DNA from: Mobula hypostoma
Taxonomy: Eukaryota
Direction of reading: 5' to 3'
Length of the DNA: 64,000 nucleotides
Assembly: GCF_963921235.1 (NCBI RefSeq)
Contig: NW_026948113.1
Location: 310,001-374,000 of the forward strand
Shown here: one piece after another, positions 1 through 64,000 of the stretch
Position numbering within the stretch: position 1 is the stretch's first letter
Layout: each line of letters opens with the position of its first letter
Position numbers and translations under genes: made by a program
Notes under the pieces: generated by a model
The model's database searches: none
Seen by the model: the letters and a program-made list of their open reading frames with translations, nothing else
What the model was told of the DNA's origin: nothing

Positions 1-585
1 TGATTAGTTTCATCTTGGCCTGGTATGGAATCACGAACGCTCTTGAACAGAAAAGCCAACAAGAAGTAGTGAATACAGCTCACTCCATAATGGATAAAGC
101 CCTCCCCACCACTGAGTATATCCAGAAGGGACACTATCGCAAGAAATAAGCATTCATCATTGATGACCCCTTCTCGTTGCTGCCATCAGAAAGGAGGCAG
201 GGGAGCCTTAGGTGCCACACCACTAGATTCAGAAACAGTTATTACCCGTCAAGCATTGGAGAAGGGATAACTACATTCAACTTCATTGACCCCAAAACTG
301 AACTGATTCCATAACTTATGGAGGCACTTTCAAGAACTCTCCAACTCATGTTCTCAATATTTGATGCTTATTTATTTATTATTATTATTTTGTATTTGTT
401 GTCTTTTTGTATTTGCAACAGTTTGTTGTCTTTTACATATTGGTTGTTTGTCCATCCATCAGTTTTTCACTGATTTGATTGTGTTTCTTTGTATGTAATG
501 TGAATTCCTGCAAAAAAATGGATCTCCAAGTAGTATATGGTGACATATATGTTCTTTGAAAATAAACTCGTTTTGAACTTTGAAG
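1..585 (+). mobile_element. Rex1/Babar-type LINE, decayed 3' end
   Basis: ttctcgttgctgccatcagaaaggagg is the degenerate FSLLPSGRR motif; AT-rich 3' UTR ending aataaactcgttttgaactttgaa. Confidence 0.6.
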
Positions 586-1074
586 TGCAGTCTGATTAAT
601 GTTTTAAAAAGCCCCAGCATTACATCTTTGCTTTTACATTCTAGTCCTCTAGAAATGAATGCCAGCAACATCTTCATTACACTGACTGCAAGGTAACCTT
701 TAGGGAATCCTGCGCTGATTTTTCTCCCCATTTAGAAAATAGTCTGGCCCTTTGTTCTTTCTATGAAAGTGCATGACCATACACTTCCCTATGCTATATT
801 CCATCTGCCACTTCTTTGCTCATCTTCCTAATCTTTCTAAGTTTTTCGGCAGACTCTCTCTGTTTCCTCAACACTATATGCCACTATGCAGGGATGTCTT
901 GTTGTAGCTATAGAGGGTCCTGGTGAAACCCATCAGGAGGTGTATGGTGTGGGTCTCCTTATCTCAGGAAGGATGTTCTTGCAGGAAGGTTCAGGGGAAT
1001 ATAACCATATAACAATTACAGCATGGAAACAGGCCATCTCAGCCCTTCTAGTCCGTGCCGAACTCTTACTCTCA

Positions 1075-2010
1075 CCTAATCCCACCGACCTGAACTCAGC
1101 CCATAACCCTCCATTCCTTTCCTGTCCCTATATCTATCCAATTTAACCTTAAATGACAACATCGAACCTGCCTCAACCACTTCTGCTGGAAGCTCGTTCC
1201 ACACAGCTACCACTCTCTGAGTAAAGAAGTTCCCCCTCATGTTACCCCTAAACTTTTGCCCTTTAACTCTCAACTCAAGTCCTCTTGTTTGAATCTCCCC
1301 CACTCTCAATGGAAAAAGCCTATCCATGTCAACTCTATCAAGTCCCCCCTCAACCTTCTACGCTCCAAGGAATAAAGACCTAATTTGTTCAACCTTTCTC
1401 TGTAACTTAGGTGATGAAACCCAGACAACATTTTAGTAAATCTCCTCTGTACTCTCTCAATTTTATTGACATCTTTCCTATAATTCGGTGACCAGAACTG
1501 TACATAATACTCCAAATCTGGTCTTACACAATTTCAACATTACATCCCAACTCCTATACTCAATGCTCTGATTTATAAAGGCCAGCATACCAAAAGCTTT
1601 CTTCACCACCCTATCTACATGAGATTCCACCTTCAGGGAACTATGCACCATTATTCCTAGATCCCTCTGTTCTACTGCATTCTTCATTTACCATGCATGT
1701 CCTATTTTGATTAGTCCTACCAAAACGTAGCATCTCATATTTATCAGTATTAAACTCCATCTGCCATCTTTCAGCCCACTCTTCTAACTGGCCTAAATCT
1801 CTCTGCAAGCTTTGGAAACCTACTTCATTATCCACAACTCCACCTATCTTAGTATCATCTGCATACTTACTAATCCAATTTACAACCCTTCATCCAGATC
1901 ATTAGTATATATGACAAACAACACTGGACCCAGTACAGATCCCTGAGGCACACCGCTAGACACCGTCCTCCAATACGACAAACAGTTATCCACCACTACT
2001 CTCTGGAATC
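1075..2010 (-). mobile_element. CR1 LINE, 3' ORF2 fragment
   Basis: Frameshifted ORFs [27 protein letters not shown]...[15 protein letters not shown] and FFTQRVVAVWNELP are the CR1 RT C-terminus. Confidence 0.88.
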
Positions 2011-2124
2011 TTATCTTGCTCTGTCATTGGTGGAGGATTAAATGAAGAGACTGGAACTGGAGGAAGACAGAGATATCATGGGATTCTTGGTACAGAGAAG
2101 ATTGTGGAGGTAAAAATGGCTACA

Positions 2125-2990
2125 GAAATTGTAAATAGTGGAAACAATCTGGAGGGCTGTTAGAGTTTACAGTACAACATTGACAGGATGTAGAACCGGG
2201 GTGAGAAGCTGCAGATGGAGTTCAACCTAGATAAGTGTGAAGTGGTTCATTTTGATAGGACAAATTTGAAGACGGAATATAATATTAATGGTAAGACTCT
2301 TGGCATGTGGAGGATCTGACGACAATCAAAGCTGCTGCGGTGGTTGACAGTGTTGTTAAGAAGGCATATGGTGTGTTGGCCTTCATCAACCATGGGATTG
2401 TGTTCAAGAGCCATGAGATAATATTACAGCTCTATAAGACCTTGGTCAGACCTCACTTGGAGTACTGTGTTCAGTTCTGGCCACCTCACTACAGGAAGGA
2501 TGTGGATACTATACAGAGAGGGCAGAGGAGATTTACAAGGATGTTGCCTGGATTGGAGAGCTTGTCTTATGAGATTAGGTTGAGTGAACTTGGCCTTTTC
2601 TCCTTGGAACGACAGAGAATGAGAGGTGACCTGATAGTTGTGATGAGAGGCATTGATCATATGGATAGCAAGAGGCTTTTCCCCAGGGTTGAAATGGCTA
2701 ACACAATGGGGCATAGTTTTAAGGTGCTTGGAAGGAGGTACAAGGGGGATGTCAGGGGTAAGTTTTTCACAGAAAGAGAGTGGTGGGTGCATGGAATGCG
2801 CTGCCAGTGAAGATGGTAGAGGTGGGTACAATAGGGTCTTTTAAGAGACTCTTAGATAGGTACATGGAGCTTAGAAAAATAGAGGGCTATGCAGTAGGAA
2901 AATTCTAGGTAGTTTCCAGAGTAGGTTACATGGTCAGTGCAACATTGTGGGCTGACAGGCCTGTAATATGCCGTAAATTTCTATGTTCTA
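2125..2990 (+). mobile_element. CR1 LINE, 3' ORF2 fragment
   Basis: ORF 2307..2810 LYKTLVRPHLEYCVQFW...LFSLERQRMRGDL; ctatgttcta tail. Confidence 0.88.
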
Positions 2991-2999
2991 TAATGAAAA

Positions 3000-5006
3000 T
3001 TTTGCTGAAGGGAAGGTTGTGTGACATGCTCCACAGCCTGGGTTATACACAATAGAGAAGGTACAGGAGGAAGTTTGAGTGGGAACTCCAGCAGAACAAC
3101 ATGAGAGAGGTCTGGAGTGGGATGAGGACCATCACTGGGTTTCGGCAAACTAGCAACAGAGGAGCTGAGGGCAGTGTGGACAGTGCCAATGAACTTAACC
3201 TGTTCTTTAACAGATTTCACATTGAGGCCCCTGCCCAACTCCCACATAAGCCATCTGTTGTCGGCCCCCAACCAACACATATTCCACTCTCCCCTCCTAC
3301 CCCTCCTCACAGACCCCCACCCTGCTCTCATGACTATACCCCTCTCCCACACGAAACCACCACGGTGGGCTTCACGGCTGAACAGGTGAGAACACAGCTG
3401 AAACGTCTTAACCCAAGCAAGGCTGCAGGACCAGATGGTGTCAGTACCAGGGTGCTCAAAACCTGTGCCCCTCAGCTATGTGGAGTACTTCGCCATGTAT
3501 TCAACCTGAGCCTGAGGCTCCGGAGGGTTCCTGTACTGTGGAAGACGTCCTGCCTCATCCCTGCGCCAAAGACGCCACGGCCCAGCGGCCTCAATGACTA
3601 CAGACCGGTGGCATTGACCTCCCACATCATGAAGACCCTGGAGAGACTTGTTCTGGAGCTGCTCCGGCCTATGGTCAGGCCACACTTAGATCCCCTCCAG
3701 TTCGCCTACCAGCCCCGACTAGGAGTTGAGGATGCCATCGTCTACCTGCTGAACCGTATCTACGCCCATCTGGACAAGCCAGCGAGCACTGTGAGGGTCA
3801 TGTTTTTTGACTTCTCCAGTGCGTTCAACACCATCCGCCCTGCTCTGCTGGGGGAGAAGCTGACAGCGATGCAGGTGGATGCTTTCCTGGTGTCATGGAT
3901 TCTTGATTACCTGACTGGCAGACCACAGTACGTGTGCTTGCAACACTGTGTGTCTGACAGAGTGATCAGCAGCACTGGGGCTCCACAGGGGACTGTCTTG
4001 TCTCCCTTTCTCTTCACCATTTACACCTCAGACTTCAACTACTGCACAGAGTCTTGTCATCTTCAGAAGTTTTCGGATGACTGCCATAATTGGATGCGTC
4101 AGCAAGGGAGATGAGGTTGAGTACAGGGCTACGGTAGGAAACTTTGTCACATGGTGTGAGCAGAATTATCTGCAGCTTAATGTGAAAAAGTCTAAGGAGC
4201 TGGTGGTAGACCTGAGAAGAGCTAAGGTACCGTTGACCCCTGTTTCCATCCAGGGGGTCAGTGTGGACATGGTGGAGGATTACAAATACCTGGGGATACG
4301 AATCGACAATAAACTGGACTGGTCTAAGAACAGTGAGGCTGTCTACAAGAAGGGTCAGAGCTGACTCTATTTCCTGAGGAGACTGAGGTCCTTTAACATC
4401 TGCCGGATGATGCTGAGGATGTTCTATGAGTCTGTGATGGCCAGTGCTATCATGTTTGCTGTTGTGTGCTGGGGCAGCAGGCTGAGGGTAGTAGACAGCA
4501 ACAGAATCAACAAACCCATTTGTAAGGCCAGTGATGTTGTGGGGATGGAACTGGACTCCCTCACGGTGGTGTCTGAAAAGAGGATGCTGTCCAAGTTGCA
4601 TGCCATCTTGGTCAATGTCTCCCATCCACTACATAATGTACTGGGTGGGCACAGGAGTACATTCAGCCAGAGACTCATTCCTCCAAGATGCAGCACAGAG
4701 CGTCATAGGAAGTCATTCCTGCCTGTGGCCATCAAACTTTACAACTCCTCCCTTGGAGGGTCAGACACCCTGAGCCAATAGGCTGGTCCTGGACTTATTT
4801 CATAATTTACTGGCATAAGTTACATATTACTATTTAACTATTTATTACTATTTTTCTATTACTATTCTATTACTATTTATTATTTCCATGACTATTACTA
4901 TTTACTAATAGTAGTATTACTATTACTATTTATTATTTATGGTGTAACTGTAATGAAAACCAATTTCCCCAGGGATCAGTAAAGTATGACTATGACTATG
5001 ACTATG
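3000..5006 (+). mobile_element. Rex1/Babar-type LINE, 5'-truncated, disrupted RT
   Basis: ORF 3101..4114 has RT motifs (KAAGPDG, YRPVALTS, DFSSAFNTI, GAPQGTVLSP, FSDD). Frameshift at about 4080 and in-frame TGA at 4362-64. (tatgac)n tail; possible TSD atgaaaa at 2993-99 and 5004-10. Confidence 0.92.
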
Positions 5007-5519
5007 AAAAAGAAAGTCTGCTCATTTTGAGAAAGGCAGTTACAGATTCTGTAAGTAATGAGAAAGGTAAATGGATGAGGGGAATTTTGTCACAACCACG
5101 GATTCGGCAGCGCAGTATATTTGGCAATTGCGCTCATGAATATGCATTTGTAAACTAATTATCATTTCATTGTGATAGTATTTAACTCCATTCATTCTGT
5201 CACAGTATTTGTTGAGACTTGGACACAGCAAATGTGCTTGCTTGCATTATGACTTGCCTGAAAATTAAACTGTCCAGTCAACTGACTCTGAGGACTAGCG
5301 ATACTTGTTCTATACTTAGTTGTTCTTTTCAGCCGCAGTGTAGGCTTCATTTTCCATTTGAGAGTTTTAGTTAATGGCTCTGTTTGGCCTAGCGTTTATT
5401 GTTTTCCTTACCCTTTAACACTGTTCGCATTAAATTCTGTGAACCATCAAGCTGCTTCAGTGTCTCTCACTCCGCACTTGGGCCATATCCAAACCACAGT
5501 GACAACTTTATTCCAGATA

Positions 5520-5990
5520 GAATAGAATGTACTTTATACTTTATATCCTTTATACTTTATTGTCGCCAAACAATTGATACTAGAATGTACAATCATCACA
5601 GCGATATTTGATTCTGCAGTTCCTGCTCCCTGGATTACAAATCGATAGTAAATATTAAAAATTTAAATTATAAATCATAAATAGAAAATAAAAAAAAAAC
5701 GAAAGTAAGGTAGTGCAAAAAAAAATGAGAGGCAGGTCCGGATATTTGGAGGGTACGGCCCAGATCCGTTCAGCAGTCTTATCACAATTGGAAAGAAGCT
5801 GTTCCCAAATCTGGCCATACGAGTCTTCAAGCTCCTGAGCCTTCTCCCGGAGGGAAGAGGGACAAAATGTGTGTTGGCTGGGTGGGCCATGTCCTTGATT
5901 ATCCTGGCAGCACTGCTCCGGCAGCTTGCGGTGTAAAGTGAGTCCAAGGACAGAAGATTGGTTTGTGTGATGTGCTGCGCCGTGTTCACA
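5520..5990 (-). mobile_element. Rex1/Babar-type LINE 3' fragment
   Basis: ORF 5675..6016 PLPSGRRLRSLKTRMARFGNSFFP...IRLLN. Confidence 0.7.
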
Positions 5991-6568
5991 GTAAGCACAG
6001 GAACAGTGTCAAACAAGCACCTACACTCTTCCCAATTCTCCTCACCTCACCCAGCTTTCACACTGGAATAGAGCCAGGCTTCAGAACCAATGGAAATCCG
6101 TTCAAACTGTAGTGATTACACTATAGCAAGTTGGTTGGCTGACCTGCAGTACTTAAGCTGCACTTATGCAGACAAAGCCAAGCTCGAAGCCATTATCAAC
6201 TTGCTCACCGAAGCATAAGGAAAGAAGGGGCTGACATTCAATATGTACAGCAACACACACACCAAGTGCTGGGTCAACCCAGCATGTCAAGAGAGCACCT
6301 ATGGAAGGAAATGAATAGTCAATATTTTGGGGTGAGACTCTTCATCAGGACTGTACAGATTGCCCCAATGTATAAGAAAATAAAGATAAACCCTGAAGAA
6401 GATGGACTACTTCCCAAATCCCTGAATCCCCCTCCCGATGACTACAGGCATCAGTCCACCAAGGTGCACCACTGAATGCCACAGGAGATCCTTTCTCCCT
6501 GTGGCTGTAAGACGCCACATCTCCTTCTCCTTAAGTATATAAGTATACGGCTTCATTGCACATCTGTA

Positions 6569-7259
6569 TGTAAGGGGTTTATTCTTTTATGTTACTGTGT
6601 AGGCTAATTAAAATGACTTCTTTGTTATGTTAAAAGCTGAGAAAGTTCTCTCGCTAGCAGCTTGTTTGGGTTATATTATTGATAATAGAGTGAACGAACC
6701 AATTGGGATAGATGTTATTCTTTCCAGTGTGTCTGCAAGTTATTGTGATGCGCGGGTTTTTGGGCAGAAGGCGTGAGAGAGAGAGAGAGAGGATGGACAA
6801 GGTGCTGTGAGCCGGCTAACGGGGTCGGATCCCGAGCAGGAGTCCGAGGTTCAGGGTTTTCGGCGAGGAGAGGAGACGGAGACAGACTCGTGTGGAGCGT
6901 CTGGTCGACCACCGTGGTTGGTCCCAGGCGGCCGGTCGAGGTGGCCAGAGGGGATTGACTGGCGAAGAGAGGATCGTTACTAGACCTCCAACTGTTTGTG
7001 CACAAAGAGATTGAACTTTGCTAAGTTGGCCCCTTTTATATTTTATCTCTATTAATTATATAGTTCCAGTAATATCTATAAACTGTAATTCATTTAATCG
7101 TATATGGTGTATTGTCTGTTATTTGGCGGGGTGGGGTACATCACACAGCATCCACACAAACTTAAGTACCCAGTTTGGCAGGACTGAGGGCTGTTTCCCT
7201 AGACGACAGAGAGTTGAGTGACCCTGAGACTTGCCAGGGGGTGGGGGGGGGGGGCTACG
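6569..7259. mobile_element. Solo LTR, about 690 bp (Gypsy- or ERV-like)
   Basis: Begins TGTAAGGGG and ends GGGGCTACG (CA end mutated). 4-bp TSD TGTA at 6565-68 and 7260-63. CpG-rich core with CCAAT; it interrupts a LINE 3' UTR. Confidence 0.68.
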
Positions 7260-8249
7260 TGTATTTTACACTATTTACGTTTTAATGTACATTTTGTATT
7301 TTTTCATACCTCAATATATTTCCAAGTATATATTTCTGACTGAGCAACCTTGCAACAATAATTTCTTCTGGGATAAATAAAGCTTTATCTTATCTTATCA
7401 GTGGAAGAGTCCATGTGTTCCACATCACTAACTGCAGATCCCACAAATCTGCAGTGGAATCAGGTTACCCTCCATCCCCAGGGATTGTGTAAGAAGAGGG
7501 CAAGTAAGGTATGCAGGATCATTGCAAAGGGAAGGAAAGAAACTCAGAAAAAGCATACAGTTGCGCTGCAGTCTGCACCCATACCATTGCACAGACAGCG
7601 ATACAGGACAGAAAGAGGACCTTTAAATCCATGCCAATCACTGAACACCTAGTCACACTAATCCCAGAGACACAGGAGATACTGTAGATCCTGGAAATCT
7701 TGAGGAACACACTTGAAATTCTAGAGGAACTTAGCATGTTAGGCAGCATCTACCATAAGCAGTCCCATCTGTTTGAACCAATTTTCCAATTCTAGTTGCA
7801 TTTCACTCCTTGTCCTTCCATTGTGCATCCTCATGACCTGCCCATCCTTCCCTTTATTCTCAGTGCACTGTTCTCTCCTATTGGACTGCTTCATCTTCTG
7901 CCCTTTACCTCTTCATCCATCATCTGAGCCTCTCATGGCATTGTCTTTCATCCACCCAGCCGCACCTATCCACCTTCCCCCTCTCACGTGGACTCACCTA
8001 TCACTTGCCAGCTCGTACTCCCCCCACTTCTCCCGCCCTCTTTCTCTGTCTTCTGCCCCCTTCCTTTCGAGACCCCATGAGTAGTGGAGGCCCAAAGCAT
8101 CAACTATTCATTTCCATTCACAGATACTGCCTGACCTTCTAATTTCCTCCACCACACAGTTGCTAAACTAATCCCATTCTTATATTATCCCTACATTCCC
8201 ATCAATCCCCACCCCCAAGTCTTACCACTGACCCACACTCTGGGGGAAA

Positions 8250-8425
8250 TTTACAGTGGCCAACCAAGTCATCAGTCTGCATGTCTTTGGGACGTGGAAG
8301 GAAATCGAAGCAGCCAGCGGAAACACTCGGGGTCACAGGGAGAAGGTGTGTAGATGGTGCCGGAAGTTGGGACTGAACCCAACTCTACAAGCTGAGCCAC
8401 TGTGCTGCCCTGTGGGGAGTAACCC
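8250..8425 (-). mobile_element. tRNA-headed SINE (V-SINE/HE1-like); similar copies at about 14880-15000, 18370-18480, 49500-49660 and 58240-58430
   Basis: Minus strand gggcagcacagtggctcagc...gggttcagtccc head followed by a ttccttccacgtcccaaagacatgcag core. Confidence 0.55.
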
Positions 8426-9929
8426 TGCTTACCTTCCTTTTGGATTGTGGGTATCACTGAAAGGTTTGGCATCTGGTGCCCATCCTGGGAACGCGGTGGG
8501 GAACCACCAGCTACTTCACAGCAGCCCCCATTGTGAAAAGGTGGGAAAAGAAACTTTTACAAGCCAAACAGTCTGGATAAAGCCAAGTATCAAATTTACT
8601 GCACGGTATAAATGTATGCAGACGTAAGCAGGGAAACAGCATGCAATATTACCAACACTAATATTTAGAGCAATTTCTAAAACCAAAACAATGCAAAATT
8701 CACAGGGCACATCTCCCACGTGACAACAATACATGTTTCAGACTCCTAGAAAACATTACACTACATTGAACATTAGCTGGGCAAAATGCATTCTGAGGTA
8801 AACTCAAGTTTCTTGATAGATGTTCTTCTGATAGAGTATGTACATCTGTGTTTAGCACCGAACTCTTCTCTTTTGCATCTCCCTCGACAACGGAGTTGAA
8901 CAGTGATGAGCCCTCTTCCCTGGTGTTGTGGGCTGGGCGTGTGCTGTGCCCAAGCACTCCATTCATTGGGTTTTTAAAAATTATGGGAAGGGTTGTGCTC
9001 CTCTTACACCTTCACTTGCTAATCTCATGCATGTCTGATCACATGTGTCTCAGTGCAGAAAACTTCCAGAGACCGAAGATCCTGTCTAACAACAGCAACA
9101 TATTTGTATTTGCCACAACGGAAGGAAAACTGGGTGTGCCATCAAAGACCCCAAAAACAGCCCTTCCAGCAAAAAGTTTGTTAATTCTCCGATCAGCGAT
9201 CAGTTCCCACTGAGAATATATGTACACCATAACGGTGTCATTCAAATGGCTGGACTGATACGGTAGCTACAATTTCACTGACCAAATAAATGTAAAGCAA
9301 GATATCATCGACTTTGATGAAAGCCAGATGTGCTAACCCTGTATCTCCATCCAGTGGATACCGTCAGACTTGTTCCATGTCTCCGCTTTAACTTCAGATT
9401 TGCAGCAGCTGCACTATTTTGCTTTTGGACCAGCTTTTAAAAGTGGAAATTTTGAAGGGAAAATCTTCCATCAGTTAGGATGTGGAGTTCCTGGAATACA
9501 ACATCCTTAATAAAGTGAGGTAAATGGGGGGAACGTACCCCTGCGGAGATTTTTGACCTGCTTATGGTACGTATTCTAGATTTACCCCCAGTTTTACCCT
9601 CATTCCCCCAAGAATATACACGATTAAGGTGACAGGTGTCGCCAATACTTCCAATGCTGACAATTCTTCCCACAACCATCCTTTGAGTGTGGGCCTACCA
9701 GTGTATTATGACAGAGCGTTATCAGTACAGTTTGGCAGGTACCCATCCAGAATCTTTTCAGCATTCAACCTTCCCTGTGTCCGCTCTTCTGAGTTAATCA
9801 ACTAACTCTTTTCCTCCTCCTCCTCTGGAGATCTACAGGTCTTCCCTTCTCAAGGAGCATTTCCAATACCCTCTGGAAAGTGGTGTTGATTTGACTCTTT
9901 GGGCCAGGCTTTTTCCATAATCGCTGCCC

Positions 9930-11115
9930 TCAGGTACTCTTTGGCTTGCTTGAAGGGAGGATGGGAGGTTTCTCTGCGGAGTGGGTGTGCCTGTGTATCT
10001 CCAGGGAGGAGGAATAGGTGAAGCAGTGCTGGCAGAAGTCGCACTGGAAGCGCCTGTCGCCAGTGTGGGTGCGCTGGTGCTTGAGGAGGTGTGCCAGCTG
10101 CGTGAAGCCCCTGTTGCAGAACTCACACTTCAGGGGCTTGTCCCCCATCGGGACGCACTGGTGCTTGAGGAAGTAGGACGAGCTGAGGAAGGCCTTATCA
10201 CAGGCCTCGCAGTGGAACGGCCTCTCCCCTGTGTGGATGCGCCGGTGGATCACCAAGTAGGATGCACTGCAGAAGTCCCGGTCACAGATCTCACAGCAGA
10301 AGGGCCTCTCGCCCGTGTGGCTGCGCTGGTGGATGCGGAGGTAGGAGACGTTGCAGAACACCTTGCCGCAGACGTCGCAGTGGAAGGGCTTCTCCTGGGC
10401 GTGGCTGCGTCGGTGGATGCGTAGGTAGGAGGGGCTGCCGAAGGCTTTGCTGCAGACCTCGCAGCGGAAGGGCCTCTCGCCGGTATGGAGGCGCTGGTGC
10501 ACCACCAGGTAGGCAGCGCTGCAGAAGTCCTTGCCGCACGTCTCGCAGAGGAAAAGCCGCCCGTCCTTGGGGACGCACTTGTGCTCAGCCAGCCGGGCTG
10601 GCATCATGAATGCCTTGCCACACACCTTGCACCTGAAGCCCCGGCTGCCGGCGTGACTGCGCCGGTGCAGCACCAGCTGCGACTGCTTGGTGAAGGTGCT
10701 GCGGCACGTCTTGCATTGGAAGGGCTTCTCGCCCGTGTGCAGCCGCCAGTGCTGCAGGAGGGCGGTGGCCTGTGCGAACGCCTGCTCACACACCTTGCAC
10801 TGGAAGAGCCGCTCGCCAGTGTGAACATGACGGTGCTTCACCAGGCTGGAGGAATGGCTGAAGCTCTTGCCGCACACTTCACACCGGAACGGCCTCTCGC
10901 CCGTGTGCATCCGCAGGTGGGCACCCAGGTCGGAGGGCTGGGCAAAGGTCCAGCCGCACAGCTCACACTTGTATGGCTTCTTCCCCATCAGGAAACGGTG
11001 TGACATCACAGCCACCGGGCAATTGCTCTGGGGAACCGAGGGGCGTCCTCGCTGGGAGCCCTGGCGTTCGTCAAGTGCAGTCCATTCCCAGTGACTCTCC
11101 ATCTCCAAATGCAGT
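9930..11115 (-). CDS. C2H2 zinc-finger protein, 12 tandem fingers, main (last) coding exon
   Basis: ORF 9930..11153 has 12 CxxC...H repeats of 28 aa with TGERP/TGEKP linkers. Acceptor tttgtttacag| precedes 11115. In-frame ATG at 11102 in strong Kozak context (gagATGg). GC/CpG-rich coding sequence. Confidence 0.93.
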
Positions 11116-13389
11116 CTGTAAACAAACCAACAAATAAAAATCATGCATTGCAATACGGTATGGATCGGAGTGCTCTGATGTGCTTAGCTCATGTTGAACT
11201 AGAAACTCATCTAAGATAGTCGCATCTCCAAAGAAAACCTCAGATGTCACCTCAGCGCGTAGGCATTGAGACACAAAAGGCGCAGATGTTTCCTTAATTG
11301 GTCCCCCTCTGTCCTTCAATGCATACAAAATGCTGGAGAAACTCAGCCAGCCAGACAGCATGTATGGAAAAAACATGCAGTCGACATTTTGTGCCAAGAT
11401 CTTTCTGCAGGGCTCTGTCGCTTTCCTCTCTCCTCCTGACATGCTCCCCTCCATCGCTCGATCTCTTTGCTTTCCTCACCCTCTCCATCTGCCCATCACC
11501 CACACACTCCTGCGACTGAATCCCCTCCCTTTATATCATGCTCCACTTCTCTCTCCTGTCAGGTTCCAAACCTTCACCTCGTCATCACATCCACCCATTG
11601 ACTCTACGTTGTTAATGCCATTCTACTTCTGCTTTTCCCGTTTGCCTGTCACTTCCCTCCCCTCACCTGGATTCACCCATCACCTGCCAACTCTTGCTCC
11701 ACCCCTTCCCTCTGCCTTTCAATACTGATTGCTTCCCCTTCTCTTCCAGACCAGTTGAGGGATCTGAACCTGAAACTTTTACAGTCCATTCCCCTCCACA
11801 GATGCTGTCTGACCCACTGAGTTCCACCAGTGTTTTGTTTGTTGTTCTAAATTACAACATCTGCAGTCTCTTTTGTGGCCATTTGCTTGTGTTTGGCCTA
11901 TATTCCTCTAAATGGCTCAAAGGCTCCACATTCTTCCTCTAAGGGCAATTCTAGTCACTCCACTACAGGAAGAACGTAGGGCTTTGGGAAGGGTGCAGCC
12001 GATGTTCACCAGGTACTGCCTGGATTAGAGCGATGAGTTATATGGAGAGGCTGGATGGAAAATCCTACAGATGGTAATGGATATGGCCCAGCTCATTATG
12101 GGTAAAGCCTTCCCCACTGCTGAGCACATCTACATGAAACACTGACGCAGGAAACCAGCATCCATCATCGAGGACTCCCATCACCCAGGACATGATCTCT
12201 TTTTGCTGCTGCCATCAGGAAGGAGGTCAGGAGCCTCAGGACTCACACCACCAGGTTCAGGAAGAGTTTCTTCCCTTCAACCATCAGGCTCTTGAACCAA
12301 AGTAGATAACATCACTCGCTCTATCATTGAAATGTTCCCAACCAATGGACTCTCCATGTTATGTTCTCGATATAGTTTAATTAATATTATTAGCTCTATC
12401 CTTTTTTATTTGTACAGTTTGTTATCTTTTGCACATAGGTTGAATGCCTCTTCTCATCTACCTATCATCTCCCCCGGGTCCCCTCCTCCTTCCCTTTCTC
12501 CGATGGTCCACTCCCCTCTATCAGATTCCTTCCTCTCCTGCACTTTACCTTTCCAACACACATGGCTTAACCTATCACCTTCTAGCTATCCTCCTTCCCC
12601 CCTCCCCCCACCTTTACATTCTGGTGTTTTCCCCCTTCCTTCTCAGTCCTGAAGAAGGGTCTCAGCCCAAAACATCGACTGTTGATTCATTTCCATTGAT
12701 ACTTCATTGATTCTGTTATGGTTCCACAGATAAAAACAAGAATATCCAGGTGTAGAGAAATATGGATCAGTTGGAATCATAAGAGAATTAGTTTAATTCG
12801 GTATCTTGTTTTACGCAGACACTTTGGGCTGTAAGGCCTGTTCCTATGCTGTACTCTTCTGCTTTCCCCGTTCTCTATTAAACCATTCCTATCTCTGTAA
12901 CCATTCAGGTGTCTTTTTAATAGTTTATTTTACCTGCCTCAAACACTTTCTCATACAACTTATTCCATAAACACACCACCCTCTGTTACCTTGCAGATCC
13001 CTTTAAAATTGCTCACCTCTCTTTAAACCTATGCCTGCTAGTTTTTTTTTACTTTCTTCGGAAAGAAGATTGTGTGTGTTCTCCTCGTGATTTTATACAT
13101 CTCTCTAAGGTCACCCCTCAATCTCTTATACATCAAGGATTAAAGTCCTGGCCTGCCCAATGTTCCCTACAACTCAGGCCCTCGAATTCTTGCACTAGAG
13201 ACTGCAGGTGCTTGAATGTGAACAACAAAGAAGCAACTGGGAGAACTCAGAAGGTTAGGCGGTGTCTGTGGAGGGAAATGGACAGATAGTTGATGTTTTA
13301 GGTCAAAACTATCTGGACTACCTCCCTCTACAGACGTTGCCTGATTCAGTGAGTTCTTCCTGCAACACAGACAAAGTGCTGGAGAAACT

Positions 13390-13752
13390 CAGCAGGTCAG
13401 TCATAGTCATGCTTTATTGATCCCAGGGGAAATTGGTTTCTGTTACAGTTGCAGCATAAATAATTAAATAGTAATAAATCCATAAATAGGTAAAGAGTAA
13501 TATGTAAATTACGCCAGGAAATAAAGTCCAGGACTAGCCTATTGGCTCAGGGTGTCTGACCCTCCAAGGGAGGAGTTGTAAAGTTTGATGGCCACAGGCA
13601 GGAATGACTTCCTACGAAGCTCTGTGCTGCATCTCGGTGGAATGAGTCTCTGGCTGAATGTACTCCTGTGCCCACCCAGTATATTATGTAGTGGATGGGA
13701 GACATTGTCCAAGATGGCATGCAACTTGGACAGCATCCTCTTTTCAGACACC
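13390..13752 (-). mobile_element. Young Rex1/Babar LINE 3' end, same family as 3000-5006
   Basis: ORF 13539..13751 SEKRMLSKLHAILDNVSHPLHN...GSDTLSQ is nearly identical to 4407..4781; (tatgac) tail. Confidence 0.88.
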
Positions 13753-14760
13753 AGCAGGCAGTATCTATGGAAATGAATGTACAGTCGATGTTATGGGCTG
13801 AGACCCTTCTTCAGGACTGAAAAGGAAGTGGGAAAACACTAGAATAAAAAGGTAGGGGGGAGGGGAAGGAGGATAGCTAGAAGTTGATAGGTCAAGCCAG
13901 GTGCGTTAGAAAGGTAAAGTGCAGAAGAGGAAGGCATCTGATAGGAGAGGAGAGTGGACCATAGGAGAAAGGGAAGGAGGAGAGGACTTAGGGGGAGGTA
14001 ATAGGCATTTGAGAAGAGGTAAGAGGCCATGGTGGGAAATAGAAGAGTTGGTAGGGAGAGAGAAAAATATTTTTACCAGAAGAAGAAATAAATGTTTATT
14101 GCAGTCGAAATATAAGTATTGCTTCTCCTGAGGGTGGCTGCATATTGCCACAAGAGGAGGCCATGGACCAGCAGGTCAGAACAGGAATGGGTATCCGAAT
14201 TCAGGTGTTCGGCCTCTGGGAAGTCCTGCCTTCGGTGGATGGAGCAGAGGTGCTGAACGAAGCTGTCCCCCAGTTTACGGCAGGTCTCACCAATGTAGAC
14301 GACCCACCTGGAAGTGTCGCCTCACCTGGAAAGACTGTTTGGGGCCCTGAATGGAGGTGAGGGAGGAGGTGAATGGGCAGGTGTAGCACTTTGGCCACTT
14401 GCAGGGATAAGTGTCGGAAGGGAGATTAGTGGGGAGGAACTAATGGACAAGGGATCCCTGCAGAAAGTGGAGAAAGTGTGTGAGGGAGGGGGAGGGGTAA
14501 AGATGTGTGCTGGATGTGGAGGCTCACAGGTGGGTAGTAGGTAAAGGCAGGAGAAACTATCACTGTTAAGGCAGTGGGAAGATGGGGTGACAACGGATGT
14601 TCAGGAAACCGGGGGAATTGCAGGTGAGGGCAGCATCAATAGTGGAGGAAAGGAAACCCCATTCTTTGAAGGAGGACAACATCTCTGATAACCTGGAAAG
14701 CAAAGCCACATCCTGGGAACAGGATGGAGATGAACGAACTGAGAAAAGGGAATAGCACTT
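13753..14760 (-). mobile_element. Penelope-like element (PLE) fragments: pseudo-LTR and GIY-YIG region
   Basis: Minus strand TFPGEAT...VEAVPQFTAGLTN resembles the GIY-YIG region at 61390; typical aactcagcaggtcaggcagcatctatgg repeat. Related scraps at 7660-8160, 11320-11860, 12430-12700 and 15500-16260. Confidence 0.6.
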
Positions 14761-16254
14761 CGTTTGTTTATTTATTTATCTATCTATCAATCTTTCTATC
14801 TATTCATTTTATTTATTTATTTATTTATTGAGATACAGTGCAGAATACGCCTTTCGAGTCATGCCACCCAGCAATCTCCAAATTTAATCCTAGCCTAATC
14901 ACAGGACAATTTACAATGACCAAGTAACCTACAATCCGGTACATTCTTGGACTGTGGGAGGAAACCCACGCGGTCACGGGCAGAACGTGCTAACTCCTTC
15001 GGGTGGGAAGATGCACAGTCAAGATAACCGTGGTAAACTTCTTCCTGCAGCTTGTTTTCTACTTGTTTGATGGGTGACATAGACTCACACAGTGGTCCCG
15101 AAAGCTGCCTCACATCTGCTGATACCAGGGATTTCCATCCTCTGCCCAGACATCAGGAGTGAACATTTTTCCTTACTCCTACCTGGGATTATATTAGTTA
15201 CTTATATTTCTGATTTCTAGTGAGAAGGTTTTGAGACAAGTGAATACATTCCATTCATTACCATTTTTAAAGATTAAATGCAGGTAAATGAGAACAGTAG
15301 AGTTGGATATTTGATGGTCACTGTGGACAGGATGAGCAGAAGGGCTTGGATCTTTATGGTACAACTCTATTTTGATTCAGTCACTCACACATGCTCTCCT
15401 TTGTTGAAGGTCCCTGGTGTTTAAAATCTTCTGTCAAGTTACAATCTCACATCCATGCGAACCTTACACAATATAGAGATTACAATTAGACAGAGAAGGT
15501 GAAAGTAATAAAAAAATTGCCACATGCTGGTAATCTGAAATAAAAGCAGCAAATGCTGGAAACACTCTGCAGTTCAGGAAGCACTCTGTGGAGAGAGCAG
15601 CAGGCCTAATATAACAGTTCAGAGAATGCTCAGATCAGTCCCCTCACTCTTCAACTGGTGCTCCCTCACTTTCCACTTGAATAGCCAACAAGCCAACAGC
15701 ACAAATGTTGAGTTTTCCTATCTCTGGTAATCCTTTCTTCTGTATTCCCAGTGCTTCACTCTCCCTCATTCCAAACATCCTCCAGCCCCACTATTTGTGT
15801 TTCCTTTGCCACCCTTACCAACCATCTTCATTCCCTCCCAGTTTGATGCACCTATTACCCATACATTTCACCCACTGGCTCTCCCCACCCTCCCACATGG
15901 TTCTAGTTCTGGTTCCATCCACCTTTCGGCTCTCCCAGTGGTTCCCGTTCTTGCCTTCCTTATTTATCTGGTAGTCTTTAGTGTTCCTGCTGATCACCTT
16001 CTAACCTCCGTTTCCATCTTCACCTGCCTCTTGCCACTCATGGCTGCATCGGCCTCTTTTTGTGTCTGCCTCCATCTAGCATCCACTTGCCTCCGTCTTC
16101 CAACTTCACTCCTCCTCCAAAACTTGGCTCGAACTCTCCATCATCCAACCCACTCCTCCAATCACCTCTGAGCTTTGTCCTTTGTCCCACCTCTCCCCCC
16201 TATAATGCCACCACTACTCCCAATCCTGAGACAGTTTTTTGACTTAAGATGTCA

Positions 16255-16560
16255 ACAGTTCTTCCTCCTCCATCCCTCCTCTATCTCTGCTTTAAATGCA
16301 CCCAGTGATTTGGCCTCCACAGCCTCTTGTGGCAACAAATTCCACAGATTTACCACCTGCTGACTAAAGTACTTTCTCTGCATCTCTATTCGAAATGGAC
16401 GTCCTTCAATCTTGAAGTCGTGCCCTCTTGTCCAAGACTCCCCTACCATGGGAAATAACTTTGCCATATCTAATCTGTTCAGGCATTTTAACATTTGGAA
16501 TGTTTCTATGAGATCCCCTCTCATTCGCCTGAAGTCCAGGGAATATAGCCCAAAAGCTGC
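16255..16560 (-). mobile_element. CR1 LINE 3' fragment
   Basis: MRGDLIETFQML...YFSQQVVNLWNLLP. Confidence 0.78.
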
Positions 16561-18605
16561 TCGATCTGCTAAGTTCCTCCAGCAGGTTGTTTATGCTCCA
16601 GATTCCAGCATCTGCAGTCTTGAGTGTTCTGACTTCTTGAGTGTTTAGAACATGGTTACAACAACATAACAGTATTCTTAATTGTGGATTAACCATGTCC
16701 AGCACCCTCTCCATGAGAAATTAACTATATGACCTGATACTGATGTTTTATTAACCTGCTTTGCAATGTTGAATGATTCTTGGATGATTTACATAATTGT
16801 ATCTTACTCAACTCCATCACCTGGAATCATTTTCCAAACTGTATGTGTATTCCTTCATCTCATACCGATCACATCACCCAAGCAAAAACTTAACTAATTG
16901 TTTAAGAAAGACTTAATATTGTCATAACTATTACAGTCACATTAATTACACTCACCAAAAGGCACCTTCCACAAAGTTTAATTTCCAAATCATTTAAGTT
17001 TGAAATAACTATTAGTTCTGCACTCCAGCACCAACCTGTAAAATCACCCAAGTACTTACTAAATGTGCCAAATATGTACTTAATAGTCTCTCCATGGAGA
17101 GTTAGACAACATGGAAAAAAGCCCTTTGGCCCAACTGGCCCATGCTGATCAAGACCCCCACCTGAGCTACTCCCATTTGCCTGCATTTGGTCCCTTTGTA
17201 GCCACCAACATCTGCATGAAAGAGTTGCCCCGCAGGCCCCCATTAAATTCGCCTCCTCTCACCTTTAACCTGTGCCCTCTGGTTTTAGATTCCCCTACCT
17301 TGAGAAAAAGACTATTCCCATGATGATATTGTCAGCCTCTGTGTTCCAGAGGAAATAACCCAATTCATATAACTCCACCCTTTTCAGCCGAATGGCATCT
17401 TTTCTACAGCATGGTGACCAGAACTCTCTCAATATTCAATGTGCTCTCAATTCATCTGCCCAAGTCAACAGTGAATTAATTATCTTCAGAGCAACAGCTA
17501 CAATGATTTGAATTATTAGATTAGCTTTGTTTATCATGTACACATCAAAACATTTGCGTCAACTACCATCATAGCTTGAAAATATACCAGGGGCAGCCTG
17601 CAAGCATCACCATTGCCTCCAGCGCTAACAGAGCATGCTCACAACTTATTAACCCTAACCAATATGCCTTTGGGAATGTGAAAGGAAACTGAAGAGATGC
17701 AGTCACAGGGACAAGGTACAAATTTATTTCGGACAGCAGTAGGAATTGAACTCTGATATTCCAGTCACTGGTGTTGAAAAGTGATTTGCTACTGTGGGAG
17801 GAAAAAAAACAGGCTGCTTACAAGGGCACCTGCAGTGTAAACCAGTGTGATGCACATTCACCCCAGCCTGCCTGCAAGTTGGGAAATACAATCCTTTGAT
17901 CATAAAACTGGTCAGAGATCTATAAAGCCCTGTCTTAAATATACAAACAGGACTTTACAATTTTGCAGTATTGTAGTTTCAAGCTGAAACCTCCACAACT
18001 GTGATTAAGTCAGAGAGATGGAACAAGGAAATAGCTCAATCTGCTGGAAGAACTCAGTGGGTCAAGTAGTATCTGTAGAAAGAAAGGAAATGTTGAGCTT
18101 TCAGGTCAAAACCCTGCATCAGAACTCAATCTTTTCCTCTCGCAAATGCTGCTTGATCTAGTGTATTCTTCCAGCAGATTGATTGTTCTCCAGATTCCAG
18201 CATCTGCGGTATTGTCTCCACAACATGGAAACTGCCTTTTGCCCCCCAAGCCTACGCTAGCTATTTACTGATATAAACACCTATTTACTCTAATTCATTT
18301 TATTCTCCCCATATTAACTCACCTACTCACGGGACAATTATAACCTACGAGCTCACACAGTCATACAGAAAATGTGCAAACTCCACATAGGCAACACCTG
18401 AGATTAGAATCGAACTTGGGTCTCCGGTGCGGTGAGGAAGTATCTCCAGTGCTCTGCCACTATGCCAGCCATGTGCTGCAGCTTCCATTCTCGATGCAAC
18501 TGAACCTCACAAAGAAAGGCAAATATGTTACTTGGATCTGTTTGCTTGTGGAGCTGAAATTTGGGGCTTCCTTCGATGCTCCCATGACCTGTGTCCATCA
18601 CCTAC

Positions 18606-18682
18606 CCAGCAAAGCACGCTCCACCTCCATGAGAAAAGCTAATGAACAGCAGCTTGAAAATCTTCCATTCAACACCCAATGC
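18606..18682 (-). CDS. Possible internal exon of the ZNF gene (ALGVEWKIFKLLFISFSHGGGACFAG)
   Basis: ctgtctgtgttcag| acceptor, TGG|GTAGGT donor, 77 nt, phase 0 to 2. It bridges the 20497 donor to the phase-2 acceptor at 11115 without a stop. Confidence 0.3.
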
Positions 18683-19415
18683 CTGAACACAGACAGCTAA
18701 CAATTTTAGTGTCTCAGAGCTATGGAAATTGGCCCTCTAGCCCAACTCATCCATTCCAACCAAGATGCTAGTCCCATGTCCTTCTACATATTTTCTATCC
18801 ATGTGCCTATCTATTGAACATAGTAACTGTTGCTACCTCTACAGCTTCCTCTGACAGTTTGCTCCATATATCCACATCAATCTGTGTGAAAAGGTGTCCC
18901 CTCAGACCCTTTCAAAATCTTTCTCCTCACCATGACCTCTCATTTCAGATTCCCTCACGATAGGAAAACAGACCGTGGCCATTCACTTTGTCTACGTTCC
19001 TCATTATTTTATGGACCTCTGTAAGCTCACCCTCAGTCCTGTACACTCCTGGGAAAACAATCCCAGCCTTTCCTTATAACTCAAGCCCTCCACTCCCAGT
19101 AAGATCCATACCCATCTCTTCCACACCCTTTTTCAGATTCCTGACATTCTTCCTACAGCTGTCTATCTCATATGGGAGATCAGCAGTTTCAGGTCCCAGG
19201 TATGTCCACCATTTGTCTGCATGCTTGTGACCAGGAGTTAAAGACCAGTCCTAGGTTGGGGAAGGCAATAATGTCTAATTGACAACCTCTCCTAGTCAGT
19301 GGGACCATGGTGACCTGGGGATAAGTTTGCAGTTACTGATGTTTGGCGCATGTCATTCACTGTCTTCGGGCTATGATGAACACAATGTGTTAACTCTGCA
19401 ACCTTGTAAAGAGTT

Positions 19416-19418
<3 letters not shown>

Positions 19419-19454
<36 letters not shown>

Positions 19455-19456
19455 AC
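19419..19456. repeat. (CA)n microsatellite
   Basis: Direct read. Confidence 0.95.
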
Positions 19457-19619
19457 GTCAGCCCACATTCACTTCAAAACATTTCACAAGTATATCAGAA
19501 AATCATTGAAAACATTGCCACTATACCGGACGGCAAACAGCAGCAAGGAAACAGGTCCTTCAGCCCATCAATTCCATGACAACTATTAGCCGTCCATTTA
19601 CATTACTCATATTTCATTC

Positions 19620-20100
19620 TCCAACTGAAGTTTGGTGGTGTTATGGGTAGTGTAGAAGCTTGTCATAGGATACAATGGGACACTGAAAAGATACAGAGCT
19701 GGGCTGAGAAGTGGCAGATGGAGTTCAATCTGGGCAAGTGTGAAGTGATACACTTTGGAAGATGAAAGTGAAGAAAGGAGTACAAGATTAATGCCTGTAT
19801 TCTCAGCAGTGTGGAGTAACAGTGGGATCTTGGAACAACATCTATAGATCCCTCAAAGTTGTGAGGGTGGTTAAGAATGTGTATGACGTATTGTTCTTCA
19901 TTAGTCAGGGGTCACGAAGTAATGTTGCAGCTCTATAACTAAACTTTGGTTAGACCTCATTTGGAATATTGTGTTCAATTCTGGTCCCCTCGTTACAGGA
20001 AGGATGTGAAGCTTTAAAGAGGGAGCAGAGGAGATTTTCCAGGATGCTGCCTGGGTTAGAGAGCCCGCCTTAATAAGGAAAGGTTGAGCAAGCTGGATTG
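19620..20100 (+). mobile_element. CR1 LINE fragment, followed by a short PLE insertion (about 20105-20195, flanked by attgattttc)
   Basis: tgggctgagaagtggcagatggagttcaat and ttggttagacctcatttggaatattgtgttcaattctgg are CR1 ORF2 motifs. Confidence 0.72.
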
Positions 20101-20429
20101 ATTTTCCTGCGGATGCTGCCTGGCCTGCTGCGTTCCACCAGCAGTTTGCGTGCGTTGCTTGAATTTCCAGCATCTGCAGATTTCCTCGTGTTTAAAATTG
20201 ATTTTCTCTTTGGGGAGGAGGATGAGAGATGGCTTGATCGAGGTGTATTCACCACCCTAAGGTGCTCTGAAGTGTCAACAGATAACAGATCACGCCTGCT
20301 CCTTACTATTCAACAACCTCCCTCAATCTAGCAGTTTGCAAATAAAGAAAATGCATCGTTTCTATATATCACATTCATTCTCCCCGGTATATCTTACAGT
20401 TCCGACCCTTTCCTATAACAGCAACAGTA

Positions 20430-20720
20430 GCGGCCCCGTCCATATCCCCACACCGCTCCGGTCTATGCATCCAAGCATTCCCCATCTCAGCCTCACCGTC
20501 TCCGCTCCGCTCATTTCGGCTGCTCGCTCTGCAACGAAAGGAGGCCGCGGCCGCCGTAAATGGGCGGCTCTTATCTGATTGGCAGGTCAAACAGCCAATC
20601 CAGTTCTTCCTGCGCCCGAGCTGTCAATCACCCATCGGACCTCCGCGGCGCCGGCGGACTGAGCGGACTTGCTGCATTGCTGGGTGGACGTCCCGGCTGC
20701 CGGGGCCCGGAGCATTGGTG
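20430..20720. promoter_or_regulatory. CpG-island promoter, most likely of the zinc-finger gene (minus strand), possibly bidirectional
   Basis: Dense CpG (gcggccgc, ccgcggcgccggcgg), GC box GGGCGG near 20562, ATTGG 20578-82 and CCAAT 20595-99. Minus-strand donor ACG|GTGAGG at 20497/20496. Confidence 0.7.
20497..20514 (-). CDS. Possible first coding segment of the ZNF gene (MSGAET), otherwise 5' UTR exon 1
   Basis: ATG at 20514 followed by a phase-0 donor GTGAGG inside the CpG island. Coding status is inference only. Confidence 0.3.
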
Positions 20721-21595
20721 GTTTTGGGGCAGCAGTGGTGTATCTGCAGCTAAGTATTCATGGGTGCTTGGTGCTTGGTGCTCGGGACGGATCCAGTTTC
20801 CAAGCTATGACCTTTAAGAAGTGTCCTCTAAAATAAGAGTCTCCAAACAAAGACCAGAAAATTGCGCACATTTTTGAATCATTACATTCCAAATGAAGAA
20901 TGAGGGGTGATATTTTTGAAACATGTATGATGATGAGTGCATGAGAGGGTAGATATTGAGATGGTTCCCCTAGTGGGAGTCTGAAATCTGGGAACATAAT
21001 TAACGCTTCTCACAGTGGATGGTGAATTCTCCATCCCGGGGATTTATGGAGGCTGGATCACCGGAGGAAGAGGGTAACAAAGGGGAGGTTGGTTTGTCAT
21101 ACGCCTGCATACCAGGGTATAAAGGCCATGAAAATTACTCACTTTAGCAGCATACTGCAAACAGGATACAGGATATTACAAACATTACAACATTGACATG
21201 GGTAAACAGTTTCGAAAGAGAGGGAAATTTATGCCACAGACCTCTAGTGAACGCAGTCTTCACGACAGTACAGACATATAGTAAATTCAGACTTCTAATG
21301 AATACAAACCCGTAATGGACACAGTCCTCTAGTGAATACAGACATAGTGATTTGAGGATCTGGCACAGAAGCAGAGATGAGACCTGGACCAGATCAGTGC
21401 TGATCGTAGAAACACAAGAAGCTACAGATGCAAGAATCTGGGGCAACAAACAATCTGCTGGAGGAACTCTGCAGGCTGAGTGGCATCTTTACTTATCTCC
21501 CTCCAGCAGTTTTCTCCAAACTCCACTCCCCTGATTTCACTCCATCTGCCTCTTTTTTTCTGTCTACCTTTATTCATCTACCACTGCCTCCCAAT

Positions 21596-22106
21596 GACAC
21601 CCTCTCGAGCACACAGGGCTGTGCCCCCCACTCCCCCTTGAGCACCCGGGGCTGTATCCCCCCCACTCCCCCTCGAGCACACAAGGACTGTGGCCCCCCC
21701 ACTCCCCCCTCGAGCACACAGGACTGTGACCCCCCCCCACTCCCCCTCGAGCACACAGGACTGTGACCCCTCACCCCCCTCGAGCACACAGGGGCAGTGA
21801 CCCCCCCCACCCCCTCTCGAGCACACGGGAACAGTGACCCCCCCCACTCCCCCTCAAGCACACGGGGACTGTGACCCCCCCCCACTCCCCCTGGAGCACA
21901 GAGGGCTGTGTCCCCCCCCCAACTCCCCGTCGAGCACACAGGGCTGTGGCCCCCCCAACTCCCCCTCAAGCACACGGGGACTGTGACCCCCCCCACTCCC
22001 CCTGGAGCACACAGGGCTGTGACCCCCCCGCACTCCCCCTCGAGCACACAGGGCTGTGTCCCCCCCCAACTCCCCCTTGAGCACACAGGGCTGTGCCCCC
22101 CCCACT
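21596..22106. repeat. C-rich minisatellite (VNTR), about 14 units of about 35-37 bp
   Basis: Repeated ccccccactccccctcgagcacacagggctgtga with variable C-run length. Confidence 0.95.
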
Positions 22107-22559
22107 CTCTAGCGTGCAGATGAATAGAGCTTTACTCTGATATCTAAAACACAGTCCCTGCACTCAGCCCACCAAGTACCGCAGTGTTTCGACTTTACGG
22201 TAGCCGCACTATTCTAATGTCGAGATGCAAGCCATACCACAAGCCAAATGCTGATTTTACTAATCGCCTGATTAGTAAAGATCTCAGAAGCTCATGATTG
22301 CAGTCAGTAAACAGCAGTTTAAGAACTCACAGTCATAGTTGTTCAAGCCAATCAAGTTCCTGCCTATACTAAAAAACTGCTTTTCTCCTCCCGTTCCCCT
22401 ACCATCACCACTCCACTGATGCTGAAATCCTCCAGCAATGTTTTCCACTGCAGATTCCAGCTTTTGCAGCCTGCTGTCTCTACTAATCCCATTTACCAGC
22501 ACTAGGTGATTCAGGTTGTAGGAGTCTCTGTCCCTGATAACCCTGTAGATTTCAGTCTC

Positions 22560-24090
22560 TGAGGCCAATGTGAGAGCATCCTTCAGGAGGCTGAACCTAC
22601 AGAAAACAGCCAGCCTGGGTGGGGTACCTGGTCAGTAGTAAAGACTTGTGCTGATGAACTGGCTGGAGTGTTCACCAAAATTTTCAACCTCTTGCTTCGA
22701 CAATGAGGTACCCATCTGCTTCAGGCAGGCCTCAATCATACTAGTGCTGAAGAACATGGTAACCTACCTCAATGATCATTATCCAGTAGCACTTACATCC
22801 ACAATGAAGAAGTTGGTGATGAAACATCAACTCCTGCCTGAAAAGTGACCTTGATCTGCTCCAATTTGCCTAGCGGCACAACAGGTCCACAACATATGCC
22901 ATTTCATTGGCTCTTCTCTCAATGCCAGAGTATCTGGACAGCAAAGACTCATACAGCACAGATGCTCTTTATCTACTACAGCTCAGTATTCAATACTATC
23001 ATCCCAACAAAAATAATCTTTAAGCTTCAAAACCTTGACCTCAAGTCCTCCTTGTGCAATTGTTTCCTCGATTTGTTCACTTGCAGATGCCACTCAGTTC
23101 ATATTGGCAACAACATCTCCTCCATAATCTCCATGAGCACAGGTCAGCCCCCTACTCTACTTGTTTTATACAAGTGATGGCGAGGCTAAGCACAGCTCCA
23201 ATGCCATATTCAAGTTTGCTGATGACACAACTGTCACTGGCCAAATCAAAGGTGGTGACGAATCAGTATATAGGAGACAGGTTGAAAATCTGGCTGAGTG
23301 GTTCCACAATAACCACCTTTCACTCAATGCCAACAAGTCTATGGAGCTGATTATTGACTTCAGGAGGAGGAAACTGGAGGCCAATGAACCAGTCTGATTG
23401 GGGAATCAAAGATGGAGATGGTCAGCAACTTTAACTTCCTCAGTGTTATCATTTCAGAAGACTGGGCCCAGTATACAAGTGCAATTATGAAGAAAGTTTG
23501 CTTCCTTTGAAGATTGCAAAGATTCGGCATGGCATTTAATACTTTGACAAATGTCTATTGATGTGTGATGGAGAGTATATAGATTGGTTGCATCATAGCC
23601 TGTTATGGAAACATCAATGCCCTTGAACAGAAGGTCCTACAAAAAGTAGTGGATACAACCAAGTCCATCACAGGTAAAGCCCTTCCCACCATTGAGCACA
23701 CTTACACAGAGCACTGTCGTAGGAAAGCAGCGTCCATCACCTGGAACCCCCACCATCTTGATCATGCTCTCTTCTCGCTGCTGCCATCAGGAAGAAGGTA
23801 CATGAGCCTCAAGGCTCACACTACTAGGTTTAGGAACAGTTACTACCCCTCAACCATCAAGTACCTCAACCAAAGGGTACAACTTCACTTGCTCCGTCAC
23901 TGAACAGTTCCCAGAACCTATGGACTCATTTTCTAGGACTCTTCATCTCATGTTCTTGATAATTATTGTTTATTTATTATACTATATCTATTATATTTGA
24001 AAGTTAATTGCCTTTTGCATATTGGTTGATTGTCCACCCTTTTGGGTGCAGTCTTTCATCGATTCTGTTATGGTTCTTGGGTGTACTGTG
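22560..24090 (+). mobile_element. Rex1/Babar-type LINE, degenerate RT and 3' end
   Basis: [47 protein letters not shown]. Confidence 0.82.
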
Positions 24091-25289
24091 TTTTATATGG
24101 ATAGATATAGATATAAATTTACCTTTAACTTTCACCAGCCTCTCAGTCAGTGCGTTCCAGAGTCCAACCACCCTTTGAAGGAAGAAAGTCTTTAGCTTCC
24201 CTCTAAACCTCCAGCCTCACCCTAACCCATGCTTTCTAATTTTAGGTATGCCTGCCATGGAACAAAGTTTCCCTGTATCTAATCCTCATAATTTTGTCTA
24301 TTAGTTCCTAAATTAGCTTCCCCCAGCCCAAGAAAAACAATCCCAGCCTCCCCTCATAATTGAAATGCTCCATCTCAGGCGAATCTGCTCTCTAAGGCTT
24401 CCCAAATTTTCAAAAGCGTGTCATTGTATTTGATCCTTTGATAAGTAAATCGTTGAATAAATGCATTTATTTCCCTTTAACCTAAATGATACTGAGCATT
24501 TACTCCTCTCCACCACAAATAGCAGATAATCAACGAGTTCTGGCGTGGTGAGGTTAAGGAGGCGCTGACACAGGCAGTGAGAAAGGTAGATGGTGAGCTG
24601 GACCTCATCAGCTGCTGCACTGAGTGCAAGAACTGGGAAATCAGATTAGAATTGTACAAAATGTTGGCTAGTACTCAGAGTGTTGTGCACAGTACTGCCC
24701 CAAGTTAAAGAGCATGCATAAACAAGAAGGTTAGGTGTACTGGAGGGCTTGAGTTATAGACACTGGATAAGCGGAGATGGTTTCCCCGGAACTGAAGGCC
24801 GAGTGGTGACCTTATAGGGGTTTATAAAATGATGAAGGACAGATGGGGGAATAGTCACAGTTTTTTTTTACCCCAGGGATAGTGAAGTCTAACACTAGAA
24901 GACACAGGTTTAAGAAGAAAGAGGACAAACCTTCAGAGGACTTGAGGAGCATTTTCCCCACAGAGTGATGGGGATACGGAACAAGTTGTCAGTGAAAGTG
25001 GTAGAGTCGGTTACAGGTGCAACTTTTAAAAGATAGGTGCATGGATTAGAAAGGTTTATGGCCAAACACAGCCAAATTAGATTAATTAGATAGGAATTAC
25101 GCTGGGTATTGAAGAGTTGGTTCTGCGCTGTATAATTCTACAAGGTTACGAAAAAAAAAAGTAGGAATTGGCTATTCATTCCCAGTTCCCACACTCCCTC
25201 TCACATACTGGGGACCCCAGTTCTCGCCTTGTCTCCAGCATACTGGAGCCCAGTTTCCCCACCCTCTCTCCATCACACCTCATTCCCGG

Positions 25290-27030
25290 TTACAGAATCG
25301 GATTTATTATCACCAGCATGTGTCGTGAAATTTGTTAACTTAGCAGCAGCAGTTCAATGCAATACATAATATAGAAGAAAAAAATAATAAATTACATTAA
25401 ATGAATAGATTAAAAATCATTCAAAAACAGAAATAATATATATTAAAAACGTGAGGTAATGTTCATGGGATCAATGACCATTTAGGAATCAGATGGCAGA
25501 GGGGAAGAAGCTGTTCCTGAATCGTTGAGTGTGTGCCTTCAGGCTTCTGTACCTCCTACCTGATGGTAACAGTGAGAAAAGGACATGCCCTGGGTGCTGG
25601 AGATCCTTAATAATGGGCGCTGCCTTTCTGAGACACCACTCCTTGAAGATGTCCTGGGTACTTTGTAGGCTAGTACCCAAGATGGAGCCTTCTACCCTCT
25701 GCAGTTTCCTTTGGTCCTGTGCAGTAGCGCCTCCTCCCCCCCATACCAGACAGTGATGCAGCCTGTCAGAATGCTCTCCACGGTACATCTATAGAAGTTT
25801 TTCAGTGTTTTTATTGACATACCAAATCTCTTCAAACTCCTAATGAAGTATAGTCGCTGTCTTGCCCTATTTGTCGCTGCATCGATATGCCGGGACCAGG
25901 TTAGATCCTTAGAGATCTTGACACCCAGGAACTTGAAACTGCTCACTTTCTCCACTTCTGATCCTTCTATGAGGATTGGTATCTTACCCTTCATCTTACC
26001 CTTCTTGAAGTCTACAATCAGCTCTTTTGTCTTACTGACGTTGAGTGCCAGGTTGTTGCTGCGACACCACTCCACTAGCTGGCATATCTTGCACACCCCC
26101 TTTAACACAAACCAGGGTTTCATCACTTCAATCCCTCTTTCATATGAGGATTGAAATCTGGAGAGAAAAACAAACTGCTGGATAAATGAATCAGAATCAG
26201 AATCAAGTTTATTATCACCGGCATGTGACGTGAAATTTGTTAACTTAGCAGCAGCAGTTCAATGCAATACATAATCTACCCGAGAGAGAGAAAAAAAATA
26301 ATAAATAAAATAAAACATAATTAAAAACAAGTAATTCAATTACATATATTGAATAAATTATTAAAAATGTGCAAAAACAGAAAAAAAGTGAGGTAGTGTC
26401 CAAAGCTTCAAAGTCCATTTAAGAATCGGGTGGCAGAGGGGAAGAAGCTGTTCCTGAATCGCTGAGTGTGTGCCTTCAGGCTTCTGTGTCTCCTACCTGA
26501 TGGTAACAGTGAGAAAAGTGCATGCCCTGGGTGTTGGAGGTCTTTAATAATGGATGCTGCCTTTCTGAGACACCACTTCCTAAAGATGTCCTAGGTACTT
26601 TGTAGGTTAGTGCCCAAGATGGAGCTGACTAGATTTACAACCTTCTGCAGCTTCTTTTGGTCCTGTGCAGTAGCCCCTCCATACCAGACGGTGATGCAGC
26701 CTGTCAGAATGCTCTCCATGGTACAACTATAGAAGTTTTTGAGCGTATTTGTTGACATGCCAAATCTCTTCAAACTCCTAATGAAGTATAGCTGCTGTCT
26801 TGCCTTCTTTACGACTACAGCAATATGTTGGGACCAGGTTAGGTCCTCAGAGATCTTGACACCCAGGAACTTGAAGCGGCTCACTCTCTCCACCTCTGAT
26901 CCCTCTGTGAGGATTGGTATGTGTTCTTCGTCTTTCGTCTTACTGACTTTGAGTGCCAGGTTGTTGCTGCAGTACCATTCCACTAGTTGGCATATCTCAC
27001 TCCTGTACGCCCTCTCGTCACCACCTGAGA
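25290..27030 (-). mobile_element. Two tandem, closely related Rex1/Babar LINE 3' copies (25290-26090 and 26190-27030)
   Basis: Both encode WC..NNLAL.VSKTK...KARQ.LYFIRSLKRFGMS...ESILTGCITVWYG and share the 3' UTR gtgaaatttgttaacttagcagcagcag. Confidence 0.87.
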
Positions 27031-27399
27031 TTCAAACAACAACTCAGCAGGTTAATCAGAATCTGTCTGGGGAAGTGAACGATTTGTTTTTCAGTACAGG
27101 CGGGAACTTGCTGGACTTGGACATCTGACTTCTTCACCTGCAACTTAATTACCATCATCGCTAGCTTCAAATATTTTCTCTCTCACGGTTTCTTGCAGAC
27201 TGGGGTTATTGCATGTCAGGATATAGATTTTCTTTCACACTGTGGCCAAGTTGCTATAGCAGCAGTTTTTGCCTTTTCCAAAGATCACCAACACAAGCAC
27301 ACTCCACCACCCAGAGAGCCCATAGGCGGATTCATGAGCCCTGCAAACATAGAAACATGGAAAATCTACAACACAATACAGGCCCTTCGACCCGATTTC

Positions 27400-29000
27400 A
27401 AACGATGCATGAAACTTTCCGCATCAAATCCGTGGTTTCGGTGAATGCTTTGCCCAATTAATTTTGCTTTTTCCGGCGGCACCTGCTAGAAATTCAGACT
27501 CTGCACAATCCAGCGCTGTCTTCTGTTACATAGCGACCAAACCAGTCTCTTTCAAACAGCTTCCCCGTGTGCCGTGAGACTGAGGCCCTGTACTCAACAG
27601 TGGCAAGGTCTCACCCTGCATCTTACCTCGTGTCACTGTCCACACAGGACCGTCGTGTTGTGTTCAGGAAAACTTGTGTCCCACTCGATTACCATGGTAA
27701 ATGTATCCTGAAAAGTTCATTGCGGGATACAACACGTCCTGGCGCCAAACACAAAAGCCCGGGTAACAAATTCCTGAAAAATATTAATAAATGCAAAAGG
27801 CGATGTCTCAAAAAGGCGGCATCTATTATTAACGACGCCCATCAACTAGACCATGCCCTCTTCTCATTGCTGCCATCAGGGAGGAGGTACAAGAGCCTGA
27901 AGAGGCACTCAACGTTTCGGGATGGCTTCTTGCCCTCCGCCATCAGATTTCTGAAAGGCCAACGAACCCATGGGCATTTACTCAGTGTTTTCCCCTCCAA
28001 TATCCCCAACTTATTTAATCTTTTTTATATATACTTATTGTAAATTATAGTTACGTATTGCAGTGTTCTGCTACCGCAGAACACATTTCACGACACGTGC
28101 TGTGCTAATTAAACTTAATTCTGATTCTCCAATCCTCCCCGATATATCTTCTTGGTCTCTTTCTCTCCCTTACCGTTCTCCCCTTTGTACCCTCCATCAT
28201 CCCTGTCCCCTCTTCATCCTGAAGCAAGAGGTCGACCCGACCCGCCGACAACTTCTCCCCCACCCACCCCCGGGCGCTACTCGACCCCGCTGCGTTCCTC
28301 CAGTCGTTTTTTTTTGCCTCAGAATGTGGAGTTGTCTTCAACGTTTCACCAGAAGGAATCACAGGGTAAACCTCCAGGGACTTGTTTGCAGCCTTTCCAG
28401 AGGGAGGGACTTCCAAGAGAACAATATTTCCCACGAGAAATTGGTTTTCACCACAGCGAAGAAACTGAGAAGAATCATCTGGGACTCTGCATTTCTTGGG
28501 TCATCACGTGGCATCTTAATTTTATAAGTTAGCCCACAAAACTCAGCCCAGCTTCCAATAAATTTACAGTATCAGCTTGAGAGTTTAGCACATATCTCAA
28601 AGTAGGCAGTCTGGATGCTTTCACAGAACACGAGGCACGTTTCCTGTGCCCTCTCCCCCATTCTCCTATGGACATTGCTGGGTATTTTACTGTTTAAAAA
28701 AACGCAGCAGAAAAATCCCATTGAACCCTTTCCCGCTCACTTTGTTTCCAGACACAGGAAAGAGCTGAATTTTAAACACCAGAAATTCTGCAGATGCTGG
28801 AAACCAAAAGCATTACACACAAAATGCTGGAGGAACTCGGCAGGTCAGGTACCGACTATGGAAATAAACGGTGGGACCCTTCTGCAGTAAGGGGGGGGGG
28901 TCACCTGATTGGCAGATGTTTTAACCAATCAGCGGAACTGGGTTATTATGCAATCGCAACCACCAACTAATCAAACGCTAATATGAGCAGCTTTTGTTCT
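27400..29000. promoter_or_regulatory. Second CpG-enriched, promoter-like region with paired CCAAT boxes; no transcript assigned
   Basis: CpG clusters at about 27400-27800 and 28230-28310; ATTGG 28908-12 and CCAAT 28925-29; interrupted by LINE and PLE scraps. Confidence 0.4.
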
Positions 29001-30249
29001 ACTGAGGAGCAACACACACAAAACGCTGGAGAATCTCGGCGGTTCAGGCAGCATCGATAGAATTGAATAAGCAGTCGCCGTTCGAACCGAAACCTTTCAT
29101 CAGGACTGTTTATTCATTTCCATTGCAGCCGTGAGTCTCAATGTGAGGCCAAGCATTTCGAGTTGCACGAGTGCGAAATGTTGCATTTAGTGAAGTTAAA
29201 CAAAGTTAGAACTTTTATAGTAAATGGTAGCGTTGTAGAACAAAGGGACTGAGGTGTGCAGGTACATATTTCTCTGAAAGTGCCATCACTGGTAGATAAA
29301 AGTGTCGAATAACATTTTGATATACTGGTCTTCATCAGTCAGCACACTGGGTACAGGACGTTATGCTGCATTTATGCGACTTGGTGATGTTATATAAGCT
29401 CAACCCTCAGCCTCCTACGCTACAGTGGAAAACGTCTTAGCCTATCCTGCATCTCCTTATAACGCAAGCCCTCCAGTCCTGGCAGCATCCTTGTGAATCT
29501 TTACTGTACCGTTTCCAGCTAGGCAACCAGAAATGCACACTGTACTCCAAGTGAGGTCTCACCAATAACTTCATTTGTAACATGGCACCGCAGCTCCTGT
29601 ACTCAGTACCCTGACTGATAGAGCAAAGTATAACACCTGACTACCCATGTCTCCACTTTTAGATAACAACATACCTGTACCCCTGGAGTCTTCCTTCTTC
29701 TTTACTCTCCAGGCATCAACATTTACTGTGTAAGTCCTACCTTACTTTATCTTACCAAACCGCTGCACCTTGCTCAAGTCTGCACCTATCTAAGAGTACA
29801 GTATCTTAAAATACCCTATTGAATCTGCCTCTATCACCTTCACTGGCAGTGCATTCCACGCTCCCACCACTCTCTGTGTGAATTGATCTGGATCTATTGT
29901 AATCTTAGATAATCCTCTTCACTGTACACTACACGTGACATCATCCACAAATTTAATTGGTTGAAAGTCAGTGTGAAAAAGATCAGTCTGATTCTCCATG
30001 ACTTAAATATATTCAGCATTGTTCATCTTTGCTAACTGTGACAGATAATCCCATACGTTCACCACTCCATTAATTTGGTTCTAAATAGCCTACCTTTGTG
30101 GGGGTGTAACTACTTCAATAGTTGGGAAGATGTTAGAGTCCATTATTAAGAACGAGACTTTGGGATACTTGGAGGCACGTGATAAAATACGCCAAAGTCA
30201 GCATGGTTTCCATAACGGGAAATCGTGCTTGACAACTCTGTTGGGATTA

Positions 30250-30605
30250 TTTGAGGAATGATTGCTGATGCCAGACTGGATGGCTCGAGAATCTCAGAAA
30301 CTGCTGATCTCTGGGGATTCTCACACACAACAGTCTCTAGAGTTTACAGAGTATGCCATGAAAAACAATAAAGAACGTCCGGTGAGTGGCAGTTCTCTGG
30401 GTGAAAATGCCTAGCTAATGAGGGAGGTAAGAGGAGGATGGCGATACTGGTTCATGCTGACAGGAAGGCAGCAGAAACACACGGTACAACGGTGGTGTGC
30501 AGAAGAGCAACCGGGATGGCTGCGGCAGCAAGGGTCCATGAACATTTGGGCATTTTGTTAGGTACAGGAGGTACCTGAGTGCATTATTATTCAACAGTGA
30601 GTGCA
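30250..30605 (+). mobile_element. Tc1/mariner transposon remnant, internally deleted
   Basis: Degenerate ISETADL.GFSHTTVSRVY and RRMA.LV.ADRKA N-terminal HTH region; same family at 48890-49420. Confidence 0.6.
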
Positions 30606-30667
30606 CTCAAGCAGAGTATATTCCACTGTCGTAGGTGGCTGGGATTATCCAGTATGGTCAGAGTGGA

Positions 30668-30818
30668 GCAACACACATCAAAGTTGTTGGTGAACGCAGC
30701 AGGCCAGGCAGCATCTTTAGGAAGAGGTACAGTCGACGTTTCAGGCCGAGACCCTTCACCAGCAACTTTGATGTGTGTTGCTTGAATTTCCAGCATCTGC
30801 AGAATTCCTCTTGTTTGC
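30668..30818. mobile_element. Short PLE-derived insertion with inverted ends and a 14-bp TSD
   Basis: 26-bp inverted arms at 30669-94 and 30755-80 (1 mismatch); flanks atggtcagagtgga (30654-67) and atggttagagtgga (30819-32). Confidence 0.62.
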
Positions 30819-31519
30819 ATGGTTAGAGTGGAATTTGTTTAGATGTCACTGTTAATAGGGGAAGTGCCCCTCATGTGGAGAGGGAAGCACTTCACGTCCT
30901 ACCATTTGCTGTCCGGCAAATACGGTGGGTTCTGGTTAATTAGGGAGAGAGGGAGGGAGGGATCTGCGCCTTGTAAGGCATGAAAATGCCCGACGCAGGC
31001 CTCAAGGTCTGAGTCGATGTTCCCTCCCTGGTTAATTAGACCACTGGTTAATTGGGACAGCCACATACATGAGACAACTCTTAAAAGACAAAAATGCGTT
31101 GAGAAAATAGCTGGGATTCCCTTCATTTATTTGTGACATATCAGAGGGGAAGAGAACCGAGTAAAAATTATGAATCACAAACCCTTCTTTCGGAACAGCC
31201 TCTCCCCTTTATTAGTGGTGCAGCTAATTAATTCAGTACAGAACATAGAGGAAATTTGCATCTTATTACTCATTAAGACTCATTATAACCCTGGGCTGTT
31301 ATACCTTAATCCTGAACTATCTTCCAAGCCTTGTCAGCATGTTACTGAACGTTAATAAAGTTCAAAAACAATCATAGGTCTTGGCAAAAGGTCTACAGTA
31401 TGTCTATTGTATCTCTGCCTCGCATAATTTCATACACTTCTGTCAGGCCGCCCCTCAACATCCGAGGCTCCAGAACAAAAAAAAACTGAACTAACCAGCA
31501 ACTGCCGCGCCTCTCTTGT

Positions 31520-31660
31520 TAGTTTCTATTTCTCAAACTGCAGGCGTCAAGACTGCCTGGTAACTGGTGATCAGACTTCCTTAAGCTTCTAATTGGCTGC
31601 CTGTATAGGAAAAGCTTAGTTTTTTTTAAACAGGCTTAGCACCGAGTACCCGGAAATGTA
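31520..31660 (+). promoter_or_regulatory. MHC class I proximal promoter: ISRE + X1/X2/Y module
   Basis: AGTTTCTATTTC (31521-32) fits the ISRE consensus AGTTTCNNTTTC. GCGTCA CRE half-site 31544-49; X1-like CCTGGTAACTGGTG 31556-69; X2-like TGATCA; Y box ATTGG 31592-96; ETS-like CCGGAA 31650-55. All lie just upstream of the leader ATG. Confidence 0.8.
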
Positions 31661-31751
31661 GCCGTAGAGTTGTGTGGATAAATCTGTCGGTTTTCATTTT
31701 ATTTTTTATATAATTTTATTCTGTGTTCCGGCCGAGCATTAAGTTTGGGGA

Positions 31752-31803
31752 ATGTTGCTGATACTCTGTGCCCTGTGTCTTTCCATTCGTCCGGTTTTCC
31801 CAG
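31752..31803 (+). CDS. MHC class I exon 1, signal peptide [17 protein letters not shown]
   Basis: ATG about 155 nt after the Y box; hydrophobic 17-aa leader; strong donor CAG|GTAAGT in phase 1, which completes GAG (E) with exon 2. Confidence 0.85.
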
Positions 31804-34800
31804 GTAAGTAGTGAATTCATCAACCCAGCCTCCACTGTCGTCCCGGGAGACACACTTCGTTGATAATTTTAGACTATGATTAGGGTTTGAAAGGGGTGAT
31901 ATTTAATCCTTGCTCGATAAAGGACTCCAGTGAAGGATTCCTGTGTAACTTCCCTGACTAACAATAAGGCGCATAATTACAGAACCGGGGAGGTCGTAAA
32001 CGGGGAACAGACAACATTAAAATGATCCGTTTTAAATTGATTTCGGAACTACAGGAATAGGGGTGATCTGCACTCCTCCAGTATGGCTGAGCTCTACTGT
32101 CGTTGAGCCATGGCCCATCAGACATGCAGCGCACAGTGTGCTCTTTGTGCCCCCTGTTGCCAAGGATTGTCCCTCTCTCTACTCTTTCCCGGAAGGGTGG
32201 AATCCCCCCGCCCCTCTAACTCCACAACTTTATGGAACTCCGTGTTTGGATCACTCCAGTCGATTTGCCTCAGGGCAAAATCATTAAAAAAAAACTGTGG
32301 CTTGAAGGACTTGGGGGTGGTGCATCTGGTGGCATTGCTGTTTCGCTGCGCCGTCGGCCCAGGCTCAACACTGACCTCCAGTGTTTGTACAGTTTTTATT
32401 TTATCAGCCGAATCCACCCAAGTTGTTGATTCTGTCCCAGATCTAATGTCTCAACCCCCTGATAATTTTTCTGCTTCCTTTGAAGTTCTTCTCGTCTGCT
32501 GACCTCCGTCAGATGTTCAAAGTTCAAAGTAAAATTTATTACTGTATCAGAGTACGTACATGGCACCACATACAACCCGGAGATTCTTTTTCTACGGGCA
32601 TACAGAGCAAATCTATAAAACTGTAACTCTAAACGGGATCAATGAACAACAAACTCTGCAAATACAAACATAAATAGATAGCAATAAATAACGAGCATGA
32701 AATAACAAGTTTAAGAATCCTTAAAGTGAGATCATCTGTTGTGGGAACAGCAGAGATAGAATGAGTGTAGTTATCCCCTTTTGTTCAAGAGTCTGATGAT
32801 TGAGGGGTAATAATGGTAGTAACTGTTCTGGAACTGGGTGGTGTCAGTCCTGAGGCATTTATACCTTCTACCTGATGGCAGCAGCTAGAAAAGAGCACGG
32901 CCTGGGTGGTGAGGATGATGTTGATAGAAGCAGCTTTTGTATGGCAATGTTTCATGATTGAGTGGGTTTTACTTTCAATGTAAAGGACCAAATCCACCTT
33001 TCGTAGATTTTCTGCTGAGAGGCATTGATGTTCCCACACCAGGCCATAATGCAGCCAGTCAGCACAATTTCCACCACACATCTATAGAAGTTTGCCAAGG
33101 TTTTTGATGACATGTTGAATCTTCGCAGACTCCTGAGGAAGTGCTTTCTTCGCAATAGTGATGGTTCCAGGACAGGTCCCCTGATATAGTGATTCACAGG
33201 AATTTAAAGTTACTGACCATCTTCACCTCTGGTCCTCCATGATTGCTGGCTCGTGGACCTCTGGTTTCCCTCTCCTGAAGTCCACAATCAGTGCCTTGGT
33301 ACTGTTGACATTGAGTGAGAGGTTGTTGTTATTATACCACTCAGCCAAATTTTCAATCTCCCTCCTTCATCACCAGCTTTGATACAGCCCACAATAGTGG
33401 TATCATCAGCAAACTTGTATATGGTATTGGAGCTATACCAAGATACAGTGGGAAACTTTGTTTTGTACGTTATCATTGTAGATAATTTCAAAACATAAGT
33501 ACATCAAAGTAGAACAAAGAGAAGAGGAATAAAATAACCTCCAGATTATAGTATTGCATTTTCAGAGAATAAGGTGCAAGTGCCATAACAAGGTAGGCTG
33601 TAAGGTTGATGGTTCAAATTTATTATACTACAGGTCTATTCAAGAGCTTTATGACAGCTGGACCAAAGCAGTCCTTAAAGCAGCTGGTTCCTGTTTTCAA
33701 GTTTTGGATCCTCTCCCAGTAGGAGTGGGGCGAACCAAAAATGACTTGGGTGCAAAGGGTTTGTTGTCTTCTTTCCTGAGGTAGGGGGAAATGTAGACAG
33801 AGTGTGTACTCAGCTCCCTGCAATTTAGAACATAGAACATTACGGGAGTAGATCCTGCGGCCTGCAATGTTGTGTGACATAATTAAATTGGCAATTAAAT
33901 GCCTTACTAAATTCATCCCTTCTGCCTTGCACATCTCTTTTGAATTTACCCTCACTCCCATCTTAGATGTATGCCCTCTAGTATTAGATGTTTTAACAGT
34001 AAAGATACTGGGTGCTTTCTGTATCTATGCCCCTCATAATTTTATCAGAATCAGGTTTAATATCACGGGCATATGTCATGAAATTTGTTGTTTTGCGGCA
34101 GCAATACATTGCAATACATAATAAAAGAACTAAAAATTACAATAGGAAGTATATAAATATAAAATAAAGTAGTGGAAGAAGTTAGGGAAGAATGACTGTG
34201 GTAGTGTTTGTGGGCTCATTGTCCATTCAGAAATCTGATGGCAGAGGAGAAGAAGCTGTTCTGGAAACACTGGGTGTGTGCCTTCAGGCTGCTGTACCTC
34301 ATCCTTGATGGTAGCCATGAGAAGAGGGCATGTGATGGGATAACGATGGATGCCGCCTTCTCGAGTCATCACTTTTTGAAGGTATTCTGGATACAGGGGA
34401 GGCTAGTGACCACAATGGAGCTGGCTGAGTTTACAACTTCCTGCAGCTTTTATCGATCCTGCGCAGTGGAGCCGCCGTACCAGATGATGAGGCAACAGGT
34501 TAGAATGCTCTCCATGGTACATCTGTAGAAATTTGTGAGTGTCTTTGTTGACATACCAATGCCATCATTAAACACGCCCATCACCCATGGCATGTCCTCT
34601 TCTCATTGTACAGAAGCCTGAAGGCACACACTCAATGATTGAGGAACAGCTTCTTCCCCTCTGTCATCCAATTTCTGAATGGATATTGAGCTCATGAACA
34701 CTATCTCACCACTTTTTTGTTTCTATTTTTGCACTACTTATTTAATATAACTATATACTGTATATATAAATTTGTGTTGTAGTCTGCAGCAAAGTTAACC

Positions 34801-37800
34801 AATTTCATGACACATGCCAGCAGTGTTAAACCTGATTTTGATTCTGATTCTCCCCAATCACCCAGTGAAATATAACCACTGTTGTGCCTTTGTAATTGCA
34901 TCAATATTTTAGGCATAGGATAGATCCTCAAAGATGTTGACATTCAGGAACTTGAAACTGCTCGTCCCTTCCACTTCTAATCCCTCATCGAGAAATCGTG
35001 TTTGTTCCCTCAATTTCCCCTCCAGAAGTTCACAGTTAGTTCCTTGGTCTTATTAGCCTCGAGTGCAAGTTTGTTACTGTGACACCACTCTACCGGCTGA
35101 TCTGTCTCACTCCTATACACCTCCTCGTCACCAGCTGAAATTCTTCCAACAATATTTGTGTTGTCAGCATATTTATAGATGGGTTTGAGCTGTGCCTCAG
35201 CACACAATCATGGGTGAGAAGATGTTACTTCTGATCCTCACAGGAACTCAAGGATACAGATGCAGAAGGAGGTACAGAGGCCCAGGTTTTGGAACTTGTT
35301 GGTTAGAACTGATTGTGTTGAATACTGAGCTGTAGTCAAGTCCGAGCAGAGAGCCAGTGAGATTGCATCACTGTGGACATAGTGCAACAGGTCCAGGTCC
35401 TTGCAAAGGCAGGAGTTGATTCTGGCCATGACCAATCTCTCAAAGCACTTTATCACAGTAGATTTGAGTGCCACTGGCTGATAGCTTTTGGGGCAGCTCA
35501 CCCTGCTGTTCTTGAGCACTGGTATGATTGTCACCGTTTTGAAGCCAGTGTGAACCTCTGACTGCAGTAATGAGAGATTGAAAATGTCCTTGAACACTCC
35601 CATCAATTGGTTGGCACAAGTTTTCAGAACTCTACCAGGTACACTACCAGGTCCTGATGCCTTGTGAGAGTTCACCCTCTTGAAATATGGTCTAACACCG
35701 ATCTCCAAGACAGGGATCACAGGGTCATCAGGTGCTGCAGGGACCCACACAGGTGTTGTTTTATTCTTCCACTCAAAGCATGAATAAAAGCATTGAGCTC
35801 ATCTGGGAGTGAAATTCACAGCCATACATGATATTAGATTCCGCTTTTTTAGGAAGTAATGGTCTGCAAGCCCTACCAGATTCCATCTCCAACTCCATCT
35901 CTAACCACAATGGAAACTGGGGTTTTTTTTGCCCTTAAAATAGTCTTCCATAAGTCATACCTGGACATTTTTTTTATAGTTATGGACACACCACAGCCAC
36001 TGCAACTCCAGAGAATAAAACAGCATAAGTTTGACCAACCTCTCCATACAACAGATGCCCTCTGATACAGGCAGCAGCTCGGTGAACGTCTACTGCACTC
36101 TCTCTAAAGCTTTCTCATCCTTCTTGTAATGGGGCAGCCAGGACCGGATGAAATATTCCAAATAACCAGAGTTTTATAAAGCTGCAACATAACTTTCTGA
36201 CTCTTGACCTCAGAAATTCCACTAATGAAAGCAAGCATGAATATACTTTATTTACCAACATATCAACCTGTGTTGCCCCTTTCTGGGAGCTATAGACATG
36301 GACCCCAACTCCCTCCGTACATCAATACTGCTAAGAGTCTTGCCATTAATAGTGTAATGACTCTTGTGGTCTTCGGCAGAGTGGTTACAATCTGTGATCA
36401 CACACAAAATGCTGAAGGAACTCAGCAGGCCAGGCCGCGTCTATGGAAAAGAATACAGTCAATGTTTTGGGCTGAGACCCTTCAGCAGGACTGGAGTGAA
36501 AAAGCTGAGGATAGGGTTTAAAAAGTGGAGGGAGGGGAGAGAGAAACACAAGGTGATAGGTGAAAGTATAGAGCTGGGAATTTGATGGTGAAAGAAATAC
36601 GGGGCTGGAGGAGGTGGAAGTAGGATAGATGAGGACAGAAGGCCATGGAAGAAACAAAAGGTGGCAGGGGGTGGGGGGAGGAGCACCAGAGGGAGGTAAC
36701 AGGTGGGCAAGCAGATAAGGTGAGAGATGGAAAAGAGAAAGGGGATGGGGAATGGTGAAGGCGGGGCAGTACTGGAAGTTCGAGAAATCGATGTTTATGC
36801 CATCAGGTTGGAGGCCATGCAGATGGAATATAAGGTGTTGTTCCTCCAACCTAAGTGTGGCCTCATCATGAATTATGGGAATGGGAATGGGAAGTGGAAT
36901 GAAAATGGGTGGCCACTGGGAGATCCTGCTTTCTGTGCTGCACGGAGCATAGGTACTCACTGAAGCGGTCTCCCAATCTACGTCGGGTCACCAATATACA
37001 GAATTTCTCGACCTTCCAGTAATGCCCCCCCTTCCCCATCCCCCATCCCCTTTTCCCTCCCTCACTTTACCTCCTTGCCCACCCAGCGCCTCACTCTGGA
37101 TCTCCTCCCCTTTTTTGTTTTCCTGTTGCTCACCATCTCTTTCACCAATTAACTTCCCAGATCTTTACTCTTCAGTTTTCACCTATCATCTTGTGTTTTC
37201 CTCCCTCCCCCCCGCCCACCTTTTAAATCTACTCCTCAGCTTTTTCTCGCCAGTCCAGCTGAAGGGTCTCGGGCCAAAACTTTGACTGTACTCGTTTCCA
37301 TAGATGCTGCCTGGCCTGCTGAGTTGCTCCAGCATTTTGTGTGTGTTGCTCAGATTTCCAGCATCTGCAGATTTTCTCTTGTTTGTGTCTGAATAGGATG
37401 CAACTTTATAATAGCGCAATGATTCAGCAAGGAGAACAGTACAACTATGAAGTGGAGCACTGCTCTGCTTGCTGAATCATTGTGCTGCTCTTGTGTTCAT
37501 GGTATGAAGCTGTGGGAAATGGCTGATTGCATCAGTAAAGAATCACCTATGACTCTATAATCTGTGGGGGAATTTCTTCACTCAGAGCGTGCTGTGGGTA
37601 TGGAACAAGTTGACAGCAGAAGGTATATATGCAATTTTGATTGTAGCATTAAAGAGAAACTTTGATTGGTACTGTATATCAATGAGAGGTATAGATGGTT
37701 ATGGTCAGGGTGCTGTTAGATGGTCCTAGGCAAAAGACCAGGTTGGCATATACTGGATGGGCCAAGTGGCCTGTTTCTGTGCTGTAGTGCTGTATGACTC

Positions 37801-38862
37801 TAAACCATCTCCCTTAACAGCTTCCGGAATTATATAGCACAGAAATTGCCTTCAGTTCACCATATACATGTTGACTATTGAGTACCTTTGCATATAACTC
37901 CATTTACTAGCTTTTCATCTACAGCTTCTGTGCCTTAGTGCTTTAAATGCTCATCCAGATGCTTCAACGTTGTGAGAGTCTCTGATCCACCACCCTCTCA
38001 GGCTGTTCGTTCCAGAATCCAACCACCCTCTGGATAAAAATTGTGTTCCCCAAATCCAGTCCTACCTTTTCCTTATACCTCAGCCCTTTGGTTTCCTACA
38101 GTCTGTTTTATTTGTGTACCAGTTTTGTATCAGGTCTCCCCCGGCCTCGCTGCTGCTCGGACAATGAATCCAGTCAGATTACACACGTCAGGAGTGCTAA
38201 CGTGTACTCTTCTCATTGCTGGATGTCAAAGCAGCCTGTTATCCACCACCCTGAACATTCATTCCTTACTTTACGAGTGGATGGTAGCTGCAGTTTGCAC
38301 CATCTATGAAATCCATCACAGTTCCTCACCAAAAACTTGTGACCACCACCAGGAGGGTCAAAAGCTTAATTTGCATGGGAACACTACTCCCTGCAGGTTC
38401 CCCACACCATCCAGAGTTGGAAATATATTGCCACTCCTGCATGTTCATTGGACTTTAACTCCTAGCATACAGTACCTCACTCCAATGGCTTATTGGTAGA
38501 ACTTTCACCAGAAGGACTCCAGCAGATCGAAGAAGATGGTTCATCCTCACCTTCAACGGGGCAGTAGTGAAAGGCCAATAAATAATGCCTCTCCAGCAGA
38601 TGAGTAAAAGAAAATGTTCTCAGGGCCAAGGTGGATGCAGAGGCATTAAAGTGCTTTCCACTTTCCGTACACCCCACTTTATTCACATTGAGATGCACAT
38701 TACAGAAACAGTCTGACCATCAAGCATTCATCTACACTAGTCCAAGATCCAAAACTCAGTCAGATAGATGCCTGGTGGTCAGCCCACATTTTCCCACATT
38801 CCTGTCCAGGCAGTCTCAGGAAGGATGTGCAAACTCCACACATACACACACACACACACACA

Positions 38863-38909
<47 letters not shown>

Positions 38910-41900
38910 CACTGGATGGCAAGGGGAGAACGTACAAACTCCTTACAGGCAGCAGTGGAAATTGAATTTGGGTTGCTGGTACTGTAAAAAGTTGTGTTAA
39001 CCACTATGCCGCCCCTGGATCGTCCAATCCAGCACATAAAGTCGCAAAATAACATGAGCACAATCCCTGAGTGCCAAGTGTGAAGACTGACAGGTTGGCA
39101 TGAATTGCGATGTGCATGTTTATGTAAGACATTATAATGTATAATGTTACTGTACCAGACAGTAATGCAGCTGCTTAGGACACTCTTGTTGGTGCTCCGG
39201 TAGAAGGTGGTGAAAATGGGGGGGTGAGGGGAAATGTGGGGAAAGTGGGGAGATAGGAGATTGCCAGTCATGTGCACTCCAAGAAACTTGGTGCTTCTGA
39301 CTCTCTCCGCAAAAAAGCCATTATGTGCAATATGAAGTTGTCAGCCTGCATCTTCTTGAAGTCCAACATTATCTCTTCAGTCTTGTCGACATTGAGATTT
39401 ATGTTGCTGTGTTTACACCTGTCCACAAGCTGCACTACCTCCTCCCTGCTGTTTCATCATTGCTGTTGATGAGGCCAACCACTGTTGCATTGTCAGCGAA
39501 TCTAATGACGCAGTTAGAATGGATTTGGCAATGCAGTTGTGTGTTAGTGTTATGAACAGCAGTAGGTTGAAAGTACAGCCCTAGGGGCGTGCTAGTGCTA
39601 TATGTGATGGGATCAGAGACGTTGCTGCCAATAGGGGCAGTGTGTGGTCTCTTCAGAGGAATGGAGCAGTGCAGACCAGCAGGTATAAGAGGAATAGGTA
39701 GAGTGGATAGCCAGCTCCACTTCCCCGGGCACCACTGCTCAATACAAGAGGACATGGCTTTAAGATAAGGGGTGGGAAGTTCAAGAGGGATATTAGAGGA
39801 AGTTTTTTTACTCAGAGAGTGGTTGGTGCGTGGAATGCACTGCCTGAGTCAGTGGTGGAGGCAAATACACTAGTGAAGTTTAAGAGACTACTAGACAGGT
39901 ATATGGAGGAATTTAAGGTGGGGGATTATATGGGAGGCAGGGTTTGAGGGTCGGCACAACATTGTGGGCTGAAGGGCCTGTACTGTGCTGTATTATTCTG
40001 TATGTTCTGTGTTCATCAGGGACATCAAGGTCCAGTTACAGAGGCAAGTATTGGGACCAAACATGGACAATTTTCCAACGAATATCTGGGGAATAATTGT
40101 ATTGAAAACAGTACTGACATCAATCAACAGCATTTTGACACAATTGACACTCTCAGAGAGAATGGATAATCTCTGGAATTCCCTATGCAGGGGAAGCTGA
40201 ATCATCTGGGATATTCAAAAAAAAAAGAAAGCAGGCAAATTTTGAAATGAGAGGTTCATAGATTCATAGAGGGCAGTAGCAGTCCCTTCAGACCATCACA
40301 AACATGCTAACTGTTGTGTCCTCATCTATAGTAGTTCTGTTTGCCAGTATTTAGTCCTTAGCCTTCTGTGCCTTTGCAATTCAAGTCAACTCAAATCAAG
40401 TTTATTGTGATGTGCACAAATACAGCGAGGTACACATACAGTGAAAAACTTGCTTGCAGCATCATCACAGGCTCACAATTGCAGAATATAATTTGTACAT
40501 ACAGATAAGTTATATGTAAGCTATATCATGGTGAATAGAAATGAAAAAATATGCAAAAAGGAGACATTATTCCAAAAAACAACACAATCAACAATAAAAC
40601 CAGGATAGTTCTAGAGGTGGTCTGCACTGCTCCATTGCTGAGGTAGATTGGTGTCGTGCAGGTCAGTTCAAGGACCTCTTGGTTGTAGGAAAGTATCTGA
40701 TCCTGAACCTGACGATGTAGGACTTCAGGCTTCTGTACCTCCTGCCCAGTGGCAAAACCCAGAGGAGGGCATGACCAAGATTGAAAAGATGCTGTTGATA
40801 GATGCCATCTTCTTGGGGCAGAACCTCCTGTAGATGCTGTCAGTGGAGGGGAGGGCTCTGTCCATTTTAGACCAAGCTATGTCCACTATTCCCTGCCATA
40901 TCTTGTATTCTTTTGCATTGGAATTGCCATACCAATCAAGAGGCCTCCAGTCAGAATACTTTATAGTACTTCTGTAGAAGTTTCTTCTCATTTTTGGTGC
41001 TATGGCAAATCTTAAGTTTCTCAGAAAGCAGAGATGTTGATGTACCTTTTTAATGATTTAATTTATGTGCCATGCCCATGAAATGTCACTGAGATGTTGG
41101 CAGTCAGGAATTTGAAGCTGATGACTCTCCACTCTCACCCACCCATGAGAACTAGCATGTTGTCTACTGAATTCAGACACTTTTATGTCTCTGAGATTAC
41201 CTATCTGCTCCTCAAAGTGTGTTTTACAAATTGCAATCAAAGTTCAAAAATTCAAAGTAAATTTATTATCAAAGCATGGCTATGTCACCATATACCACCC
41301 TGAGATTCACTTCCTTGCAGGCATTCACAGTAAAAGAAATACAATAATCAATGAAAAACTACACATATACAATTACAGACAAACAACTAATGTGTAAAAG
41401 AGACAAAATGTACAAATACAAAAGAAAAAAAGACAAATAATAATAATTAGCTGTGTACATACATCTATTGATGCTTCTGGACACATCTTTAGTGATGTTC
41501 CTGGAATCATCGGGTGTTTCGGGTCTTTCAACATCATACACCCTCCTCCAGGTGACCCAGCCGGGGCTGATCAGACAGCAGCTTGTGTCCAGATGGCTAG
41601 CTACTTATGACTCCATGGCTCCCCTCTTTTGAGCCACAGCCATCTTGAGGCCCTTTCTGCACCATCGGTGGTACTGTGGATGGCTCTCCTCTTCCTCTCT
41701 CTCTCGATGCCCAAAATGCTGAAGGCTCTAACTAAAGAACGGGCTATGAATCCCCTACAACCAACCTCCACTGGGAGACACCTCGCTCTCCATCCAGCCT
41801 GCTGACAGTTGCTGACCAGTCCTGCATACTTGGAGAGCTTCCTTTCAAAGGTCTCCTCCAAGCTATCTTCCCATGGAACTTCCCAGCAGCACCACTTGCT

Positions 41901-44900
41901 TAGTAGACTCAGACACTAGGACAATGTCTGGTCGCAGGGTGGTGGCTGCGATATGGTTGGGGAACTTCAGCTGCCCTTCGAGGTCCACCAACAGCTGCCA
42001 GTCCCTTGCAGAGGTCAGAATGCCTGCAGATGTTCTTTTGGCAGGTATTGGCTGATCCCCAGCTCTGACAAAGGCAATGGTCTGCTTGGAGGGTCGGGAC
42101 CTCTTCGCCCACTCAACTCCTGTGCTGACGGCTTCAGCGATGGTCTTCAGGAACTGATCATGCCACCACCTGTATCGTCCCTCACAAAGTGCCCTTGCAC
42201 AGCCGCTGAGGATGTGCTCCAGGGTTCCTCGCTTGGAGCACAGTGGGCACGCAGATGACTCTGCCTTGCCCCATGTGTGCAGGTTTGATGGGCTTGGAAG
42301 CACATCGTACACTGCCTGGATGAGAAATTGGATGCAGTGTGGTTCGGCTTTCCAAAGATCAGCCCAGGTCACTTTCCTCTCAACCGCATTCTCCCGTCTT
42401 GTCCAAGCTCCCTGTTGCTTCATTCCCACCGCCTTGCAGGCTCTCATCTCCTCCACTAAATAATACTGTGAAAACTAGATGTAGTCTTTGACAGTTAGTC
42501 CGTAGGTTATGGAATTGGTTCAGTGTTGAGGTAGTCTGATGGTTGAAGTGTAATAACTTCCTGAACCTCACCTTCTGGGTGAAAACATTTCCCTCAATCC
42601 CCTCTCAACTTCCTCTCTCCTTAAACCTACGCTGTCTACTTCAGATGTCTTTGTTATGGGGAAAAGGTTCTCATTATCTTCTCTATGTCTCTCATAATTT
42701 GACACACCTCTTTTGGATCCCTCCTCAACCTACTCTGCCTCGAGGAAAACAAACACAGTCTCTTCAGTCTTTCCTCATAAACCGAATATGCCATATTCTT
42801 TGTGCCCCTCCAGTGTGGTCACATGTATCCTGTAGTGCAATAATCAGAACTGTACGTGTTTCCCTTCCATCTGTCTGTTTTAGTGATTTTCTTCAAACAC
42901 TAAATTGAATATGTTCATTTTTTGAGCTTTGCACATCACTGATGACTAGCAGGGCAGGAGGTGAGGAAGGAGAATCGCCATGATATGTGACCTCATTATG
43001 AAGTTGCGGTTGTTTTGTATTTGGCAGAGACACACAAACTGCAATATTTTTACACCTCGATGACCGGAAATGTGGATTTTCCTGAGTTTGTACACGTTGG
43101 ACTTTTGGATGATGTCCAGATAACCTACTTTGACAACAGTATTATGGAGGACGTTTCAAGACAGCCGTGGATGGAGAGAGAACTGAATGGTGACTACTGG
43201 ACGAAGGAGACCCAGAGGCTAATCAATCGGCACAAGCTGTCCATGGCCAACCTCCAGATCGCAATTCAACGAACCAACAGAAGCATGACAGGTGCGTGCA
43301 TCATTATGCTTGTAAAGTGAATGGGCTTCACACTGTATGCAGACCCACATTGTTTTTATAGGAGCCATGTGTGAGGCTGATTGAAAATGTTCAGTCACTT
43401 CAGTTGAGATAGTAAATTGGATGTGACATTGGCTTCATTAGAGAAGCCAGAGGGTTGTAGTAGATGTTTGCCTCTCTGACTGGAGGCCTGTGACTAGAGG
43501 TGTGCTGCAAGGGTCAGTGTTCATCCATTGATTTTCATCTTTATTAATGATCTGGATGATGATGTGTTAAACTGGATCAGCAAATTTAAAGATGACCCCC
43601 AAGATTGGGAGCATAATGGACAGTGAGAAAGCCTATCAAAGCTTATGCAGGATTTGGACCAGCCGTGGTGCGGGTGGAGGGGTGGGAGGAAAGGCTGAAA
43701 AGTGACAGATAAATTTAATGTAGACAAATGCAAGGTGTTGCACTTTGAGAGAACTAGGGTAGGACATACAGTACACAGTGTAGGGCACTGATAAGTGCAG
43801 TAGTACAGAGGGATTGTTAATACGTATCCATAATTCCCTGAACGTGGTGTTACAGGTAGAAAAGGTCATAAAGAGAGATTTTGGCATATTAGATTTCATA
43901 AATCCAAGTATTGGGAACAGGAGTGGGATGTTATTTGAAGTTGTATAGGAAATTGGTGAGGTCAAATTTGGGGTGTTGTGTGCAGTTCTGGTCACCTCCT
44001 GTACCTACAAGAAAGATATTGATAATGTTGAAAGAGTGCAGAGAAAACTTATAAGGATGTTGTCGGGACTTGAGGACTTAAGTCATAAGAAACTGTTGAG
44101 CAGGTTAGGACTTTATTCCCTGGACCATAGGAGTATGAGCAGAGATTTGATAGAAATATACAAAATTATGAGTATTATAGATTGGGTACATATAAGCAGT
44201 GTTCTTCCATTGAGGTCGGGTGAGACTAGAACTAGATATCATAGGCTAAAGGTGAGAGATGAAGTACTCAGGTGAACATGGGTGGCTGCGAATGTGGAAT
44301 GATCAGGTTTGTTTTCAACATCAGAGAAGTTTAGATGAACACCTGGATGGCATGGTTATGGAGGGCTATGGTGCAGGCGTAGGTGCAGGTCGATGCGGCT
44401 ATGCAGAACAATAGTTTGGCATAGACTAGGTGGGCCAAAGGGTGTTTTTCTGTGCTGTAGTGTTCAATGGGAGCGGACCACTATATTGGGAAAGCAACCC
44501 AATGGTGTATTGGAGAGAGGACAGTGACATGAAAATGGCGGGAAATGGTAAGTGGACAGGCACAATGGGTGTGCAATCCAGGCTACGTAATGGTGAGCAG
44601 ATGGTAATATTGGGAATGTAATGAATAGGAATGATGTCTGACTCAGAACGAGGAATGGCTGTGACTGCAAAGTTAGGACTAATGGGAGGGCAGTGATGAA
44701 TTGACGTCTGTGTTGGAGGTAATGAGTGGATAATGATCAGTGATAGCTATGTATATGTGTAATGAGTGTGTAATGGTGAGCGGATCGGTGTGTAGAACTG
44801 TAATGAGTATGTAATAGTGAGTGGATGGCTGTGTGGGAGTGTATAGGTGGGTAATGATGAGTGATTGCAATCTGGGTGTTTAAAGGGTGGGTAGAAGTGA

Positions 44901-47900
44901 GTAGATGGCTGTATTCAAGTGTAATGGGTGGGTAATGGCTGGGTGGGACTGTTGTGAGTGGATGCCATATGAAAATATAATAATGAGTGGATGGTTGTAT
45001 GAGAGTGAAAAGTGTGGGTAATGGTGAGTGATGGCCATGTGAGGATGTAATACGTTGGTAATAATGTGTATATGGCCATATGGCAATGTCATGGTGTAAC
45101 AGTGAGTGGATGGCTGTGGGAGTGTAATGGTGAGTAGATGGCAGAGTGGGAGTGTAATGGTGAGTAGATGGCTGTGTGGGAGGGTAATGAGTGTGCAATA
45201 AGTGGTTATTGGACATTGAGTGTGTAATGGGGAACAATGGTGAATGGAGATCCATGCCCCTGGGTTCCACATTATCGTACGAGATGCAGGTGTGACCTGA
45301 GGCCAGGTTTTGATTTCTTCTCCTTCTCCAGGGCTGAACTACCTGCAGTACACATCAAGCTGCCAGCTGAATGACGACCAAACGGTAAGCGGGGTCCGCC
45401 AGTTCGCCTTCAACGGCCAAGACCTAATCAGCTTTGACCTTGAGCATGCCACCTGGGTCACCACCTCTCCCATCGCGATCACCACGAAGGACAAGTGGAA
45501 CAGTGACAACAGCAACAATCTCTACAAAAAGCATTACACAGAGAACATCTGTGCCGAGTGGCTCAAGAAATATCTTGAGTACGGAGCCCAGACACTGTCT
45601 CGCAAAGGTAGGTCAGGCTAAACATCTGCCATTCAACATCTGATCAGTTCCCTGCCAGCCATGTCCTCCTGCACGTTTCACGTTGCCCCCACTAATTCCA
45701 TGGTGTTAGTTTGAACTGGAACCAATAGCACGAGTCATGAGGAAATGCAGCAGGACTTTGTTTTTTAGGATCAGAATTAGGATCGGGTTCATTATCGCTG
45801 TTATACACTAGGTGACCACTTAATTAGTGTAAGGAAAGAGTTAAAAGTGATTCCACCCAAACCACACCATGTGGCACCAACAATTCCAGTCACAGTCACT
45901 AAGATCATTTCTTTCCCGTTACGATGTTTTGTCTGAACAACTGAACCTCTTGACCATGTCTGCATGCTTTTGCTGTCACATGATTGGCTAATTAGATCTT
46001 TGCATTAATGAGCAGGTGTACAAGTGTACCTAATAATGTAGCCACTGTGTGTAATTTGTTGTTTTGTTACAGCAGTGCAGTGGGACACATAAAAAGTTAT
46101 TATACATGAGGAATGAACTGAATAAACAGAGCAAAAAGACAATTAGTGAGATGTTCATTGGTTCATGAACTTTTCAGCAGTCTGATGGCAGAGGAGATGA
46201 ACCTGTTCTTAAAACAGGAAGGTCTGCAGGTATGATTGAAATATGGAACCCTTAGACACCTACTTCCACCTATCCTGCTGGTGAATGTATGATCTCTGGA
46301 AAATAAAATGAAGACCTCACAGCAAAATTGCGGTACCAGAGGGACATCAGGGTCTTCTGTGTACTTTGCTTCATGGAAATATGGTTCATCCTACCTGTGG
46401 GCTTCACTATTCACCACAAGGACAGAATAGCTGAGACTTTTCATTGTGCTGCACAAACATGGCAGTCTTGTCTCAAACCTGCTCACCCAACATGGAACAT
46501 CTAGTGGTCAAGTTTTGTACGTTTTAGTTATGAGGGTGTTTTCTGCTGTCATCCTGGTAGTGGTACACATTCAGCCTCTGGTTGTGTCACCGTCTGATAT
46601 GGTGGAGCCATTGCACAGGATCAGCAAATCGAGCCAGCTGCAGCAGGGGCACTAGCCTGCCCAGCATCAAGGACATCTTCAAAGCACAATGCCTCAAAAA
46701 GCTGGCATCTATCAAAAAGGACCCCATCACCCAGGACATGCCCTCTTCTCATTGCTACTATCGTGGAGGCGGTACAGCAGCCTGAAGACACACACTTAAA
46801 TGTTTCAGGAACAGATTCTTCCCCTCTGCCATCAGATTTCTGAATGGACAATGACCCATGTACACTCTCTTATTATATTTCTTCCCTTTTTTTGGCTCTC
46901 TTTTTGACCACTTATTTAATCTAACTTTTTATATATATTTATTATTGTAATTTATAGTTTGTGTTTACTATATATTGCATTGTACTGCTGCCACAATGAC
47001 AAATTCCACAACATATATGCCAGTGATATAAAACCTGATTCTGAATGCACTGTCAGACCTGATTGGAGTTGTGGAGATCCACGGCTCTAGAAACAAGGGA
47101 GGGTCTATGACACGTCATCAGTGTTCATTTATTCTGTGAGTAAATTACAAGAGAGTTGTGGAGGCTTTGGAGAGGGTGCAGAACAGGTTCACCAGGACAC
47201 TGTCGGATTGGAGTACAAGAGCTATAAGAAGGGTTTGGATAAACTAGGGCTGTTTTCTCTGGATTATCAAAGGCTGAAGGGAGACCTGACAGAAGTTTCT
47301 AAAATTACCACAGACATCTTATCCCCGGGCATGCCTCTCTGTTGCCATGTGCCTGCTGCACGGAAGCTTCTCAATGCACCGGCGCATACATGTCTTTGTC
47401 TACATGACAGTAAACTCAACTTCAACTTTGACTTTGAGGTATTTAAGGTGAGAGGGGTAAAGGGCAAGATGGTAGTAGATGCCTGGAACGGGCTGCCAGT
47501 GGTGGAAGCAGATAAAGGTCTGGTGTTTAAAAGGCCGTGAGAGAAATGAATATGCAGGGAACGTCGGGATGTGGATCGTATATTCAGTGCAGATATTGTT
47601 GGCCAAAGGACCTGATCCCGTACTGTACTGTTCTACAAGTATGATTCTGAATACATGCTGCTTGGAAAGTATTAGGTGGTGTAGTTCACAAAATAAGATC
47701 TATCTTCAATCATTACAAGTGCTTTCCTATTGGCCAACTTTGATGTAAGTTATTATTAAGCATGCAATAAATTATCCATAAATCCCTACTGCAAAGAAGC
47801 AGGCCATTCAGCCCAACATGCCTGTGCTGGCTCTATGAGTGAGATATCCAATTAGTTACGCTCTTTTTCCACGGACTGCAATTTTTTTGTTACTTGGTGG

Positions 47901-50900
47901 CGTAAATCTTGGTCTAACAATCAAGTTGAGCAACAGTGAGATCTGGTGAGTGGTCACCATTGGCAGATCTTATGAGATCCATTTGTAACTGTATTGGTTG
48001 ATGTCTCCTTTCCAACTACAGCACTGTTTGTATCCTTTCCATCGCTTTGTTGATGATCAAGAGTGGACTAATGGAGTAGTAACTGGTTGGCTTTGTTTGG
48101 CCCTGCTTTGGAGAACAGGAGGCTCCTGGGAATGATCCATTTTGTTTGATGGCTCTGGGTATGTTCTCACTGGAGTTTCGAAGAATGAGGGGAAATCTCA
48201 TTGAAACCTGTCTAATATTGAAAGGCCCAGATAGAGAGGACGTGGAAAGATGTTTCCTATAGTGGGCAAGTCCAGGGCCAGAGGGCACAGACTTAGAATA
48301 CAAGGATGCACCTCCAGATTAGAAGAAGGATGAGGAGGAACTTCTTTTGGGGGAATTCATTGCCGCAAACAGATGTATAGCCAAGACATTCAGTATACTT
48401 AAAGTGCTGCTGGTTCTTGATTAGTAAGGGTTTCAAAGGTTATAGCGAGACAGTAAGAGAATGGGGGTAATAAATCAGCCATGATGGAATGGTGGAGCGG
48501 ACTCAATAGGCTAATTCTGCTAATATGTCTTATGGTCTTACAGTCGTATTGTTGGGTAGATACCAGTGATGTTAGCTGGACTGGAACAACTTGGCCAAGG
48601 ACACGACAAGTTCTGGAGACGCAGGTCTTCAGTACTGCTGTTGAAGTGTCATCCGGGCACACAGCATTTGCTATATCGTCATATTAGTTAATGGTTTATG
48701 TCTGGTTATAGCACCATTTCACAATATATTGTAAGATCATGCACATTACAACAAGTGGTGCTGATGGTTGCTGAACCTATCTGTAAATATTTGGCAGCTT
48801 TTGCTTAGGCAGTGACTGTGTTGCCTGTAATCTAGCTAGTCATTGGTGAAAACCTGACTGTGGGACCAGGCCTCATAACCTTGGCTGGAGTATACTTGAA
48901 CAGGTACACCTACTTTTTAATACAAACATCTAATCAGCCAATCATGTGGCAGGAACTCAATACATAAAAGCATAGAGACATGGTCAAAACACTTAGTTGT
49001 TGTTCAGACCAAATATCAGAATGCGAAATAAATGTGATCTAAGTAACTTTGACCATGGAATGATTGTTGGTGCCAGATGAGGTGCTCATCTTCTAGGATA
49101 TTCATGCACAACAGTCTCTAGAATTTACTGAGAATCATGCAAAAAAACAAAAAAAACTAATTCCAGTGAGAAGCAGTTCTGTGGGCAAACACACCTCGTT
49201 AATAAGAGAGGAGAATGGCCCAACTGGTTAAAGCTGACAAGAAGGTGTCAGTAACTCAAATAACTGCATGTTACGACTTAGCGTGCAGAACAGCATCCTG
49301 AATGCACAGCACATCAAAGTTAGAAATGGACGAACTGCAGCAGCAGAAGACCCCACTGGGTTCCACTCCTATGGACACTTTATTAGGAACACTTCTTTAC
49401 CTGTTAAATTGGCCATTGAGTATAGAAAAGCTATTTTATTCTCCCCATGTTCCTATCAATTATCTCCATCCTTCACCACAACCCTGATTCTATCGCTCGT
49501 GTAATTACTGAGGGCAATTCACAGTGGATAATATAGATGACTTTCCCACCAGTATGCATGACTTTGGGATGTAGGAGAAAACCAGAGCAACCAGGAAAAT
49601 TCCCCAAACCCACACGGTCACAGTGAGCACATGCAAACTCCATAAACACAGTGTTGGAGGTCAGGAGCAAACCAGTTCTCAGCGGCTCTTGTCAGCTCTG
49701 TTCCTGTCTGTCTCTCTCGCTCCCTCTCAATCACTCGCTCTCTATTGCTTTCTCTCTCCCTCTCAATTGCTTGCTCACACTCTGTATCACTTGCGTTCTC
49801 TCTCTTTTGTGGTCTCTTTCTCTCTCTACCACTCTTTAATGCTCTCCCTGTCTTTCCAATGCTCTCTATCAATCTCTCACTCTCAATCACTCCCTTTCTT
49901 GATCACCTCGCCCCCTCTCACTCGATTGCTTTCTTGCCCTCTCTTGATTGCTCCCTATCATGCCCACTCCCTCTCTGGCATTGTTTCCCCCTCCCCCTCC
50001 CTCTCCCACTCTCCCGCACGTGCACACTCCCACGCACACACACTCACACACTCCCACACTCCCACACTCATACTCCTACACTCCCACACTCTCACACTCC
50101 CACGCTCCCACACTCTCACACTCACGCTCCACACTCTCACACTCACACTCACTCAGCACTTACAGTACATCGGGCCAAAGGACCTGTCTCCAAGCTGTGT
50201 ATCTCTAACACTAACTGTCTTCTCCCACAGCTGTCCCAGATGTGATGGTCTACTCCAAGATGACTCCAGATGGGGAAGGCCTCATTCTCCATTGCCTGAC
50301 CACTGGCTTTTACCCACAGGCCATCACTGTGACCTGGCTCAGGGATGGCCAACCTCTTCCCCCACATGCAAACTCTAGCATTTTACCCAACCACAACAAC
50401 ACCTACCAGATAAAGGTGTCCTTGCTGTTAGAGCCTACGGAGAGACGGCAACATGTCTGTCATGTGCAGCACAGCAGCAGGCCGGAAGGAGTGGATTTCA
50501 CCTGGGGTAAGACATGGATGAGTAATGAGTAAATCATGGGGTGAAAGGGTGGAGAAGGTATTGTGGGGTGTGTGGGTGTAAGATATCAGTATTTGTATTG
50601 GTTTATCATTGTCATGTAGAATCATAGAGCATTACAGGGCAGAAGCAGGCCATTCAGCCCTGCTTGTCCATGCCAGCCTACTCTTCTGCCTAGTCCTATC
50701 TACCTGCACCCCCCAGATCATGGCCTTCCATATTCATCCATCCATATACCTATCTAAATTTCTCTCACATGTTACAATTGAGCGTCCATCTAACACTTCC
50801 ACTCGCAGCTCGTTCCACATTCGCCCCATCCTCAGAGTGAAGAAGTTCCCCCTCTGATTCCCAGTACACGTACCAAAATATAGTGAAAACCACTCAGTTT

Positions 50901-53900
50901 GTGTGCCCTTCAGAAAGATCATTCTATACATAAGCACATCAAGGTGGTTAAAAGAAAATAATGTTGAATATAGAGTTACAGTAACATAGAAAGTGCAGTG
51001 CAGATAGCCAATACGATGCAACGGCAATGTTGATGTAGATTGCGAGGTCAAGATTTCGTCTGCAAGCATAAAAGAGGACTACTTTTCAGGGATCTGATAG
51101 AAGCTATTCTTGATCCTGGTCACATATGCTCTCAGGCTTTTATATCTTCTGCTCAGTGGGAGGATGGATAACAGAAAATATCTTGGGTTGGGGGGGTGGA
51201 GAAGAGAAAACTGACTGGTGGGGGATGGGTCCTTGCTTATGTTGCCCGCTTTCCTGAGGCAGCGAAAAGTGTGGCAGAGTCAATGGAATTGAGGCTGGGC
51301 TCTATTCACATCTTTTGCAGTTTCTTGTGGTCTTGGGTAGCCAATTGCCAAAACAAGCTGTGATGTATCCAGATATGGTGCATCAATTAAAAATTGGTGA
51401 GGATCAATGGGGACAGGCTGAATTTCCATGGTCTCTGAGATGCTTATTTTTTTTTTCATAAGCGTTGCTTCCTCAGAATTTTTTTTGTTTATGCTTGAAG
51501 CTGAACACAAATACAATTTCAGACTACTTGTATCACAGAGGAATTTGGAGAAACTGGAAATTAACTTTTATTGAATATAATGTGTTAAATTGCATCATGG
51601 TGCTGTCACTTTGCAGTAGTTCAATTTGCTGATGATTTTCATCTGATCTCAGTGTCTGAGACTTTGAGTTAAGTGTCCAGCAATAATCAGCCAGCACTGA
51701 TGGATTCCAGTTCCCTGATACGACTTCTCCATGTCCACAATGTCCTATTGAAGCCTTTCAACACGCTCCTCACTAACAGTGCCAAGATTTGCTGGGAAGA
51801 AGTCTAAATGGGAATGCAGGAAGTGAACCTTTAGTGACATGTTGCACTTCATGGTTTCATCTGCTTGGGATATCTTGATAACCAGCTGCGCGTAGTTTGG
51901 TGCTCTGTAGTTCCCAAGAAAAATTTCAACAACATTCTTGAATGACTTCCATGCGATTTCCTCCATTTCCACTGAAGTTCTTTAAATTTCCTGTCATTGG
52001 TGACCTGTTTGATTTGTGGGCCAACAGAAATTCCTTCCTTAATCTGGGCCTTAGTTATTCTGACTTGGATTATGAATTGAAATAACCAATATGGGCAATC
52101 TCAAAAAAATGGTGCGTGATAGGGAAATTTCATGGTGATTTTCATAATTAGCAGCCTGAAATCCATAAGATACACCCAAAAGTATTCAGGAAGCAAAATC
52201 TTTGTTGTCCAGTGTTATTTATTTATTATTATTAATGTTTTTGTTTTATTTTCTTTGTCCACTTTGTGTGCAGATTTTCATTGATTCAATTATGTTTCTC
52301 TGTACATACTGTGAATGTGTACAAGAAAATGAATCTCAGGGTGGTATATGGTGACATATATGATTTTAATAATAAATTTGCTTTGAACTTTTTAAAACTT
52401 TGAGATGCAGAGGCACTGGTGTGCTTTCTCGGCTGTGGTGGTAGAGTACCTGGACCTGGCCAGATTGTTGGAGACATTTGCACTGAGGAATTTGAAGCTC
52501 TCAACCATCTGCCAGGAGTTTTCAAGTGCCAAGACCACAGCCATACTGAGACTGGGTAGTTTTTGATAGAGTTGAATGGATATATTTATTCAATACCCTT
52601 GAGAAATTTAATTTTAGTCCGATATTCATTTCCTGGCCCTTTGGCCTCGGTATTTACTAACAATCAAAGATCCCCTTTTTTTCACTTATTCTGTGGTACT
52701 AGGCAGGGTTGCCCTCTTAGTCCACTACTATTTGATATTGCCTTGGAACCGCTAGCTATTGCCATTCGTTCCTCTCCTAATATATTTGGTATTACCCGTG
52801 GAAATGAGACTCATAACTTATCACTATATGCAGATGATCTACTATTACATATTTCTAACCCAGGAAAATCTATTCCAGCAGTATTAACTTTGCTTGCTCA
52901 GTTTAGTAGTTTTTCTGGTTATAAACAGAACCTAGGTAAGTGTGAACTCCTTCCATTAAATATGCAGGTTCCCATTTATAGAAACTGTCTATTTAGAGTG
53001 ATTACTAACTATTTTACTTATTTGGGAGATAAAATTACTAAGAGACATAAGGATCTATTCAATTTCAACCTTTTACCATTAATTAATCAGGTTAAACAAC
53101 TGATTACTAAATGGTCCCCTTTGTCTCCATCACTGATTGGCCGTATTAATGCTATTAAAATGATTATTTTATCCAAATTTTTATATTTATTTCAAGCGAT
53201 ACCGATTTTTATTCCTAAATCTTTTTTTGATACTATTGACTTTAAAATTTCCTCTTATATATGGCAAACTAGAAATCCCAGATTAAGTAAAAAATACTTA
53301 CAGAAATCTAAGAAAGAGGGTGGTTTGGCATTGCCTATCCTAAGATTTTACCACTGGGCAATTAATATCCGATACTTAATATTTTGGACACAAGATTAGA
53401 ATATAACTCCACGCCCATATTGGTTAAACCTTGAAGGCCATTCTGTACAAGGGTTTTCTTTAGCTTCCATTTTAGGAACTTCGCTGCCTTTTGCACTATC
53501 TAAATTGAATAAACAAATTTTCAACCCTATAGTTAAACAAACATTGTGAATATGGTTTCAATTTCGTAAATTTTTTGGCCTGAATGAATTTATGTTATCA
53601 AGCCCTATTATATCTAGTTTCTTTTTCCAACCCTCGGTAATGGACCAAGCCTTTCTGATATGGAAGACGAAAGGTATAATATGTTTTCGTGATCTATTTC
53701 TGGATAACTGCTTTACATCTTTTGAGCAGTTATCTGAGAAATTTGATTTGCCTAGATCCCATTTTTTTAAATACCTACAAATAAGAAATTTTTAAAATAC
53801 CACGTTGCCTACCTTTCCGACTTCAAATCATTCTGGCATTCTTGATAAAATTTTAGGTTTTAATCCTTTGCAGAAGGGATTAATAGCAATAATTTATGAT

Positions 53901-56900
53901 ATAATTATTAAATTACAGCCAGATATATCTGATAAAATCAAAAATGAATGGGAAAGGGAGCTTCAACTTTCCCTACCTATAGAGAAATTGGAAAAAAATT
54001 TTCAATTAGTTAGTACTTTTTCTATATGTGCTAAACATACATTAATACAATTTAAAGTAGTACTCAGAGCTCATATGTCCAAAGATAAACTAGCTCATTT
54101 TTATTCCCACAGAGCCCTACTTGTGATAGATGTCACTCTGAAGTGGCTACTTTAACTCATATGTTTTGGTCCTGTCCTCTTTTGGAAAAATATTGGAAAG
54201 ACATTTTTGATATTATTTCAACAGTTCTAAGGTTCGATTTAAAACCCCATCCTATTACGGCAATCTTTGGATTGCCAATGGTAGAACATAGATCTTTGTC
54301 TTCTTCAGCCTGTCGAATGATAGCTTTTGTTACTTTAATGGTGAGAAAATATATTTTGTTGAACTGGAAGGAAACTAACCCTCCAACTACATTCCAATGG
54401 TTTTCTCAAACCATATTAAGTTTAAATTTAGAAAAAATTAGAAGTGATATTTTTGACCCTTCGGTTAAATTTGAAGAAACTTGGAAACCTTTTATGCAAC
54501 ATTTTCATATGAGGTAATCTGACCTTTCCGAATCTTTTTTCTAAACTTAAATTATATGAGAGGAGCGGAGTTGAAGACATTATTGAACATGTCTGATACA
54601 AGCTGTTGGTCTAGCCCTGTTTTGCTTTTTTTGGGTTATTTTTCTCTTTTTCTTTTGGGTTTTTTTTTGTTTATATATATTTTTTTCTTTTTATTTCTTT
54701 TTTAATGATTAATCTCATTATGAGTTTGAAAGTCTTTTATATCTATGATACTTAAAATTCATTTTATATATGCTGATGAACATTATCCTAATCTCTTTGT
54801 ACCAACTTTGTTATTGAGTTTATAATTTTGAAAAATTAATGAAAAGATTTAAAAAGAAAGAAAAGAGACTGGGTAGTAAGGTCAGGGGTCAGGTATGTGT
54901 GGGCAGGTATGGAGATCGGGATGGTAGGTTGCTTCTCCTTATGACCTGTTCGAAGATGTCCCTGAACTGCTAGATAACAGGCTCGCAAGGGAAGGCACAG
55001 TGGTACTGATGATGGTGCTGCTTCCCAACAGCACCAGATGTATCACAGTCTATCATAGACAAAGCCCTTTCCACCATTGAGCACATCTACAAGGAGAGCT
55101 TCCACAAGAAAGCAGAATCTATCATCAAGGACCCCCCCTCCACCCCCCTCCTCCCTTCAGGTCATGTTCTCTTCTCACTGCTACCATTGGGGAGGAGGTA
55201 TAGGAGCTATTGGTCCCAAACCAACAGGAACAGGATCAGTTATTCCCTACACCATCAGGCTATTCAACCAGCATGGTCAACTTCAATCACCTGAACTCTG
55301 AACTATTTCTACAACCTATGGTCTCACTTCCAAGGACTGTAGAGCTCATGTTCTCGTTACTCTTTACTTGCTTTTTTTATTTTTACCGTTGCCTTCTTTT
55401 GCACATTGGCTGTTCGCCACTCTTTGTGTGTAGCTTTTCATTGACTGTACTGTATTTCTATGTTTTACTGTGAATGCCTGTAGGAAATTGTATCTCAATG
55501 TAGTATATGGTGTCTCTAGGTAGAATATGTATACTCTGATAATAAATTTACTTTGGACTTTCACTCAAACCTGTCCTCACAGTCTGTGCAGAGAGGCACT
55601 GGCCAGAATGTCCTTCCTTTGACCTGATATGGAATGGGCTTAATCCACGCTGCAATTATTCTACTATTTGTAAGGAATAGGGGGAGCCTTGTGTAAGGCA
55701 TGGGAAAAGTGCAGGTGGACTGATGCTCACTGCACAGTGATCTGGTAACAATTCTCTCCTTGCTTCATTAGAGCCAGACAGTGGAGTAAATATATGGCTG
55801 ATTATCCTCTTCCTGCTGGTAGTTATCAGTGCTGTGGGAGCTGTTTGCATCTGGCTGAAGCACAGAAAAGGACTGATAAAATGCATCTGCTCAAGCAGAG
55901 GTAAGACTGAGTGGTGTACTTCAGTTTTCATGCCAAGCTCATGAATGGGTCACTCACAGTTGCATGGTTTGATTCACCCGAAGCACCTTTTGGCCTATGT
56001 GCTGAGATGTCAGCAGTGAAATTGTAGGCTGCAGAACTCAACAGAGATCAGGCAGAGATGATGATCAGTAGTCTATCACGAGGGACAGGCCATTCATTCT
56101 CCAAATCCCGACTAACCATCAAGCACTCTCTTATTTCCTTGTCTAGCAGCACATCCTCATTTTCTTTACAAAAATAAATTTATTTCAAGAACCACAATGC
56201 TACAACTCTGCAACAAAACACTAAGCAACAACAATTGATGAAGACCAATTAAATTAAAATATTCATATCCTCGTCTAGGATGCAATGTATGCCCTGTGGG
56301 GACATATGTTTCTGGACTAACTATATGGTGCCCGTGGGCATTGCATCTTATTTCTGCATGGATACCTGGGTGTGAATGTACCCCTGGTGGATTGCCAGGC
56401 AGTCAGCCCGGATGGAGCCCTCATCTACCTGCCTTCAGGATCCTGTGATATTTAACTTTGCCACCCCAAGGAACCAGTTAACCAGGCATCCTCTTCCTGT
56501 CCCATGTCCCCCTGCACTAGCTGACCAAATACAAAGAGGATGGAGCTTAAATCCAACCAGAAGGCGAGGAGAAGCTCCCTCAGATATGTGAATTGGGACT
56601 GCAGCCACACACAGTCTGTGTGCATGTGGACATTGTGCCTTCCAGCCCAAAGAAGCAACAAGTGGCTGGGAGATCTGTGTACAGTCTTATAAACTTATTG
56701 CAAGAAAGTGTTGTGCAGCATTCCTCCTTCTCCCCATCCGGGGGCCCTGTGCTGGCTCTTGCTCTCCATCCTGTCTGACGGCCCGGTGCTCCCTCTGGCC
56801 CCTGTCCAGTGGCCCAGCGTTCCCTCTCGTCCCTGTCCAGTGGCCTGGTGCTGGCTCTCACCCCTGTCCAACGGCCCAGCCTCCCTTATCCTCTGACCAT

Positions 56901-58677
56901 CTGCTCTGGATATGATTAGTCCTCAAGGATGCCTTCTTGTAAATTGTGACCAAAGGCATTTCACGAACCATACCGCATTGATGTGACATTGTTGTTGAGC
57001 TACCTTTGGTCACTTTTAAATGAAAATGTTTTAAGAAGTTCAAAAGAAGCCTCTGAAATGTTTTGTTGGTGGTATTTCTCAACAGCTAATGTGTGCATCT
57101 TTCTTTGTTTAGAATCCACGGGGACGATATCTAAATCAGGTCAGTATCAAAATGCCAATATGCTGTACTCTGTAGGGTATTGCCAGTGTGGGTGTGGCAT
57201 CCCATTGTATATGATTCAAGATTCTATCCCGTTACTTTTCCTGCCAGCTCTATACCACAGATGGAATAACAGGAAACTTTATAGTCTTTGCATTAAGATC
57301 ATCCCCTACTCCAATGTCTGAAATACCACACTCAAGGGAGATATTGCTAATTTCATTCTCAAATCCCACAGGAACAAATGGTGGCTCAAAAGAGGGGAGC
57401 CATGGAGTCATAAGTAGCTAGCCATCTGGACACAAGCTGGGGTCTGATCATCCCTGGCTGGGTCACCTGGAGGAGGGTGTATGATGTTGAAAGACCCGAC
57501 ACACCCGATGATTCCAGGAACATCACTAAAGTTGTGTCCAGAGGCATCAGCAGATGTATGTACACAGCTTATGAACACCGCGGCAAATAACATGGTTTTA
57601 ATGCACAGGGACCAAGGATAAGCATGAAGTGTTTAGAATCACAAGGTAATTCAGCATGGATATAGGGCCTTTGTCACATTGTGTCCATGCAACCATGGTG
57701 CCCACTCAACTAGCTCCAATTTCATGCCATCAGCCTAATCCCCCCAAGCCCTACACCTCTTGTGGGACAGTGGCCCTGTGTAGACTTTGTGTGTATGCGT
57801 AACAACAGCATGTTATTTAGGATTATTTCTTACCATCAAGAGTTTTTATTATAAACTTTGTCCAGAATCTTCACTCATCTTGTGACTTTCTGTTATAGAT
57901 ACTGGTAGCGAACAATCAACGCAAATGATACCAACACAAGAAGCAGACTGCAGTGGTGAGAAAGGGAAAATGCTTGTGTAGTGAAGCGTCTGATCAGAGA
58001 CTCCACTTAAATTGCGCTGGTTGACTCTCAGTGTGTAATCAGGAAGAGGAATGAATTACAGAACACAAAGATTAATTCTGAATTAGATTTACTATTTGCT
58101 CACCTTTTATGTTCAAAGGTCAGAAGTGTCCAGCTGTGATCATAGTCTCAAAACATGGAAGCCCATCAAGTGCCCATTTACACAACAACCTCGATATTCT
58201 CCCACATTCCCATCAACTACCCCTGGATTCCACCACTCAATTTATTTACCCTTCCCACACCCCTGCAACTTCCCCTCAAATTCTACAATTTACCTATGCA
58301 CTGGAGACAATTTATTGTGGCCAATAAACCTACAAGCCCAGGTATCTTCAAGATGTGGAGGAAAACTGGAGCACCCAGTGGAAACCCAGCCAGTCACAGG
58401 AAGACTATGCAACCTGCACACAGACTGTGCCAAGTGACTCCATCAACCTGATGTCTCAGGATATAGAGATCTGACCGACCAAATGACCCTGTGCTATAAT
58501 GGCCCTGGGTTCATTGCTCTGACACTTTATCCAGAGTCCACTTCCAGTAATCCAGGAACATAGAAAACTTACAGCACAATACAGGCCCTTCGGCCCACAA
58601 TGCTGTGCCAGACACGTCCTTACCTTGGTCATTCCCGACTCCGTGACTCCTCCACAGTTTTGACTGCCATTGGATGA
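31752..58677 (+). CDS. MHC class I heavy (alpha) chain gene, 7 coding exons, about 357 aa; peptide-binding type, UDA-like nonclassical candidate
   Basis: Exons of 52+264+276+276+129+57+20 nt = 1074 nt join in one open frame through phase-1 GT-AG introns. Order is leader, alpha1, alpha2 (C101-C164), alpha3 C1-set Ig, TM, cytoplasmic. The last exon is the least certain part. Confidence 0.93.
32520..35800 (-). mobile_element. Cluster of Rex1/Babar LINE fragments in MHC intron 1
   Basis: ORFs 35238..35750 ([20 protein letters not shown]...YQPVALKS), 33288..33491 ([11 protein letters not shown]) and 32952..33197 ([21 protein letters not shown]). Confidence 0.78.
36390..37390. mobile_element. PLE with inverted pseudo-LTR arrangement (minus copy 36390-36990, plus copy 37000-37390)
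   Basis: Minus ORF 36385..36960 [31 protein letters not shown] is the GIY-YIG C-terminus. The acacacaaaatgctg...aactcagcaggccagg ends face each other. Confidence 0.75.
38837..38906. repeat. (CA)n microsatellite in MHC intron 1
   Basis: Direct read; useful as a linked marker. Confidence 0.95.
41449..42457 (-). mobile_element. Non-LTR retrotransposon with restriction-like endonuclease (HERO/NeSL-type), 3' fragment
   Basis: CCHC knuckle [22 protein letters not shown] motif, and after a frameshift RKLSKY...PVEVGCRGF...ASRWLWLKR; 3' UTR to about 41449. Confidence 0.8.
43028..43291 (+). CDS. MHC class I exon 2, alpha1 domain
   Basis: ttggcag|AG acceptor, G|gtgcgt donor, 264 nt. [11 protein letters not shown]...GLLDD...RQPWM...DYW...QRTNRS carries Y7, Y59, R84 and the N86 glycan sequon. 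Confidence 0.95.
43420..44480 (+). mobile_element. CR1 LINE fragment in MHC intron 2
   Basis: gtgactagaggtgtgctgcaagggtcagtg (degenerate GVPQGSVL), [17 protein letters not shown]...LYSLDHRSM. Confidence 0.8.
44690..45250. repeat. Degenerate GT-rich minisatellite (about 30-bp unit gtaatggtgagtagatggctgtgtgggagt) just upstream of the alpha2 exon
   Basis: Near-perfect units at about 45125-45185, decayed copies leftwards; it generates the H/T/P-rich antisense ORFs. Confidence 0.8.
45332..45607 (+). CDS. MHC class I exon 3, alpha2 domain
   Basis: tccttctccag| acceptor, G|gtaggt donor, canonical 276 nt. C101, W133, T143, K146, W147, Y159, C164, W167 and Y171 are present. Confidence 0.96.
45804..46053. 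mobile_element. Tc1-derived MITE
   Basis: Imperfect TIRs tacactaggtgaccacttaattag and ctaataatgtagccactgtgtgta, with TA ends. Confidence 0.55.
48890..49420 (+). mobile_element. Tc1/mariner remnant
   Basis: atgtgatctaagtaactttgaccatggaatgattgttggtgccaga and acaacagtctctagaatttac; related to 30250-30605. Confidence 0.6.
49690..50155. repeat. (CT)-rich then (CACACT)-rich low-complexity tract upstream of the alpha3 acceptor
   Basis: Direct read. Confidence 0.85.
50231..50506 (+). CDS. MHC class I exon 4, alpha3 C1-set Ig domain
   Basis: tcttctcccacag| acceptor, G|gtaaga donor, 276 nt. Motifs [27 protein letters not shown]. Confidence 0.95.
51545..52213 (-). mobile_element. DNA transposon remnant, transposase C-terminus (CMC/Chapaev-like)
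   Basis: [10 protein letters not shown]...[29 protein letters not shown]. That it is a transposase is likely; the superfamily assignment is from recall only. Confidence 0.5.
52561..54864 (+). mobile_element. L1-clade LINE, 5'-truncated, with 13-bp TSD, sense orientation in MHC intron 4
   Basis: [25 protein letters not shown]-terminal HMFWSC motif and A-rich tail; TSD gagactgggtagt at 52548-60 and 54865-77; several stops and frameshifts. Confidence 0.92.
55772..55900 (+). CDS. MHC class I exon 5, connecting peptide, transmembrane segment and start of tail
   Basis: ctccttgcttcattag| acceptor, G|gtaaga donor, 129 nt, phase 1-1. [43 protein letters not shown] is a hydrophobic helix followed by a basic stop-transfer patch. 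Confidence 0.9.
56165..57000 (-). mobile_element. Possible Tx1-type LINE remnant (3' end at about 56165-56330)
   Basis: Minus strand ...[15 protein letters not shown] followed by aataaatttatttttg resembles Tx1 ORF2 termini; the rest is unassigned. Confidence 0.4.
57380..57568 (+). mobile_element. 3' tail of the same HERO-type element, opposite orientation to 41449-41640, in MHC intron 5
   Basis: tggctcaaaagaggggagccatggagtcataagtagctagcc...tgtacacagct is the reverse complement of the 41449-41640 copy with few mismatches. Confidence 0.85.
57899..57955 (+). CDS. MHC class I exon 6, cytoplasmic tail
   Basis: actttctgttatag| acceptor, G|gtgaga donor, 57 nt, phase 1-1, open: [19 protein letters not shown]. 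Confidence 0.7.
58658..58677 (+). CDS. Probable MHC class I terminal exon (coding VLTAIG*), with 3' UTR running to about 58985
   Basis: gactcctccacag| acceptor in the right phase, followed by about 285 nt of unique sequence and AATAAA. Alternatives: acceptor before 58945 (DL*) or read-through of the exon 6 donor (GEKGKMLV*). Confidence 0.45.
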
Positions 58678-58960
58678 AAGAAATCATGTGACTTCACTTG
58701 CTTGGGTTTAGCATAGGAAGTATGGCAGTAATGTGGGCAAGTCAGCTTTTTTAGGATCATCCGGACCAAGCTCAACTAGATCAAACTGATTAGCATCGTC
58801 TCTTAAAAAAGAACATTGTTATGTCAGGTTTGAGCTGCAACAGACCTGTAAATCTAAATGCTAATTTTATGGTGCATTGTCTTGGTTACCATTATGGTCC
58901 ATGCCTTTGTAATATTGTATGTGCTGTAAATATTTTTACCACAGATTTGTGACAAATACC

Positions 58961-58966
58961 AATAAA
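58961..58966 (+). terminator. Polyadenylation signal AATAAA of the MHC class I gene
   Basis: Canonical hexamer downstream of both candidate terminal acceptors and before repeats resume at about 59030. Confidence 0.55.
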
Positions 58967-59163
58967 ACCTGTGAATGAAAGAGCTCAGACGTGACTGCTC
59001 TCCTGCACCATTCCTTTCCTTCAGGTGCTCCCTTGCTACTCCAGCTGTTTGTTTTGTCCATGAACCTGCGGCTTTTGTGTGGGAAAAGCAGTGAAATAAA
59101 ATCAGAAAATTTTGTAAACACCCAGTAGGCCAGCTAGTGTCTGTGGAGAGAGAAACACCATAA

Positions 59164-59445
59164 TGTTTTGGGTCTCAGATCCTTCAGTGGAATGTGAAAA
59201 GAGAGAAAGAAACAAGTTAAAGGCAGAGAAGGTGGGGTAGGGTGGGATGTTATAGAGTCATTGACTATGCTGCATAATGGGATTAATATAGACAGGCACA
59301 CTGGTCAGCATAGACACAGAGGGCCGAGTGGCCTGTTCCCAAGCTGTGTGACTCTATAACATCCCACCCTACCCCACCTTCTCTGCCTTTAACTTGTTTC
59401 TTTCTCTCTTTTCACATTCCAAAGAAGGATCTGAGACCCAAAACA
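59164..59445. repeat. 97-bp inverted repeat with 88-bp spacer
   Basis: Arms 59164-59260 and 59349-59445 are complementary with 2 mismatches. Confidence 0.93.
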
Positions 59446-59449
59446 ATAT

Positions 59450-60200
59450 CCAAATTTCCAATCATATTTATGTTTGCTGATGACACCACTGCCATTGGCT
59501 GATTCAAAGTCGGTGGTGAATCCCTATATAGGAGGGAGATTGAAAATCTGGCTGAGAGGTGCCACAACAGCAACCTCTCACTCAATGTCAGCAAGACCAA
59601 GGATCTGATTATTGACTTAAGGGGAAGACTGTGGAGGTCCATGAGCCAGTCATCATTGGGGAATCAAAGGTGGAGATAGTCAGCAATTTTAAATTCCTCA
59701 ATTTTATCATTTCAGAAGAAATGTCCTGGGCTCAGAACATAAGTGCCATTACTAAGAAAGCAGGGCAGCACCTCTACTTCCTTATAAGTCTGCAAAGGTT
59801 AGGCATGACTCATAAAACTTTGCCCAACTTCTGCAGATGTGTGGTGGAGGGTGTGGTGTGGTATGGAAGCACTGATGCCCCTGAACAGAAAAACCTACAA
59901 AAATAATGTATACAGTCCAGTCCAACATGAGTAAAGCATTCTCCACCATTGAGCATATCTACATGGAGTGCTGTTGCAAAAAAGCAGCATCCATCATCGA
60001 GGACCCCTACCACCCACGACATGCCCTCTTGTTGCTGATGCCATCAGGAAGAAGGTATGGGAGCCTCCGAACCTACAACAGAGTTGTTACCCCTCAACCA
60101 TCAGGTTCCTGAACCGGAGGGGATAATCTCACAGTTTAATAACCTATGGACTCACTTTCAAGGACCCTTAATCTCATGCTGTCCCTGCCTCTTTAGTTAA
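59450..60200 (+). mobile_element. Rex1/Babar LINE 3' fragment
   Basis: MFADDTTAIG, LYFLISLQRLGM, LLLMPSGRRYGSL. Confidence 0.8.
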
Positions 60201-61233
60201 CTGAAAAGACACAAGAGACTACAGTTTCTTGAATCTGGAGCAATACACAAAATATTGGGTTGGTTGAGTGGTGTCACCACAACACTCTTACACTCAACTT
60301 AGCAAGATTAATAAATTGATTTTGAGAACTTCAGGATGGGGAAGTCAGCAGAACATACATCAGTCCTCATTGAGGGGTGGTCGTAGAAAGGGTGAACAGT
60401 TTTAAAGTTGTGAGTCTCAACATCTTGGAGCATCTATCCTGAGCCCAACACATTGATATAATCATGAAGAAAGCATACCAATTGTTCTATTTTGTTAGGC
60501 ATTTGAAGCAATTTGGTATGTCACCAAAACTTCTTGTAAATTCCTATAGATAAATGGTGGACAGCATCCTGACTGATGTCTCAAGATGTCAATGTTTTGA
60601 GGGCATCTTACAAAACCTCTAAATATACTTCTTCTGAACTAGTTTCACTGCAATCTGCAGCCTCTAATTTCCCTTAAAGTAATGCACTTTTGAACCATCT
60701 TGATAAACTAGGGATTTCATGATCTTCTGAAGGATTTGGCAGACTTAACTCTCAAGAATGCACATATGGGACCTTTAAGCAGACAAGGATACATCACCAT
60801 GGCCTTAAGAGAGGGAGGCAGGGAGGACTCCAAGCCAAACTAAAACACTAGGGCATGAAACTTTCTCTACCAAGTATCTTGTTAGCAAACGTACAGTTGC
60901 TGCAGAACAAGCTTGAGAACCTAAGGGCAAGATGGCTGTATCAGAGGGAAATGAGGAATTTCTGTACTCTGTGTTTCATGGAGACATGGCTCACTCCAGA
61001 CATGCTGAATTCAGTGATCAGACCTGAGGGCTCCATGTACATAGGATGGACCAGACTGCTGATTCAGAGAAAGCAAAAGGTGGGTGTCTGTGCTTCATGA
61101 TAAACGCTTTGTGGTGCTGGGATGCAGCGATCTTGCTGCAGTCTTGTCCCCAACACTGGAACATCTAATGGTTAAGTGCTAACTGTTCTACTTGCCAAGA
61201 GAGTTCTTCTCTGATCCTTACCACAGTTCACAT

Positions 61234-63179
61234 CAGGGTTTCTCAGCTGGGGTTCTGCGAGAGATGGCTAGCGATTCCACGAGGTCGTCATTAAAAAAAT
61301 ATCGTATTTTTTTAACTTTGCACGATACTAGCACTCAGAGTGGTGGGCAGTGACCGAGCAGCCCCATTAGCAATCTCGTTAGAGGTCTAGTGAGAGAACA
61401 CTTCACTTGTCAGTCTGTTGGGGTCATCTATTGCATCCGGTGCTCCCGGTGCGGCCTCCTCTGCATCAGTGAAACCCGACGTAGATTGGGGGACGGCTTC
61501 GTCAAGCACCTCCACTCTGTCCGCCACAACAGACAGGATCTCCCGGCAGCCACTCACTTCAATTCTGCTTCCCATTCCCATTCAGATATGTCCATACATG
61601 GCCTTCTCTACAGCCATGATGAGGCTAAACTCAGGTTGGAGGAGCAACACCTCATATACCGTCTAGGTAGTCTCCAGCCCCTTGGTATGAACATAGAATT
61701 CTCCAACTTCCGGTAATTCCCTCCCCCTCCCTTCCTCCTTCCTTATTTCACTCTACCCCCTCCCCCAGTTCCCTCATGGTTCCGCCTCCATCTTCTACTA
61801 CCCATTGTTTTCAGGGCTATGACGTCAATGCTTCCCCTCCCCCACCCCTTTGTCTTTCAAATTACTGGTCTTTCAACTGAAGCTACAAGCATTCTTCAAA
61901 TCCTTCCCCATCTTTCATTCTTCAGTCCTGTTGAAGGGTTCTGGCCCGAAACATCGACTCATCGTTTCTAACTGATGCTGCCCGACCTGCTAAGTTCATC
62001 CAGCGTACTGAAAGTGTTGCTTTGATCACAGCATCTGCAGACTACTCTGTGTTTACGACTCGTTAGAGGTCTCTTAGCTCAGTATAGCAGTGCGCAATTG
62101 GGCCATGTTTATTTAGTTGAGACCATTCTCAGTGAGATAGGGAAGGCTGTTGATAATTGGTGAGTACTATATTGCACGGAGGGGAAGATGATAGGTTGAC
62201 GAGGAGCATGAAGTGTGTTTTCTGAGCATTCAATAGACTCACCCAACTTGGGTTGTGACGTCAGCCTCTCCCTCCTGAATTACTTCCCCTTACGTGCCAC
62301 CAACTGACTTATGGGAGTGAACAAACTCTACCAGTTTGTAGTCAAAAGTTGGAGGGAAATTTTCATTCTAAAGGTGGTCCAATGTGGTGAATTTTTGAAG
62401 AGGAGGTGTGAGATAGAAGATTCTAGATCTAGGCCTATGGACAATTCTGCTAAGGTTACAATCTTCTGAGTCATTTCACTGCACTAGTGCAACAACAGAC
62501 GCAAAAAAGTCCATCTTTACAATAAAATCTGCTTATCAATGGGTTTTACATGGACTGGTGATCAAAGTTGTCCTAATCCATTGTGCCTAGTCTGTGGCAA
62601 ACAACAAGCAGAGAGTTTAACACATGCTAGGCCAATGTCTGAGCCTGATCATGACACTTGCTAAGAAAATGTGTTTTCAAAAACTTGTATAAAATCATGT
62701 CTTAGGCTATAATTTTATTCATATTGCTTTGGCTCGTAGTTTTTAGTAACTTTACTATTTAACATTGTCAATAAATTTTCATGTTGTAAATAGCATTAAT
62801 TAAAATCAATTTACAACTTTTATTTAAATTAAACCTACCGAGCCCACCTTTAGAAAAATTAAATCCTATTTTGGCTTAAGCCATTTATTTAACAGAAACT
62901 TATTATGTTTGCCTTACGAGGTTTTAAAATTTATGAAAGAGAAACAAAGAGATTAATTTCAAGAAAGCTAGCTAAGTTTAACTGCCTGTTTCTTTTCCCA
63001 AGAAAGGTTCTCTACTCAAAAGAGCATTGACAACTATTTTTGGATGACTATATCCACAACTTACTGATCATACTAACATACCGTGAGCTATAGATATAAT
63101 AATTTATACGTAGGGGGTTCCCTGAGACCTGAAAATTATTTCAAGGGTTCTTCCAGGGCAAAAAGGTTGAGAAAGGCTG
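61234..63179 (+). mobile_element. hAT (Charlie/Buster-like) DNA transposon, internally deleted
   Basis: TIRs cagggtttctcagctgggg and aaaaaggttgagaaaggctg; 8-bp TSD gttcacat / gtttacat; BED-finger remnant YNKICLSMGFTWTGDQSCPNPLCLVCGK at about 62520-62600. Confidence 0.8.
61389..62058 (+). mobile_element. Penelope-like element 3' fragment (GIY-YIG endonuclease) inserted in the hAT
   Basis: ORF 61390..61716 VIYCIRCSRCGLLCISETRRRLGD...HFNS...[20 protein letters not shown]; 14-bp TSD ctcgttagaggtct at 61375-88 and 62059-72. Confidence 0.88.
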
Positions 63180-64000
63180 GTTTACATACGTACTGCTAAA
63201 GGCCGATGTTAAGCAGGCACTTGATGTACTGAATGCTGCCATCGGCAAGTAAGAAACAGCCTAACCCAATATCTTTCAGATCATTGGTGGAGGCTTTAAT
63301 TAGGCTTGTATGAAGAAATCTCTGCCCAATTAACATCAACATATCACCTGCAGCACCAGGGGTCCCAACATACTCAGCCACTGCTATACTAACATAAGAA
63401 AGAGCTACCATTCAAACTCTAGACTGCATTTTCGGAAATCAGGCTTTATAAAAACAGTTATAGACATTTGTGTCCCCACAAAATCATTCAGAGTCTTCCT
63501 CAACCAGAAGCCCTGGATGAACCATGAGATCCAGAATCCTATGAGGGTCAGATCAGTGACATTCAGTACTGGTGTCCAAGTAAAATAAAAGGGATCTAGG
63601 TGCGATCTCCAGAAAGCCATCTCACATGTACAGTGGCAATTCAAGACCAGACTTGAATCAGTGAAGGATGCTGAACAGCTGTGGCAGGGCTCGGATGCAA
63701 TTACCTCCTACAAGTGAGACCAAGCGACACAGGTAACCACAAGGCTTTGCTGCCAGATGAACTCAAAGCCTTTTATGCTTGCTTTGACCATGGAGGCACC
63801 TTCACAAACTCTCACAGCTCCTGGTGACCCTGTGATTTCAGTCTCTGAAGTCGACGTGAGAACATCCTTCATGAGGCTGAACCCACAGAAAGTATCTGGC
63901 CCAGATGGGGTACCTGCCTGAGTACTAAAGACCTATGCTGATCAACTGGTTGGAGTGTTTACCAATATCTTTAACCTCTTGCTTCACCAGTCTGTGGTAC

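Follow-up and report, generated by a model that had tools for sequence, protein, structure and literature searches.

A conserved S-X-Y module with an adjoining ISRE in the predicted promoter of a non-classical MHC class I gene of the devil ray Mobula hypostoma

Within the 64,000-nucleotide stretch of Mobula hypostoma DNA analysed here (the window), positions 31505-31750 most likely serve a non-classical class I gene, intact and MHC-linked, as its proximal promoter, equipped with a genuine S-X-Y module and an ISRE. We place the probability of this reading, which includes transcription that is probably interferon-inducible, at about 0.8. The finding itself is real and conserved, and it is confirmatory, being expected rather than surprising. 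The motifs, their rarity, their conservation and their geometry are observations, from which we infer factor binding, the transcription start and inducibility.

An ISRE combined with an SXY module is the textbook arrangement for mammalian class I genes, whose promoters (mouse H2-K, human HLA-A and HLA-B) carry enhancer A, the ISRE, S, X1, X2 (site alpha), Y (enhancer B), CCAAT and TATA. A first-pass annotation of the ray DNA had proposed an ISRE followed by X1-X2-Y boxes, in the mammalian order and spacing, upstream of a leader exon. Reading the sequence from 30700 to 32500 bears this out and puts these elements approximately 160-230 nt upstream of the ATG of a class I leader, and every motif in that annotation is present on the plus strand at the position given. 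The S-X-Y module itself lies 146-217 nt upstream of the leader start codon. The upstream region contains the following features:

31113-31121, the kappaB-like palindrome GGGATTCCC, a 9-mer listed in the first-pass annotation
31381-31492, a multi-copy repeat with many matches in the skate and sawfish loci, forming the 5' boundary of the conserved promoter
31521-31534, plus strand, the ISRE AGTTTCTATTTCTC (reverse complement GAGAAATAGAAACT), oriented like its counterpart in mouse H2-K
31535-31548, plus strand, the S-position element, with AAACTG and the bases G and GTC invariant in four batoids
31544-31549, plus strand, GCGTCA, as read in the sequence
31551-31567, plus strand, the X1 box, a near-palindromic RFX site CTGCC-T-GGTAAC-TGG with its half-site GGTAAC at 31559-31564
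31556-31569, plus strand, X1-like CCTGGTAACTGGTG, the X1 limits of the first-pass annotation
31568-31574, plus strand, the X2 position TGATCAG, weakly CRE/bZIP-like, with TGATCA at 31568-31573
31589-31606, plus strand, the Y box, an inverted CCAAT (CTAATTGGCTGC) with ATTGG at 31592-31596
31677-31682, plus strand, GATAAA, a candidate TATA-like box 75 nt before the ATG
31707-31713, plus strand, a canonical TATATAA, found in this species only

Such a combination is rare by chance. The ISRE pattern AGTTTCNNTTTCNC occurs once in the window against an expectation of 0.04, and a strict X-Y pattern (CC-Y-R-G-Y-AAC, 25-29 nt, ATTGG) also occurs once, at 31556, against an expectation of 0.01 per 64 kb on both strands. 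A composite of ISRE, X and Y appeared in 0 of 200 shuffles. The same strict X-Y pattern is found once per locus in three other batoids, at the orthologous place and approximately 200-220 nt before the ATG. The possibility that the promoter lies inside a repeat was rejected, as the repeated parts are only 30666-30817 and 31381-31492.

The X1 box was compared with the RFX consensus GTNRCC(N0-3)RGYAAC and is of the RFX type, with GGTAAC preceded by CTGCC-T. Its similarity to HLA-DRA, given in the first-pass annotation as 10 of 14 positions, is correct when checked against the DRA X-box probe in PMC4806502 (CCTAGCAACAGATG). The comparison made there of 36 nt with about 37 nt in HLA-DRA, for the distance from the start of X1 to the start of ATTGG, correctly expresses the mammalian-like geometry described below. 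The invariant ray core GTAACTGGTGA resembles GCAACTGATGA of the mouse class II gene H2-Eb, and overall the ray X1 resembles the class II boxes no less than the class I box.

The gene served by this putative promoter is read on the same strand, with the other class I exons located 11-26 kb downstream of the leader exon:

31752-31803, plus strand, the leader (signal-peptide) exon, with its ATG at 31752, phase 1, donor GTAAGT, encoding 17 protein letters
43028-43291, plus strand, the alpha1 exon
45332-45607, plus strand, the alpha2 exon
50231-50506, plus strand, the alpha3 (C1-set Ig) exon
55772-55900, plus strand, the connecting peptide and transmembrane exon
57898-57981 (start approximate), plus strand, the last coding exon, placed by tblastn with residues 354-380 of the sawfish protein and by translation, and ending ...GEKGKMLV before the stop

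Any small cytoplasmic exons that lie between 55900 and 57898 are left out of this model. Phase 1 holds for each of the four junctions checked (leader to transmembrane exon), the five borders read carry AG/GT, and the gene is open and intact as far as the stop codon. The window contains no other class I gene, and tblastn matched a single leader in it. Ortholog leaders, which start MLLILCVLCLSIRWVCA in sawfish and MLLILFSISLCFSWVSP in sharks, are homologous to the window leader, so the exon at 31752 is the true leader despite an intron 1 of 11.2 kb.

The encoded protein is 75% identical to its sawfish counterpart, 61% to those of skates, 53-57% to shark orthologs and 43% to that of Callorhinchus. 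Identity is 56% with the nurse-shark 'nonclassical MHC class I antigen' (accession QGX07421) and drops to approximately 30% with two further class I proteins of the whale shark, of which at least one is non-classical. A search with the alpha2 exon and its follow-up define an orthologous group that comprises QGX07421, one gene each in several sharks, the sawfish and the skates, and the Callorhinchus gene. The non-classical type that the first-pass annotation had attributed to the gene is supported. The window gene is the ray ortholog of QGX07421 and is most likely a member of the UDA lineage, a name taken from Almeida et al. 2020. Its conservation at low copy number across sharks, rays and chimaeras is consistent with this lineage, which has been described as single-copy and MHC-linked (PMC10751288).

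Orthologous loci from Pristis pectinata (sawfish), the skates Leucoraja erinacea and Amblyraja radiata, Callorhinchus milii and Rhincodon typus (whale shark, the sole shark ortholog whose promoter was read) were compared with the window. In sensitive BLAST searches, similarity to the skates starts at 31522, at the ISRE, and stops just past the leader exon. Similarity to the sawfish starts at 31433, and upstream of this position no alignment was obtained even with that species. When the window is aligned with sawfish and the two skates, X1-X2-Y is the best-conserved non-coding sequence. Specifically, pairwise identities between the window and the three other batoids are 83-92% for X1/X2 and 78-89% for the Y block, compared with 27-43% for the X-Y spacer and 40-56% for the regions on either side of the module; the leader exon is 69-73% identical. 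Thus X1/X2 and Y match the coding leader in conservation, whereas identity in the X-Y spacer and flanks is close to random.

The blocks that are invariant in the four-batoid alignment are AAACTG, G-GTC, CTGCC, GTAACTGGTGA, CAG and ATTGGC-GC-TG-AT. The half-site GGTAAC is the same in all four batoids and reads AGTAAC in the whale shark, and ATTGG is invariant in the five elasmobranch orthologs. The cross-species comparison proposed in the first-pass annotation therefore places the X and Y boxes far above their flanks in batoids and finds them recognisable in the whale shark. Judging from these alignments, X, Y and the S-position element are under clear purifying selection across batoids. The pattern is the one described for mammalian class II genes, in which the boxes and the distances between them are kept and the sequence in between varies freely (PMC4381081).

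The ray module also reproduces the mammalian S-X-Y geometry within one base. The RFX half-site (in the window, GGTAAC starting at 31559) served as the reference, with distances counted from its first base; those for mouse are hand counts on the reporter primers in PMC4374748:

Window: AAACTG at -24, ATTGG at +33
Sawfish: AAACTG at -24, ATTGG at +32
Leucoraja and Amblyraja: AAACTG at -24, ATTGG at +34
Mouse H2-K: AACCTG at -24, ATTGG at +34
Mouse H2-Eb: GACCTG at -24, ATTGG at +33

From its position and sequence we infer that AAACTG, an element without an entry in the first-pass annotation, is the S box; this comparison was made after the invariant hexamer had been seen, and is suggestive rather than a formal test. 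Fixed X-Y spacing around a free spacer holds in batoids (32-34 nt), and the whale shark deviates from it.

The whale-shark UDA promoter has the order GTTTCGCTTTCC, AAACTG, CCCAGTAACTGG, a 135-nt element, CCCAGTAACTGATGACGAG and CTAATTGG. The 135-nt insert is a multi-copy, MITE-like repeat that landed inside the whale-shark X1; the bases at its end (…CCCAG) restore the left portion of the X1 copy on the proximal side. The X1 box reads CCCAGTAACTGATGA, and the ISRE, AAACTG, X1, a TGACG X2 and ATTGG follow one another in the ray order. Without the insert, the S-X distance is 20 nt and the X-Y distance 26 nt, both shorter than in rays. A profile built from the module of four batoids returned the two pieces of the whale-shark UDA promoter as its best non-self matches in approximately 340 kb.

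A second whale-shark class Ib gene carries CCTGGTAAC, an ATTGG 24 nt downstream of the half-site, a CCAAT and a GATAAA, and the ISRE is absent from its promoter. The occurrence of the module on this gene shows that it is common to several elasmobranch class I lineages, and X-Y distances of 26 and 24 nt in the whale shark indicate that the spacing is not uniform in sharks. This gene had been considered as a classical comparison and was rejected when it proved to be non-classical. For batoid classical class I genes, no ray sequence was obtained in a protein search that used a class I protein of the whale shark as its seed. In Callorhinchus, no X or Y box was found in the 900 nt upstream of the ortholog, which comprise a CT-rich microsatellite and approximately 170 nt of unique sequence and are uninformative; TTTCACTTTC was discounted because it sits inside a low-complexity tract.

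Not every element proposed in the first-pass annotation belongs to this conserved promoter. TGATCA is indeed present at the X2 position, and that position is conserved (TGATCA in the window and sawfish, TGAGCA in skates, TGACGA in the whale shark), but as a CRE the sequence is weak and far from consensus; a CRE half-site is found at this position in the whale shark alone. The human XY boxes likewise have X2 as their least conserved element (PMC4381081). The extra GCGTCA, which had been put forward as a further element, is a CRE half-site in this species only. The corresponding sequence is GTGTCA in sawfish and GAGTCT in skates, such that only G-GTC is kept in batoids, within the S-position block.

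The kappaB-like site fares no better as a promoter part. In mammals enhancer A abuts the ISRE; the ray site is located approximately 400 nt upstream of the ISRE, past the multi-copy repeat, and at chance level. The 9-mer is expected 0.35 times per 64 kb and was present in 30% of shuffles. Specifically, GGGATTCCC fits 9 of the 10 positions of GGGRNNYYCC, being one base off on either strand, and it is absent within 1.2 kb in all five orthologous promoters, with a different 9-mer at -992 in Amblyraja. No conserved GGGRNNYYCC-type site was found directly upstream of the ISRE, the place of an enhancer A. With the kappaB site and the extra GCGTCA set aside and X2 weak, the earlier description of a 'full classical-type' regulatory logic was overstated.

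Nearer to the gene, the window promoter lacks a forward CCAAT, which in sawfish and skates stands 22-23 nt beyond Y, an arrangement also known from mammalian class I promoters. GATAAA is common to both skates (-82 and -73) and to two whale-shark class I promoters (-108 and -112), and the GATAAA at 31677-31682 is our best candidate for the TATA-like element; the predicted transcription start is placed from it. The reading frames of the RefSeq models begin 33 nt upstream of the leader ATG in sawfish and 27 nt upstream of it in the whale shark, which indicates that transcripts in these species reach at least that far. Separately, the 5' part of a shark transcript contig looks chimeric, and the contig gave no usable 5' UTR.

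The ISRE differs from the S-X-Y module in its history. On the minus strand of 31521-31534, GAGAAATAGAAACT is a perfect match to the 14-nt consensus RNGAAANNGAAACT. The element directly abuts the S element, as in mouse H2-K, and the distance from its start to the half-site is 38 nt in the window, compared with 40 nt in the whale shark and 42 nt in mouse H2-K. In the other batoids, the ISRE region is 53-64% identical to the window, which is the level of the flanks. TTTCNNTTTC was not found within 450 nt upstream in sawfish or either skate; the skates have GGTTTCTTGTTTT at this place, with three mismatches to the 10 specified positions, and the sawfish retains one GAAA core. Constraint on the ISRE thus appears clearly weaker than on S-X-Y. 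The whale-shark UDA promoter carries GTTTCGCTTTCC, a perfect TTTCNNTTTC, 40 nt before the distal RFX half-site. As the whale shark is an outgroup to the rays and the distance is nearly equal, this points to ancestral presence and later loss, and an ancestral ISRE that decayed in some ray lineages would be the simplest history.

A perfect ISRE directly 5' of S is expected to attract factors of the IRF or ISGF3 type, which makes interferon-inducible transcription probable in this species; such inducibility of the predicted promoter is plausible from the sequence. The same data can be read otherwise, with S-X-Y real and the ISRE young or weakly constrained, expression mainly constitutive or tissue-specific, and inducibility not conserved in the lineage. 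This would agree with the flank-level identity of the ISRE region and with the missing TTTCNNTTTC in sawfish and skates. It agrees poorly with a perfect 14-nt consensus where 0.04 are expected, with the H2-K-like contact between ISRE and S, and with the whale-shark element at 40 versus 38 nt from X1, and we regard it as unlikely, if still deserving of some weight. A different objection concerns the proteins that occupy X1. The block might be an ordinary RFX and NF-Y promoter for the ubiquitous RFX1-3/7, rather than an MHC enhanceosome that recruits NLRC5 or CIITA. Indeed, GCTGCC-N-GGTAAC in sawfish and skates fits the general palindromic X-box of ciliary and other RFX targets, and the sequence singles out no particular RFX protein. 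We consider this improbable given that the site precedes an MHC class I gene and that S at -24 and the inverted CCAAT at +33 match H2-K and H2-Eb within 1 nt, since in mammals it is this geometry, not the RFX site alone, that sets regulated MHC genes apart from other places where RFX, CREB and NF-Y co-occur (PMC4381081, PMC4374748).

It is more improbable still that the leader exon and its upstream sequence are a relic, with another first exon in use or the gene silent. What prompts the thought is the 11.2-kb, repeat-filled intron 1. Against it, the exon is the sole leader in the window by tblastn, its phase agrees with alpha1 and its donor with the consensus; no break occurs in the gene before the stop codon; and the RefSeq models of sawfish, skates and whale shark take the homologous exon as the first coding exon. 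X and Y at 80-90% identity across ray orders are also unlike a relic.

The preferred reading, in which an S-X-Y module and an ISRE control this class Ib gene, can be put in mechanistic terms. Class II S-X-Y modules, such as those of mouse H2-Eb and human HLA-DRA, are bound by RFX5/RFXAP/RFXANK, CREB and NF-Y and recruit CIITA. By analogy, an RFX5-type complex, a CREB/ATF-type factor and NF-Y would bind the ray module cooperatively on one helix face, and the assembled factors would recruit an NLR transactivator, either NLRC5 or CIITA. Orthologs of both CIITA and NLRC5 have been reported in the whale shark (PMC8455134). The choice between NLRC5 and CIITA is made by the S box in mammals (PMC4374748); the ray S box is not assignable to either type from its sequence.

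Comparison with known systems shows what is shared and what is not. Like mammalian class I promoters, the ray promoter has ISRE, S, X1, X2 and Y in this order, on the same strand and before the leader exon, with AA(C/A)CTG at -24 and ATTGG at +33 or +34. Unlike them, it lacks a kappaB enhancer A beside the ISRE and a forward CCAAT, has TGATCA rather than TGACGCG at X2 and a longer distance from Y to the start codon, and belongs to a non-classical gene. Its geometry of -24 and +33 is identical to that of the class II gene H2-Eb, whereas the ray module serves a class I gene and is itself immediately preceded by an ISRE. The UBA promoters of rainbow trout and Atlantic salmon have been reported to carry an ISRE, a W/S box, a site alpha or X2 (TGACGC or TGAGGCA) and an enhancer B (PMC1971071), and the module was thus already known outside tetrapods. 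These, however, are classical genes of bony fish, and the ray gene represents a non-classical lineage in a cartilaginous fish. No description of a cartilaginous-fish class I promoter was found in the literature searched, a limited paper collection.

We tentatively suggest, at odds somewhat short of even, that S at -24 and Y at +33 had become fixed in the ancestor shared by rays and mammals and have been held within 1 bp for more than 400 million years on an equally old non-classical class I lineage, with the ISRE kept in devil ray and whale shark and lost in sawfish and skates. If this is true, interferon control of a conserved class Ib molecule differs between living elasmobranchs. The ISRE, present in two lineages and missing from two others, offers a natural experiment on the interferon inducibility of UDA, and 31521-31606 is a short, sharply bounded element suited to functional tests in ray or shark cells. 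More broadly, the S-X-Y platform is not confined to classical presenting genes, as it is also found, with mouse-like spacing, on an ancient class Ib gene. This supports the view that the system of RFX, NF-Y and NLR transactivators arose together with the MHC.

In the promoter of the probable UDA gene of the whale shark Rhincodon typus, the X1 box is interrupted by a 135-nt MITE-like multi-copy repeat (L006:9677-9811), flanked by a target-site duplication of approximately 8 nt (TAACTGGT / TAACTGAT). The insertion has moved the ISRE, the S-position motif and the distal X1 copy 145 nt upstream, and the proximal X1 copy owes its left half to the terminal ...CCCAG of the inserted repeat. The promoter of a second whale-shark class Ib gene, P0188 (L007:9755-9900), contains CCTGGTAAC, ATTGG, CCAAT and GATAAA and carries neither an ISRE nor AAACTG; X and Y are spaced 24 nt apart in it, 9 nt closer than in rays and mouse.

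Downstream of the Y box, the sawfish and both skates (L002, L003 and L004) have a forward CCAAT box 22-23 nt past Y, whereas this box is missing from the window species at 31607-31625, where GCTTAGTTTT is found instead. Between Y and GATAAA, the window holds an ETS-like CGGAAAT (31651-31657) that has no counterpart at the equivalent place in the skates or sawfish; two whale-shark class I promoters carry AGGAAAT and CGGAAAT at this place.

Immediately 5′ of the leader exon in the ortholog from the chimaera Callorhinchus milii lies approximately 900 nt of CT/CA-rich, microsatellite-like sequence (L005:9100-9830). The promoter of this ortholog is either very short or situated beyond the tract.

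Two pieces of multi-copy interspersed repeat are present in the window:

window:30666-30817, repeat piece with an internal 28-nt inverted repeat
window:31381-31492, repeat piece

Both have numerous copies in the window sequence and in those of skate and sawfish. Within the window gene, intron 1 carries a (CA)n/(TG)n tract near 38880-38950, and the intron that separates the alpha3 exon from the transmembrane exon holds long open frames containing reverse-transcriptase-like sequence of LINE type (52560-54520).

Three separate class I genes of the whale shark have their leader exons at these positions:

L006:10028-10078, leader exon
L006:2735-2685, minus strand, leader exon
L007:10001-10042, leader exon

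These exons are near-identical (MLLILFSISLCFSW, MLLILYFISLCFSW and MLLIIFSISLCFSW), as are, almost, the 14 nt preceding the ATG (GTGGATTCCCAGA), while the remainder of the three proteins shares only about 30-40% identity. Exon 1 is either under unusual constraint or has been homogenised between lineages.

Follow-up and report, generated by a model that had tools for sequence, protein, structure and literature searches.

The MHC class I gene found in the 64-kb stretch of DNA analysed here (the window), from the lesser devil ray Mobula hypostoma, is real, intact and transcribed, and we put at roughly 85% the probability that this 27-kb, seven-exon, transposon-filled locus is the ortholog of UDA, a nonclassical class I lineage of cartilaginous fish, encoding a type I membrane heavy chain of 368 amino acids. 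The gene is already present in the public RefSeq annotation and the UDA lineage was already described in 2020, so that the first-pass annotation, made from the letters alone, was correct in calling the gene a UDA-like nonclassical candidate, and the call is not new. What is gained for the devil-ray gene is an exon map, a 3′ UTR and a poly(A) site backed by transcript contigs, together with a numerical account of the conservation of the ray groove pockets relative to those of classical UAA.

Seven plus-strand exons scattered among transposons do join into an intact open reading frame, as had been claimed, and the spliced product is 100% identical to RefSeq XP_062894944.1 (P0157) of Mobula hypostoma; its 368 residues replace the length of about 357 given at first. 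Only three of the exons (alpha1, alpha2 and alpha3) are long enough to show up among the listed open reading frames of at least 60 amino acids, in agreement with the earlier reading. All internal exon boundaries are of the AG...GT type, exons 1 to 5 each end in phase 1, and the introns, up to 11.2 kb long, contain reverse-transcriptase open reading frames. The parts of the gene are as follows.

31520..31713, plus strand: candidate promoter (motif scan)
31520-31533, plus strand: ISRE-like AGTTTCTATTTC in the probable promoter (motif scan)
within 31520..31713, plus strand: X-like CCTGGTAAC in the probable promoter (motif scan)
31592-31596, plus strand: Y box ATTGG in the probable promoter (motif scan)
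31707, plus strand: TATATA in the probable promoter (motif scan)
31752..31803, plus strand: exon 1, ATG and 17-aa leader, followed by the opening base of codon 18, with GTAAGT as donor
43028..43291, plus strand: exon 2, alpha1, with Y7, Y59, R84 and the N-glycosylation site NRS (Pfam MHC_I E 4.5e-15, PDB alignments)
45332..45607, plus strand: exon 3, alpha2, with the Cys pair, L123, T143, K146, W147, Y159 and Y171 (Pfam MHC_I E 6.8e-18, PDB alignments)
50231..50506, plus strand: exon 4, alpha3, Ig C1-set (Pfam C1-set E 1.1e-15)
55772..55900, plus strand: exon 5, connecting piece, transmembrane (TM) helix and membrane-proximal Cys-rich stretch (hydrophobicity scan, translation)
57113..57139, plus strand: exon 6, 27-nt cytoplasmic exon (brute-force splice fit to XP_062894944.1, RNA joints)
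57899..57981, plus strand: coding part of exon 7, Ser/Thr-rich cytoplasmic tail, stop TAG at 57979-57981 (splice fit, RNA joint)
57982..58982, plus strand: 3′ UTR of about 1 kb (continuous transcript contigs)
about 58525-58641, plus strand: repeat in the 3′ UTR
58961-58966, plus strand: AATAAA signal
near 58982, plus strand: poly(A) site (poly(A) loose end in run X3)

The translation of exon 1 matches residues 1-17 of XP_062894944.1 at 100%, and its start, MLLIL, is common to shark orthologs. The product is identified as a class I chain by its alpha1-alpha2 MHC_I region and C1-set alpha3, its TM segment and two disulfide pairs, and an exon-per-domain plan with phase-1 boundaries. The span first assigned to the gene, 31752-58966, begins correctly at the ATG and ends at the last base of AATAAA, beyond the coding sequence, which stops at 57981. 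A 3′ coding exon ending at 58966 was considered and rejected: its acceptor-like CACAG (about 58957) lies in the continuously transcribed 3′ UTR.

The gene is transcribed, spliced and polyadenylated. Transcript contigs from four runs of two ray species cover exons 5-7 and the 3′ UTR, and the runs behave as RNA, with a poly(A) tail and joints of the GT..AG type. The joint of the TM exon with exon 6 (55900|57113) was seen in four runs and that of exon 6 with exon 7 (57139|57899) in runs X1, X3 and X4; in the same three runs the loose end before 55772 corresponds to window positions 50477-50505, 29 bases at the end of exon 4, providing the alpha3|TM joint. From 57897 the contigs continue unbroken to 58982/58989, with the poly(A) loose end after 58982 in X3, the one run in which the tail is visible. 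Full-length transcript contigs measure about 1740 nt and, judged from these sizes, the transcripts extend on the 5′ side of the ATG by 22-29 nt or more; the exon 1|2, 2|3 and 3|4 junctions are based on the RefSeq model, on homology and on the size of the transcript contigs. Word depth was 400-2700 in exons versus 3-6 in introns, in contigs that do not quantify expression, and a fixed difference, 57964 G>A, was found in the three runs of organism A, in contigs that cannot show heterozygosity. The very long, transposon-filled introns could suggest a silent or decaying copy, a reading that we consider virtually excluded by the open frame, the canonical form of every splice site, the spliced and polyadenylated contigs from two species and the strong residue conservation described below. 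Splice junctions had been named at first pass as the check for silence, and the three joints seen speak for a living gene.

The residues that hold the peptide termini in class I molecules, read from alignments to solved class I chains and from the family alignment, form the string YYRLTKWYY: Y7, Y59, R84, T143, K146, W147, Y159 and Y171 are kept and Leu occupies position 123, exactly as first listed. UDA reportedly keeps eight of nine of these residues, according to the 2020 work of Almeida and colleagues. The same string occurs in 10 of the 13 elasmobranch clade sequences, the nurse shark among them, and an eleventh, N-terminally cut, agrees at all eight anchor positions covered. As a signature of UDA, the eight-of-nine pattern thus stands for the devil ray, the nurse shark and most clade members, but it fails as a diagnostic mark on its own because some UAA carry Leu123 too: three members of the UAA clade, from Narcine, Chiloscyllium and Heptranchias, show the identical string. 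In cartilaginous fish, eight of nine anchors by itself cannot tell UDA from UAA.

The ectodomain is confidently predicted to adopt the class I fold, the AlphaFold model (pLDDT 93.9) giving its best TM-scores, 0.92-0.94, to peptide-loaded chicken BF2. This comparison bears on the name that RefSeq assigned automatically, 'MHC class I-related gene protein-like', which would make the product an MR1-like presenter of small metabolites. MR1 chains do match the alpha2 exon (E about 2e-16) and MR1 figures among the fold matches, but classical chains of carp and chicken outscore it, the TM-score to MR1 is 0.80-0.81, the peptide-termini anchors are all kept but one, and the position that in a by-eye alignment corresponds to the ligand-binding Lys43 of MR1 reads as an invariant Asp. 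To our knowledge MR1 is known from mammals only. An MR1-like function is therefore highly improbable on these points; the RefSeq name is misleading and UDA can replace it.

In the phylogeny, calculated without UFA, labelled UEA and teleost Z reference sequences, the devil-ray protein falls inside a shark and ray clade with one gene per species (support 100/99), which includes nurse-shark QGX07421.1. The topology of the clade is species-like, rays are monophyletic (100/100), and chimaera (Callorhinchus) sequences form the sister group of the elasmobranch clade (100/99). The clade stands apart from classical UAA (97/99), in which P0176 gives a match to 6LUP of E 1e-132, as well as from Squalus UCA Q8HWI9 and from a multicopy shark clade that keeps 2-7 of the nine anchors. 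Protein database searches likewise gave one protein cluster per elasmobranch species. Such a tree had been suggested at first pass as a check, and in it the gene does not cluster with UAA.

The name of the lineage is the less secure part of the assignment. The product name of QGX07421.1 is 'nonclassical MHC class I antigen', and we take this protein to be UDA from that name, from what the abstract of the 2020 paper reportedly states, from copy number and from synteny. UDA is described as single copy and as lying in one cluster with UEA and UFA (PMC10751288); since UEA and UBA are multicopy and UFA and UGA are CD1-like lipid binders (PMC10751288, PMC12562908), UDA remains as the single-copy peptide-type gene of the cluster. 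The name would be wrong if the gene were part of some nonclassical lineage that is not the published UDA, for example UEA or an unnamed single-copy lineage. Such a reading gains something from the literature, as no accessible text ties QGX07421.1 to 'UDA' (text searches of the accessible literature for QGX07421 and Gici-UDA gave no match) and in the review PMC12562908 it is 'UEA' beside which the 2020 paper is cited; lineage labels were also sought in the supplement of PMC10751288, where the genes are marked 'MHC-Ib' only, and lineage detail in the bamboo shark genome paper, where none was found. We nevertheless consider it improbable, given the multicopy state of UEA and UBA and a clade in which each species has a single gene that keeps peptide anchors. 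The cluster neighbour UFA (PMC10751288) and UGA, both CD1-like single-copy MHC-Ib molecules, are reported lipid binders (PMC12562908), whereas the devil-ray gene keeps the peptide anchors; the shark UGA crystal chain 9ch4 resembles the devil-ray model in fold (TM 0.89-0.90) but shares just 34% identity with it.

Assignment of the gene to UDA is favoured by the groove itself, whose pockets are nearly frozen between sharks and rays when the sequences are compared. Across the 13 sequences of the UDA-type clade no variation occurs at 25 of 31 pocket positions, compared with 43 of the 149 other alpha1-alpha2 positions (odds ratio 10, p 1.7e-7), and four of the six variable pocket positions vary only in Mustelus. 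UAA behaves in reverse, with 3/31 pocket positions invariant against 49/149 of the others. Positions 152, 155 and 156 were omitted from the pocket set because their HLA-to-ray numbering is ambiguous. Between M. hypostoma and M. birostris 5 of 180 alpha1-alpha2 residues differ, none of them at a pocket position. The remaining peptide-binding residues of UDA are likewise said, in the same 2020 work by Almeida and colleagues, to be conserved across elasmobranchs. The groove has Asp at the position of HLA-45 and Arg at those of 66, 70 and 114, which might, speculatively, translate into charged anchor preferences.

The surroundings point in the same direction. Upstream of the gene lies a C2H2 zinc-finger open reading frame on the minus strand, and in the sawfish the order is BRD2, B2M, a ZFP2-like gene (minus), the orthologous 'Q10 alpha chain-like' gene (plus, flagged MHC-Ib) and further MHC-Ib genes, so that the window and the sawfish share the succession of a minus-strand zinc finger and a plus-strand class I gene. 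The devil-ray gene is thus in the MHC-Ib cluster and not beside TAP or PSMB (window, sawfish synteny, PMC10751288). This result, from the synteny comparison that the first-pass annotation had also proposed, bears out its placing of the lineage outside the core class I region. B2M and BRD2 are absent from the 64-kb window. No second class I exon was found within it either, the large open reading frames checked being transposon or zinc-finger sequence, and the claim of no neighbouring paralog holds inside the window only. Two candidates were discarded: a possible class I start at 61539-61571 ('SPGSHSLQFCF') lies inside a transposon-like stretch and has no class I protein match at E 1e-3, and a tblastn match at 4479-4682 corresponds to the retrotransposon-like tail of a chimeric database protein. 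The frame adjoining 61539-61571 reads, to our eye, like a retroelement endonuclease.

These data also allow the alternative of a classical, polymorphic UAA-type gene presenting diverse peptides to be weighed. Shark UAA (6LUP) shares with the devil-ray chain the class I fold (TM 0.89), the exon plan, the termini-binding residues and, in some members, Leu123, and the fold of the model is nearest to peptide-loaded classical molecules. It differs in sequence (about 34-38% identity), in belonging to a separate clade and in having pockets that vary between species. A tree that excludes the gene from UAA and places it firmly elsewhere, pockets frozen across species, the lack of any further class I exon in the window and a sawfish ortholog that sits in the Ib cluster, close to B2M and BRD2, make a classical identity very unlikely.

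For the UDA gene we propose the following role. The devil-ray heavy chain would pair with beta2-microglobulin, and its groove, in which the residues gripping both free ends of a peptide, N and C, are kept, would present a small range of peptides, fixed in evolution, and not a diverse, polymorphism-driven repertoire. Presentation could be to T or NK-type receptors, by analogy with HLA-E/Qa-1 or the teleost Z lineage. HLA-E and Qa-1 are oligomorphic mammalian peptide presenters, with a peptide-type groove and little variation; they may serve as a provisional model of a molecule whose ligands are fixed, their origin being independent of that of the devil-ray gene. The teleost Z lineage seems to follow the same evolutionary pattern, an analogy of behaviour only since Z is a bony-fish lineage. 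A more specific idea, suggested by groove conservation and still doubtful, is that the frozen UDA groove shows a single conserved peptide, or a handful of them, of self or pathogen origin, to an NK receptor or the receptor of an innate-like T cell. If true, UDA would be the oldest known counterpart of surveillance of the HLA-E/Qa-1 or teleost-Z type, and the Mobula gene, which seems strongly expressed, would be a handy source for refolding and ligand elution.

Compared with its nearest relatives the devil-ray gene is an ordinary ortholog. It shares 50% identity with nurse-shark UDA-type QGX07421.1 over 93% of the nurse-shark protein, and with elasmobranch UDA in general the single gene per species, the near-invariant pockets and the location in the MHC-Ib cluster and not in the class Ia core. 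Nothing sets it apart beyond two traits: Phe instead of Tyr at the HLA-116 position, seen in the Myliobatiform rays, and the length of the cytoplasmic tail, which is shorter in ray proteins than in shark UDA-type proteins. The TM segment and tail differ at 10 of about 80 residues between M. hypostoma and M. birostris.

The window gene is intact and expressed, and it codes for a class I heavy chain whose groove is of the peptide type and evolutionarily fixed. On the + strand, the ORF list contains three class I-like frames, 43015-43320, 45310-45621 and 50242-50532; the first two match Pfam MHC_I (alpha1, E 4.5e-15; alpha2, E 6.8e-18) and the third C1-set (alpha3, E 1.1e-15). The corresponding exons have AG and GT at their edges and are in phase 1, as is the hydrophobic exon at 55772-55900, while the leader begins with ATG and ends in G followed by GTAAGT. 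The alpha2 exon, used as a phmmer query against 1.84 billion representative proteins, gave relatives at 53-68% identity, and a second search, using one of these as query, retrieved P0157 (XP_062894944.1), the 368-aa Mobula hypostoma RefSeq protein named 'major histocompatibility complex class I-related gene protein-like'. The exons were then located by tblastn and brute-force splice fit to this protein.

Features of the window (exons by tblastn and brute-force splice fit to P0157)
9930-11153, - strand, C2H2 zinc-finger ORF of 407 aa, upstream of the class I gene in GC-rich DNA
31752-31803, + strand, exon 1, leader
43028-43291, + strand, exon 2, alpha1
45332-45607, + strand, exon 3, alpha2
50231-50506, + strand, exon 4, alpha3
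55772-55900, + strand, exon 5, connecting piece and transmembrane segment
57113-57139, + strand, exon 6, cytoplasmic
57899-57981, + strand, exon 7, cytoplasmic, with stop TAG

Since the spliced translation of the seven exons is exactly P0157, the gene is already annotated in RefSeq. The first-pass annotation had correctly proposed seven exons and a start at 31752, which is the ATG of exon 1. Its product of about 357 aa has to be corrected to 368 aa, and position 58966, taken there as the 3′ end, is the last base of an AATAAA signal, the stop lying in exon 7, which ends at 57981. The introns measure, in order, 11224, 2040, 4623, 5265, 1212 and 759 bases, and several contain reverse-transcriptase ORFs; a (CA)n/(TG)n microsatellite in intron 1 (38830-38900) appears in the ORF list as His-Thr repeats. 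A motif scan gave a candidate promoter at 31520-31713, 40-230 bp upstream of the ATG, with an ISRE-like motif (AGTTTCTATTTC), an X-like motif (CCTGGTAAC), a Y box (ATTGG, 31592) and TATATA (31707).

Pieces of the locus are present in eight sequencing runs, four of which were aligned to 55600-59100. Over this interval, the GT..AG joint from 55900 to 57113 was found in all four runs and that from 57139 to 57899 in three. The loose end of the contigs before 55772 corresponds to 50477-50505, the 3′ end of the alpha3 exon, so that the alpha3-transmembrane junction is also among those observed of the splice junctions that had been suggested as a check. In contigs of about 1740 nt, 890-897 nt precede the transmembrane exon, which is consistent with 868 coding nt and a short 5′ UTR. 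Coverage is unbroken through 57897-58982, with a poly(A) tail behind 58982 in one run, and word depth in organism A, one of the two devil-ray species behind the runs, is 400-2700 in exons versus 3-6 in introns. From these joints, coverage and tail, the gene is transcribed, spliced as annotated (joints seen from alpha3-transmembrane onward) and polyadenylated in both species. Organism B, the second species, differs at about 1-2% of sites; its C for A at 57980 changes the stop TAG to TCG followed by TGA. The product is thereby one residue longer, which matches P0269, the Mobula birostris protein of 369 aa. At 57964 all three organism A runs have A where the assembly has G, which would change Gly364 of the cytoplasmic tail to Arg; this is possibly an allele or a between-individual difference. 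Run X2 also holds an intron-retaining contig over 55874-57139 (depth 49, versus 1048 for the spliced form), probably unspliced precursor. In the 3′ UTR, word depth is 37,000-109,000 at 58525-58641 in each of the four runs, and the contigs are interrupted at this point; the stretch resembles a repeat within the UTR, highly expressed or high-copy.

Database searches returned a single close relative for each elasmobranch species (Mobula birostris, Hemitrygon, Hypanus, Pristis, Ginglymostoma, Chiloscyllium, Mustelus, Scyliorhinus, Heterodontus, Pristiophorus, Heptranchias, Hemiscyllium and Cetorhinus), beyond which identity falls to 44% or less. Quick and careful maximum-likelihood trees were concordant. 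They unite the window protein and these relatives in a single clade (100/99), with rays monophyletic inside it (100/100) and the Callorhinchus group as its sister (100/99). Distinct from it are the classical UAA clade (97/99), a group of multicopy shark sequences (100/99) that keep only 2-7 of the nine anchors, and Squalus Q8HWI9, which we take to be the UCA sequence. The nurse-shark member of the window gene's clade is GenBank QGX07421.1, a 'nonclassical MHC class I antigen'. UDA is reportedly a low-copy lineage that retains eight of the nine termini residues, shows conservation of its remaining peptide-binding residues among elasmobranchs, and is linked to the MHC yet separable from the UAA/TAP/LMP core; each of these features, polymorphism aside, is seen in the window gene. 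The gene's existence is confirmed, and its reading as a UDA-like nonclassical gene is supported by its placement with QGX07421.1, outside UAA. The gene model is already public and the lineage already published, UDA being described as single copy, in an MHC-Ib cluster shared with multicopy UEA and CD1-like UFA (PMC10751288).

Aligned with HMMER to class I structures from grass carp, nurse shark, cattle and chicken, the alpha1 and alpha2 exons confirmed that Y7, Y59, R84, T143, K146, W147, Y159 and Y171 are kept, with Leu at 123. The family alignment gives the same anchor string, YYRLTKWYY. As a UDA signature it holds less well, for it also occurs in three UAA-clade sequences: P0168 (Narcine), P0277 (Heptranchias) and P0176 (Chiloscyllium), the last matching 6LUP, a structure of nurse-shark UAA, at E 1e-132. 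Because of this, eight of nine alone does not mark a gene as nonclassical in cartilaginous fish, and with Leu123 in these classical-type sequences the teleost-derived nine-residue rule is looser there. P0015, the Mustelus asterias ortholog, alone deviates at four anchor or pocket positions (Ile59, Phe123, Ala146, Phe163), which may reflect relaxed constraint or a paralog.

The HLA-A2 pocket positions were transferred to ray numbering, omitting the ambiguous 152, 155 and 156, which left 31. Among the 13 sequences of the elasmobranch clade, 25/31 pocket positions are invariant versus 43/149 other alpha1-alpha2 positions (odds ratio 10, p 1.7e-7), and four of the six variable ones vary in the Mustelus copy only. 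The UAA clade goes in the opposite direction (3/31 versus 49/149, p 0.009). Between M. hypostoma and M. birostris, 5/180 alpha1-alpha2 residues differ, none in pockets, versus 10 of about 80 in the transmembrane segment and tail; judged from these sequences, conserved pockets with a variable tail are the reverse of a classical gene. The ectodomain model (pLDDT 93.9, pTM 0.81) has its top TM-scores, 0.92-0.94, with peptide-loaded chicken BF2, followed by shark UAA and, at 34% identity, shark UGA (both about 0.89-0.90); UFA and UGA are lipid binders (PMC12562908). MR1 scores 0.80-0.81, and the MR1-like identity in the automatic RefSeq name appears unsupported by the predicted fold. The heavy chain would pair with beta2m and present a restricted, conserved peptide set.

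No class I exon besides those of this gene was found in the 64-kb window, as the first-pass annotation had stated for paralogs. A weak class I match at 61.5 kb ('SPGSHSLQFCF') is explained by the transposon-like stretch 61380-62080, in which one frame resembles a retroelement endonuclease domain, and another, at 4.5 kb, falls on a tail of retrotransposon type. In the sawfish (Pristis), a 'ZFP2-like' gene on the minus strand lies between B2M and MHC-Ib genes: the series runs BRD2, B2M, ZFP2-like and then, on the plus strand, a 'Q10 alpha chain-like' gene flagged MHC-Ib, whose name is also that of the ortholog P0154, with further MHC-Ib genes beyond. The Mobula zinc-finger ORF matches it in position and strand, and the order zinc finger to class I gene appears to be conserved between the two rays.
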